Part shown: in pieces, positions 1 to 55,866 of the stretch | Position numbering within the stretch: position 1 is the stretch's first letter | Layout of the letters: each line of letters opens with the position of its first letter | Origin: Psammoneis japonica | Taxonomy: Eukaryota | DNA length: 55,866 nt | Direction of reading: 5' to 3' | Assembly (NCBI GenBank): GCA_008632985.1 | Contig: QPGO01000320.1 | Location: forward strand, 1 to 55,866 | Made by a program: the position numbers and the translations under genes | The notes under the pieces: generated by a model | What the model was told of the DNA's origin: nothing | Database searches by the model: none | The model's input: only the letters and a program-made list of their open reading frames with translations

Positions 1-2195
1 CCTTGGAGAGCCTTGAGGATGGGGAGCACATCCTTCGGGGACAGGAGGGCAGCCGAGATGGTTTGTCCACCAATCTTGGAACACCTTGTCAACATGCATG
101 TAGAAGCACTGTTTTGGTGGCAGAGCTTTGGCAAAAGCATCACTCACATCTGTGCCATGCACACACTTGTTCTTCAAAGCCACCAAAGTGAAAAACAGAT
201 GAGTGCTTGGTTGTTCCACAGACGCTGCGTAAGTCTCATCTCGAGAGTTTGGATGTGGCGCAAACGAGGGCTGCCATCGCATGCTCCACATGCCTTCTTG
301 GCATGATCTAAGTTGTTCTTGATTGGGTGTGACCAAACCCAGTTGAGTGCAGTTGCACCAGTGGGGGCGGGGATCAGTTCACCGAACACACCTTGATCAT
401 TGTACACATCCATTTGTTTGCACTCACTGTTCTCCCAATTGGACCAGTCATCCTGTGTCAGCAGTTTCTGTTGTGTGAGTTTATGCATCACAGGGATGGT
501 GGGTTCCTTCAAGGATGCAAGCTGGTGGCGGATGTCATGGATCTGATCCAGAAACAGTTGGGGAAGGCCAGTGGAGTCCAGGGTGGGAGAAGTGCAGTTG
601 CAAGCAAAGCGCAGTGTGACTGCTGCATTGTCCAAACCAATGTTGTTGACAGCTGCATCCAAGGAGGCAAAATCGTGAACAGGGTGGGAGTTGACGGATG
701 TCAGACATGCTTGTTTGAGTTCGGAGTGCCACTGTGGGATGTGTGTGGCTGGTGAGCCAGGTTGACAATGTCGAAGACAGAGGTGTTGACGGTCGGTGTC
801 AACATCAAATTCAAAGCCGAATCGTGTTTGCAGGAGCCTTTAGTGGGCAGGGGGACATTGAACAAATTGTCAAACAGATCAAAGGACATTACCATGGTGG
901 CCACAGCATCCAAAGACACTGGAGGTGATGAAGCCTGTGGGGCAGCAGTGGCAACAGCTGATGGTTCCGAGGATGCACTGCAATTGCGGTTTCACCAAGT
1001 GGAAGGCCCTGAAGCAAGCTAATCCGGGGGGGTTTAGAGAGTGACTTGTCAGAGGCCAGTGGTGGGCACAGTGCTGGCTGATGGTCCAGGACAATTGGTG
1101 GGGGAGGGGTCACCTGTTGCATTCCCAGATTGAACAGCAGCTGAGGGCCAGGGGTTGCACTGGCTGGGTGAAATGAGCCTCATCGTAGACAGCGTGAGGA
1201 GCCAATTTCTTGTGGCCGGTTTTGGTGTCCATGCATCTGATGTTCTTGTCGGTGGCTGAGCATCCAAGGAATGTGCCATTAAAGGTGTGTTGATCCAATT
1301 TTGCTGGGGCCTTGCCGGGGCGGCGTACACACACGCGGGAGCCAAAAGCACGAAGGCGACACAAATCCGGCACCTTGCCAGTCCAAGCTTGACAGGGAGT
1401 GGTGTCGATGGACGAGTGCCACAGGTGATTCTTGAGGCATGCTGTGTGTGCCAGAGCATCAGACCAACAGGTGGCTGGGAGACCTGAGGCTTGCGAAAAT
1501 CCCACGACTTGGCAAGTTCGCCACCTTGATCCGTGTGCACCACACTGAAGGCCGTGCTTGTGTTTGTGTCATGCTAAGAAAGCATCAACCATTTCCGCAG
1601 GGGGTTTCTTGCTGGCGGTGAGAAAAACCCAGGTGTGCTGGGTACGAGCATCCACAATCAACAAGTGTGAGTTGCATCCGTCACAGGATTGCACGATTCA
1701 TTCCACACAGTCTTTCTTGCATTTCTTCTTTGTTCAGGGTTGCATGTCCGGTCCGGAAGCATGCACACAACCGAAATCCATGTGAAACTGCTCTGCCGGA
1801 GCCAGATCTGCATCATCCACCACAGGGCCCACAGGTGCCCATTTGGGATTGGCATTGCTGCACACTTGGCAGAAGCAATGTGGGTGCGGAATGGCCTAGA
1901 GAGCAGCAGGGAGGCCTTTGGCATGGCATCATAGATGTGCGAGTTGATGCATGCCGGGGTGACCAAGATGGTGGTGCCACAGTTCACTGGCAGAGACACA
2001 TTGCACAGACCTCACTCAGAGTGTGGTCCAAGTTGTCTGCAGGCGGCAAAGGGTCAGGTGATGGCTCCAGTGGTGACAGGAGGGCCATGTCAGCAGGATG
2101 AGCCTCGGAGGTGTGTTCCGGAATGTCAAAAGAACAGCCACGGTCATGTGACATGGGGGCATGCACAGCAAGGGTGCGAAGGGTGCCCTGGAGTT

Positions 2196-2567
2196 CTAGG
2201 TGGGACTTTTTGTGACATTTGCCCCGTAGAATTCTACGTGCGAGCTCTGTAGTTCGTACTTTGGTTAATGCATATATTTATCTTCGACATAAAAAACGGC
2301 CAAGTTTGTAGTGCATCTATCCCTGTTGGTACTCGAAGTTTTGGATAATGCGCCTGCCCTACGCCATTCTTAAGACACTCGAGAATGGCGTAGAAGAAAA
2401 AATATCAAAAGTTGATCAATGGATAGCCTGATAATTGCACTATAAAATCATACAAAATTTCGCCAAAATCATGTAGAAATGTACGTGCGCGACATACGAC
2501 GCGATTCAAAAAACTATCGATGTCACAGTTCAGTGGTACGAGGTCCCACCTAGACCTGGAACGCGTC
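2196..2567. mobile_element. MITE (family A), copy 1, inserted in the Copia element; left TIR truncated
   Basis: AT-rich, non-coding insert. The right end ...tcccacctagacctggaacgcgtc matches the TIR of the 25786-26178 copy. Both subterminal regions align with that copy in opposite orientation (tgtgacatttgccccgtagaattctacgtgcgagctc). Confidence 0.8.
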
Positions 2568-5500
2568 ATCCGTGGTCAAGGGAATGTTGGGATGGAGGTG
2601 CAGTGTAAACCAGAGGCCATTCGCTTGGACCATGGGGAAGGAGCGTTGGAGTGAGTGATCTTGGTCAGTGACAGTGACGATGCCATGACCAGTCTCCTGA
2701 CAGTGTGAAGCATGGCGTTGGTTGCATTGCTCCTTGGACAAGCAACACAGGTGATCTGGGGACAACAGTGTCTCCCCCAGTCCTGGACAACAGAACATGG
2801 GAATGGAGCATGGTTGGCTGTGCAGGTCACGGATGGTGCACATGCGGATGCCATGGGCCAAGACAGACTTGTCTGATGCGGATGCAGTGTTCATGGATTT
2901 TGGGTGGGAAAAATGGCAACAGTCAGAGAGCAGGTGCCAGTGGGATGCAGCACTGCAGTTGGCACCTGTGTCAGCCTGACCATGTGCTTTTGCTGGGGTG
3001 TCGGGAGTGAGAGCACCGATGCTTGCACAGTGGAACATGGGGAGGAGAGCAGTGTCATGTTCCAAGGCCAGGGCCGCAGACATTGTTGTCGGAGGTGGTG
3101 ACGGGGGTTCTGCTGACTTGAATTGACAATCAAAATAATGCAGAACAGCCTGGGGGTCCTCTGTAAATTCCTCGACTGCCGCAGCCCAAGATTCATCAGA
3201 CAGTGATGGGGAGTCATCATCGGGGATGGAGTGTGATGAAGCAGAGTCCGAATCGGTGGATGCAAGGTTGGGAGGATGTCCCGAGTGAGTCCAATCAGGG
3301 AGGTCCTTGGGCTGTGGTGTCACAGATGCAAAAAATTGACTGATCAAAGGAGAGATTGGTGGTTTGGCAGAAGGCAGAGGCATGGAGGTGCCCCGATCAT
3401 CTGCTCCACTGTCATTGGGAAGCTGTTCACTGTGGTTGGGGGAGGTGCACAGCCAGCTCACTGAAAATGTGGTGGTGCATTGGACTCAAACAGCATGTCA
3501 GAAACTGCTTCATCCATCATGAAGTCAAGAATTGCATCCGACACATCAGAGGAGAATACACACACCATTGGACAGGGTTCATCCTTGCGGTGTTGGTCAT
3601 GGGAGTGCCACTTGGACATGAGGGAGGATGCTTTGTTGGCATTGTTCTCAACAAAGTCGGAGACCAAAGCATGGCAAGCAAGTTGAGAACAGTCGCAGTG
3701 GCTGTGGCCACACATGCCACACATGTTGCAAATGAGATCCTTGCACTGTTGAAAGACTTGAGTCTGTTGGTCCAGAGATGAAGAGTTCCTGGGGTGCTGG
3801 AATCTTCCTTGGAAGGCATTGAGGGACCCAGAAGGTTCAGAGGAGGATGCTGGTTTTGGATCAATCTGGGTGATCAGAGACACAAGGTGCAGGTCATGTG
3901 GCAGAGGAGATGATTCACCGAGTTTGTGGGGGTGGCGTTTGAGGAGGGGGACCAAGTCATGTTGGCCATCCGGGATCGCATCCAAAAACTTGATGGATTT
4001 GTTCCTGTCCGTGCATGTGGGAGGTGCCGCAGGATCCACCACAGCAGCTGCCACATTGGCCGCTGCAAAGAAAGTTGTGAAATCTGCCACAAGATCACAT
4101 GGACCACCTTTCCAGGTGGGGAGTTCAGCAACTTTCCTGGTGAGGGCAGGGAGTCCCACAACAGCGAGGTGAGACAGGATGGCACATCCATCCACAGAGG
4201 CTGGACAGATCTTCTTCCATCCATCACACAGGTGGTGGTCCAGGAGAACTTTGTCCTGAATCAATTTTGTGCATAGTTCGATGGCATGCTTCTGGTGTTG
4301 AACATTGCCAACAAGCATGGGGTTGCAGAAATCCAACTGGTCTCATGTGTGAGAGTGTTGGGATCACACACAGGGATGCCAGTCTGGGTGCAGTGAGCAT
4401 GGAATGCCTTCAAGAACATGGCAATGTCGGAGGGATCCATGGCATGAAGAGAAGGGCCCGGCATCTCACCAAAGGTCTGACTGCTGTGGCATGGTTTGGA
4501 GCTGGAAGATTTGCCTGTCATGATGGATGATGAAGTGGACGGAGCCGCAGATGAGGATGGGGACACAGCTGCAGTGAGGTGGTCAGTGAGAGTTTCAAGG
4601 ACCACAGTGAGTTTGTCAGTTGCAGAGGGAGATGTCAAGATGGGGTCTGGTGGTGGCAATGGTGAGACAGATGCACCCGCGGCAGCCTGGGGTGTCATCG
4701 GAGGGGCAGAAGACATCTTGAAGGAATGCAGTTCCTTCTCAACACTTTCCGCACACGTCTTGTGGTCCTGGATGGAGCCCGCCTGCATGCGATGTCAATT
4801 GGGCATCGACACCATCACAGTGGCATTTCAGAGTGTCGGATGGCTCATCCTGGGTGACAAGTCATCAAGGATGCCTGTCATGGTGTTGGCCACAGAAAGG
4901 CTGTTCTTGACAGCATTCTCCATGTCAGCTTTCACAGAATCCAGTCAAGCAAGAAGCACAGGTCAAGTTCATCCATGTGTTTCTTGACATCACCTTCCAT
5001 CCAATTTTGGAAGTTAGTCCTGGCAGAGCTGGCAAGTTCACCAACAGCATGGGCAGATTTGGACGAAGTGGATTCCAGCAGTTCAATGTCAGCCCCAGTG
5101 ACCACGGTGAGGTGTTGTTCTTCAGTCTGAGATGCAGTCATGAGGTGCTAGAGAACGGCAGCTCTGGTGCCCTGAACTGGTGCTTTTGCATCAGACAGGT
5201 AAGGGGCAAGGTGCTTGTCAAGCCTTTGTACAAACTGGTTGTCCCAAGCTGCTGCGGCAGTGTTGGCAGCATTGCCTGCCAGAGCAACAGCCACCTCCTT
5301 GGTGGCTTGGAGTTGGGTCTCAACAGCAGTGCAGAAGGTGTCTGTTGCATGCGCAGTTGCAACATTGGCCACATCAGCATGAGTCTGCTCAATCATGGAC
5401 CAAAGAGAAGCAAGTTCCTGGCAGAGGGATGCGACAGTAGTCTGAGCTGCTGCAAGAGTGGTGCTGTGCTCCTCATTCAGTGCCACAGAGTCCGACAACT

Positions 5501-5847
5501 GCATTTGAAACTGCTGAATGAGGTCTGCTGGAAGCACCAGAGGTGAATGTGGCCAATGGTGAGGGTGAGGTGGGCGGCAGTGGAGGAGATGCGACAACAG
5601 GGGTTTCAGCCACAGCATTGGTTAAAAGGGAGGGACGGATGCCATCACGAACTGCTGCCATGACAGAGGCGCTTGTCAAGGGAGTGTTTGTTGTGGGTGG
5701 GGTAGAGGCATCCGACACTGTTGATGGTGATGTGGCCACTTGAAGAGATGACATGCATTCCTGCCAAGACATTGCTGTCTTGGAACGGGTGCTGTTTGCT
5801 GGCGCCATGGTGATTCAGTGATTGGAGAGCCATGGCACACATGGGGC

Positions 5848-6107
5848 TGTTGGTGTCCGCACCAAGAGCTGCAGCAACAGCAGCAGATGCAAACGACAAT
5901 GGCGCAGGATTTGTCCACTTGCAGCAGAGACGTTGCAGCCACAAAACCAGAAAGAACCCCTACAAAATAGTCTTTGTCATCATCAATGAGGCAGCAGTCG
6001 AAGAGAGTGTTTTCTGGGTGTCGTTGGTTGGCAGAGGGGCCCCGCTTGTGCTGAGCATGAGCATTGCTCACAACCTGATAGAGATCCCAATCTAAGTGGG
6101 AATGACA
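5848..6107 (-). repeat. Candidate 5' LTR of the Copia element
   Basis: ~260 bp bounded by TGTCA...CAACA on the minus strand, just upstream of the gag-like ORF start (5808). No second LTR in the window and no clear PBS. Confidence 0.4.
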
Positions 6108-6140
6108 CGCAGCCACTGAGGCAAAATCAGAGAAGCAGCA

Positions 6141-9122
6141 TTGTCTTGCACCCCCACCCCAGAGCACCAAGCCTGTGCCTTTATGTGCACTTTGCATTTT
6201 CCAGATTTAGCCCACCATGTTGAGGCTTGTGATTTGACACTGCCAAAAACAAATTCTGATGCCTTGCAAATGACCCAGCAGTCAGGCAAAATGTGGGCAT
6301 GTGCCAACAACAACAGCAATGGTCAACACGGCACCAATGACAAAAAATTGTTTGTCCATGCTGTGGCAATTGGAATCTCCGGTTCTCCAGAAAAACCTGG
6401 TGATGAGCCCAAATTGTCTTCCAAGGACTGTGCCAATGCACTCGGCCTGAATCCAAACACTGTTTGTTGCCAAACGAAGCACGGAAAGATTGCCAGAGAG
6501 GCCTTGATTGTGAACAAAGATGGCATCATGTGGTTGTCAGTGCAACCCCATCAGCATCCTCACAAAGTTTCCCCTGAGATCTGCAAAGCATTTCCATCAA
6601 ATCATCCTGACACAGTGCAGTCTCCCAATGCACGAGACATGATTCTCATTAAAGATGAAGATGGAAACAAAAAACAAGTGAACAAATGGTTGTGCAACAT
6701 GTCCATGCATGAGCTCCACAATGACATGTTGAAGCCTGTGGGTTCCAGTGGATTCAAACATGCATGTGGTGCCAATGGCAAGACCCTCACCAGTGACATG
6801 ATGTTTTGCTTTTTGATTCCCAAGCAGTGTCAAAAAATGAATGCAAGTCAATGCAGCATGTGTCAATGCAGTGATTGCACCATTGCAAATTTTTTACAAG
6901 ATGCATTGAACAGGTTTCAAAGGGGGTGCTTTTAAAAGAGATGCAGTTGGAGCAAAAGCATTTGAAAGTTGCAGGTGAGGATCCTGACAACTCTGACAAC
7001 TGTCACAGTGCCATTGGCAAATTGGAGGAAACATTGCGCAGCTGTCAAGAGGAAGCGTTTGGCCCCAATGGCCATCACCTTTTCATCCTAAAGCTCGAGA
7101 TGCAGTTGCAACCATCATTTGCAGCAATGTGAATGGCCAGGATCATCCTCATTGGAAATGCATTTTAGGTGAATGCCAGCTTGCCCATCCTGTCCAACTC
7201 CATTGTTGGGACAGAATGAAAGTTCCAGTGCTCCCCAAGTTTTGTTTCAACTGTGCTTGACTGTAAAAAGTTGTTCCAAGCATGGTGTGTTCATGGAAGC
7301 ATGTCCTGTTTGTGAGGCAGATCCAGATGGGAACAAGGATGCAAAGGTCAAATGAAGGACCTTGTTGACAAGGTTCCGCAAACCAGTTGGAGTCCTTGTG
7401 GAAGAGCACTGCATTCCAAGTTTAAAGAACAAACTGCGTCACCACCTTCCCCACATGGCCATTCCTGGGAACATCATTGCATGGAAATGCGTCGCAAAGC
7501 ATTTCAGTCAATGCCCAACAGCATTTTCACATCTCATTGCTGCTCTGAGCATCAGAAGGCAGAGTTCAACAATCAAGTTCAGAGGGATCATTGTGGCAAC
7601 AACTAAACATTGTTTGTTGAAAGAAGAGTTTGTGATGCCACAAGATGCCACCACCACCCATGCTCACTTGGAAAAGTGTGTCACCTGGTTAAAGAACCAC
7701 AACCTGCATCAGGCATGGCTTGTGATTTGGGATCACACTGATGGTTGTGCCAAACAGTGACGATGTGCTTTGGCACTGCACTTGTTGTCTGTGTTTGGGC
7801 ACAAACACAACATTGTGTTTGACTGTGCCATTGGAGCACCTGGACATGGCAAAGGAGAGGTTGATGGAATTGGAGCCTGCACTGAACCACTCAAACATTG
7901 TGAAATGCAGTCTGCAACTGTTGCAGGAGTCAATGACAAGGATGGGAAAATTAGAGCTGATGCTTTGGTCATGGATGACAACAATGTTGCAGTGGCACAC
8001 AGTTGTGCTTGGGAATGTTTGAAACCACTTGAAAAGAAAAAGAATGCTCTTGGCACAGTTTGCAACAGGAAACATGCCAAGAGGGAATCCCTTCAAAAGT
8101 TGACAGAAAGGTGCATTGTCTGCAGGAAGCTGATGAAGTTCTTGGTTCTTTAAGTAGAGTCAAGTTGATTGGATTGGTGCAAGTGCACACATGCCATTGT
8201 GGCATTGGCACCTTGCACCATTTCCAATTTGAACCTCTTTTTCCCATTGGTTGGGTTGCCATGTGAAGAATTCCTTGCGCTTGTGAAGCCTGCCTGGATC
8301 AGCTCAAACAACCTTGGGTGAACAATGTCGAGCCAACAAAGCAGCCCCGACATGCAGGTGGCAACCAAGCTTGCAAACTCTGGCCCATCTTTGAGGGGCT
8401 GAACGATTGGCAAGTTTGTCAGGTGATTCAAACAAATGAGAGTGATGCGGACAAGGTGCAGTTGGTTCACAAATTGGTGTTGGACTGCTTGACTGAGGAA
8501 ATGGCAAAGGAAATTGTTGCAAACAGCTGTGCCACATTGTCTTGTGAATCTGAGGAGAGCTTTTATCTGCTGCTAATGGGATGAACTGCCCCACAAAGCA
8601 CAGGAGGACAAGGTGTGGAAAGAGTTTGATCCACCCACAACTGTCAAGGCCGGTGAATGGGCTTGCAAGGGAATGCATCTAAATCCTGTTCCAACGGCCA
8701 GAAGATGGCACACTCTGGTGATGCTGAGGAATGTCAGACAAGAATGTTGCTCAAGCACGTTGCAATTGCAACCCTCAGCCTCTCTGGGACTGCCAAGGAC
8801 ATGCAACAGGAATGAGGTTTCACTGCTTGATCTACGTCATTTGAGTGAGGATGAGCATGAAGCAATTCTTGGTGCAATCCAACAGCAGGAGGCCATGGAT
8901 CATTTTGAGGACTGTTTGGAGGAAGAGGAGGAGGAGGATCACGACAGCAAAACTGATGAGTTGGTGGGAGAGAATGATGACAAGGAGGACAGTGCATCAG
9001 TTCACCATGAGGAGGAGGACAAGAGCATGGGAGGGGACAGTGACAGTGACGAGTCTGACAAACAAAATGGCAATGGGAAAATGAACAAACCCTGTGATTG
9101 TCACTTTGCATTGTGCAACTAG
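6141..9122 (+). pseudogene. Decayed DDE transposase, Sola-like (Sola2-type motifs)
   Basis: Frameshifted ORFs contain WLVIWDHTDGCAKQ (~7715-7760) and IGAPGHGKGEVDG (~7830-7870), matching the SDGxxxQY...HGKGxxDG pattern. Cys-rich segments upstream and downstream, and an acidic C-terminal tail. Confidence 0.6.
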
Positions 9123-9129
9123 ACGAACC

Positions 9130-12100
9130 ATCCAACACAAGAGCTTTCCTTTTGCCATGAAGCTGCTGCTCCACTGCCCTTGGAAGTTCAAACCAGAGGG
9201 TTTTTTGCCACGCATTTCAGTCACCTCATGTTCCTTGATTCCAAGACAACAATTCAAGCACTTGATGTTCTTTGCCAGCAATGCAAAATGGCAACTGGAA
9301 TCAAAGATCCACCCATGGTGCAAGGCAATGCAGTGGTCATTCACCAGTCAGCACAAAGTTATGCAGTCATCATTGCAGGTCATCACATCAAATTCACCAC
9401 CCACTTCCAAGGAAATGGTTCAATCCAAACTGCCGTTAAACCTCATGTTTGAGTTTGCAGGTGGGAATTTTCCCTTCAAACGACCATTCAACATGTTCTT
9501 TGCAAACAACATGTGATTGTTGGCAGTGTTGGCAAAGTTGGCAGATGTTTGGATGTGAGAAGCAATGTTCATGTGCAGGTCACCAGCACAATCAAGAACA
9601 CTGGCCAGGGAAGAAAACACGCAAGTGTCGTTTTGTCCTTGAATGAATTTCACCAGTGGGCCACTTGTCGGTGAGTCACTGTTCAATGACATCAACACAT
9701 TCCCTTCCAGCAATGCGCAAAAACCATCCACTGGCTTCAAACCTTTTAAATCTTTCCACGCATCTGGAAACCAAAACTTGAAATTGCACTCAGCCCAATC
9801 CTGGGTCACACAGAATGGACAGTTGCCCTCCAAGCTGTGGCGAATGAAATCAGCACCCCCCACAACAGGTGGAACTGCTTGCATTTCTGCTTTAGTCAAT
9901 CTCTTAAGTTTTGCAATCTGTGGTGGGTTGCAAATCCAATCCACCTTTGCCTCAATCTTGTTTGAGCATTTTTGACACAGTTTCATGGGAACTTTGGGTT
10001 TGTGCTTAGCACGAACAACAAAGCCCGCACACCCATCCATGGGATGACAGTTCATTGCATTTTTACGTTCATCAAACCATCGTTCCCACAAAATGAAACC
10101 ATCATTCTGTTCTTCAAAGCAACCAAACAAGTGAGGAACAGATCTTCTGGTGTGGCCAGGACGCGGAAGCCTGCTGCTCCATGAACTTGGATCAATCCAA
10201 AGCACTTTTTTAACCCACACCATGAACTTGGATCAATCCAAAGCAGTTTTTTAACCCACAACATCACTTGAGCATCTTCATGCTCTTGCTTGAGGCAATC
10301 CCTTTCTTCTTTGTGTCACTCCTCTTTCCTTTGCCAATGCAACATGGGTGCTCCTTTTGCGCTTGCTTTTGGCTTTGAGCTGTGAAAGCCAATGAGATCA
10401 TCATCATTGCTCACTCCAGTGATGTCTTTCATGAGCTCCATCTGGCATCTCCAATGTGCATCTCTCACTCTCTCCTTCTTCTCTACCTTTGTGTCTCCGA
10501 GTGCCAAGTCTTCAGCAACCTTGTCTTCATCTTCCTTTTCCTCATCTTCATCTTCCTCCTCGTCCTCAGTCAGTTCATCCATGACCCACCCTTGATCCTC
10601 CTCCTCCTCCTTGTTTTTGTCTTGCAGTTGCAACCCTGCAGTGCCAGCCTTGGTCTGTTGCAGGTCATCCATCTCTTCAGTGCCCCCTCCTTTGCCTCTT
10701 CTGTTTCATCCTCCAACTCTGCCTTCATCACTGCATCCCACCTAAAAGCGTGATCCACGCAATGATGGCAATGAATCCTTCTGCAAAACTCATGCCAGTG
10801 AAGTTCAGGAGCCACCTTGCACCAATCAGCAAGGTGAGCCAGCGACTCCTTTTTACAGCCCTTCTTTCCATCTTTGTCATGGAAGTGAATGTCAAGGATG
10901 TGTTTGTCATTGGTGATGGCCTCCACTAACTGGGAGCATTGATGCGGTGCAGGAGGCTTGCACAACTGGTCTGGTGGGCACTGACAGTCTTTGTCTTCAT
11001 CACAAGAGGGAAGCCACAACACATGATTGCACTGCCAACCTGCAACAATGTCAAACAATGCCTCCAATGGCAATGTGTTTTTGGGGTTGCATGGACCAAA
11101 TGGGAAAATTCTCCAGCAGCCAATCACACAACAGATGAGCACTTTGCATTTTACATTGGTGGGAAGCTTGGCAAGGCAGGGATCTTCCTCCATGTCATCA
11201 TCCAACTGTTCAAACTTCTCCCTTTTGTAACACTCGTCATGAAAAATGTGGTCATGGTTGCTGTCCAAATCTGGCTTCTTCAACTTCTTATAGTTGATGG
11301 GTGGTTTGCACTGCAGCTTTTCATCCACCTGCTTCCTCCAAGCGATTTCGTGTAGAACAGACCAATGGTTGGTGGTTGCACCCCAGTGCCATTTTGCAAA
11401 TAAAATGGGACAACTTGTTTCACAGTGGAACTTGACGTGCATTCCCTTCAAAGCCGTCATTTCAAAATGGTTCTTCATTCCCGATGGAGACTTAACTTGC
11501 CACCAACTGTTGTGCAAGAAAATTGCCAAAAGGCAGCCACGAAGTCAGCCTCAAATCTTTGGTCAACTTTTCAGGGTCACATGTTTCTATGTTTTTAATG
11601 TTGACCAAGCATTCCTTGTAAAATTGGAGCTTGGCATTGCGCAAATGTCCAGCAATGCAGGTTTTGCCTCCAGGAGATTCTTTGGCAAGTGGTTGCTCCC
11701 AAAAGGCTTCATTTCAGCTTGTCTCTGTTGCGATGTCAACACACTCTGGGCTAGAATGAAGCAATGCCAAAAAAATGCAGAGCTCATTGGAGCAATCGTC
11801 TCCTTTGCACACAAGGCAACAGTGAAGCCTCCATCATTCTCCATGAGATCATCCCACTCCCCCAGTGCTTGCGGACGTCTGCCAGGTTGGAACGTTCACT
11901 CATGGTGTCCATGATGTCCTTGAAACCCATCACTCCCATGTGGCAAGACTTCAACATCTTCTGACGATGAAGACATGCATCCATCTTCTTGACAATGCCA
12001 CAGCAAATGGCTTGGGCAAGTCCAATCAAAAAAGGACTAACACCTCGACTTGACAGTGTGATTGATTGTCTCTCATTGCCCATCCCAACCTCCACAACCT

Positions 12101-12250
12101 CAGACTCTGTCACACGGACATAATCAACAAGCAGGCCAATGTTTGTCTTGACACGGTGCATCAAAACAGCAGCAACATTTTGTTTCTCCTTCACGGCGTC
12201 CCTCATCGACATTCCTGATGGCACCACAACCAACATCAAGTGGTGCTGGT
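9130..12250 (-). pseudogene. Large decayed ORF convergent with the transposase; GNAT-like N-terminal region and papain-like peptidase C-terminal region (tentative)
   Basis: N-terminal part AAVLMHR...LLVDYVRVTES...RGVSPFLIGLAQAI resembles GNAT motif A. C-terminal part QGQNDTCVFSSLASVL...NDHCIALHHGWIFDS resembles the Q-C...H-D papain-fold catalytic set. An acidic linker lies at ~10380-10700. Confidence 0.4.
10179..10260. repeat. 41-bp tandem duplication
   Basis: ccatgaacttggatcaatccaaagca(c/g)ttttttaacccaca occurs twice, head to tail. Confidence 0.9.
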
Positions 12251-12421
12251 TCTTGTCTTTAATGCATTGGTTTGGTTGTGGTCAATTCTCAGAGTTAAAT
12301 GTTTCACAAAAACCAATTGACAACAGTGTTGTGTGGAATGTGTTCCACTTTTCTACGCAAGTGCCTGTCAATGGTTTCCACATGGAATTCTACGCGAAAT
12401 TTGTGCCGAAAACTCGTCACC

Positions 12422-14065
12422 ATGACAAATCCTCCGCCGCCGCAGGTTGGCCATGCCGGTGACCCTCAGCCAGATCCACCACCTGACATCCATGATGCTC
12501 CACCCACTCCCACCAGAACTGGATCCGGAAAACCCGAAAGCACCATGCTTAAAGAGATTGCCATCCATTTTGAATTGACCTCATTGGACGACAACGCATC
12601 CACGGTGTTAGCCATGGGTCATGCTACGATCCTCAATGCTCTCTAACAGAAAGCTTCACAAGATCTGTTGATGAATCAGATGACTGTTGTGTTGAACCGT
12701 GGTCTTAAAATGCCCAAAATCAACATTGTCGAGTGGACTTCCGGTCTCACTCATTCTCAACATTTCATTGTTCACCGCATGGGGTGGATCACGCCATCGT
12801 TCTCCAATGTTTGTCATTGCACACAGAATCCGTACATCCTTGTCAATTGCCAACATCAGGAATGTCCCTTTCATCAACAAAGTGTTAAAAGACAATGGTG
12901 TCTACATGCACCGCCACCACTGGGACAAGACCATTGTTGATTTAGCATGAGTGGCTCTTCTTGTTGACCTGCTCCTGAAGCATCACCCCAAAGATGTGGC
13001 CAAAAATTGTCAATGGCCTTTCTCCCTCAATGCAGCTGCTCGAAATTACCTTTCAGGTTGGCAGTTCAGTCGGCTTCATCACCAGCAGATCAATCTCTTT
13101 GGACTAATTTCTGTGCCACCGAAACTCCCCATGATCATGCAAAAGATGTGATTCATGCCTCATTGGAGGTGTTGAAAGAACATCCTCTTGCGTTAGTCTT
13201 ATCCCGCTGGCGTTGTTTGCAACCAGAAGCTTTTGATAAAGCAGTCTGCAAACAACGTAAAACGAGTGCCAAGACCCACATCATGCCGGTGTTACATTGT
13301 GCTGAAGCCCACTCTTTTTACCTGACAGATGCAATGAAAGAGGTGCCAGGAGTCCCAGACGTGGACAAGGATTTGTTCCATCAAGCCAAGCACTGCATTG
13401 CAGAACATCTTCCAGAGTGGTTTGATGCCATTGCAGCAGAGGCAGGCATCCCGGACACCCAACCCAAACCCATGATCCCTGGCATCAGTGATGACATGTC
13501 AGACACGGTTCAATCCATCTCTTCCACACACATTCAGAGTTAGGCGTCTCTAGACATTTCAGACATTTCTCCATCGGCTTCCATCACTCCTCCTCAATTG
13601 ACAGAATCCAAAGGTCCTCCACCAGTCCCAAAAAGTGTCGGAGTGAATGCAGGTTTTCCCACACATTCCCAGGCATTGCAGAATGAGCCTGGAGCAGTTA
13701 TCCCTGGCACCATCCCCATGTCGGATGTGACGAACCAGTCTACAGAAATTACTGAATTACAACAGCTTGTTCGTCAAAACCAACAAGAACAAGAAAAACA
13801 TTTTGCAACCCTAGAACGGAAGCACCAAGAATCAATTGCGGTGTTGTCTGCCCAGTTGCAGCAAGCAGTGGCCACACAATTACAAACCACTCTCGCAACC
13901 CAGCCACAAATGAAGATCCAAGAGACGTTTGCATCTGTGGTTCCAAATTCACCAGTTTCTCCTCAGCGCAAGAAGCAAGCTACGTTGGTCCCTGCAGGCC
14001 CCTCCTCTCATTATCCTCCCGGGGACACAACTGTGACAGACGCGGATAACTCGGATTTTCTTTAA
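12422..14065 (+). pseudogene. LINE ORF1 (frameshifted), with C-terminal coiled coil
   Basis: ATG at 12422 (MTNPPPPQVG) and a run of plus-strand ORF fragments. Coiled-coil-like EITELQQLVRQNQQEQEKHF. TAA at 14063-14065 just before ORF2. Confidence 0.65.
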
Positions 14066-14098
14066 GGCAGGCCCAGTCGTCTCACCTGCCTCTACCAC

Positions 14099-17000
14099 AT
14101 GACACAGACGTAAGTCTTCAAAAGCCTTCCTTCGAGGAAGCGTGGCCTCCAAATGAGGGGTGACACCCCTTCGTCTACAGTCAATCCCGCTGCTCAGCAG
14201 TGGACCCAGTCATTGTCAGGAAGAAGTTACACCCCTCCCTCTGCTGCCATTGACTGCACCAGATTGTCTTCGAATGACCCTGTTGGTGATCCACTGCTCC
14301 CCAAATCATCTGGACACACAAGATTATGTGCGTTCAACGCTGGTGGCTGTTCATTTGATCACCGTGGTGGTGACATTAATGGTCACACACAAGTGGCCAC
14401 GGAAATTCAAGCTGATGTCACAGGCGTCTCCGAGACATGATTGGACACTGCACAATTCCAAGTTCGGCACAGCTGCACGGCAGCGGTAAAAAGAGGCTTG
14501 CATCATGGCAGAATCACCTGTTCATCATCAAAGACTCCCTTCTCCACTCCTTGTAAACCAGGTGGCACCACTCTCACATCTTGCAACTCTCTATCCGCGA
14601 GGCATCGAACACAATACGAAGATCCATCAGGTCACTGGTCCATGCAGATCTTTGACGGAAAGCACGGCCGACAGGTTGTGTTTGTTTCGTGTTGCAGAGT
14701 GTGTTCTAACTCGTCGTCCATTGCAGGCAAAACAACTGCATGTGCTCAACAAGCAGCACTTCCTCAGTCAACAAGGCCAGCAAATCCAGATCCCCGGCAA
14801 GCATTCTGTGCTGATCTGACACGCATTCTTGAATGCTTTCGAGATAAACCAAATTGGGAAGTGATTCTGGCAGGCAATTTTAACACAGACTTCCGTCACG
14901 ATTCCAACACTCTCGCATCTGTGGCCCAACGATTCAACATGTCGGATGTCATGCATCACAAGCATGAAGACTTTGATTTTTCTACCAGTGTGTGAGGCTC
15001 CAGACGTTTGGATTATGTGCCAGCGACCCCCGGTGCTTTAGCGGTGGTACGGCACTGTGGACATGAACCATTCGGATGTCGCATGTCTTCGGATCACCGC
15101 ACCTGTTTCGTGGATTTCGATGCAGTCGCCCTGTTTGGCAGTCTGTCAGTTGATTTACCAAGACCAAAGTTCCAGGATCTCCAAGCATCGTCTCCCAAGC
15201 ATGTCACCACGTATCTTGAAGCAATGGATCCCTTGATTGCCAGTAGAAACATTCTGGATCGTGCAACAGCCCTGTTTCAATCTGACACTCCCAACCACAG
15301 CCTTGCCGAGCAACTTGACCGTGATGTGACCCAATTCTCCCCAGCAGCAGCCAGCAATGCAAACGTCACAAAGAGCCAGAATGGTCCATCAAACTTGCCG
15401 ATCTTTGGAAACAAGTTTTGTGTTATCCCAATGATGTCAATGTTCCGCAATCGCAAGGACATGGCACCTTTGGTTCTTCGAGAGAAACATAAAATCTCTT
15501 CTTCCTTTCTCCTTCCCACGATGATCCAAGAATGTTCCGCTGCTTTACGCCGTGCTAGATCCGAATGCTGACAGATCACTAGAGAGAGCCAGAAACACCG
15601 TGATTCTGAACAAGACACAAAAATTGTGGAACTGGAGCTAGAAGGTGCCAAAGCGTTGAAAGCTCAGGCCAAAATTCTTCGTAATGTGCGATGTGCAGAA
15701 GAGACCAAGAGAGTCTTCAGAAAGATTAACACATGCAAGGCCAAGGAGGACTCTGGTGTTAAGACCATTCAAGTGCCAGTGAATCATCATGACAACCCGA
15801 AGACTTGCAAGCATTGGATGACAGTGGAAGCTCCGGATGATGTGGAAGCAGCATTTCAGTCCAGGAATCAACGTCATTTTGGCCAAGCCAAAGGTGCGCC
15901 ACTGACAGTCCTGCCCTTGTCAGTGGACCTGGGGTACGAAGGTAACACCATTGTGGCAGAACTTGTTTTGGATGGAGAACATGACACCAGTCAGTTGAAC
16001 CATGCGACCTCGTTGCTCATCCAGCACCTTCGTCGTCACACACCTCCAACGGTGAACAATTGTCTCTCATCTGCCGCATTGCTGTCTAAATTGAAAACGT
16101 GGTCAGAAGCAACGTCCACCTTGCTGAGATCAGGGTTGCATCTTGGACATTGGAAGGCGTTACATGCACCTCATTCACACTCTTAAGCTCAAGACGCTCA
16201 AGGCAATCCAACCCCAAAGAGATCACTCCTTGACCAGGTTCAGCAAATGTCACTCATGATTCGACTGCATCTCATTAACCACGCATTGAAATGGGGACAT
16301 TCGTGTGACCGCTGGAAAGACATCGTCAACGTGATGACATTCAAAGAGCCAGGTAACAACAAAATACACCGCCTGCGCGTGATTCACATCTACGAAGCAG
16401 ATTTTCAAATCATCACAAGCGTAAAGTGGCGAGAACTGGCACAACACATGGAGCACCGCCGGATGTGTAACCCAGGCATTTATGGCTGCCGCTCTTTCCT
16501 CTCTGCCCAGACTCCTGTGTTTCTTGAAAACCTGATGCTAGAAACATCCCGAGCTTCCAGAAAGACGATGCTGACAAGCAACGATGATTGTACCTCATGC
16601 TTCAACAGGAATGTCCCCGCAATCATTGGACTTTGTTCCCGGAGTGACCGAATGGATTCACACATGGTCGAAGTTAACATGGATGCCTTGCATCATGCCA
16701 GATGCTGGCTGCACACCTTGCTGGGATTAGCCCAGCGGAGTTGTTCCCACATGGACGATTCCCCCCTCCACTGCACCGGGCATGGCAGTGGCAATTCTCC
16801 CTGGCACTGGAACACCCTTTGCAGCCGTTTGTTCGACATTTTTGACACCAAAGCAACAGGAGCACACTTCGAAACTCCTCATGGCCAATTCTTTGTCCGA
16901 GTGTACAATTGAGGATACATGGACGACACGTCTAAACAAGTCAATGACTTCTGTGCCAGTCCTCAACCTTCAGCTCTTGACCTGTCGTTCTCGACACAAC

Positions 17001-17910
17001 AGGACAATCAACTCTGGTGTGATTCACTGGACGCAGCGGGACATGAACTCGAGTCACCCAAGTGCTCCTTTCATGTGGTCGAGTGGGATTTCACTGAGTG
17101 CGGTGAGCCACACATTTGTCCATGTCATGAAGACCTTGATGTTGAGATCTTCTCCGCCAACAGGTCCACTTCCCGTTCAAGCACACAACTTTCGGCACAC
17201 ACACCGCACAAAACTCTTGGACACTACATGGCTCCAATCGGTTCACAGAAGACCCAATTAAAGAAACTCCAACACAAGAGTGACACTGCGGCCCTCTTCC
17301 TTAGATCCTGTCCCTTCAATCACATTGAAACATGGAGATGCCACCACGCCTGCCACCTTTCTTCGATGACCTACGTTCTTCCAAACTTGACCTTCCTTCC
17401 CAAAGAGTTACTTGCAGTCCAACAGAAAGACACGTGAATTATTTTTGCCAAATGTGGGTACAATCGAAGTGTGAAAAGATTCATCTTGTACGGTTCCCAA
17501 GCTCTGGGAGGCGGAGGTTTTCGATCATTGGATGTAGAGCAAGGCATTGCTCAACTACAAATGTTGCTGAAGCATTCCAGAGGAGTCACCAAATTAAATC
17601 TGGGAGAGGATCAACCGCACAAACTGCTGCACATTGCAGTGTCATGGATCCAACTGAACTCAGGAACCAGAGAAAGCTTTCTATGATGTAGATGCAGAAC
17701 TCTCGCATGTGGAATCTTGTTGGTTTGCCTCCGTTCTCCACAGAATTCAAGGAAAAGTACATTTGACTCATTCCGGCATTCTTCCCCTTCAACGTGACAA
17801 TGATCAGTGCATCATGGACATCGCACTCCAGTCCCAACTCTTCTCTCACAGAGAAGTCAGATGGACAAATTACTGTTGACTGCATCTTCAGGTGTTGTCA
17901 GTGTCGGTGG
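14099..17910 (+). pseudogene. LINE ORF2: APE endonuclease + reverse transcriptase
   Basis: APE motifs RLCAFNAGG, GVSET, ILAGNFN, RLDYV, SDHR. RT motifs KEPGNNKIHRLRVIHIYEADF, DCTSCFNR, CTGHGSGNSP, GYMDD, LESPKC, HKTLG. Confidence 0.9.
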
Positions 17911-17914
17911 TGTG

Positions 17915-19912
17915 ACGTGGTGTGAGGAACTAAGAGCACACAAGCCTGTGTGCAAAAATAAACTGCAATGCATGACAAATGATTGTGCACAACTGAAATC
18001 CTGCTCAAATCCTGTCACTCCCAATTTTGTTGGAAAGAGCCACATGAAGAAACCACATCAACATCAGACTCAGCAAAAGCACTGGGACTAAAGTTCCAGG
18101 ATACAAAAAGCAGAAATGATGGGGCAAATGGCAAAGCGCCCCTTGCACCAGGCAGCATGATGCTCGCACAACTTGGAGTGTTGGATGGCAACAAACTCAG
18201 AAGTGCAAGTCACAGCCCCAGTGGTGGTTTACTTCTTAGAGGACCAGTCGATTGGGAACTTGCAGCTTGGCCATGATCTCTGCACCCTCCAGCCCAATCT
18301 TACAATGTTGCAGCTTGAATCTTTCTAACTTGAATTGTGATGCTTTGGTGAAACTTTTCATAACTTGACATGATGAGGCTGCTTGGACATCCTGGCACCA
18401 GGTGTGATGGAGGTTTGTTGTCTCCACAATTCACTGAACACAACTTCAAGATCAAACTCACAAATCATCTCTGATCCTTGAACCAAGACTCAATGGAAAA
18501 AGGAGAAAAAAGTGCAAAGGGGGAATTGCATCAACAGAGTCACAGCACCTCTGCAAACCCTGAAGCAACTTGCATCTCCATGGTTCATTGGCAGAAACCA
18601 GACAACATGATTGAGATCTTTCACAGGATGTTTGCAAGCCAAACAGTGGTGTGGATGAACTGGGTTGTGCCAGCAAACAATCTCTCATTTGCAGGAAGCA
18701 GCTCATGGATGAACTTCATTGCAGACATGTGTCATTTCAAGTTTTGACAAGTTAGAGTGGCATGTGCTCTCTGGTCAATCACATCAGTTGTCTCTCCCAT
18801 CCATTGGCTGTGTTCTCAAATGTGCTTGAGCAAAGGAAAAACTGGTGCTGCATGTGGGATGGATGCCTTGAGCCCTGAAGTGATGGAGCTGTCTGTGACA
18901 ACAAAAGGCATGTCTGACAATTTGGAAAAGGAACAACATGAGATGTGTCCAACATGTGCTGGCCATTGCACTGTCCCACACAAGCTTGTGAGCATGAGTG
19001 TTCACTCTGGTGTTGAGTGGCAATGTCTTAACTAAAGCATGTCCACCCTGATGGCCCTTTGTCCATTAATTGGGGTGCCATGCCTGGAAACATGGGATCC
19101 AGGTGAGACTCAATCTCAACGTTTGTCCAAAATGTTTCACCCACAATGTTCTGCTCCAGAGAAAGAGAGCACATTTGCACCGTGACACCAGAGCTGGCAG
19201 TTTTGCTTTTTGAATGCAGTGTTGGCAGGATTCAAAGATGGAGGTGCAATGAACAAGTTGACAAAAATGTTCACCAGGCTTTGTCATCACAGTGGGTGTC
19301 TGCATGCCTTGGAGGCTCATCAGCTGGCAATGTTCTGACGGCCTGAAAACAAACCAGAATGCAGACAAAACTCCACCAGCTTTGGCACAGCAGAAAAAAG
19401 AAGACCGGGCATGCCAAGCCAATTGATGACCATCGTTCACAAATGTCCAACCAAATGCAGCACTGTCAGGAAGCACAGATCTGTTGCCGCCAATGGCAGC
19501 TTGATGAGAAATGAGTTGTTGCACCATTTCTGTCAACAGAACACAAAACACTGCATGAGAAAACAAGGTCCATTCCCGTTCTGGAACAGAGCACCCAACT
19601 GCTCCTTGAAAAAGTCTGGAAGAGAAAGGTGAGTTTCTGCATTGAGCTTGGAGGGAGGCAAAGCGAGCGACAAATGTGCATGGTGCATCATCAAGGGTGG
19701 CAATGCCTGCAGGAAAAGAAACATTGGAGAGTTCAGGAACTGTCCCCAACAGCTTGGTTGAAGTCACTGAGCAGCCTCAAATTGGGGGTGTGTCAAATCC
19801 TGCAGAAGCTGCTCGAATGCACACGCACACCTCAGACTGAGCTCTGTGTGCAGTTGCTTGCACACTCATCTTTGATGGAGGAAAAAGCCAGCTGCCCAAC
19901 AGAGCACAGAGA
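17915..19912 (-). mobile_element. Very old Ambal-like LINE fragment (RNase H and 3' region), left part
   Basis: Degenerate RNase H motifs on the minus strand: GGNRSVLPDSAAFGW, SFFCCAKAGGVLSA, LPLNTRVNTHAHKL. Compare SDGSV...GTFGW, SSHRAEACG and LPFPAKLNIRANKLA in the 32-34 kb copy. Confidence 0.55.
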
Positions 19913-20202
19913 CTTGCCACTTCCCTTAATTGGAGGGTTTTCGCGACCAGAGCGAAGACGGAGGATCGAGTGCTCAGAGAAGGACAGACTGCACCGAGGC
20001 GCATCCAAACCTGAACCCATGCAGACAAAGTGACCCCACCTGGAGAACGTGCAAGAGGTCTTGAGCACTCCCAGTGTCGATGAGAAGCCTTTGCACCAAA
20101 TGAGAATCCAAAAAGATGCCAATGAGACAACGAACACAAACGATTGGCTCACAAATTGTGACAGACAATGATCCAACAGAGCTCTAGATATTTTAAACCT
20201 TT
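19913..20202 (+). repeat. Split direct repeat A1
   Basis: cttgccacttccct(t/c)aattggagggttttcgcgaccagagcg...; near-identical to 28461-28750. Confidence 0.95.
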
Positions 20203-20252
20203 GCAGGGGGGTCTACAACAAATGCTATCTCTGACCGATCTTTTTCTTGTCA

Positions 20253-22820
20253 ATGACCATGACGGAAAGCAGTCCGACTGACTTGACACCTTCTGGCATT
20301 CTCGTCAAGACTGCATCCGAACGTGATTCTGACAGCGACACTGACCGGGACGAGGCACTCTCTGAGGCCTCGTCCGTGGGAAGCGTCACCATCAACGGTG
20401 TTCCTCTGACGCCTGGAGACTTTGTTGATCTAACCAGTGAGGAGGTATGCCGTGTCCTCATGACACGTGCGGTACAAGGCCAATGGGTCTGTGCCTTGCG
20501 GGCTCCCCAAGACTAGTTGCACTCGCTCCGGACATCTAACCAAATCGAATGACCCGGTGCACCGTGCGGCGGCTCGTTTCATGAGCGGCTCCCCATCACT
20601 CGCGGACCGGATAAGGACAAATCCGACGGGCGTCTCGATCGCCGCCCCGCTGGTCAACAGTCTCCGAAATGGAAGACCTCATCTCAGAACAAGAGGCCGA
20701 GATGACTCGAGTCGCCGAAGCCGCTGTCTGCGGAGATGACGAGGACGACGAAAGTCAGATACCGGAGATGATCTAGAACCTACCGCGGATGATCCTCCTC
20801 CGTCCGATGATTCTTACACTCAACCACTCTTCCAGACTGTTGGTGACTTAGAAGCAATGCTGGACAGGGAGGTGAGGACTTACGCTGCGTGACTTTGGCG
20901 GAACCAAGGCCGCTGCTCCAATGCCGACGATTCAAAACGGTGGGGAACGCAACGGAACCCCCCGCACAACTGCGGCTGCTGGGACCGACATTCCTCGTGC
21001 CCCACCCACTGCACTGAGGGCGCAACGTGGTACTGCCTCTGCCCCTCCGACATCTCCGGGAGGCGCACGCCAGGATTGGTGTGGACTCATTGAGCAGTTC
21101 ACCAATGTGCGTCGCATCTGTGGCACGATCGAAGATCTGGAGTTTGGCTCCGACAACGAGCGGAACTCTCTCAGGTTTCCCGACTCGAGCGCAGGCCGAG
21201 ATCTGGGCCCGAGCTGGTCCCACTCCTCGTCTACCGGCCCAGCCCGGAACGGTTTGGTTTGGGCTAGAAGGGCTCACGATCGGAGGCGCACGACAGTTTC
21301 AACTGTCAGGGAGCGTGCCGACGCATTAAGGGAAGGACATGTTCATCTTCACACCTTCCACTCCGAAGCAGCAGCACGAGCATGGATGGCCGCCGCTCCG
21401 ACTTCAAATTCGAACTCGGCAGCTCCGACTTCCTCGGTCCGAACTGGCCCGGCTCCCACATTCATCCACCTCCTCTACAACTCATTGCCCCCACGGTCTC
21501 CACCTTCACCCCAGACACCACTTGTTGGCATGGTCTTGAGGAACCACCTGACTCGTCTCGAGTCATCTGCGGCACCGAGGTAGAACGAGAGGGACTCGTG
21601 CGGAATGGCACTGCCTGGGTTCGTGTTTTCGACGACAACATTGCTGCAGTGGCATGGCTCACCGAGCGAGGTGAACCGACTCCAGCACCGAGCACAATCC
21701 ACACACACCTGTCACCGACACGCCGCCTCCTCCTCCTGTCGAGGATGTCGCCCCGGTTAGTGGACCACGTGAACTACAACAACACTGTGATCGGTGCCGC
21801 GGAGATGATCCTTCTGTCGGAGATGAGACACGGATCTATGGAGAAAGCGTCACGGACGTGACAGCCATCGAGGCGGCTCATGTCCCCGGGTTTAGATCCT
21901 CAAGAACGAGGCGATTTTTTGACGAGAGCTTGGATGTTACAGCACTCCCAGGTGTGTACAATGCCGACAACTACGCTGAAGTTACGGTCGGCAAGGAACT
22001 GCCGCACTGTCGTGCAACAACTTGATTGAGCAAAAGAGAACGAACGGGTCCCGACAGCATGTGGTGGTCTAAGCGAGCCCACACCCTTGGATTGATCAAG
22101 ACTCATGGCGACCTCCAGCGGATCGCAAAGAATGTGCACAAGGCTTGGAAAAATGCATGGAAGGCTCAGGCGAACCGGTGGCGGGTTTCTTGCCAATCGC
22201 CGGCACCCTGCTCCCCATGTTGACGAGTGCCTTCGGAACGGGCTTCTTCCCTGCCTTGTCCAACAGACGTTTGAGCACTTCTCAAAGTTGCTTGTGTGGC
22301 ACGGGAGTTGGTCCTAGAATCTGACGGGATGGTCACCTGGAAAGGGAGCAGGGCGGAAGCTCTGATCAAGCATCACAGCGATCGCCTCCGCACTCGCCGC
22401 TCCTATGCGGCGTCCTGTTGTGCCTTCATCCTGGAAGCGTGCATTTACTTGCGTGATGCAGCCATCAAGCGGGAGTTCAGACACGAAGCCATGTATGATG
22501 ACTTGTGGGAACGCTTCCACGAGGTCGAGCAGAAAGTGGAACGGAGAAGTCTGCAGAAACCGCCAGTGCTAACTCCATCAAACGCTGTGGATGGTGCCAC
22601 CGTGTTAACTTCCATGCCGGCGGCAAGGAGAATTGTCCGGGAAAGGAGCTGGGAGCCAGTCCCGCCCGGAAGCTCTTCAGGGGTGTCCCAAAGACCGTTG
22701 GACTGGCAAAGGCCAAGCAGGCTGCCACAGACCTCGCCGCCTGCATTGCGGCGATGCTGGGGCTGACGTGGACGAGTTGGTCAAGGATGTTTGCCAGGCG
22801 CAATTTGGCATGGAATAACT
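20253..22820 (+). pseudogene. gag-like ORF of the YR element
   Basis: Frameshifted ORF after A1. N-terminal Cys cluster (CRVLM...VCALR/CGLPKTSC), three W-x-GL...F...A..W modules, and a C-terminal knuckle CGWCHRVNFHAGGKENCP. Confidence 0.6.
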
Positions 22821-22899
22821 GCTCCCCGGGTGTGCAGTGTTGCATTTTAACAGTCATTCGTTTCTCATGCCCTGTTGTGTGTGTTGCTGCTCCTGCCAT

Positions 22900-25800
22900 G
22901 TGGGTGAAATGCAACCCAGCAGCACACAAATAGAGGAACATGACACCATCGCAACACTCGAGGAACAGGGTACGGAGGGGTGCCCCTCTCTACAGGGTGC
23001 CTCAACGTGCATCACTTCGACGGGCATGCCCTTGGAGCCATCCAAGGGACACCGCTCACCGCCGTGGGCCAAGGGGACCATGCCAGACCCATTGTGCGGG
23101 AACGACGTGAAGGGACTTCCCTCTACAGGAGTCCTGATCTGACTTCAGGTTGGAGTGCGAGCCGGACCAGGCAAAGCCAGTGCCGATCCGTGGATCACCT
23201 CCTGTGGAACGGTGAACTGCGGAGCGGAGACCATGCGACTGCCTGGCCCCGCCTCGAGCAGGTTCGCCGTACGAGATTTCCAGTGGTCGACCAACGAGCA
23301 AGATGCCCGAAGTTCTGAACGGGCCACGAATGGGAACTTGAGCACTCACCAAGCACCCGGTGGACCTGCCAGTTGTGGAGCGAGGCCGAATCCACAAACC
23401 TCGGTAGCAGCCTATGGCCGAACCTTGGGAAGGAGTGGTGGGAGCCCTCCTGAACCTGGCCGACCAAAGGCAGGTCGAGAGTTGGATCTCCACCACTGTC
23501 ACTTGGGAAAATGGCCCAACAGGAAAAGCGCACGGACTCGGTGGCACAACCTCAGATGCGACTCCCGTTTCCGACGGGCACAAAGTGCTGAGGTCGGTGG
23601 GGCGGTTGATCAAGACAGGTTGCTCTGGTGCGGGTGCAGAGTGACGTTGCTCATCGTTGGACGTGGGGCGCCATGCAATGCGGCGAGAGCCCACGTCCCA
23701 TGAGCAACCTGCTCACCCCACCTGGTTTGGTTCCACGGTCTCGAGAAGTCCCACCTAGGGGCGCACTATTCACGACCCCACCTTTGAACCGATGCCCAAC
23801 CCATGGGGCGTGGCTCAAGACTTCACGTGGGATCCGGCACCTCCTCCGAGAGGAAATGGGACGAGGCCCAGGCATGCCAAAGGACTGGAATGGCCTGACC
23901 GCCACTCACGATCTGCGCTGCACCACGAGCCTTTGCCACTGGGAACACCTGGACACAGTTTCACTCTAGAAACGGCCGACGAGCAATGGCCACTTAAACT
24001 GCTCAAACCGAGCACTGCTTGGGATCTGCCTCGGCCCACGACCACCGAACCCGATGTTGACGTCGGGCCGCAATGTGCCTGGCGGCCCCCTGATCTACGT
24101 GAAGGAGGGCCGTGGAACCTAGAACGGATCAAGACCCTGCGGGTGGCTGCAGCAACCCATCCAGAGCAGCCCAAGATGACCCGATGAAGGACGGATTGGA
24201 AGCTTACGGATCCACCGTGACAACTACAATGAGTTGGGACCGGATCTCACTGATTGCAGATCCTGTGGTGGGAATTCCTTCCGGAACATTGGGGCGCCTT
24301 GCGAGAAGGAAATCGGATGAACTTCCTGCAAGAACCAGTTGCAAATGTCCATCCCAACTCCCCAATGGACTCGGATCAGTGGAGATTGCCACCCAATTGT
24401 GGATGAACTGTGTGACATCGGGGCTCTGGGCACTCCTCCGGACCCCCAGAAGATCCTGACGGCCACTCCTCTTTTCTGTGTTCTGAAACCTGGGCAACCC
24501 GGGCAATGGCGTGTGATCACCGATGTGAGGAGTGGAGGTCAAAATGACATCATCGGCACAGACCGGTTTGCTTGCCACGGGTCACCACATCCTTGATTTG
24601 ATGCATGCAGGTGGACACACGGCGGTTGTGGATGCTTCCAAGTTCTTCCACCAGTTTTGCACTCATCCCGACGACCGACCATGGCTGGGTCTGGTGCATC
24701 CCCTCAACCAAGAGCTTCTGGAATGGACGGTTTGCCGATGGGCGCCGCAACCTCCCCTGGCTACGGTGGTCGGCAAGGATTGGCTTTTCTTCGCAAACTC
24801 AGGGAAATCGGACCAGAGCACTTTGGTTCCACTCCCCGAGCTAACTGCTGGTGGAAGGAATGGAGGTTCGCGATGCGCGACCCTGTTTGGGTCACGGCTT
24901 GGCACTTGTGGCAGGGATGGGCATCCGGGACTTCGGATTTGGGCCTTCGTTGACGATTTTGCCATTCACGGCCCACCTGTGCAGACCTGTGACGGACTAC
25001 ACTGTTCTTTGACGAAGCCGTCAAGGTTGGACTGCTGTGCAACCCCGTCAAGTGCAATCCACCCTCGCAAGTGGCTGAGTGCTGTGGGTTTCTCTTCAAC
25101 ACCACCAGCATCCCCATGCTCAGATTCCCATGAACAAACGTGAACGTGCTCACGCTGTGATCCAGCATCTACTGGGGCGACCAGAGGGATGGCATCATTC
25201 CCGTCTAGCCTTGGCGGTGGTTGCTGGCACGTTGGAGTCTCTGGCCGAGGCTGCGCCCTTCCGTCTCGGGCACACATCTGCGCCGCCTCCATTCCATTGT
25301 CTGGCCACCTGGCCTTGGGACTGGAGCTGATCCCACTGTGCCAGAGCGATGCTCCCGAATGAGGTCCGTGAGGACCTTCTGTGGTGGGATGCCATCTTCG
25401 AGTCGGAGGAGGATGATGCACGCGGTCGAGTCGATCCACAACACTCGTTCCCAGCTGGGGAGACGGCAGCGGCACTGGAACCGGCGGAACCATTTCTGTA
25501 CCTGATGCCCCACTCCGAATGTGGATGGGTCAGTGGGATCCTGTCGTCCACTCCTTCTCCTCAAACTGGAAGGAATTGAAGACATTGCTTGTCACGCTCC
25601 AAGCGTTGAAGCGGGAAGCGGCTAGTTCTGTGAGAGGGACGACGATTTTCTATTTCACGGACAACTCCACACTCACTGGATTGCCGCTGCTGGCTCCTCG
25701 TCCTCCCCCGGACTACATGCCCTCATTGAGGCCATGCGAATGCTCGAACTCGAGTTGGAATGTAACCTCCAGGTCATTCACGTTCGACGCGTTCCAGCCC

Positions 25801-26781
25801 CAGGTGGGAGCTCGTAGCACTGACGTGGGACAACAATGATTTTTATCATCCGTCGTATGTTTCGTACGTAGATTTCTACGTGTGACATTAAAAAAAATTG
25901 TCCAGACTCGCTGTTTTGCGAAGCCCAGAGTTTTGTGTGACAAATTTATAGAAACAACAATGCGCCAGTTACATTCTTCAATGTCTGAAGAATGTAACTG
26001 GCCAAGTAAAAAATGATGCACTTCAATCATGTGCGAGTTTGTGCATTCGCAAAATTGCCTCATTTTCTGTTGGCGATCATTGACATTTTAATCACCGCAC
26101 AATTTTACTGCGGAGCTCGCACGTAGAAGTCTACGGGCCCAATGTCACACGGATTCCCACCTACGTCTGGAACGCGTCGTTCCTGGGGTTGTCATGATTC
26201 ATCAAGGAATGGACGGGTTGAGTCGTGGTGTGTGGGCCACCATCCTCCACGATTTGGCGGATCAACGGCAACTCACGTCGGCCGTTTTCCGCCCTTTAAC
26301 ACCCGACACTGACATGGCAGACCATGTGGCGAGACTGTTGGGCCACAGTGCTTGGCGACTTCAGCCCTGGGATTCGGTTTGGGACTCGCGTGAGATGTTC
26401 AACCAACTCTCCGTCTGGTTCCCGCCCCCTGAACTTGCTCGTCAGGCGATCACCTTCATGCTGACCACATGGGTCGAAATGCCCCTCACTGCATCTGCCC
26501 TGTTTTTCATCCCTCGTGTCATCCCGGCCTTCTGGCACGGGCTCTCACAACACATGCAAGAACTCCTGATGATCCGGCCTGTCGAACCGTGGACGCCTTT
26601 GCGTCATCCTCCTGCGGTGCCAATTTCCATCATCATTCTGTACATTCCTCCTCACACTTGGATGCTGCCGACTCCTCGTGAACACAGGGTGGGGCGCTTT
26701 TCCCAAACTCGAGATTGCCAGTGGCACCACGAACAGGCTGAGTTGCTGCGCAGGTTGCAACCGCGGCGCCTCGACTTGTGA
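22900..26781 (+). pseudogene. RT/RNase H ORF of the YR element (interrupted by a MITE)
   Basis: ATPLFCVLKPGQPGQWRVITD, VVDASKFFHQF, GLPMGAATSP, WAFVDDF. RNase H motifs SSNWKELKT, YFTDNS and IHV|PGVVMIHQGMDGLSRG, the last split by the MITE. Confidence 0.9.
25786..26178. mobile_element. MITE (family A), copy 2, 393 bp, 4-bp TSD GTTC
   Basis: TIRs GACGCGTTCCAG...CTGGAACGCGTC, extending imperfectly to AGGTGGGA/TCCCACCT. Flanked by gttc (25782-25785 and 26179-26182). Removing it restores the RNase H codons cac-gtt-cct-ggg (HVPG). Confidence 0.92.
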
Positions 26782-28200
26782 GCCCTTGGTGATCTGCAGC
26801 TTTGCTGAATCAGGGTTCACCTGGCCAGACGGGCGACAATGCATTCCCTGCGGTGTGTGTTGTCATCCTCCTTGTTTCCGGGCGGGACCTCCCTTCCATG
26901 CACGACGTTCCAAGGAGGCGGGGCTTTCCCTCCCTCAGGGACTTCACCAGTGGTCCCATTTTATTTGCGAGAAGTGTGCCGTGCGCAGCGTCCTAGCAGA
27001 GAACTTCACTGTGCCAAGGACTGGCGATTGATGGCTCTGGAGCGCATGCGAGTCCTCAACATGGCCCATGCTTGGTCAGCCGGCACTCCAAGCCAATGCC
27101 AGCAGAAGCTCAAAGCGTTGCGCTGGTTTGAACGCTTCTTTGGGGCCCCAGTCCTCTCACCTTCCCCCCCTGGTTTGACCCCCTGCTGGTCCCGAGGTTG
27201 CTCTGGGGTGGGCTCAGGAACAGCATTCTCTTCACACTGGTCGGGACAAGGATGCTCGTGCAACCTTTGGAATGGTTCGACAACTTCGCAGTGCAGCATC
27301 CCAGTTCTACGCTTGGGACATGATGGCATCACACCCTAGTTCTGCCGTCCTTGCCGATGGCCGTCTCTTGCAGGTGCCTTGCCGATCCACAGACGATGTC
27401 GGGTCCACCTTCCTTGCTGCGGGGGACTCAGTGCTCGTGTTGGAAATGAATCCACTCCATCGGTTGCGCTCCTCGCCCGCCATGTTCAATGGTCAGACAC
27501 TGATTTACGCCGCCGGCACCGTCTCGCTGATGCCAATGTGCAGCACTTGGAATTGGCTCAAGCTGGCTTGGCAAATGTTCTTTCTGGTTAGGATGGCTGC
27601 GGTCATCTGAACTTTTTCTTCGGTCGTTTGCTGATGTTGAACTTATCGAACCCCATCAAGCAGCCACGGGACCTTCCTCAAGGATGTGGAGCCGTTCTAT
27701 TCCATTTAGGGCGCGACACTAAGGGCCGCCGTGACCTTCCGGCGGATGTTGTCATGGCTTGTGTTTCCTTTGCTGGTCTGTCTCCTGGACGCTGGTTTCA
27801 CCGCGTCCGTCGCGCTCGCCGTCTTGGACGAGCGTGGCATCATGACCACTGCCCCCTTTTTGCACATCCTGATGGTTCCCCTTGGACGTCTCGCCACTTC
27901 CGTGAAACTCACTCATGGCCGGGGTTAGAAGACCAACATCGTCAAGGTGATCCCTTCCTCCGAGCTTTCGATGGTTCCAGCCCTGCCTCCACCATCCCCC
28001 AAAAATTTTGGTCTTTGCACTGCCATCGCCGTGGAGCGCGATCCCATGTTTCCAAATGTCGTCTTGGCATGTTTCGCAAGGCTGCCAAGGATCAAGTTTA
28101 TGAACACGCCCGTTGGCGCGGAGTCGCCAGGGAGAGGCCATCGACGTTCTTTGTCGCCAATGGTCTCTTCGGGATCGCCTCATGTTAACTCTCTACTCTC
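26760..28200 (+). pseudogene. Tyrosine recombinase of the YR element
   Basis: GWLRSSE (catalytic R, ~27590), DTKG, WSLHCHRRGARSHV (HxxR), VYEHARWR. Confidence 0.85.
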
Positions 28201-28276
28201 AATGATGATGCGCCCTCTTTGAGGGATGCGCTGGGGGGGCAGCGCATAATTTCCTAGACGCTGGGGGGTTGAAGGA

Positions 28277-28460
28277 GAGGTTGAATGAGCGGTCGAGCTC
28301 TCCAGCGATGCTGTTTCTGATTTAGATTTCCATTTGGGAAACTCAAATTAGAGCCAACACCTCTTCAGACCTCGACTGCCCTTTAGATCTCTAAGCTCAG
28401 TGCGGGTGGCGACATTGCAGCCACCACCATCTGACAACGTAGAGATTGGAACTAGGAAAC
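28277..28460 (+). repeat. Split direct repeat B1
   Basis: gaggttgaatgagcggtcgagctctccagcgatg...ggaaac; near-identical to 28767-28951. Confidence 0.95.
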
Positions 28461-28750
28461 CTTGCCACTTCCCTCAATTGGAGGGTTTTCGCGACCAGAG
28501 CGAAGACGGAGGATCGAGTGCTCAGAGAAGGACAGACTGCACCGAGGCACATCCAAACCTGAACCCACACAGACAAAGTGACCCCACCTGGAGAACGTGC
28601 AAGAGGTCTTGAGCACTCCCAGTGTCGATGAGAAGCCTTCGCACCAAACGAGAATCCAAAAAGACACCAATGAGACAATGAACACAAACGATTGGCTCAC
28701 AAATTGCAACAGACAACGATCCAACAGAGCTCCAGATGTTTTGAACCTTT
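28461..28750 (+). repeat. Split direct repeat A2
   Basis: Copy of A1 directly abutting B1. Confidence 0.95.
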
Positions 28751-28766
28751 CCCACCCGCCCGCCCG

Positions 28767-28951
28767 GAGGTTGAATGAGCGGTCGAGCTCTCCAGCGATG
28801 CTGTTTCTGACTTAGATTTCCATTTGGGAAACTCAAATTAGAACCAACACCTCTTCAGACCTCGACTGCCCTTTGGATCTCTAAGCTCAGTGCGGGTGGT
28901 GACATTGTGGCCACCACCATCTGACAACGTAGAGATTGGAACCAGGAAACC
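28767..28951 (+). repeat. Split direct repeat B2
   Basis: Copy of B1 at the element's 3' end. Confidence 0.95.
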
Positions 28952-29720
28952 AGGCAGAGTTGAGAAGACACAAGAGATCACACAGCTGACACTGCAACTT
29001 CCAAGCTCAAGGGAACAGAAGAAACTTGTTCAAGATTGTCAATGTTGCTCCCGCTGCTGAGAAAGGAGAAGAGGCACAATGAATTTTGGATGGATGGGAG
29101 AGAGTGTCACAAACAGGTGGGTCAGACAAAAGCTTGAGAGCACAGCCTGAAAAGCTGGGCATGCTCATGCCTCAGAAGGCACAACCCTGGAGGATGCCAA
29201 AAGACCGGTCTTTGAGTGCAGCCCAAAGGGGGGTGAGGGGCACATTGGCAAGAGTGCACTGTGGTTTGCAGCAGAAAGTGCAAGATCAGAGTGACCAACA
29301 GCACAAGCAGTGCAATGTGATCAGGTCTAACAGAACAGCAAAAAGCTGTTTGAAACCTTTCACAATGTTGCAAACTTAAAGCACGAGATTGGAAGAAAAG
29401 GAGAGCAGATGCAGCACAAACAGATGGGCAACAAGCAAGAATGTTTTCATGGAAGCAACTGACCACGGCAAGGGACAAAGCAGCAGACAACAAAAAAGAC
29501 AATCTCACCTCATTTTGTCGTTTTGTGGTTGCAAAGATGTCTGTTTTCTCTCTAACTTTTCTGGCCAATGTGGTTGTTTTTACAATGTTGATGTGATTGC
29601 AGGGTTCTTTGTGTTTACTGCACTTCACAGGTTCAAAAGGACAGCTTCGAGCTTCTAAGTGATGAGACAAAGAATCGCCTGTTTCCATTGAACTTCGCAT
29701 CCGATTGCTCAAACACTTCA
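28952..29720 (-). mobile_element. Very old Ambal-like LINE fragment (post-RT region), right part, separated from the left part by the YR element
   Basis: Minus-strand SFLLSAALSLAVVSCFHENILACCPSVC resembles the post-RT LFLRSCPFNHIETWRCHHACHLSS block of the 12-18 kb LINE. It is colinear with the 17915-19912 fragment. Confidence 0.5.
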
Positions 29721-29775
29721 CAATGATTTCATTACCAACTTTTGCATTAAGACTACAGCAACTTAAGAAACCACC

Positions 29776-31534
29776 TTAGTCAAAAAGGCTGTCGTCAAGA
29801 GGGTTATCAAACATGTCGTGCCGAGGCGCCGCAAGAAGAACGGGTTTTCTGTTCTCAAAAAGCGTCAACTTCAACATATAAATGAACAGAAGGATGCACG
29901 TTACAACCGCAAATACCAGCGTTTCGTTCACATATTTCATTTTTGCAAGCGCAACAATAACCGCAAGAATCACGACGAAGACAAAAAACATTGCCAAAGG
30001 TGGAAGTCCAGGTTTGTAGTTGTCACCGTCACCGTAGACACGAGCCTTCTGAGTGGCCTTCAGTCTCTTCGCAAGCACTAGTAGCATCATCGAAGCCATG
30101 AATCCACACATCACCACAAGCAAAAATACGTCTGGTTTCGACCACTCATCAACTCGAAACGTGTCTAGTGAGCGACACTCTTCGTCACACCACACCCCGT
30201 ATTTAGAAATTCTCTGGCACATATTCCAGTCGCCAACATCATAGTAGTTGTCGTATAGCGAACGCATAACACCCGTATCCTTGGCACCCACAAAAGGACA
30301 CACGAACGAGAAAATGACGTCAGGTGTGAAAAACCGAACAAGACTCATGCCTAGACCGTAGACGGTGAGGGGACTTACGTAACTGCCAGGAAGTAATTCA
30401 TGTGCTTGTGTAACGCGCCGTAGCTTTCGTATCCTTCTTGCGTAGTAATCGTCCTGATCGTCGTCGTCGTTGACATCATCTTTGTAATCGTCCTCGTCGG
30501 CGTTGTCGTCGGCGTCGTTCTTGTCGTAGTCGTCATCAAATGCATCATCATCGTCCCCGTAGTCATCCTGCCTTTTGCCATTTTGGCTGATGTAGTCATC
30601 ATCATACCAGTTCCCGCTTTTCTTGTTGAAGTTCTCCGAGATTTCTTCAGGCGCACAAGTCTGGCAAGCATAGAATGGCGGACGGAACGATACCTTGGTA
30701 GAGAAGTAGTAGCCATTGATCTTGTAGCCTTTCGTGGAATGCCGTCTACTGCTTTCGCCGTCGTCGTACGGGACAGAGCACTGAGCATCTGTATAGACAT
30801 GTAGCTGAAGTTTAGTGGAGGTAAAAGTTTCACGATCCATGCAACCAATCTTCGCATACAGTATCGTGTCCTCGTTGTCGGTTTCTTGAAGCAAAACGCA
30901 CTGATTTGTCAATAGGACAAGGAGAAGAGGAGATGAGATCTAATGAGAGAGCCAGAAATACGAGGAGACTCGACTCTTACCCCAAGATATTCAGCATCCC
31001 CGGGTAACTGAAAGTCCCTTCCGTAAACCAATGCCTGGTAATTGAAGTAGGCTCTCATGTAGTGCGAAATTGATACCACAAAAGATCCGATGCTTCGGAA
31101 ACGGCATTGGTATCCTGAATCATTGTCAAATAGCTCGAATTTGATCATGTGGCCGTTATTACTGAGGTATATAAGAACGCGGTCAGTGAGCAATATAATG
31201 CGAGCATTGAGCAAATGGCACCAAAACAAACTCACTAGTTGATGCAAGATACAGGCATTACGGAAACACCATCGAAGTTCATCCCATCGTCCATACGGAA
31301 GGTGTCATCGCCATCATCATTGGCAGCCTCCACCTGCGATAGGTCATCGTAGTCATCCTTATATTCTTCTCCGTCATCGTTGTAATAGGCAACATTTCCA
31401 TCCCCCGCCACGACAAAGTTAAAGCACGACTGCCAATGCAACAACGGCCATGCGATAGCAATCATCCATATTAAAGAAGAGAAGTTGCCATAACGACTTA
31501 AGTTGCGCCTATTGCTTCCGCGAAGACCCCCCAT
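29776..31534 (-). CDS. Host gene, uncharacterised multi-pass membrane protein with Asp-rich segments (about 4 exons)
   Basis: Normal Tyr, CpG and TpA usage. N-terminal hydrophobic segment and 3 C-terminal TM helices. GT-AG intron 31162-31235 joins CIN-Y-NNGH. A likely in-frame intron lies at 30280-30378. An intron at ~30901-30980 has a phase I could not reconcile by eye. The start could instead be 31564. Confidence 0.75.
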
Positions 31535-31789
31535 TGTTTCGTTGTTGTGGGTGCGATCATCCATCACGCACGGGCTTCTGAATGAGATTATTTGACCGTT
31601 GCAAGTTGGCATGAATTCCCTAAGCCAACGGAAACCCCGCAATAGTCTAGCTACAGTAGTGCACACATACAGCATGGATTTTTGTGATGTTGGTATGATT
31701 TATTCAGCTACAGTTAGTAGGGACTCTTGTCAGTACATATCTTCCTACTACAGTACCGTTAGGAACGAATACAGTACATGTTATGTATG

Positions 31790-34700
31790 ACGAGTTACGT
31801 AACTGTCAAAACTCAGGCAGGACTCGGGACTCGCGCGCTCGCTCACCTCGTGTTACTGCATTGGCACTGCATCGGCACCTGCGGCGCAGTGTCCGTTTGA
31901 CACCGAGCTCTACCCGGTAGAGAGAGTAAAACAAAACCCAAAGTCTAATTTTAAGTGCTGCTATGCTTCCACCCTGCAACTCCAGCAACAAGCTAACCCA
32001 CACTCCCAGTGCACTGGGTGCGGCAGGAGCACATGACAATTGGCCAAGATCGGCATCACCCTCGGGTGATGCTGCGCCAAAGTGGCTTGCGATGGGTGGC
32101 ACGCATGCCTCGAACGGCTAGATGCCGGGCCTCTCGGATGCTCGACTTAAACATTGGCTTTACCATGGCTAGCCAGTTTTGGAGTCTGCAGGTAGAATGG
32201 GTGAGATGCTCATCCACCGAATCAAACAACCACTGTGCTCGGTCACGAGCCAAGCACTCATTTGCCCTTGAACAGATTTCTTTAACCTCCGCCTCTGCAC
32301 CCCGGTGTTGCGAAGACTTTCTTGTTTTGGAATCGTGTCCATGTGCTGCATCGTTGTGGGTGTCCCACAGCTCCCACCATTGCGACCACACGTAACTGCC
32401 AATCGTTGCCACCCAATCTAATCTTTTGTCTTTATCGGACAAGGAACAATGCAAGCCAGAGGACAACAAATGTGACGTTTGTGCCTCATTCCACAAAGAA
32501 GAAAAGCACCCACTGAAGATGTGGCGCCAGCCAATTTTGTCTTGAGATCGAAAAACATCTGTGACGCTGTGGTGAACGTGGTTAGAACAAAGCAAGTCTT
32601 CATGAAACCAACCTTCCAAGGCACACAACAACAGGTCTCGCATGGACGGGCGGGAAGTGTGAATGTCATCACATTTCTTCCACAAGCCTTGGAGGAACAC
32701 ACACTGCCACAATTCATTGTGGTTGCTGTGCAGGACATGGTCCCCATCTTCAAGGGGGTGTTGGCAATGTGTGCAGCAGTCGGGGCTCGGGGCGTGCAGG
32801 ATTGCATCTGTGGACGATCTCATTCGTCGGCAGCAAGTCTTGGACTAATTTCACGGTGCTCACCTTTCATCGAACATTGCAAGACATCAGTTTGGAATGC
32901 ACTCTCCAATCAATGGAATTGTGCACTGAGTCTGACCATCCACATTTCTCCTTCATGCATTGCACCAAGGCGGGACTGGACGCTTCACAACAAAGAATGG
33001 ATTTAAACTTCGAATTCACCGACAACGCCTGGACGTTTGGCAATGCAGAGCAGTGGGGCATGCAGGGGACCACCAAGGCATCACCAGTGCACTGACCCTG
33101 AAACAAACCTGCCAATTTGTTGGCTCTGATGTTCAATTTGGCTGGAAACGGGAGGGACTCACATGGAGCATTGTCGTCCTGATGACTTTTAATCCACTTC
33201 ATGTCGACGACGTTGCCTGCTGAGTGTCCGTTGAATTGGGCCTCCAAACTCTTTAATGAAACAAAGATCTCATGGATGACATCCCAATCCGGCACCAACG
33301 TGTTGGCCATGTGGTGCCTCAAGTGACAGTCTTGTTGCAGCTGAGATTCATCCCCACTTCCAATGGGAGCGGTGGGGGAGAGTGAAAGTTGGCAACATTG
33401 CGCACCAGAGAAGAGTTGTCACAGCAAGTGTCCATGCCATGAGAAAGAAAGCAATTGCAAAATTCCAGCACTCGAATGAGAAAGCGCAAGATGGATGAGA
33501 AGCCACATGCTTCAGCTCGGTGCGAGGACAGTCGAAATCCAAAGACCGGTCCAGCACAATCAACGAGAATCACGCCATTGACGGCTAGCGTCCAACCAAA
33601 GGTGCCATTAAAATGCAACACAGAGCCATCACTTCCAACCTCTGCTCGAAAATGCTGAAGGGAATCTGCTGTTTTGAACACTGATGCATGCATGGTGAGG
33701 TCATTGAACAGGGTAGACTCCCACAGCGACAAGGACCGCAGCCATTCACAGAAATCCCTGTGGATGGGAATTGTTGCAGGTGTTGCCACTGGGGACACAG
33801 TGGAGCGTAACTGACATCTGCCATCTAAAGTCACACCCACCATCACAGGAGATGCCAATGGAGATAGATCTGGAACCGTTTCTAACTGATGTAGAGTTTC
33901 AGCGCAAGCACCCTTGATGGGAAACACTTGACAACCCTCATCAGATTGGACATGCAGGAACTCTTTGACACAAGTGCCATGTCCATAATGTGTTGATCAT
34001 TCTCTCATTGTGCAAGAAGGACGCCAGTGAAATCCAATTCAAATTGTGAGTCAATTTGAGCAAGAAAGGATCTCATTGACACAAACCACTTGGACTCAGA
34101 GTGTGGGAGTTTAGTGTGAACCATCCATCAGAAAACTGGACCTCGTTCCAAGCTGGAATTGCATCCACATGCAACTGCAATGTGGGACAAGGTGTGAGGT
34201 TGACCTGTGCCTTGCCAGTGTCGGAGGAACTGCAAACATTGAGCAATGCCCTGCTCCACATCAAGAGACCAGAAACCACCACCTCCTGGGGTGTGCGGGC
34301 TACACAGAACATCCCGCTTGGTGTTGCGGTTATATCCGCACTTTGCAAAAACAGTTTGCATTGCCTTTCGTTGAATCTTGAGTAGTTCCTTTGGGTGGAA
34401 ATGGGTGTTCAGAAGGACACAAGCAGTGGAGGCCAAGCAGCAAGCAAAGCAGTGATCCATGCCTCATGATGGTCCAATGGGCACGACTGGAGAAACAGTG
34501 AAATGTCATCACTTTTCGTTTTTAGTGCCTTGCACTGAGTCTTTTGAGTGCCTGCTGGAGACTTGTAAAATGGCCCAAAGTCTTGTGTGAGGAACATGCT
34601 GAGAGTTGTGTGCTGGATCTTTTGGTGGATCTATCGGCAGAGTGTGTTTCAACATCTATCTCGTCATTGTACACTCGAAGGCATGGCTCGCCATCTTCAG

Positions 34701-34905
34701 TAAAAAGCCATTCAATGGCGTGAAACGAGCACTTTGGAAGCTCAAGCTTGTGTCCTGCCACGTCCAGGAGGTTGCACCACAACTGACTGTCTTCCTGCAT
34801 TCAAGGGACTGGGTCCAGTGCATGTGGTTGGGGATCAGCACAGAAGGCATTGACCTGACCTGAAGTGTCATCATCAGAGGCCCGCAGAAAAGGCCTTCAG
34901 TCACA
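31790..34905 (-). mobile_element. Ambal-like LINE 3' fragment (end of RT, RNase H, C-terminal zinc-binding region, 3' end)
   Basis: Minus strand: DDTS, QLWCNLLDVAGHKLELPKCSF, CGYNRN, GGGGF, SDGSVLHFNGTFGW, SSHRAEACG, CDNSSLV, PDWDVI, WIKSHQDD, CTHCQHPLEDGDH, QDKIGWRH. Internal deletions present. Confidence 0.85.
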
Positions 34906-37900
34906 AGTCATTGAACCCCACCATCTCATGGCATGCACGCATGCACCTAGATTGGTGGACCCCACTCCAGATTAAAATTGACATTTGCTTGTTGGAAAGA
35001 CAACATTTTTGTTCATTTTTAATTTACAGATTAGAACGTCAGGCATTTATTGTGCCACAACACATTGTATTTAATTGACATTTGTTGACTTGTGTGCCAA
35101 AATGCCAAGTCACACAGCACTGTCATTCCCTCAACTGAGGGCAATTGCATTTCGTTCCAGCTGAAAAATGTTCATTTTCATGTTGAACAAGGCATTTTTG
35201 CTGAAATTTCTGCATCTCCGTCCTCATGATGGATGTTGACAATTCTGCAAAAATTTCCACCCTTTTCTGCTCTCCCCCAAAACCCCCTCCTCTCCGCCAA
35301 ATCACAATCTTTCATTTGCGCCATTCCCCCGAGCGATCCTGTTTGGGGCATTTGTCCCTTCTACTTGTGATCTGTGGGTCCAATCCCCTGTGGTTTTGGT
35401 GAATCTGTGCAGAACCGCGAAAGCAGCATGACGACAAGTCCGTGGTTTCTACGTCCTCTGTTCATGCCGCGATGGCCCATGGCGGTTTTCCTCTCCTGCT
35501 GTTGTGACCATGCCCCGTCTCAAAGTCACGCCCAAGCAAAGCAATGTCTCTCTTCTAGCTCTGAATCATTCGGGGATGCCACCCAATGCGAAACTCACCC
35601 ATGGCACCACTTTGTCACGTCTCCAGACCACCACAGCTTGCTCAATGACATTTTTTCGACATCATCCAACGTGGTGGCAAACCTCTCTGATGACGTCAAT
35701 CTTAGCTCTGACGACTCCTCCGGTGGCAACAACTCGTCTGCTCAAGGCAATGATCACGCCAGCACACCATCTGCATCCGGAGACCTTGACAGTTGTGCCA
35801 GTGATCTTTCTTTTCCCAACAAAGATGATGTGGATGCCGATTCTTTAGATGGAAGCAATGTTTCTGTTCTTGATGACCATGCCAAAGTACACACAAATGA
35901 TGCTGACGGCACCCACATGACAAAGTCCCAATTTAAAAAAATCATTGAGACGCAGCACCGCTGCCAGAAGTTCATCGAGACTCACAAATGGACACCCTCA
36001 GCTGATCTCATTGCCCTGCCCTTCGTTTGTTATAACCACCAGAATCGAGCCTCCCATTTCTTCATGGAAGTGTTGAAGGTCAACGATGTAGTTGCCCATT
36101 CTCTTGGCTGTAAAGACGGCTTTCATTGTGTAAAAAGTCGTGGCTGGATTTGTTTTCATCGTAAAGATGGGAGGTGTGTTCTGGAGTGCCACAAGCTGGC
36201 TGAAACCTTTTCCAATCTTTCCCGATTCAGCAAACATCTCCATGCAATCATTGACGATTTATGAGAGATGACAGTGAGCGAACAAATTGGCAACGACCCA
36301 TGCTTCCCCTTCGGCTCCACAGCTTCAGATCCAAACTGGATTTTTTTGCGCAATGCCTGAGCATCACTGCCACCATAACGCAATGTTGCTTTCTCCCTCA
36401 CGTCAATGAAGAGTTCAGTGATTTTCGATGCTGGTCGACCATTGTTTTTTCCGGCTGCGAAAAGAGGAAACAGTTTGTTCTGTTTTGCAATGATGTTTTG
36501 ACCCTGATGAACATGGAACAGAAGTTGAAGGATGGGAAGGTCACCAAGAAGATCCTCACCGATCATCTGGAATGTGTCAAGGCTTGCGTTGACACTCATG
36601 CCACGGCAAAAGGCATGGCACAAAAATGCCAAGAGTTGGTTGAGCGTGAGCTCCATTCCACCTTCAAGCATTCCTGCAAGGACACGAATCGTCTCAAGTT
36701 CCACAACCTGGTAATTGTGCGATCACGTGTCCACAATCTCATGCATCCACACCTTTCCCGTGCGGCCAAGGCAAAGTTTGTTTCTTCCACCATGAGGAGG
36801 AAGAAGAGCAAGGAGTCCTCCAGTGTGTTTGCTGGTTCTCCAGCACCTCCGCCCACTTCATCCAAGAAAGAAACCAACCAGAATCCTGTTGCTCATCCAA
36901 CCGGCACCATGGCCGATGCCCCACCATCCGCCAATCGCTCCATGAGTGCACTCGCCTCCCAGTTGCAACCTTCGGCTGACAACAAAGTTGAGGCATTGAC
37001 AGACGGAGAGTCGTCATTGTCGGGTGAATCATCGACTGAAGACCACCCCATCCAGAATGTTCCCGATGCCGGTGCTGTGGGTCCATCTGTGGGAGGAGTC
37101 ACTTCTTCAGCAGCTCCATCGAAGCCAAGCACATCGGCCAGCACTACAACTTCCTTGTCAATCGAAGATCGGTTCCCCGGTGGTCATTGTTGCCACTTTG
37201 CATCCCTTTCTGATGTCTCTGGGTGTGCTCCTCGCGTTTGCATTTTTTAGATCCAGACATTGATGACGATGACAATGAGCAATCTGCCAATCGTGAGTTA
37301 AACCTGCACCATTCTCCAGTGGACTGTTGCTTGCTTGACGATCTATGACATCATCTCCATTCCTTTGTGACGACGCAACCACTTCCTTCTGCCACAAATC
37401 ATGACCGGGAGCTGGTGGTTGTCCCACCCAGAGCTCAACGTGTTCAGGATGACACTGCCATTTTGTGCTCGTCCTCCCATCTTTGGCAGAAACACTTTGG
37501 ATCTCTCCAAGTTGATGTCGGCATGATTGCCTGTTTTGTGCTTGAACACGGCCACTCCAATCCCAATCGTGATGGGAAGATCATGCACTGCAAGAAAAAC
37601 AACAAAGATTGGTCCAAGCAGCCAGACAAATGGGACCGGATCGATTTTGGCTGCAGTGGTCAGTCTCACGATGTGCTCGAGAACGGCAAGAAAGTCCCAT
37701 CACTGCAAGTCGGTTTTGGAATTTTCAAGAAAGAAAAAAACGTCGTCATCCGCAATCAGATCAAGTCCATGCTTGCGGATGCACATGATTCCATGCAGAG
37801 GTGCCATGATGAGCTAGAGACGGAGTGCTTTGGCAATCCTCGACCCTGCAACAACACCGCAAGAACTGCAATGCATGGGGCCACACTTTGCACTGGGCTG

Positions 37901-40900
37901 GGTTGCAAAGTAGCAAGGAATGAGCTTGGCACTGTCCAAGCTAAGATCATGCCTGATGGTGTGCAGATTCATCCAGACGATTGAAATTGTGTTTTTTGTG
38001 GATGCACCAAGACCGGAGCCCTGTGTTTTTTCATCCTGGACAAGTTGGGGAATGTCGTTTCTGTCAAGTTCATTGCCAACAGCCGGAAATGCGCGGGTGA
38101 ACATTTTGACCAGCATCTGATGTTACCACCGTTGAAGACAATGATGCTGAAGCACGTCACAGCCATAAATTGTGCATGCAAGGAGTTCTCTTTGTTGTGC
38201 AAGTGTCCTCACAGTCCACCAAAAGATTTGAACCACCGCCATCCCTAGAACATGTTTCTCGATGATCATTGCCCACACAAGGAAAAGGCACTCGACAAGG
38301 CTCTGGTTCGATTGTCATGGACAGGTTGGAGTTTCCCACCTCCTGCATTCAGGATTTGTGGTTGTCAATGGGGATCACTGTCCTGTTCCGACTCCGAGAT
38401 GTGCTCGCAATCCACAAGGTTGTCAAGATGGCTGTCATGGCTTCTTGTCAGACTGGATTCCACTGGTTCTTCCACATTGGCATGGAGCACAGGGATGAGT
38501 TGACTGAACCCAGTTCCAATCCTGCACTTGTCTGCTGTCAACCAGCCATGAAGCTGTTTGGCACTGCCCAGCGGCTGTAATTCTGTTGAGACCTGCTGCA
38601 AAGATTCCTCTGCGACTGGCCACAAGAGGAAATCCGATGAATCCACCTGCACAAGAAGCAACCGGAAGCGCACCTGCCAGGTCTCTTTGTCCAACTTGGA
38701 GAAAGAAATTCTCCCCGATGATGCTGACATTGAAGACATTCTTGGTGCAGGAGAATCCTCCGACGACAACGCTGAAACAGACATTGAGGGAGAGGGCGAT
38801 CTCCGGCTCAATTGCCTCGAGATGTCGGGTGTTGTGGATGAAATGGTGGTGGTGATTCTTGATTTGTTGAAATGGATTGACAATCACACCGGCTCACAGG
38901 ATTTCCACCATGCCATGCTGGAGATGCGTTTCTGGCTGGCAATCGAGAAATTCCTGAGAGGAACCAACATCAACAAGTTTTGTTTAATGTTGGTCGTCCA
39001 AATGCTAGTCAGCACAGGAATCATTGTTCATCCCCACCCTGATTTGAGAAATCTTGTTTATCCTGCATCCAAACTTGGCATTGCAAAGACATTCTCGTTT
39101 TGGAATCATGTCCATGTGCTGCATTGTTGTGGGTGTCCCACAGCTCCCACCATTGCAACCACACATGACTGCCAATCATTGCCGCCCAATCTAATCTTTT
39201 GTCTTTATCGGACAAGAAACAATGCAAGCCAGAGGACAACAAATGTGACATTTGTGCCTCACTCCACAAAGAAGAAAAGCACCTGCTGAAGACATGGCGC
39301 CAGCCAATTTCATCTTGAGATCGAAAAACATCTGTGACACTGTGGTGAACGTGGTTAGAATAAAGCAAGTCTTCATGAAACCAACCTTCCAAGGCACACA
39401 ACAACAGGTCTCGCATGGACGGGCGGGAAGTGTGAATGTCATCACATTTCTTCCACAAGCCTTGGAGGAACACAGGCCACCACAATTCATTGTGATCGCC
39501 ATGCAGGACATGGTCCCCATCTTCAAGGGGGTGTTGGCAATGTGTGCAGCAGTCGGGGCATGCAGGATTATGTCTGTGGACAATCTCATTTGTCGGCAGC
39601 AAGTCTTTGACTAATTTCATGGTGCTCACCTTTCATCAAACATTGCGAGACATCAGTTTGGAGTGCACTCTCCAATTAATGGAATTGTGCACTGAGTCTG
39701 ACCATCCACATTTCTCCTTCATGCATTGCACCAAGGCGGGACTGGACGCTTCACAACAAAGAATGGATTTAAACTTCGAATTCACCAACAACGCCTGGAC
39801 GTTTAGCAATGCAGAGCAGTGGGGCATGCAGGGGGCCACCAAGGCATCACCAGTGCACTGACCCTGAAACAAACCTGCCAATTTGTTGGCTCTGACGTTC
39901 AACTTGGCTGGAAACGGGAGGGACTCACATGGAGCATTGTCATCCTGATGACTTTTAATCCACTTCATGTCAACAACGTTGCCTGCTGAGTGTCCATTGA
40001 ATTGGGCCTCCAAACTCTTTAATGAAACAAAGATCTCATGGATGACATCCCAATCCGGCACTAACGTGTTAGCGATGTGGTGCCTTGAGTGACAGTCTTG
40101 TTGCAGCTGAGATTCATCCCCACTTCCAATGGGAGCGGTGGGGGGGAGTGAAAGTTGGCAACGTTGCGCACCAGAGAAGAATTGTCACAGCAAGCGTCCA
40201 CGCCATGAGAAAGAAAGCAATTGCAAAATTCCAGCACTCAAATGAGAAAGCGCAAGATGGATGAGAAGCCACATGCTTCAGCTCGGCATGAGGACAGTCA
40301 AAATCCAAAGACCGGTCCAGCACAATCAACAAGAATCACGCCATTAACCTCTAGCATCCAACCAAAGGTGCCACCAAAATGCAACACAGAGACATCACTT
40401 CCAACCTCTGCTCAAAAATGCTGAAGGGAATCTGCTGTTTTGAACACTGATGCATGCATGGTGAGGTCATTGAACAGGGTAGACTCCCACAGTGACAAGG
40501 ACCGCAGCCATTCACAGAAATCCCCGTGGACGGGAATTGTTGCAGGTGTCGCCACTGGGGACACAGTGGAGCGTAACTGACATCTGCCATCTAAAGTCAC
40601 ACCCACCATCACAGGAGATGCCAATGGAGATAGATCTGGAACCGTTTCTAACTGATGTAGAGTTTCAGCGCAAGCATCCTTGATGGGAAACACTTGACAA
40701 CCCTCATCAGATCGGACATGCAGGAACTCTTTGATGCAAGTGCCACATCCACAATGTGTTGATCATTCTCTCATTGTGCAGGAAGGATGCCAGTGAAATC
40801 CAATTCAAAGTGTGAGCCAATTCGAGCAAGAAAGGATCTCATTGACACAAACCACTTGGACTCAGAGTGTGGGAGTTTAGTGTGAACATCCATCAGAAAA

Positions 40901-43900
40901 CTGGACCTCGTTCCAAGCTGGAATTGCATCCACATGCAACTGCAATGTGGGACAAGGTATGAGGTTGACCTGTGCCTCGCCAGTGTCAGAGGAACTGCAA
41001 ACATTGAGCAATGCCCTGCTCCACATCAAGAGACCAGAAACCACCACCTCCTGGGGTGTGCGGGCTACACAGAACATCCCGCTTGGTGTTGCGGTTATAT
41101 CCGCACTTTGCAAAAACAGTTTGCATTGCCTTTCGTTGAATCTTGAGTAATTCCTTTGGGTGGAAATGGGTGTTCAGAAGGACACAAGCAGTGGAGGCCA
41201 AGCAGCAAGCAAAGCAGTGATCCATGCCTCATGACGGTCCAATGGGCACGACTGGAGAAACAGTGAAATGTCATCACTTTTCGTTTTTAGTGCCTTGCAC
41301 TGAGTCTTTTGAGTGCCTGCTGGAGACTTGTAAAATGGCCCAAAGTCTTGTGTGAGGAACATGCTGAGAGTTGTGTGCTGGATCTTTTGGTGGATCTATC
41401 GGCAGAGTGTGTTTCAACATCCATCTTGTCATTGTACACTCGAAGGCATGGCTCGCCATCTTCAGTAAAAAGCCATTCAATGGCGTGAAACGAGCACTTT
41501 GGAAGCTCAAGCTTGTGTCCTGCCATGTCCAGGAGGTTGCACCACAACTGACTGTCTTCCTGCATTCAAGGGACTGGGTCCAGTGCATGTGGTTGGGGAT
41601 CAGCACAGAAGGCGTTGACCTGATTTGAAGTGTCATCATCAGAGGCCCGTAGAAAAGGCCTTCAGTCACAAGTCATTGAACCCCACCATCTCATGGCATG
41701 CACGCGTGCACCCAGATTGGTGGATCCCACTCCAGATTAAAATTGACATTTGCTTGTTGGAAAGACAACATTTTCATTCATTTTTAATTTGTAGATTAGA
41801 GTGTCAGGCATTTGTTGTGCCACAACACATTTTATTTAATTGACATTTGTTGACTTGTGTGCCAAAATGCCAAGTCACACAGCACTGTCATTCCCTCAAC
41901 TGAGGACAATTGCATTTCGTTCCAGCTGAAAAATGTTCATTTTCATGTTGAACAAGGCCTTTTTGCCAAAATTTCTGCATCTCCGTCCTCATGATGGATG
42001 TTGACAATTCTGCAAAAATTTCCACCCTTTTCTGCTCTCCCCCAAAACCCCCTCCTCTCCACCGAATCACAATCTTTCATTTGCGCCGTTCCCCCGAGCG
42101 ATCCTGTTTGGGGCATTTGTCCCTTCTGCTTGTGATCTGCGGGTCCAATCCCCTGTGGTTTTGGTGAATCTGTGCAGAACCGCAAAAGCAGCATGACGAC
42201 AAGTCCGTGGTTTCTACGTCCTCTGTTCATGCCGCGATGGCCCATGGCGGTTTTCCTCTCCTGCTGTTGCGACCATGCCCCATCTCAAAGTCACGCCCAA
42301 GCAAAAGCAATGTGTCTCTTCTAGCTCTGAATCATTCGGGGATGCCACCAAATGCAAAACTCGCCCATCGCACCGCTTTGTCACATCTCCAGACCACCAT
42401 GGCTTGCTCAATGACATTTTTTTGACATCATCCAATGTGGCAGCAAACCTCTCTGATGACGTCAATCTTAGCTCTGACGACTGCTCCAGTGGCAACAACT
42501 TGTCTGCTCAAGGCAATGATCACGCCAGCACACCGTCTGCATCCGGAGACCTTGACGGTTGTGCCAGTGATCTTTCTTTTCCCAATGAAGACGATGGGGA
42601 TGCCGATTCTTTAGATGGAAGCAATGTTTCTGTTCTTGACCACCATGCCAAAGTGCGCACAAATGGTGTTGTCTGCACCCACATGATGAAGTCCCAATTT
42701 AAAAAAAATCATTGAGATGCAGAACCGCTGCCAGAAGTTCATCAAGACTCACAAATGGACACCCTCCGCTGATCTCATTGCCCTGCCCTTCGTTTGTTAT
42801 AACCACCAGAATCGAGCCTCCCATTTCTTCATGGAAGTGTTGATGGTCAATGATGCAGTTGCCCATTCTCTTGGCTGTAAAGACGGCTTTCATTATGTAA
42901 AAAGTCGTGGCTGGATTTGTTTTCATCGTAAAGATGGGAGGTGTGTTCTGGAGTGCCACAAGCTGGCCGAAACCTTTTCCAATCTTTCCCGATTCAGCAA
43001 ACATCTCCGTGCAATCATTGACGATTTATGAGAGATGACAGTGAGCGAACAAATTGGCAACGACCCATGCTTCCTTCAGCTCCACAGCTTCAGATCCAAA
43101 CTGGATTTTTTTGCGCAATGCCTGAGCATCACTGCCACCATAACGCAATGTTGCTTTCTCCCTCACGTCAATGAAGAGTTCGGTGATTTTCGATGCTGGT
43201 CGACCATTGTTTTTTCCAGCTGCGAAAAGAGGAAACAGTTTGTTCTGTTTTGCAATGATGTTTTGACCCTGATGAACATGGAACAGAAGTTGAAGGATGG
43301 GAAGGTCACCAAGAAGATCCTCACCGATCATCTGGAATGTGTCAAGGCTTACGTTGACACTCATGCCACGGCAAAAGGCATGGCACAAAAATGCCAAGAG
43401 TTGGTTGAGCATGAGCTCCATTCCACCTTCAAGCATTCCTGCAAGGACACGAATCATCTCAAGTTCCACAACCTGGTAATTGTGCGATCACGTGTCCACG
43501 ATCTCATGCATCCACACCTTTCCCGTGCGGCCAAGGCAAAGTTTGTTTCTTCCACCACGAGGAGGAAGAAGAGCAAGGAGTCCTCCAGTGTGTTTGCTGG
43601 TTCTCCAGCACCTCCGCCCACTTCATCCAAGAAAGAAACCAACCGGAATCCTGTTGCTCATCCAAACGGCACCATGGCCGATGCCCCACCATCCGCCAAT
43701 CGCTCCATGAGTGCACTCACCTCCCAGTTGCAACTTTCAGCTGACAACAAAGTTGAGGCATTGTCAGACAGAGAGTCGTCGTTGTCGGGTGAATCATCGA
43801 CTGAAGACCACCCCATCCAGAATGTTCCCGATGCCGGTGCTGTGGGTCCATCCATGGGAGGAGTCACTTCTTCAGCAGCTCCATCGAAGCCAAGCACATC

Positions 43901-45883
43901 GGCCAGCACTACAACTTCCTTGTCAATCGAAGATCGGTTCCCCGGTGGTCATTGTTGCTGCTTTGCATCCCTTTCTGATGTCTCTGGGTGTGCTCCTCGT
44001 GTTTGCACTTTTTATGATCCAGACGACCATGACGATGACAACGAGCAATCTGCCAATCGTGAGTTTTAAACCTGCATCATTCTCCAGTGGACTGTTGCTT
44101 GCTTGACGATCTACAACATCATCTCCATTCCTTTGTGACGACGCAACCACTTCCTTCTGCCACAAATCATGACCGGGAGCTGGTGGTTGTCCCACCCAGA
44201 GCTCAACGTGTTCAGGATGACGCTGCCATTTTGTGCTCGTCCTCCCGTCTTTGGCAGAAACACTTTGGATCTCTCCAAGTTGATGTCGGCATGATTGCCT
44301 GTTTTGTGCTTGAACACGGCTGTTCCAATCCCAATCGTGATGGGAAGATCATGCGCTGCAAGAAAAACAACAAAGATCGGTCCAAGCAGCCAGACAAATG
44401 GGACCGGATCGATTTTGGCTGCAGTGGTCAGTCTCACGATGTGCTCGAGAACGGCGAGAAAGTCCCATCACTGCAAGTCGGTTTTGGAATTTTCGAGAAA
44501 GAAAAAAACGTCGTCATCCGCAATCAGATCAAGTCCATGCTTGCGGATGCACACGATTCCATGCAGAGGTGCCATGATGAGCTAGAGACGGAGTGCTTTG
44601 GCAATCCTCAACCCTGCAACAACACCGCAAGAACTGCAATGCATGGGGCCGCACTTCACACTGGGCTGGGTTGCAAAGTAGCAAGGAATGAGCTTGGCAC
44701 TGTCCAAGCTAAGATCATGCCTGATGGTGTGCAGATTCATCCAGACGATTGAAATTGTGTTTTTTGTGGATGCACCAAGACCAAAGCCCTGTGTTTTTTC
44801 ATCCTGGACAAGTTGGGGAATGTCGTTTCTGTCAAGTTCATTGCCAACAGCCGGAAACGCGCGGGTGAACATTTTGACCAGCATCTGATGTTACCACCAT
44901 TGAAGACAATGATGCTGAAGCACGTCACAGCCATAAATTGTGCATGCAGGGAGTTGTCTTTGTTGTACAAGGGTCCTCATGGTCCACCAAAAGATTTGAA
45001 CCACCGCCATCCCGAGAACATGTTTCTCGATGATCATTGCCCCACATGAGGAAAAGGCACTCGACAAGGCTGGTTCGATTGTCATGGACAGGTTGGAGTT
45101 TCCCACCTCCTGCATTCGGGATTTGTGGTTGTCAATGGGGATCACCATCCTGTTCCGACTCCGAGATGTGCTCGTAATCCACAAGGTTGTCAAGATGGCT
45201 GTCATGGCTTCTTGTCAGACTGGATTCCACTGGTTCTTCCACATTGGCATGGAGCACAGGGACGAGTTGACTGAACCCAGTTCCAATCCTGCACTTGTCT
45301 GCTGTCAACTAGCCATGAAGCTGTTTGGCACTGCCGCCGGAGATGCAGGAGTTGCTCCACACTGTCTGAACCCCAGCGGCTGTAATTCTGTTGAGACCTG
45401 CTGCAAAGATTCCTCTGCCACTGGCCGCAAGAGGAAATCCGATGAATCCACCTGCACAAGAAGCAACCGGAAGCGCACCTGCCAGGTCTCTTTGTCCAAC
45501 TTGGAGAAAGAAATTCTCCCCGATGATGCTGACATTGAAGACATTCTTGGTGCAGGAGAATCCTCCGACGACAACGCTGAAACAGACATTGAGGGAGAGG
45601 GTGATCTCCGGCTCAATCGCCTCGAGATGTCGGGTGTTGTGGATGAAATGGTGGTGGTGATTCTTGATTTGTTGAAATGGATTGACAATCACACCGGCTC
45701 ACCGGATTTCCACCATGCCATGCTGGAGATGCGTTTCCGGCTGGCAATCGAGAAATTCCTGAGAGGAACCAACATCAACAAGTTTTGTTTAATGTTGGTC
45801 GTCCAAATGCTAGTCGGCACAGGAATCATTGTTCATCCCCACCCTGATTTGAGAAATCTTGTTCACCCTACATCCAAACTTGG
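32304..45883. repeat. ~6.8 kb tandem segmental duplication (unit 1 ~32304-39078, unit 2 ~39077-45883)
   Basis: Continuous colinearity. The junction aaacttgg|cattgcaaagac at ~39077 joins the end of the unit (cf. 45876 aaacttggtgc) to its start (cf. 32301 cccggtgttgcgaagac). Unit 1 has a ~38-bp deletion at ~38566. Confidence 0.95.
39079..41670 (-). mobile_element. Duplicated copy of the Ambal-like fragment
   Basis: Colinear, high-identity copy of ~32306-34905. Confidence 0.9.
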
Positions 45884-47890
45884 TGCTGTGAAGCAGTTAG
45901 AGCACTTGGACCCCAACGATGGTGCAGCATGTGCTGACTCGACAATGGTCGAACATGGAATAGAGCATCACGGTGGCTCCAGCGGGGGAATGTGTCCTCT
46001 GTGATTTGTGTGCTCCAAATCATGTTGAAGGCATCATTGGAGAGCATTGTGCTCGTGGTCAGCATGTTTTCATGCTCATTGGAGAGGACACTGCCCCTGG
46101 TGTGAAGCGATGTGGCACTGGACATTGGGGTGCTGTTCCCATCATGACAGAGGGGTAAGTTTCAACACCAAACTGTGCTTTGCATTGGATGTTTTCTAAT
46201 TGCCACTCTTGTTCTTCTACTTTGAAAGAACTAGAGTGCCAGGGGAAGACCTGGGTGATTTGGAAAATCAAGATGCAGCAGCAGAGGAAGAAGAATTTTC
46301 TCAATCCCCAAATGATTTTGGCTCAGATGTTAACAAGTTGGCAGCACAACAAGAATTGAGTCATCCCAAGGACGAGAGAGGCATCCCTCCCAATGGCACC
46401 ACCAAACACTGTGACTCTGAATCACCGGACTTTGACGACATGAGGGAATCACCTCAAGAGAGCCCGGATCTCTCATTGCAACTGAAGAAAACAAAGGTGT
46501 TGTTTTTGTGCATGACACAGATGAACAACATTGATTCTCTGTCATTCACAAATCTGCTTGACGACATCAACGACAACTTGTTCAGTGGAAATTCCAAACT
46601 GAGATCCGACGTGACAAGGATGCTTGCCTGTCGTGACATGGTGCTTGATGTAACCAACCGCACCATTGATTGTGAATTTTACACAGCTTCTCCAAGCGAT
46701 GGTCACAACGCCCATCACCTCAACTGCAATGTGTGCAGTCCTGCATTTTGCAACAAGGTCATCACAAAGTTCGGAAGTGACTTTGAGGAAATCAACTTGG
46801 ATCACTTTTGGTTACAAAAGGGTTGGTTGAGCGACAGATTCAACCCAAGCTTCTTCTTCAGCAGGAAGTTGCCTGAACTGTCAAAATGGATGAAAGTTGG
46901 TGGTGCCATCAGCATCCCTTTTAACATTGAGACATTTCTTTCCTGTGTCTTGCAGGAGGAGTCCATTGTTGAAATGTGCCATGCCCTTTTTCCGGAGGAT
47001 GTGCGCGTCCCATTGCACAAACCACACTGTTGCAGTTATTTCGATGATGAACAGTGCAAACAAAAGCTGAATCTAGATCATGCACACCAGGTGAACAAAT
47101 GCCCAACCGGTGTTACGAGCAGCAAAGCTGGCCAGTCGGTTCGGGAACCTTTTCGCCTTCAAGCCGAAGAGGTTTGGAAGCGGTTGAGCAACAAAAACCA
47201 CCGTGTTGATCTTTGCAAATGGATTCACCTGGTGAAAAAGTAAGAAGACACGATGATGTGGTGTCCAGCCCATCCAGGAACATTCACGCCAATGGTGCCA
47301 CTTCAGCTGGCATTCGTTGGACACAGAAATGGCAAAACATGTTGAGATGGCAATCGCAGTGAAAGTCTGAAAGACCGTCGGATGTAAAAACACATAAGGC
47401 GATGAGCCAGTTCCTCACAAAGAGCAGCTCCCAGCCAATGATTGAGCCATGTTGATGCATGTCGAGTCAAACGATCGTCCCGTTAAGATGCCTCATCAAG
47501 TCGCGGTCACAGCTTTTTGCAGGTGGAGAACAGACGTGTCGCGGGGCATGCAAATGCACATCTGTGTTGTCAAAGGCTTCCAACAAGACAGACGGAAGAT
47601 GAGGCAGGAGATCATGCCTTCGTCCATCCAGAGTCAAGTCCAAATTTATGTTGAAGTCGTGCAACCAAAATTCCATTGCGCAATGATCGTTTCCACGCTC
47701 CTCATCACAGAAGATGCAAGTGTTGGGAACCCAATCTTGAAAATGTGTTTCTCTAATGTGTCTCTGAGCAGGGGTAATGTCATTGCCGCCCCGTCTCTTT
47801 GTGGGCACAATGTGATGACTGCGCATGGACAGGAAGTGTCGGAACCTTGCATGTTGATGAAAATGTCTCCTGTTTGTGTCGATGCTCTTG
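41675..47890 (+). mobile_element. Unclassified decayed multi-gene element (partial copy at ~34910-39078)
   Basis: AT-rich terminus-like region (41720-42080), then a long frameshifted plus-strand ORF (~42230-46158), ORF 46200-47243 and a minus-strand ORF remnant (47250-47890). It carries the same Tyr-to-Cys/His decay as the TEs. No transposase recognised. Confidence 0.5.
46200..47243 (+). pseudogene. Rossmann-fold methyltransferase-like ORF (tentative)
   Basis: KVLFLCM (strand 1-like), HHLNCNV, FEEINLDHFW (motif-IV-like, probably ancestral LDYFW), LPELSKWMKVGGAISIPF (LxxxLkpGGxxxx pattern). Confidence 0.35.
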
Positions 47891-49425
47891 CAGAACTCCA
47901 CGTCCTGCAGTCGAACATAACGAGTTGATTCGAATTCTCCTGCTGTTGTCCTAAACTTTGCATGAATTGGTCCTGTCTCTTCCAATGCTGGAACCGCTCC
48001 AACTGGCAACACCCGAGCATGAATCATTGAATGGGTTCCACCGGAATCAAGTAACACCCGCATCACGCGCTTGCTTTCCTTATCTTGAATGAATCGCGCC
48101 GCGAATGAGGTTGTAGGGACCACACTTAATGGTTTCATTGGTTTTGTTTTTGGGGTTGGTACAGCGCACTCAATTCCCACATCATCTTCGTCATTCACAG
48201 CATAATTTCCGAAATCGTCATCATCAAATAAATCAGCAGCGTGTGCACAATAATCATCAATGCAATCAGTGCAATCATCAAACATATAAAAATCAGGAGC
48301 GACACACTCGGACGACAGCTCTTCAAGCTCATTGGGTCAGTGTCGACCGCGTCCCGAGAAGTGACCACCAGGTTGAAAACTTCCCGTTCCACCTCGATTC
48401 TCTTAAGGCCCTCCCATCGAATCAAGATGATGGCTTTCAGCAGACCAATCATTGGGAGGAGCCGTTCTGGCCGGATTACCGTAACCGCCGCCATCTGCAT
48501 TGGTTCGGGTGTCGTTTTGACATTGCATGTAAGAGCCACCATCATCATGATGCTCGCCGCCATTGCCGCCAGAGTTATAGTTTCCGCGACCACCGTAGTT
48601 TCCTCGGCCACCACCACGACCTTGACAGCCACGGCCTTGCCAACCATGACCTTGCGCTCCGCCATAACCATGACCTCCACCTCGACCGCCACCTCGACCG
48701 CCACGGCCACCATGTCCGCGACCTCCGCGATCAGTTCTTGGACGGCAGTTGTTAGAGTCGGGATTCATGACGCAATCTTTCCACTTGTGATTGTGAGCAT
48801 GCAAAGGACATTGAGATTCTGGGTCAATACGATTGCCTTTCTTCTTGGCAGAGCCGCCACCTTTCGACTGTCCGTCTTTGTGCTTCTTCGAAGTCTTCTT
48901 GTTCCTGTCTGCAAATGATTTCTCCGTGCTCATGTACGTTACAATTTCCGCTAGCGCATCATTTCCAATCATGCGTCCTGCTCTTGCACACATCTCGCGC
49001 CACGACAAAGGGAAGCTATCAAAGATCATCTTCTTCTTTTGGTTCTGAGTGATAACTGGATTATTTCCCGGCAACTTGTTCGTGTATCACACCAAGGTCT
49101 CCATTCGATCCGCATGTGCCTGTACTTCAACATCATGTGGTTTTTTAAGAGAGAGCAAGTATTCAATCATCGTGTCACGCGCTTCAGTTTCACAACATGA
49201 CAAATAAAAATGAGCCAATTCTTGGTCAAAACAAGCCACCATCTTTTGCGCATTCGGAATCGCCATGGTGAGATTGGACCATTTATCTTCAGCGGCATCT
49301 GTCAACACTTCCTCGAAATTATCAAATAGTTCTTCGCCTGTAGTGAATTCAAGTTTTGCAGCCTTCGCTCTCAACATTCTTTTCTCTTGTTTCGTAAGCC
49401 TGTTAGTTGTGTCGTTGTTTCTCAT
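47890..49425 (-). mobile_element. Truncated Ty3/Gypsy retrotransposon (gag + aspartic protease)
   Basis: gag with FDNFEEVL...KKPHDVEV...ETLV*YTNKLPG...FDSFPLSW, knuckle CPLHAHNHKWKDC and a Gly/Arg-rich tail. Protease MRVLLDSGGTHSMIH...FRTTAGEF. RT and integrase are absent. Confidence 0.8.
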
Positions 49426-49444
49426 TCAGCTCTTTACAATCGAC

Positions 49445-49813
49445 TGTAATTACAGTGCAAGCTCAAGCTGAAACTGATGTCAAAACAAAGAAGTGAGTAG
49501 ACCGAAGAGAGGGGAGCCTAAGCGTTAGCGAACGCTGGCGAGCCTCTCTCAAACGGCTACGTTAATCTAATATTCAAAATTAATACTATATGTCAGAAGC
49601 GTGCGAGTGAGTTGCTGCATACGGAACTGTGATAATGCCGGACATTTATGATGACTGGGTGTGTTACTCTGTAGACCTGGCACTTAACCTACTGACGTCT
49701 TGGCTACGTAATTTCTTGGTATAAAGAGGAAGCTCAGTGGTAGCGCGCTTCGCAGAAAATAAGAAGACTGCAGAGGCCTGGGGTTCGATTCTTATTTCTA
49801 ATCTCATGTTACA
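49445..49813 (-). repeat. Candidate LTR (TGTAA...TTACA)
   Basis: 369-bp segment with 5-bp terminal inverted ends, just upstream of the Gypsy gag. No PBS or TSD seen. Confidence 0.35.
49728..49793 (+). other. tRNA-like / Pol III A-box + B-box remnant
   Basis: AGCTCAGTGGTAGCGCG (D-arm/A box) and GAGGCCTGGGGTTCGATTC (T-arm/B box). No convincing acceptor stem or anticodon arm. Confidence 0.45.
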
Positions 49814-49889
49814 TTTGCAGTGATCGGATTCGTTCCAAACTCACTTTTCGAAGCCAATGAGATTTTAACCTTGAACAGAAAGCTGGATG

Positions 49890-50310
49890 CAGCTTTTTAG
49901 AACCCAGTGCTGCACCCTGAAGCCACTGCAGAGCAATGTAAATGTGGGGTGGCTTGACCTCCATTCCTCCTTGTTTGTTCCCCCGTGACTTTGTCGAGAG
50001 AGGCACCAACACAGTGTTTCCCTGTGTTTTACAGTCATGTCACAAGGTGGCACAGTTCAATGGAATGCTGAGGCTCTGAGTGCAGCATCTAAAAACTCAA
50101 CACTGCACCCTGAAGCTGCTGCATCACAGCCACAAAAATGCAAAAAAGCTTGGCCTCTCCTCATTTTTTGCCGCCATGACTTTGTGGCGGGAGAGGTGCC
50201 GACACACCACGTTTCTCCACTTTTTTCAATCACATCACAAGGTGGCACAGTTCAACAGAATGCCAAATGCAGCATCTAAAAACTCAACACTGCACCCTGA
50301 AGCTGCTGGT
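49890..50310. repeat. Degenerate tandem repeat, ~190-bp period
   Basis: ctgcaccctgaagc recurs at ~49910, ~50103 and ~50290; tcacaaggtggcacagttcaa recurs at ~50040 and ~50236. Confidence 0.75.
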
Positions 50311-50615
50311 CTGGGCACGATCTCTCTCTTTTTCTAACACATTTTTTTGATCACCTTGCTTTTGTTTGCAAAGCAAAATCAAGCACTTCTTTGTGACCTT
50401 TGGGGTGTCACTCACCTCAAAGTTGACTGTGTCATCAATTCGTCCTTTGAGGTGAAGTTGCCACAAGCACATGTGGCGGGACACTTGCACCATGGCAGCT
50501 CCAGTTGTCAACATTTTGGAGCAGCTCCAGCATCTTGAGAAACTCTGTGATCCTCAAGAAAGCCCTTTTTGCTTTTGACAGAAACCCAAGAAGTCCCTGA
50601 ACCTCTGCTTTCTTT

Positions 50616-50853
50616 GCATCCTTTGTCACCTTGTTCACTGACTCATGCTTGGTGGGGTTGCCTTGGCTGCTGCACCAAGCTGGGATCTTGTTTGGCATGA
50701 AGAGTGAAGCTGACAGCTTTTTTCTTGTGCTCAAGGTTTGTTGCATCCTTTGTCACCTCCTTCACTGGCCTTGGCCGTTGCACCAAGCTGGAATCTTGTT
50801 CGGCATGAAGCGCGAAGCTGACAGCTTTTTCCTTGTGCTCAAGGTTTGCTGCA
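50616..50853. repeat. Tandem duplication of ~110-130 bp
   Basis: gcaccaagctgg(g/a)atcttgtt(t/c)ggcatgaag...gaagctgacagcttttt...cttgtgctcaaggtttg occurs twice. Confidence 0.8.
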
Positions 50854-51020
50854 GACGTGGGGCGTTACTTGTTGGTGTCTCATGCTGTGTTTCGCACTGT
50901 TTCATTTAACACGAGAAACCACGATGGGACAAATTTTGGGGCATTGCAATTAACGCGAGAAAAGCACGGGCCGCACTGTAACTTGTGTTTTGCTGCAGTG
51001 ACATTTGTCCTATAATGTCA

Positions 51021-51794
51021 CTGTACGACGATTCTTGAGAATCAACAATTCTTGAGAATCAGAGACCGAATCTTGTGAAAATCGATTCTTGAGAATCGGA
51101 GCTCGTGCCACCAATTGGAATCTTGTGAAAAGGGAATTCTTGTGAAAAATCTGTCACATGAATCCAAAGTCAAAATGGCGATCATTGTCGACGAGAGAAG
51201 TCAATCAACAGTCCCAACAATCAACCATACATTGTATCTTAATAGCTCACATGTTAATGAATCGAAAAATCTGAGAAGAATTGACTTCTTCATTGCTTTT
51301 TCGGTCGAAAGAGCATAACAACAACATCGGCGCACCAGTGTTTTGATGGTTTTTTCGACTCCAGAGCGGCTTTCAAAGCACATCAAGACTCTCACAAGTA
51401 TTATAAACTAAGTGCTATCGAATAAGGTTGAAGCATTTATCGCAATGTCTTGGATGGTGTCGCTTCTTGCGTCGAAGCCGCCATTGTCGTTCACAGCTTC
51501 GAAGTCGGTACGAAAATCGCTTTATATTCACATTCATTCTTTAATGATTAAATATAAGTGATGTTATAATTTTAAATTAGTGAATGAATGATATATTAGG
51601 AGTTTTCATAAGAATCAGTAACAGCTATTCTCAAGAATCGAACTTCGATTCTTAAGAAAACAGGACGGCGGAACTTGTGAATCGTCCGTTGAGCACGCAC
51701 GTCCAGCTCGAATTTTGCGTTCAACGGAAATCAGATTCTTAAGAATCGGCACCCAGATTCTTGAGAATCGGTTTTCACAACTTCGTCGTGACAG
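51021..51794. mobile_element. Non-autonomous DNA transposon / MITE-like element with palindromic subterminal repeats
   Basis: Imperfect TIR ctgt(c)acgacga / tcgtcgtgacag. About 10 copies of GATTCT-NN-AGAATC or variants cluster at both ends. AT-rich core. Confidence 0.6.
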
Positions 51795-52029
51795 AACCAC
51801 ACACCAGATGCGCAACAATCAACCATCGACCGACCGCAGCCAAAAATGGGCAACACGCCATGGAGCGTTCGCATCCCATTTATGACGGCTCTTGTCAAAC
51901 AAAAATGACACCAGTCAATCTAGTGAATAAGGTTACAATCGACGGTGTAAAATAAACAATGAACAGAAGTGTGATAGATGATGTTGAGCAGAAAACTAGT
52001 GCATCTGATCGTTGTGCTTATTTTTCTTT

Positions 52030-52435
52030 CCTGCGGTCACAAATGTGAGCCATGCGGTGTTTGTGGTGAAGTTCAAGGCAAAAGTAGAACCACACATAGC
52101 TAATAAAAATGTGGCGGATTGAATGGTCATGGTTTTTATTTCAATTGACACATCTCATGTGCAGAATGAAGCGGATCGTTTAGAATCACTCTGTTGTCGT
52201 GCAGCCACAAATGCAAACCATGAGGCGTCTAGAGCAAAGGCTAAGGCAAAAGTAGAGCCTCACAAGGTTAATGAAAACATGGCGGATTGATTGATGATGT
52301 TCATTCTTCCCTTTGACCCATCTTGTGTACAGAGTGCAGTGTGTCATTTTTTCCTTCTTGTGTCGTGTGGTCACAAATGCAAACCACAACGGCTCTAGAG
52401 CAAAGGCAAGGCAAAAATAGAGCCACATGTGAGCA
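52030..52435. repeat. Degenerate tandem repeat, ~170-bp period
   Basis: cacaaatg...aaggcaaaa(g/a)taga(a/g)cc recurs three times (~52040-52090, ~52206-52260, ~52372-52425). Confidence 0.65.
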
Positions 52436-53472
52436 ATGTTAACATGTGTGATTTAATGGTAAAGTTTGTTCTTCCCTTGCTCTGCCATGAGGGGCCACTT
52501 TGTGTCGATTTGTCGATGCATCCGTCATGGTCGTGCACAGTTTTTTCCGTGCACCGGTCGCCATGAGGATAAAAGCACACCCGCCTGTCTATAATTGCCA
52601 TACATTGCCGCATTCCATTCATTTTTTGTTCCCCTCCCCTGAGCCCTTTTAGTCATTCCTTCCCACTAAAAATGCCCTCATTTCCCGGAAATTCCACAAA
52701 AGGGCAAGGTAATTCCCCCTCACCCTTGCCATTTTGGGGAATCCCCAAATGGGTAAAACCAAACTAAGGTCCGGTGGTCTAAGATTTTGAAACAAGAAGA
52801 AAAGCTTTATCTAGAGTCCAGAGTGGGGGGGGGGACAACAGTGCAAGTGAGACCAGCACCACCTCACAGCCAGCCAGGGTGCTCTCTGGCATCAAGCCCA
52901 CAGCTGTGCTCACTGGCATGTCACACTCAAGACTGAGATTTTGCTTTGTCAAATTGTTTGACATGGCACCAAAGCAGAACCCGCTGAGGCAAATGTTTGT
53001 TGCATCTCTCAAATGTGACCTGGGAAGCTTTCTTTGGTGTGGATTGCTGCTGCTGCACACCTTTTCTTAAAAAAAAATGGGGGGGGAGGCAGAAATGCGA
53101 CAGTCTTTGGCACTTTTAAGTGCAAAAATGGCCGATTTCCTTGGGCATTTGCAGTGAGCAGGAGGCTGTGCTGGCTGGTGGTGGGGTGCTGACAAGAAAG
53201 GGAGTGCAGCAAGTGTGGAAAAGTGGAGTAAAAAAATGTGCACACTCAAAGCAAAAATGGAGTCGAGATTTGGGGACTTGGGCAAAATGGCAAGGCTGAC
53301 GTGACTGTGTGGCAGAGGATGATGATGTGTGCGTGGTGCCAAATCGCGCCCGTTCGGAAAGATCGAACCAAATGACTCGTTGGACTAATCCTTGGGCGGC
53401 TCTGATGAAGAACTCGAGAGATGTGGACAATGGGGGAATCGCAAGCGGGGCTTCCGTGCCTTCGATACCACT

Positions 53473-55140
53473 ATGAGCTTTCACAATGTAGACGATCTAG
53501 ATCGAGCTGTGTCGTTTGTTTTTTCAGAAGCTCCAGGATCCAAGGTTTGCGACGTTGAGTGTGGAGATGATGTCGAGAGTATGTCAGAAACAAGCGACTC
53601 CACCTCGTTCCAGTCGCCTGTCCAGTTCCGTCATATCTTGGTTGGATACGCATTCGGACCTAAAAAAATGAGCACGATGGGAATTATTCTTGCGGAAGCA
53701 TCAAAGGCATTTTCTACGGTTGTGACGGCAGTAGTGCCCGTCTCACGGGAAGAGGACGAGACGTTGCGACACATTCCACTGGTTGCTCAGTCGACTTCGT
53801 CATCTGATTCGCGAGAGAGACTCATTGCCGGGATACCTTCACATCAGAATAGCACCGACCGCTGGCATACTGAGACTCAACTCTTCGACTCATCGGAATC
53901 CTCAGTTGTCTCTGTCGCCGAGTCGACCACAAGTGGGTCACTCGCAACGACGACGCGGCCTTCCGCTTCAAGTGTATCCCTACCGAAGTCGATCTCATCG
54001 CAGTCTGCGTTTCGCCTTCGTCCAATTCGCGTTTCTTTCGTACCATTAGATCTCAACATGCCATTGGAAGAACAGCATGGAGGAATTTTTGACGCAATTC
54101 TCCATAAACTCACCGAGGATATCCTTTGCTTGTCCAGAATATCGATCGATGCGCGGCGAAAAGGTTCTGTTTCAGATCGAGGTGATAGCATCAAACTTCG
54201 AGAAAATTGTTCCAACGCGGTTTCGAGGATCAACCGTCTGAATCAGTACGTGCAGACCCGTCCGCAGTGTTGTCTCGTTGATCATCCATCGAACGTACAG
54301 GTGTTAATGTCACGGGCCGACATAGCTTTGTGCTTGTCAGAGTGCCTTACCGGTGTGAAAAGCGCTAGTGGAATTCCGATCGGTACGCCGCGTTTTGAAA
54401 TCTTAGAATCAGAGAGCATGGCGACGGAAGACGTGTCACATATAGTCAATCGCACTCCGTTGAAGTACCCTTTGATTTCAAAGCCCCTTGCGGCTGCTGG
54501 AACAGCAGAGAGTCACCGCATGGCAGTGGTGCTTGATGCACCTGGCTTGAAATCGGTGAAACCTCCCTGCCTGCTCCAGGAGTATGCCAACCATGACGCA
54601 AACTTATTCAAAGTCTATGTTCTCGGAGACACTGTCCATGTATTCCAGCGTCCAAGTCTCCCTAACCTGCCTGCAGCTAGCTATTTCCAGAGGCACCAGA
54701 AACGGAAATCAAAGATGTATGTTGAGTTCGACTCGCAGCAGCCATATCCGACCCTCATTGACTTCGGCGTGGACGAAACTGATGATGCATGCAGCTCAAG
54801 AGCGAAGAGGAAGCGCCGAAGGGCTCCTTCATTTGCCTGCTGCGAAGCACCTGAAAACGAGTGCCACCGACTGTTCATTACCGTGACCGCAGATGAAATC
54901 CGTCCTCTGGTGAATGTCCTGAAGGTAGCATTTGGTCTGGAGTTGTTCGGGTTCGACATTCTCGTCACTGACCTTGACGAAGATGGCCGTGACAGCAGCA
55001 GCGCAGAGAAGCAAATGCTAGTTGTCGACGTGAACTATTTTCCGTCTTACAAGGAGGTGACGAATTTTCCTTCTCTTTTGGCTCAGTATCTGACGCAGCG
55101 AGCCATTCAATGTAGAATAAAGAGCTTGAATCTTGCTTGA
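53473..55140 (+). CDS. ITPK1: Inositol 1,3,4-trisphosphate 5/6-kinase (inositol-tetrakisphosphate 1-kinase, ATP-grasp fold), 555 aa, single exon
   Basis: VGYAFGPKK, FVPLDL, ILHKLTED, YPLISKPLAAAGTAESHRM, LLQEYANHDANLFKVYVLGD, RPSLPN, GLELFGFDI, VVDVNYFPSY. Open frame from ATG 53473 to TGA 55140. Confidence 0.93.
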   Translation: MSFHNVDDLDRAVSFVFSEAPGSKVCDVECGDDVESMSETSDSTSFQSPVQFRHILVGYAFGPKKMSTMGIILAEASKAFSTVVTAVVPVSREEDETLRHIPLVAQSTSSSDSRERLIAGIPSHQNSTDRWHTETQLFDSSESSVVSVAESTTSGSLATTTRPSASSVSLPKSISSQSAFRLRPIRVSFVPLDLNMPLEEQHGGIFDAILHKLTEDILCLSRISIDARRKGSVSDRGDSIKLRENCSNAVSRINRLNQYVQTRPQCCLVDHPSNVQVLMSRADIALCLSECLTGVKSASGIPIGTPRFEILESESMATEDVSHIVNRTPLKYPLISKPLAAAGTAESHRMAVVLDAPGLKSVKPPCLLQEYANHDANLFKVYVLGDTVHVFQRPSLPNLPAASYFQRHQKRKSKMYVEFDSQQPYPTLIDFGVDETDDACSSRAKRKRRRAPSFACCEAPENECHRLFITVTADEIRPLVNVLKVAFGLELFGFDILVTDLDEDGRDSSSAEKQMLVVDVNYFPSYKEVTNFPSLLAQYLTQRAIQCRIKSLNLA

Positions 55141-55189
55141 CTACTGAATAGATTTTGCAATTTAAGGCATGTAAATAAACTTTCTTGGA

Positions 55190-55866
55190 AGCAGTGGAAA
55201 TCCCTCTGAATCTGAAAGACTTCAAGAACACCCAAATGAACTGCAAAAAAGATGCGTGCCTGATGCAGAAGCTCAACATCCCGCAAGCATTCCATGTGGT
55301 CTTTCTGTGGGAAGGAGAAAAATCATCTGGAAAGCATTCAATTTTTTGAAAAAGATTGTTCTTGCTTGTCCCAGAGTTGCCACAGGAGCTGTTGCCCAAG
55401 TGGTGTTAAAGTGCATTGTGCTGTGCTGCAGGGATGCAAATGGAAACATCGCTGTTGCCCAGTGCTTCTGTTGCCAGACTGGTGTGAGGGCTGTGGTTAA
55501 AAAGACACAAAACAACTTTGGCTTTCACCAGAAGAAGCCAATCAGCAAAAGGAGTTTAACGCTGAGTCCATCAAACAACAAAAAATGAGACATGAGTGCT
55601 GCATTGTCAAACCAGAAAATGAAATTAGATGAAGAGGCCAAGATCGTGTCCAATGGAGAGAAATCACCACTTTTTCACAGCTCTGGCTTGACTGATTTGT
55701 TTGCATCTCCCAGTGGATCTGCCATTTGTGTTGTCATCCAAAAGTTCTCTTACAAAGCCACCCCTCTTGTTGTCATTCTGTGTTGATTCCATTCTCAGGA
55801 GCTCAGCATTGCTGTCATAACATTTTTTGTCATCCTTCTCCCAATCTTCTCCTTTGGTGCAAACAC
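55190..55866. mobile_element. Unidentified decayed repeat
   Basis: TG/CA-rich, TA/CG-poor composition like the other TE relics. No motif recognised. Confidence 0.35.

Follow-up and report, generated by a model that had tools for sequence, protein, structure and literature searches.

Transposon relics in a diatom genome have probably undergone a DNA-level, TpA-specific transition process of the same kind as that reported in Bigelowiella natans (Mettrop et al., bioRxiv 10.64898/2026.01.13.699255). The analysis covers 55,866 nucleotides of Psammoneis japonica DNA (contig QPGO01000320.1), hereafter the window. Within its relics, TA has changed to TG or CA, the change is restricted to TpA, and the two strands are affected symmetrically. 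The changes arose in place after DNA duplication, and both a gene island and a young MITE-like insert are sharply spared. In the proposed process, the A (or T) of 5'-TA-3' would be altered to give TG on one strand and CA on the other, both strands of resident elements would be acted on, and the action would be largely limited to transposon or silenced DNA. CpG decay would run alongside in most of the same elements and be separable from the TpA loss. A preliminary description of this DNA had proposed such a process; its polarity, its reach across unrelated elements and the sparing of the gene island are borne out, whereas its claim that the process is undescribed, and repeat targeting if meant in a copy-number sense, are not.

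The scarcity of TA that the preliminary description had pointed to is extreme. Over the whole window, the observed/expected (o/e) ratios are 0.236 for TpA, 0.575 for CpG, 1.52 for TpG, and 1.51 for CpA, and the remaining dinucleotides lie at 0.92 to 1.17. The TE regions, taken for composition counts as 1–29400 plus 32000–47400 (44.8 kb), contain 487 TA against 2757 expected (o/e 0.18) and 1472 CG against 2841 expected (o/e 0.52), while TG (1.58) and CA (1.55) exceed expectation and the 12 non-YpR dinucleotides are normal. The A/T-only dinucleotides AA, TT, and AT are without depletion in the same DNA (0.96–1.17; AA 1.13, TT 1.17). An explanation by CpG loss only fails for the whole signal, in that ∼2270 TA are missing besides 1369 CG; the surplus of TG and CA is 3165. 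In a sliding scan of 110 windows of 1 kb, TpA and CpG were low together (rho 0.70) where TpG+CpA was high (rho -0.75 with TpA), and the TpA minimum of 0.02 to 0.05 was located at 3 to 4.5 kb, in the presumed upstream part of a Copia relic. The window was divided into the following features.

1–2191, minus strand: integrase and RT portion of a CoDi-like Copia relic, truncated by the window start; TpA o/e 0.12–0.18.
2192–2557 (366 bp): MITE-like insert that interrupts the Copia relic and is bounded by 15-nt terminal inverted repeats.
2558–5600, minus strand: putative gag/protease region of this Copia relic, upstream of the integrase and RT portion; TpA o/e 0.02–0.17, the lowest in the window.
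5601–12600: unclassified high-copy repeat; TpA o/e 0.07–0.15, CpG 0.11–0.28.
12647–17906, plus strand: LINE-A relic, endonuclease and RT, mapped by tblastn; TpA o/e 0.22–0.31.
17907–19912: unclassified repeat or relic; TpA o/e 0.06–0.15, CpG 0.06–0.54.
19913–28951, plus strand: putative tyrosine-recombinase-type (YR; DIRS-order) retrotransposon with split direct repeats (A1 19913–20202, B1 28277–28461, A2 28461–28750, B2 28767–28951).
29600–32100, minus strand: gene island serving as internal control, with a 387-aa unannotated ORF (29776–30939, minus strand) and upstream DNA.
32308–39078: tandem-duplication copy 1, 95.7% identical to 39081–45883, with LINE-B and an unclassified element.
34890–32110, minus strand: LINE-B relic, in copy 1, mapped by tblastn.
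39081–45883: tandem-duplication copy 2, containing LINE-B' (41655–39081, minus strand).
45884–47400: unclassified TpA-depleted DNA; TpA o/e 0.12–0.18.
47467–49425, minus strand: retroelement-like gag/protease ORFs, less decayed; TpA o/e 0.27–0.60, CpG ∼0.9–1.05.
53389–55140, plus strand: host gene ITPK1 (inositol-tetrakisphosphate 1-kinase; Pfam Ins134_P3_kin, 4.8e-37).

The Copia assignment comes from a minus-strand tblastn match of 57 diatom Copia polyproteins at 1–1988 and a Pfam SH3_retrovirus domain at 1113–1568. Neither Pfam nor Copia homologues matched 2558–5600, where the ORFs contain 0 to 0.3% Tyr and ∼11.5% Cys+His. LINE-A aligned with the protein P0121 in one tblastn HSP spanning residues 16 to 1151, and 5093 homologues were found; its single reading frame carries 12 in-frame stops and zero frameshifts. 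TpA in LINE-A is equally low at all three codon positions (0.18, 0.27, and 0.32), which, together with stops that come without frameshifts, argues for mutation rather than selection. In the YR element, Pfam found neither an RT nor a YR domain, and RT-like motifs (FFHQF at 24643 and FVDDF) were seen by eye; an A1...B1-A2-B2 layout is a hallmark of Ngaro/PAT elements. Pfam and Atlas searches gave no identification for the repeat at 5601–12600, whose depth of 500 to 2400 is ∼20 to 70 times baseline. Depth over 17907–19912 is ∼1500 as far as 18.7 kb and 39 to 64 beyond. The ORFs at 47467–48336 and 48403–49086 had no Pfam match; DSG protease-like and CCHC-like strings were seen in them by eye. The unclassified element of copy 1 is the one called Sola-like in the preliminary description. 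The identified elements (Copia, LINEs, and YR) are all retroelements and are the only affected classes recognized. As the preliminary description had noted, unrelated elements are affected; those found here are Copia, two LINE relics, the YR retrotransposon, and unclassified repeats. TpA is depleted alike in identified elements, unclassified repeats, and non-coding parts.

The direction of change was read from conserved residues, pooling three independent relics (Copia, LINE-A, and LINE-B) against intact LINE and Copia homologues. Conserved Tyr is still Tyr at only 8/38 positions, as compared to 527/713 for other residues with Arg excluded (Fisher p=6e-11). Tyr has become Cys or His at 20 of the 38 positions (12 Cys and 8 His), while Tyr has replaced a conserved Cys or His at 0/40 (p=1.7e-8); the changes are thus polarized from TA to TG/CA, as had been claimed. 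Against these stand five changes of Tyr to Phe, one to Ser, and two to Asp, so that transitions predominate. Phe, Lys, and Asn, which have A/T-rich codons without TA, are retained at 70/91 positions. Conserved Arg is retained at 24/59, with replacements mostly by Gln, His, Cys, or stop. By element, 2 of 12 conserved Tyr are retained in the Copia relic (7 are Cys/His), where Arg is retained at 4/28; 6 of 20 are retained in LINE-A (5 His, 4 Cys); and 0/6 are retained in LINE-B (4 Cys). The relic ORFs contain 0 to 1% Tyr, whereas the median Tyr content of 228 homologues is 3.4%.

All nine peptide strings that the preliminary description had cited were located at definable coordinates. Homologue residues were compared for the seven Copia and LINE strings, the other two (FFHQF and SLHCHRRG) being from the YR element. 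The Cys position is Tyr in 56/57 homologues for FLGCSAT, in 57/57 for IRCMD, and in 52/57 for HTACLKN; the His of CGHEPF is Tyr in 29 homologues, and the two positions in SSHRAEACG are Tyr in 14 and 17. Two strings are less clear, since LHCTGHGSG has Tyr in 21 homologues but His in 13, and TPCQAW is ambiguous (Phe 37, Tyr 20). Intact relatives thus carry mainly Tyr, rather than Cys or His, at the compared positions, and related Copia loci from metagenomes (n=80) have TpA o/e of 0.54 to 1.00 (median 0.75). The TpA-loss signature appeared in 0/80 of these loci, in a search that favors intact copies, and is therefore not general in diatoms.

The co-variation of TpA and CpG depletion is what would be expected if TpA loss were a by-product of heavy CpG methylation, in which deamination of 5mC yields T:G mismatches whose error-prone repair by a polymerase-eta-type enzyme mutates A:T pairs at nearby WA motifs. 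Polymerase-eta prefers WA motifs. WA includes AA, yet AA and TT are undepleted, and the changes at Tyr codons are mostly transitions. Moreover, the YR element has lost TpA strongly (o/e 0.12–0.38) at CpG of 0.67 to 1.0, and TpA loss is therefore separable from CpG decay. On this evidence we regard the by-product reading as very improbable.

Because the identified elements are all retroelements, it is the tandem copies and the YR split repeats that carry the argument for action of the TpA-specific process on DNA. The duplication comprises a composite 6.8-kb unit whose copies differ at 240 mismatches, 210 of them transitions. By type, 105 differences are CG<->TG/CA, 27 are TA<->TG/CA, and 24 are TG<->CA double sites. 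The sites that homologues could polarize (7–8 in all) gave 6 to 7 TA losses and one TG>TA, and two ancestral Tyr codons have diverged between the copies, one now encoding Cys and the other His. The copies have thus diverged at TA sites after duplication, which argues for loss in place on DNA; judged from these differences, the mutation rate at TA sites may be ∼20 to 40 times that outside YpR dinucleotides. Likewise, the YR repeat pairs differ at 22 positions, of which 6 are TA<->TG/CA, 8 lie in four TG<->CA doubles, 6 are CpG-type, and 2 are other.

These observations bear on an RNA-level alternative, in which ADAR- or ADAT-like A-to-I editing of retroelement transcripts or cDNA is fixed by reverse transcription during retrotransposition. 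The retroelement identity of the recognized elements fits such editing, as does the preference of known adenosine deaminases for a 5' U, a point made by the authors of the B. natans preprint in discussing their results (bioRxiv 10.64898/2026.01.13.699255). However, TA losses postdate the DNA-level duplication of the composite unit and are found between the YR split repeats, which insertion makes identical. The strands are hit about equally, as judged from both the Cys/His split and the TG and CA ratios, and non-coding parts and unclassified repeats are depleted just as much. Strand-coordinated runs of TG or CA, which editing would be expected to leave, were absent (z -0.45 to 1.34), a result that is also unsupportive of a processive single-strand deaminase. 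RNA editing is accordingly a decidedly improbable source of the pattern.

Sparing is sharp where the transposons end. The gene island has 7 to 22 TA per 200 bp, versus 0 to 4 in the flanking TEs, and its edges match element ends within ∼200 bp. The span 29901–32300 has TpA o/e 0.76 and CpG 1.03, and the 387-aa ORF contains 6.2% Tyr. A second island, 2101–2600 (500 bp), surrounds the MITE-like insert, whose inverted repeats (2192–2206 and 2543–2557) are 93% complementary; it is undepleted, with TpA at 0.79 and CpG at 1.04. A third lies at 49.4 to 49.9 kb (TpA 0.81). The second host gene, ITPK1, has best relatives that are 44 to 64% identical, the named ones being the diatoms Odontella, Cyclotella, Thalassiosira, and Seminavis, which places the host among the diatoms; its TpA o/e is about 0.32 to 0.55 by codon position, with CpG at ∼1.0 to 1.3. 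The statement that TA is normal in both host genes therefore holds only approximately: the gene at 29.8 to 30.9 kb with its upstream DNA is at ∼0.75–0.9 and ITPK1 at ∼0.45–0.55, the latter far higher than in the TEs yet short of 1. Confinement to selfish DNA was gauged within this single 56-kb window, in which two genes and three non-coding islands, all short, serve as controls; the gene island and three further islands are at 0.76 to 0.81, and ITPK1 is at 0.32 to 0.55.

The values of ITPK1 and of the DNA at 50 to 53 kb (TpA 0.12–0.51), both under the usual ∼0.75, could reflect a genome-wide mutation bias against TpA, under which neutral DNA drifts low and only selected sequence retains the dinucleotide. 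We consider this improbable, because TpA is at 0.74 to 1.12 by phase over 1.2 kb of non-coding sequence lying upstream of the 30-kb gene, the islands at 49.4–49.9 kb and 2101–2600 are normal, and the depletion edges coincide with element ends. Some genome-wide bias may nevertheless contribute to the lowish TpA (0.3–0.5) of ITPK1 and the DNA at 50 to 53 kb. The data also do not support repeat targeting in the copy-number (RIP) sense: the Copia relic, which has the lowest TpA, is now low-copy (depth 36–74 against a baseline of ∼30), whereas the undepleted MITE-like insert is very high-copy (summed contig depth of 48175 in the bin 2002–2668, versus ∼30–75 flanking).

Sequencing or assembly could in principle have systematically misread bases modified at TpA within repeats. 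Six pieces (767–2122 bp, k-mer depth 30–35) of the Logan contigs of run X1 showed 0 differences to the window, although this run, the sole one with matching contigs, is of unrecorded library type and may be the assembly's own sample, so that the agreement is not independent of sequencing chemistry. Each former TA is fixed as one or the other of TG and CA; misreading of a symmetric modification would instead leave conflicts that depend on the strand. The relics also contain CpG decay, stops, and other substitutions, and differences between paralogous copies in the contigs are mainly transitions (744 versus 188 transversions). An artefact is thus extremely improbable.

As for the chemistry of the TpA-specific process, our tentative first choice is an enzyme, ADAT2/TadA-like or another deaminase, that would convert adenine at TpA in DNA to hypoxanthine. 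A more doubtful second is that thymine at TpA is oxidized to 5hmU or 5fU, which would mispair with G. Guidance to transposons could come from chromatin state, small RNA, or foreignness. It is conceivable, at a little under an even chance, that the process is an enzyme-driven genome defence common to two or more SAR lineages (Rhizaria and Stramenopiles), near completion in the diatom on several transposon families, acting on chromosomal DNA independently of cytosine methylation, and escaped by short or young inserts.

A TpA-erasing mutator of selfish DNA has been directly seen only once, in the chlorarachniophyte of the 2026 preprint. The diatom footprint would extend the process to stramenopiles and to retrotransposons beyond viral inserts, making it no one-species oddity, and would suggest that the process either arose early in SAR or was invented more than once. 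If true, diatoms, which are transformable and have sexual cycles so that an enzyme search is testable, would be a tractable place to find the first natural eukaryotic DNA A:T mutator, be it an adenine deaminase or a thymine oxidase. There are also consequences for annotation: such relics are missed by Pfam, the loss of TAA and TAG fills them with long spurious ORFs, and they distort transposon ages taken from CpG or Kimura distances.

Several known systems resemble this one in part. Repeat-induced point mutation (RIP), which inactivates transposons in ascomycete fungi, is triggered by duplication in the sexual cycle. It shares with the diatom pattern dense, dinucleotide-specific transitions without indels, with stops in colinear ORFs as in LINE-A. 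It differs in its duplication trigger, given the low-copy relic and the untouched high-copy insert found here, and in its direction: RIP converts CpA to TpA and enriches TpA, according to the RIPCAL and Neurospora abstracts, whereas here TpA stands about five-fold below expectation and CpA above it. In this respect the preliminary description had rightly set the pattern opposite to RIP and beyond CpG decay. Deamination of 5mC in methylated transposons likewise ends in TpG and CpA, and the elements studied here do show such CpG decay (CpG 0.11–0.6), but neither the removal of TpA nor the replacement of Tyr by Cys or His can come from it.

In animals, ADAR and APOBEC act on RNA or replication cDNA and leave strand-coordinated clusters. 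The likeness lies in deaminase-driven hypermutation of selfish elements and in the 5' U preferred by adenosine deaminases; the diatom changes differ in being in place, on both strands, and without strand runs. Dinoflagellate transposons carry 5-hydroxymethyluracil alongside 5mC, with a historical preference for TA and TC dinucleotides in Crypthecodinium cohnii (PMC11572971). This is likewise a thymine modification on repeats, but it is an epigenetic mark, and the sections of that article cited here report no mutational footprint.

The closest counterpart is B. natans, where the preprint reports that integrated NCLDV and virophage DNA is hypermutated from A:T to G:C at TpA only (bioRxiv 10.64898/2026.01.13.699255), so that the mechanism can no longer be called undescribed. 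In hypermutable regions of its MA lines, 230/231 mutations were A>G or T>C, all at TpA and giving TpG or CpA; TpA-depleted coding sequences were enriched in RT and DDE domains; and an ADAT2-like enzyme was proposed as a candidate only. As far as the preprint describes it, the two systems agree in that TpA alone is hit and becomes TpG or CpA by strand, that the direction is A:T>G:C, that foreign or selfish DNA is affected (with the remaining B. natans genome ordinary), and that lasting TpA-poor, CpA+TpG-rich clusters remain. They differ in host, a rhizarian as opposed to a diatom (stramenopile), and in evidence, as mutation was measured de novo in the MA lines and is deduced from relics in the diatom. 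Finally, most of the B. natans targets reported are viral insertions present in single copy, and their depletion is moderate (Rho TpA 0.45), whereas in the diatom at least five transposon relics stand at 0.02 to 0.3, near saturation, with CpG decay co-occurring.

Most of the first 47 kb of the window is transposon (TE) debris. The features on which the analysis relies, in order of position, are the following.

1-1988, minus strand: Copia relic with SH3_retrovirus and Copia polyprotein matches, which probably extends to about 5.6 kb
2192-2557: MITE-like unit of 366 bp inside the Copia relic, with 15-nt inverted repeats at 2192-2206 and 2543-2557
5.6-12.6 kb: unclassified high-copy repeat, with a read depth 20-70x baseline
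12647-17906: LINE-A, a LINE relic in a single frame of ~1680 codons, that contains 12 in-frame stops but neither frameshift nor indel relative to its best homologue
19913-28951: YR element, a putative 9-kb tyrosine-recombinase-type retrotransposon whose split direct repeats are arranged as A1...B1-A2-B2
29.6-32.1 kb: gene island of 2.5 kb, comprising a 387-aa unannotated ORF and its upstream DNA
29776-30939, minus strand: the 387-aa ORF, with an Asp-rich acidic stretch, hydrophobic C-terminal segments, 6.2% Tyr, and normal TpA and CpG
32308-39078 and 39081-45883: two tandem copies (95.7% identity) of a composite 6.8-kb unit with a second LINE relic, termed LINE-B in copy 1 and LINE-B' in copy 2
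53389-55140: ITPK1 (inositol-tetrakisphosphate 1-kinase), 583 aa, Pfam match at 4.8e-37

The nearest relatives of ITPK1 share 44-64% identity with it, and those with names are from the diatoms Odontella aurita, Cyclotella, Thalassiosira, and Seminavis, which identifies the source of the window as a diatom. The 387-aa ORF has no Pfam match and is apparently an intact host gene flanked on both sides by transposon relics. The Pfam scan covered 22 long ORFs and, of the 239 ORFs with a length of 90 aa or more, 150; its only matches among the scanned ORFs of relics were SH3_retrovirus (1113-1568) and a weak one to Exo_endo_phos. A Protein Atlas search with the ORF at 10573-11544, located in the unclassified repeat, gave no credible match (best score 0.75), and one with ITPK1 was uninformative about taxonomy. 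Rfam returned zero matches on the window, and Tandem Repeats Finder detected a single 41-bp array.

The preliminary description had noted that TA is scarce in these elements, and observed/expected (o/e) ratios computed in sliding windows confirm this observation. Over the whole window, the ratios are 0.236 for TpA, 0.575 for CpG, 1.52 for TpG, and 1.51 for CpA, with the remaining twelve dinucleotides at 0.92-1.17. The 44.8 kb of TE DNA contain 487 TA against 2757 expected (0.18) and 1472 CG against 2841 expected (0.52), with TG at 1.58 and CA at 1.55. The balance is roughly even, as 2270 missing TA and 1369 missing CG face a surplus of 3165 TG plus CA, and thus TA loss contributes more than CG loss. 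Among 1-kb windows, TpA reaches its minimum of 0.02-0.05 at 3-4.5 kb, and over 110 such windows TpA rises with CpG o/e (rho = 0.70) and falls as TpG+CpA increases (rho = -0.75). The stop triplets TAA and TAG occur about 500 times per strand compared to about 1200-1280 for TGA, a rarity put at about five-fold. Because of this scarcity, 73 stop-to-stop ORFs reach 150 aa or more in the six frames of the window. It should be noted that gene finders would over-call in DNA this poor in TAA and TAG, and that Pfam misses nearly all of the relics.

The direction of change was determined by aligning the relics with 45 full-length LINE relatives (used from 150 of the 5093 found) and with 57 diatom Copia polyproteins. 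A position was considered conserved when 15 or more homologues were aligned there and at least 60% of them had the same residue. Counts were pooled over LINE-A, LINE-B, and the Copia relic, with LINE-B' excluded as a copy of LINE-B.

Table. Conserved Tyr positions in the three relics.
LINE-A: 20 positions; 6 kept, 5 His, 4 Cys
LINE-B: 6 positions; 0 kept, 0 His, 4 Cys
Copia relic: 12 positions; 2 kept, 3 His, 4 Cys

Tyr has the lowest retention of all residues (8/38). Arg is second (24/59), and its changes, mostly to Gln, His, Cys, or stop, are a CpG signature. The other residues were kept at 527 of 713 positions (Fisher p = 6e-11 for Tyr against these), and Phe, Lys, and Asn, which have A/T-rich codons without TA, were kept at 70 of 91. 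The change is directional: 20 of the 38 conserved Tyr positions have Cys or His in the relics, and 0 of the 40 conserved Cys or His positions have Tyr (p = 1.7e-8). The relic ORFs contain 0-1% Tyr and 8.8-14.5% Cys+His, compared to medians of 3.4% and 5.5% for 228 homologues. The in-frame stops of LINE-A comprise 8 TGA, 3 TAA, and 1 TAG; in its aligned part, four of six TGA stops lie where the commonest homologue residue is Arg, which is consistent with CGA>TGA. The nine peptide strings from which Tyr replacement had originally been proposed are all present in the window, and Tyr is the homologue majority at seven of the eight comparable Cys/His positions. For TPCQAW, the string itself was found but Tyr as the ancestral residue is ambiguous among the homologues. 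The family baseline of Copia is ordinary, since 80 related loci from metagenomes have TpA o/e of 0.54-1.00 (median 0.75, with TG at 1.24 and CA at 1.20), a sample biased to intact copies because the search was keyed on two intact peptide motifs. The Copia relic, at 0.02-0.18, lies far outside this range.

Codon phase, the tandem copies, and the split repeats argue that TpA loss is mutation, without selection, acting in place on DNA. In LINE-A, TpA at codon positions 1-2, 2-3, and 3-1 is 0.18, 0.27, and 0.32, which we regard as equally low, compared to 0.32-0.87 in the two host ORFs (CpG about 1.0-1.4). Selection against UA in transcripts was rejected because the relics are dead and every codon position is depleted equally. 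UV photoproducts at TA are not known to be TE-specific and were rejected as the cause on that ground.

The tandem copies, being a composite unit, can only derive from duplication of DNA. The 240 mismatches between them include 210 transitions; 105 differences are CG<->TG/CA, 27 are TA<->TG/CA, and 24 sites have TG in one copy and CA in the other. Each copy retains 66-70 TA next to about 1345 TG+CA. When polarised by LINE homologues, the differences comprise 6-7 TA losses against one TG>TA. The losses include two ancestral Tyr codons, each now a Cys codon in one tandem copy and a His codon in its partner, a Met codon with a preceding T that became Val, a Leu CTA that became CCA, and a weaker case of ATA to ATG. 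From these copies, we infer a TpA per-site rate about 20-40x that of sites outside YpR and comparable to that of CpG here.

In the YR element, the paired copies of the split direct repeats are expected to have been identical at insertion. Comparison of 19913-20202 with 28461-28750 and of 28277-28461 with 28767-28951 revealed 22 differences, namely six TA<->TG/CA, eight in four TG<->CA doubles, six CpG-type, and two others. TA is on the upstream copy in all six TA-type differences, in both pairs. Decay is uneven within the element, since TpA and CpG are both lower at its 3' end (28.4-29.5 kb) than at its 5' end. TpA in the element is 0.12-0.38 alongside CpG of 0.67-1.0, which makes TpA loss separable from CpG decay.

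TpA survival depends on the flanking bases. The ratio xTAy/(xTGy+xCAy) is 0.012 for ATAT, 0.013 for ATAC/GTAT, and highest, at 0.125, for TTAA. A multiplicative model, which is our own arithmetic, fits these values, with the vulnerability of the target A ordered by its 3' base as T > C > G > A. Both strands are hit, since TG and CA are interspersed in a strand-run test (z of -0.45 to 1.34 in TE segments; median -0.85 in 51 control Copia loci) and, in the three relics, Tyr was replaced by Cys in 12 cases and by His in 8. The same test gave no trace in TE segments of the long single-strand tracts of processive single-strand events.

The boundaries of the footprint are sharp. Within the gene island there are 7-22 TA per 200 bp, compared to 0-4 in the adjoining TEs, and its edges are defined to about 200 bp and match element ends. 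The non-coding 1.2 kb lying upstream of the 387-aa gene also has normal TpA. Inside the Copia relic, a 500-bp island around the MITE-like unit (2101-2600) has TpA of 0.79 and CpG of 1.04. The unit has a summed contig depth of about 48,000 over a baseline of about 30 and probably represents a very abundant MITE of young age that escaped TpA loss. For the Copia relic, a depth of 36-74 (baseline 30-35) indicates a low present copy number. That the relic is depleted and the insert within it spared indicates that the footprint tracks the history of each element and is no steady regional property. Present copy number does not predict TpA loss, a difference from classical RIP, which is tied to copy number.

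Two further regions were observed. The minus-strand ORFs at 47467-49425 are retroelement-like, with a DSG protease-like string and a Gly/Arg-rich CCHC-like string; their CpG is about 1.0 and their TpA loss moderate (0.27-0.6), and they may belong to a younger element at an early stage of TpA loss. Between the last transposon and ITPK1, at 49888-52478, there are three weak local direct repeats (71-78% identity) and TpA is patchy (0.12-0.51).

It is very improbable that the pattern is an artefact in which a modified base at TpA was systematically misread during sequencing or assembly. A public sequencing run contains 73% of the sampled words of the window, and six contig pieces from it (767-2122 bp, k-mer depth 30-35) have 0 differences from the window, although the run perhaps came from the sample that was assembled and may hence share its chemistry. 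Moreover, a symmetric base modification would not fix every former TA as TG or CA without read conflicts. The 2507 contigs at least 85% similar to the window differ from it by 744 transitions and 188 transversions. No RNA run was listed as containing the window, and two further runs contributed almost no matching contigs.

Taken together, the data from this window give good support to the central proposal of the preliminary description, namely that a TpA-directed mutator acts on transposons, with any enzyme assignment at the level of a candidate. Fungal RIP runs in the opposite direction, and a Phaeodactylum mutation accumulation (MA) study gives a GC>AT bias, the mutagenic contexts being CG, CC, and TG. 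In dinoflagellates, 5hmU is reported to mark repeats jointly with 5mC, and an old TA/TC preference is cited (PNAS 2024, PMC11572971), which makes thymine oxidation at TpA a live alternative for the chemistry. In our literature search, the sole account of TpA-to-TpG/CpA hypermutation in any organism, diatoms included, was a preprint on Bigelowiella natans (bioRxiv 10.64898/2026.01.13.699255), which overtakes the earlier statement that such a mechanism had not been described. The preprint reports that 231 of 302 nuclear mutations in B. natans MA lines fell within an integrated NCLDV region and a virophage region, where mutations arose at a rate of about 6e-7 per site per generation; 230 of these 231 were A>G or T>C, every one at TpA. 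Only 11 of 15 lines showed hypermutation of the NCLDV region. The preprint also describes 124 clusters of TpA-poor, CpA+TpG-rich windows, an enrichment of RT and DDE domains among TpA-depleted coding sequences, and an ADAT2-like protein as the candidate put forward; it makes no mention of diatoms or stramenopiles. The process in this window is best filed with the B. natans-type TpA hypermutation, from which it differs in its supergroup lineage, in having retrotransposons as targets, in being near saturation, and in being accompanied by CpG decay that is separable from the TpA loss.

Follow-up and report, generated by a model that had tools for sequence, protein, structure and literature searches.

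The window, that is, the whole stretch of 55,866 nucleotides analysed here (contig QPGO01000320.1 of the diatom Psammoneis japonica), carries the remains of a gene for a fused protein, located within a repeat element and partly included in a tandem duplication. The features of this region are as follows, a dot standing for the strand of the duplicated units:

32308..39078, strand., copy 1 of a 6.77-kb tandem segmental duplication (self-BLAST, MAFFT)
39081..45883, strand., copy 2 of the tandem duplication, continuous into the single-copy 45884-47243
39081..41636, - strand, LINE-like fragment adjoining element B, within the duplicated unit, its 3' end truncated by the junction
41637..47440, + strand, repeat element B of about 5.8 kb (5' end inferred, 3' end approximate)
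42275..46158, + strand, decayed gene for a fused protein of about 1290 aa, recognised from ORF pieces colinear with single family proteins
42717..43500, + strand, N-terminal conserved domain (RGW...EYRKL region, then a helical region)
44080..45150, + strand, TET/JBP-like double-stranded beta-helix domain (HxDxxN, SxK...NSR)
45051..46155, + strand, C-terminal helical domain, HhH-glycosylase-like, nearest to a phage amino-acid:DNA transferase
46200..47243, + strand, ORF3 of 347 aa, immediately 3' of the stop of the fused gene
47467..49425, - strand, retroelement fragment at the 3' side of element B (ORFs; gag with a Gly/Arg-rich region)

Repeat element B and its surroundings

The two duplicated units (32308-39078 and 39081-45883) share about 96% identity. 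In self-BLAST, 32308-38568 corresponds to 39081-45335 (96.0%) and 38567-39078 to 45372-45883 (98.0%), and the MAFFT alignment of copy 1 with copy 2 contains 240 substitutions and 10 indel runs. Copy 1 comprises a LINE-like fragment together with three quarters of the repeat gene, from the 5' side, which breaks off at the junction. The original prediction had spoken of both copies; two copies do exist, but as the two units of one segmental duplication, the first of them incomplete. Element B itself is a high-copy repeat with many diverged copies in run X1, the only sequencing run holding it, where 2562 contigs align to 39081-49500 with at least 80% identity. In the sequencing-run search, one DNA run, which is probably the source sample, carries 58% of the sampled words and no RNA run is listed as carrying them. 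The 5' end was placed at 41637 from 8 contigs that have loose ends with unlike flanks just before this position (agreement 0.44), and the summed depth in run X1 steps up from bin 41517-41864 to bin 41865-42212 and reaches its minimum in bin 47085-47432. The earlier proposal that the gene belongs to a mobile, unclassified element is thus sustained in so far as this DNA forms part of a high-copy repeat. An element of the KDZ/Plavaka type is not sustained, given that a Pfam search of the ORFs in 41637-47440 found no such transposase, nor any reverse transcriptase or integrase, and that no terminal direct or inverted repeats scored above shuffles (with the 3' end uncertain). On the 5' side, the ORFs of the LINE-like fragment (39021-39632 and 39636-40184, - strand) match 32056-33418 (- strand); this fragment shows by eye an RNase H-like motif, lies below element B in summed depth and has no Pfam match. 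On the 3' side, the retroelement fragment reaches the top summed depth of the stretch (1924-3449) and contains by eye an aspartic-protease-like DSGG motif, also with no Pfam match.

The decayed fused gene and its protein family

The ORF pieces between 42275 and 46158 are colinear with the family proteins P0003 (1135 aa) and P0002 (605 aa), and the C-terminus of P0002 falls at the same place as the natural stop of the gene, a TAA at 46156-46158. The domain order is an N-terminal conserved domain, a TET/JBP-like domain and an aGPT-Pplase/AADT-like domain. A cassette of three genes starting at 44087 had been proposed; this start truncates the gene, and the colinearity of the pieces places the TET/JBP-like and aGPT-Pplase-like parts as two domains in one fused protein. 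The frame is broken by in-frame TGA stops at 43029-43031 and 44750-44752 and by four frameshifts (near 42701-42715, 44064-44066, 45040 and 45985), and the window copy is pseudogenised and incapable of making the fused protein. Indels at or near the frameshift sites are also present in copy 1 or in other run X1 copies; the frameshift at 45985, a 1-base insertion interrupting the C-terminal domain, is private to the window copy, since four run X1 contigs have one base fewer there. The amino acid strings quoted in the original prediction were all recovered on the + strand: IHPDD*NCVFCGCTKT...VVSVKFIANSRK in the frame of 44063-45049, with its stop at the TGA of 44750-44752; FLRGTNINKFCLMLVVQML...PTSKLGAVKQL in 45000-46004; and FEEINLDHFW...LSKWMKVGGAISIPF in 46200-47243. 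GECVLCD, said to follow in the same long ORF, lies in a different frame (45973-46158) beyond the private frameshift.

When 44063-45046 was compared with 1.84 billion representatives by phmmer, 97 proteins matched at E<=1e-3; of these, 53 reached E<=1e-10 and 11 reached E<=1e-30, and P0002 came first (66% identity, E 6.8e-88). All carry the name "hypothetical protein" only. These matches make the gene a member of a genuine protein family. The N-terminal domain aligns with the N-terminal parts of P0003, P0026, P0030, P0043, P0045, P0061, P0062, P0082 and P0096, and the copy 1 ORF at 35371-36264 matches P0003 in this domain (E 4e-16). These homologues bear directly on the suggestion that TpA-poor DNA has simply left the frames open by chance and that the motifs are coincidental. 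The TpA observed/expected ratio is 0.15, and 5.8 kb contain 24 TAA and 14 TAG against 140 TGA; long frames are open on both strands, and shuffled sequences have a longest ORF of 183 aa at the median. ORF length alone is therefore weak evidence, because TAA and TAG are rare. Nevertheless, 97 homologous proteins with E values down to 7e-88, together with high-confidence structural models, refute a chance origin for 42275-46158, and just 1 in 300 dinucleotide-preserving shuffles of 41637-47440 contains an ORF of at least 347 aa, the length of ORF3, so that this suggestion as a whole is scarcely credible.

The motifs exceed what chance would give, and the residues on which the readings depend are conserved across the family. 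In alignment A1, the HxDxxN motif keeps H in 69/71, D in 70/71 and N in 64/70 sequences, and the Arg of the SxKxxxNSR motif is present in 60/67. The window copy retains H (44738-44740), D (44744-44746) and N (44753-44755) around the TGA at 44750-44752, and its SxK...NSR motif lies at 44828-44854. At the TGA, the family column of 70 residues most often has K (16), L (10), S (9) or R (7), and the closest relative has H, a mixture that does not single out CGA as the origin of the stop, as had been supposed. Further conserved polar residues of the TET/JBP-like domain are R184 (61/65), Q284 (64/71), K286 (62/70) and K329 (61/69). The C-terminal domain has the motif [E/D]xxxC[E/D]...R, with the acidic residue at -4 in 26/27, C in 37/38, E at +1 in 26/36 and R at +6 in 25/28; in the window, the corresponding residues are E (45988-45990), Cys (46000-46002) and D (46003-46005).

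No Pfam, PHROGs or NCBIfam model covers these proteins. In Pfam, including Tet_JBP (PF12851), ADDT (PF18724) and HMUDK_hel (PF18723), none of 38 relatives matched at E<=1e-3 and none of 12 at E<=10, although as a control the ADDT and HMUDK_hel models recognise phage M6 gp51 (E 1e-46) and gp55 (E 8e-56). Among the ORFs of the window PF12851 is absent and Pfam gives sub-threshold noise only, and the phage M6 record has no PF12851 match either. PHROGs and NCBIfam matched 0 of 13 relatives, phmmer and profile searches of PDB sequences gave no relevant match, and the ESM Atlas gave no usable match for P0018. The hhalign comparison of the family domains with alignments of phage gp55 and gp51 (probability of 0.6% at most) is without power, since the positive control, gp51 against gp55, also failed (1.4%). 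Searches for related loci found none among viral contigs (query 45000-46001) or metagenome contigs (queries the 45000-46001 ORF and P0106).

ORF3, downstream of the fused gene, had been read as a methyltransferase. This reading is unsupported: the ORF gave no Pfam family above cut-off, no methyltransferase at E<=1 and no homologue among proteins of near or greater length, which leaves in its favour only the Methyltransf_11 rows of the ESM Atlas (0.85 and 0.83, with 0.87 as the best value for ORF3), under the lead level of 0.9. The ORF is longer than expected by chance and shows no likeness to the fused-protein family; its N-terminal half is acidic, and its C-terminal half is rich in Cys and His. 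A GTAAGT overlaps the stop at 46156-46158 and may therefore represent a splice donor.

Predicted folds and relation to known enzymes

Two intact relatives were modelled with AlphaFold (pLDDT 93.8 and 90.5), and the models show two domains; in the P0014 model (pLDDT 93.8, pTM 0.90) the HxD is H297/D299. For the HxDxxN domain, the closest solved structures to the predicted fold are the TET-family dioxygenases TET2, NgTET1, CcTet and CMD1. For the C-terminal domain, they are the phage amino-acid:DNA transferase gp46 (PUGT) and HhH glycosylases, with gp46 outranking every glycosylase in three structure searches. Foldseek against PDB and BFVD gave no match at E<=1e-3. The highest-probability BFVD rows, all at E>0.1, are AADT, "Pplase1 clade 1" and "5-hmdU DNA kinase helical domain" proteins, so that both aGPT-Pplase clades (AADT and clade 1) are listed for the C-terminal domain. 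At the level of fold and motif, the TET/JBP-like and aGPT-Pplase-like readings of the original prediction are supported by the nearest predicted folds together with the conserved HxDxxN and the acidic-xxx-Cys motif. PD-(D/E)xK, HNH and kinase-like readings of motifs made by eye were dropped, the fold search having given 2OG oxygenases throughout.

The arginines of TET2 that bind 2-oxoglutarate are R1261 and R1896. Candidates for this role in the family are the conserved R184, R335 (60/67) and R426 (41/52). As in TET2, whose iron-site motif is H1382-R-D1384-x-x-N1387 (PMC6244454), the HxD of the family is followed by an Asn at +5 in a predicted double-stranded beta-helix. The family differs from the known dioxygenases (TET2, NgTET1, CcTet, CMD1, JBP1/2 and dinoflagellate TJ1) in having no match to the Tet_JBP model, and in the fusion of the domain to an AADT-like and a further N-terminal domain on a high-copy diatom repeat. 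The caution already expressed about the distal His also holds: inspection by eye of an 82-sequence alignment revealed, on the C-terminal side of HxD, no conserved His to correspond to H1881 of TET2, while a His on the upstream side (H101 of P0014) is present in 49/50. These residues do not establish a canonical iron triad, and catalysis in this domain may have diverged. With no conserved distal His seen and no kinase found, the family is a useful test of how far such chemistries can diverge.

The C-terminal domain shares with the phage aGPT-Pplases the spacing between acidic residue and Cys (EHTLCE in M6 gp55, ETVLC in gp51). In clade 2 of these enzymes the Cys and a neighbouring Glu are essential (PMC8989533), and Cys247 of gp46 is the proposed catalytic nucleophile (PMC11472151). 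Unlike the present family, the phage amino-acid:DNA transferases (PaMx11 gp46/PUGT and M6 gp51) match the Pfam model ADDT, and HMUDK_hel proteins (formerly clade 1, e.g., M6 gp55) match theirs. The genomic setting also differs. The phage transferases are encoded beside a dUMP hydroxymethylase and a P-loop 5-hmdU DNA kinase, which they require for the activation of 5hmU (PMC8989533), whereas the domain described here is eukaryotic and lies behind a TET-like domain; Pfam found no such kinase in the family proteins or in the ORFs of the element in this window. The HhH glycosylases AGOG, Mag1, AlkA, EndoIII and OGG1, as well as the queuine salvage protein DUF2419, scored lower than gp46, and the glycosylase motif is Asp/Lys, in contrast to the Cys-based motif conserved in this family.

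The fact that no conserved distal His was seen and the failure of both enzyme families' sequence models to match might also mean that the two folds have been kept with no base modification, for example in a DNA-binding or mobility protein whose degenerate oxygenase domain no longer binds iron. Element B is multi-copy, yet neither a transposase nor a reverse transcriptase or integrase was identified in it, so some encoded protein may have to serve mobility. But almost every member, at identities of 27-66%, retains the H, D and N residues of HxDxxN as well as the Cys and the acidic residues beside it, which argues for active sites under selection, and the further polar residues listed above, with R335, are similarly conserved; we regard a role other than base modification as decidedly unlikely.

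Possible base modification and base composition of the repeats

The window gene is a pseudogenised copy from a high-copy repeat of a diatom-like genome, and on balance its intact relatives encode a three-part protein that probably modifies pyrimidines. By analogy with TET/JBP enzymes and phage thymidine hypermodification, we infer that pyrimidines in DNA may be the substrate of the intact members. In such a reaction the oxygenase domain would hydroxylate thymine (or 5mC) at its C5-methyl group, and the C-terminal domain would flip out the hydroxylated base, its Cys attacking C6 so that a group could be exchanged at the 5-methylene and a modified or hypermodified base would result. To our knowledge, the thymidine hypermodification pathway has so far been demonstrated in phages only, and here the predicted folds of its first and last steps are united in one polypeptide that Pfam, PHROGs and NCBIfam leave uncovered. 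A literature search on TET/JBP in diatoms found no linking paper, and searches on TET/JBP with stramenopiles or with thymine pyrophosphorylase yielded nothing of relevance, the work of Iyer et al. from 2013 and 2014 being outside their reach. Iyer, Zhang, Burroughs and Aravind reportedly predicted, in NAR in 2013, DNA modification in stramenopile algae from hydroxymethylpyrimidines made by TET/JBP, and Iyer et al. reportedly described in 2014 TET/JBP genes carried on fungal transposons. If so, the present family would fit those algal (chlorophyte and stramenopile) systems. Here the folds have been modelled, the family sized at 97 representatives and a decayed, high-copy copy described. A dinoflagellate source, considered on account of 5hmU, was rejected, the named relatives of the host gene being diatoms. 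These results hint at DNA base modifications in diatoms that have gone unrecognised; should intact members be active, diatom DNA may contain bases derived from 5hmU, or otherwise modified, that have so far not been looked for. This would affect the reading of diatom epigenomes and of nanopore and bisulfite data, and would bear on the conflict between repeats and host over silencing and on the search for new DNA-modifying enzyme tools.

The same architecture could serve a repeat in erasing a host mark, the TET-like domain oxidising the 5mC of the element and the HhH domain removing or converting the oxidised base. The nearest solved folds are indeed 5mC dioxygenases, and CpG is depleted in the repeats (observed/expected 0.13-0.8, compared with 1.09 for the host gene), with CG<->TG/CA changes making up 105 of the 240 differences between copy 1 and copy 2, a pattern that fits methylated repeats. 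On the other hand, the C-terminal motif is the acidic-xxx-Cys of phage thymine-modifying aGPT-Pplases and not the Asp/Lys of HhH-GPD proteins, in agreement with the rank of gp46 above the glycosylases. The fold does not give the substrate, as JBPs and dinoflagellate TET/JBP homologues act on T (PMC11572971). Such an anti-silencing function is an unlikely alternative to the pyrimidine-modifying protein that we favour.

Finally, every repeat in the window shows directional mutation of TpA to TpG/CpA. Any link between this signature and the fused enzyme is speculation, and it is very doubtful that intact members modify the thymine of TpA in repeats (to 5hmU/5fU or a hypermodified base), which would then be misread or misrepaired, giving TpA to TpG/CpA hypermutation. 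Such a T to C process would resemble RIP, acting via thymine modification and not via cytosine deamination; the host might run it against repeats, or the repeats might run it, and it would have nearly stripped TpA and tyrosine codons from those of the window. An adenine-directed process fits the same data, because TpA is self-complementary, and a literature search for a TpA-directed repeat mutation process gave nothing relevant. Whether or not it is linked to the enzyme, this extreme directional loss of TpA merits a study of its own.

One decayed gene in place of a cassette

The region under study comprises the following features, the domain names being those of the predicted structures:

41637-47440 (+), element B, a repeat of about 5.8 kb
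42275-46158 (+), decayed large gene of about 1290 aa, with an N-terminal domain, a TET/JBP-like domain and a C-terminal aGPT-Pplase/AADT-like (phage amino-acid:DNA transferase-like) domain
46200-47243 (+), ORF3, directly downstream of the large gene

The pieces that had originally been read as a cassette of separate genes run in series along single proteins. In an alignment of the window pieces with 20 long family members, the stretches 42717-44069, 44063-45046, 45000-46001 and 45973-46155 are colinear along, for example, P0003 (a relative of 1135 aa), and the TAA at 46156-46158 falls at the same end residue as in P0002, the closest relative. All the strings quoted in the original prediction are found in the window; one of them, GECVLCD, sits in another frame and not in the same long ORF, and the start proposed for the feature falls within the gene instead of at its beginning. 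Open reading frame length is weak evidence in this DNA, because TpA at 0.15 of expectation makes TAA and TAG scarce and so produces long ORFs on both strands. When 41637-47440 was shuffled 300 times with its dinucleotides preserved, just one shuffle nevertheless contained an ORF of at least 347 aa. Relatives were collected with HMMER (query 44063-45046 with the TGA read as X, cut-off E≤1e-3), which returned 97 proteins, 53 of them at E≤1e-10 and 11 at E≤1e-30, the best being 66% identical (E 7e-88).

The window copy of the large gene is a pseudogene. It carries in-frame TGA codons at 43029-43031 and 44750-44752 (the latter common to both units of a tandem duplication) and four frameshifts, and the breaks between its ORF pieces lie mostly at small indels that differ between the two units. 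In run X1, the single public sequencing run containing DNA of the window, other copies are one base shorter at 45985 and at 45040/45043 and two bases shorter at 44065/44066, which marks these frameshifts as private to the window copy. A relative from outside the window, P0012 (1065 aa), has the TET-like domain twice in tandem, perhaps because two adjacent genes were read as a single one or because copies of the repeat were assembled together.

Fold, motifs and candidate chemistry

The only names on record for family members are "hypothetical protein". No domain of 38 relatives was matched by Pfam (in 12 of them nothing relevant appeared even at E≤10), PHROGs and NCBIfam returned nothing for 13 relatives, and phmmer and profile searches of PDB sequences found nothing relevant. 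With the predicted models as queries, Foldseek found nothing at a significant E-value in either PDB or BFVD; the viral entries that it rated most probable carry the annotations amino-acid:DNA transferase, "Pplase1 clade 1" and "5-hmdU DNA kinase helical domain". The assignment of the large protein to a fold and family, decided by structure prediction, is probably correct. A third conserved domain (RGW...EYRKL plus a helical region), at 42717-43500 and in the N-terminal parts of long relatives, precedes the TET-like domain; no Pfam family was matched for it.

Both enzyme-like domains carry conserved motifs. In the first, HxDxxN is kept across the alignment (H in 69/71, D in 70/71, N in 64/70) with the spacing of H1382-R-D1384-x-x-N1387 of TET2, where H1382 and D1384 are iron ligands and N1387 is kept across TET1-3 (PMC6244454). 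Other conserved residues, in the numbering of P0014 (one of two intact relatives modelled), are an upstream His, H101 (49/50), and the arginines R184, R335 and R426. The C-terminal motif is [E/D]xxxC[E/D]xxxxR (acidic residue 26/27, C 37/38, E 26/36, R 25/28). At its acidic-xxx-Cys part, gp55 of phage M6 (Pfam HMUDK_hel, formerly clade 1) has EHTLCE and gp51 of the same phage (Pfam ADDT, formerly clade 2) has ETVLC. The Cys and a neighbouring Glu are essential in clade 2 enzymes (PMC8989533), and Cys247 of gp46 is proposed to attack the flipped-out base at C6 as nucleophile (PMC11472151). Of the oxygenase motifs the window copy still has H, D, N, K, N, S and R, and of the transferase motif E and C; other conserved residues are lost, with R583 replaced by C, R660 by H, and many Tyr gone.

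From fold and motif, a two-step reaction is tentatively proposed, in which the C5-methyl of T (or 5mC) would be hydroxylated and a Cys-mediated exchange would follow at the 5-methylene. Its main rivals are an anti-silencing role that targets cytosine and a role without catalysis. Two observations bear on the two-step scheme. No conserved His that could act as distal iron ligand was found after HxD in the alignment blocks, judged by eye. Pfam revealed no P-loop kinase in the protein family or the ORFs of the element; phage transferases require such a kinase to phosphorylate 5hmU beforehand (PMC8989533).

Neither kind of enzyme is new, and phages are known to pair the two functionally. Iyer et al. 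(2013 and 2014) reportedly predicted hypermodification based on TET/JBP enzymes in stramenopile algae and described fungal transposons that carry TET/JBP genes; their lists may already include the present family. The present analysis adds the predicted fused architecture, tested by structure, and the size of the family, none of whose tested members matched a model of Pfam, PHROGs or NCBIfam. It also adds that a distal His and a kinase are missing, and that the family resides in a high-copy, hypermutated diatom repeat.

The repeat and its TpA signature

In run X1, 2562 contigs match 39081-49500 at 80% identity or more: 477 at ≥99%, 579 at 95-99%, 834 at 90-95% and 672 below 90%. The 5' end of element B likely lies just before 41637, where contigs break off with unlike flanks; the 3' end is approximate, near 47100-47450. 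No terminal repeats were found in the element, nor was any transposase, integrase or reverse transcriptase found in its ORFs with Pfam. Summed contig depth along the element declines from about 1500 (41865-43600) to about 240 (47085-47432), so that 5' parts outnumber 3' parts, the reverse of LINE-type 5' truncation.

Every repeat of the window has a TpA observed/expected ratio of 0.08-0.33, with TpG and CpA enriched, against 0.46 and 0.57 in the two gene-like stretches. The signature extends throughout the window and is strongest at 5600-12300, 18000-19900 and 32056-47440. Comparison of the window protein with its closest intact relative gives ten changes of Tyr to Cys, seven of Tyr to His and none in reverse (Tyr share 0.1% versus 3.1%), and such one-way changes indicate the direction TpA to TpG/CpA. 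Moreover, TA↔TG/CA changes account for 75 of the 240 differences that separate the two tandem units, and the process therefore acts on DNA already duplicated. A literature search found no published description of a TpA-directed repeat mutation process. A repeat-borne thymine-modifying enzyme family would, speculatively, be an obvious suspect; since TpA is its own complement, a process directed at adenine fits just as well.

ORF3 and the surroundings of the locus

ORF3 is longer than chance and lies within repeated DNA. Its description as methyltransferase-like found no support: it has no Pfam family, no homologues among proteins of near or greater length and no likeness to the large-gene family, and its Atlas rows for Methyltransf_11 (0.85 and 0.83) are under the lead level of the tool. 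The stop codon of the large gene overlaps a GTAAGT (46153-46160), the consensus of a splice donor, and on this sequence ORF3 may be a further exon, although relatives stop 2-40 residues past the conserved Trp.

The only clear host gene in this window of eukaryotic, repeat-rich DNA is the ORF at 53389-55140 for an inositol-trisphosphate 5/6-kinase (Pfam PF05770, E 5e-37), whose best named relatives are diatoms (Odontella, 51%, then Cyclotella, Seminavis and Thalassiosira). The tandem segmental duplication spans 6.77 kb (32308-39078 versus 39081-45883, about 96% identical), and both units contain, on opposite strands, a LINE-like fragment (-) and element B (+). Since it breaks the LINE-like fragment on one side and the repeat gene on the other, the duplication arose locally and not by transposition. 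The studied gene sits in the second unit, and 45884-47243 is single-copy within the window.

Other features lie elsewhere in the window. At 1-5600 (-) there is a copia/retrovirus-like fragment, with Pfam SH3_retrovirus in ORF 1110-1568 (E 9e-11), and at 12900-18000 (+) a stop-riddled LINE-like element whose sole profile support is a weak Exo_endo_phos match (14441-14995, E 0.004). A GC-rich element (19913-28951, 56.5% GC) has terminal direct repeats (19913-20202 = 28461-28750, 95%; 28277-28461 = 28767-28951, 96%); its ORFs, which have no Pfam matches, look by eye like those of a DIRS-type retroelement with a tyrosine recombinase. Finally, a 387-aa ORF at 29776-30939 (-), with an acidic Asp-rich stretch, hydrophobic segments, no Pfam matches and a normal dinucleotide composition (TpA 0.57, CpG 0.92), is probably a host gene.
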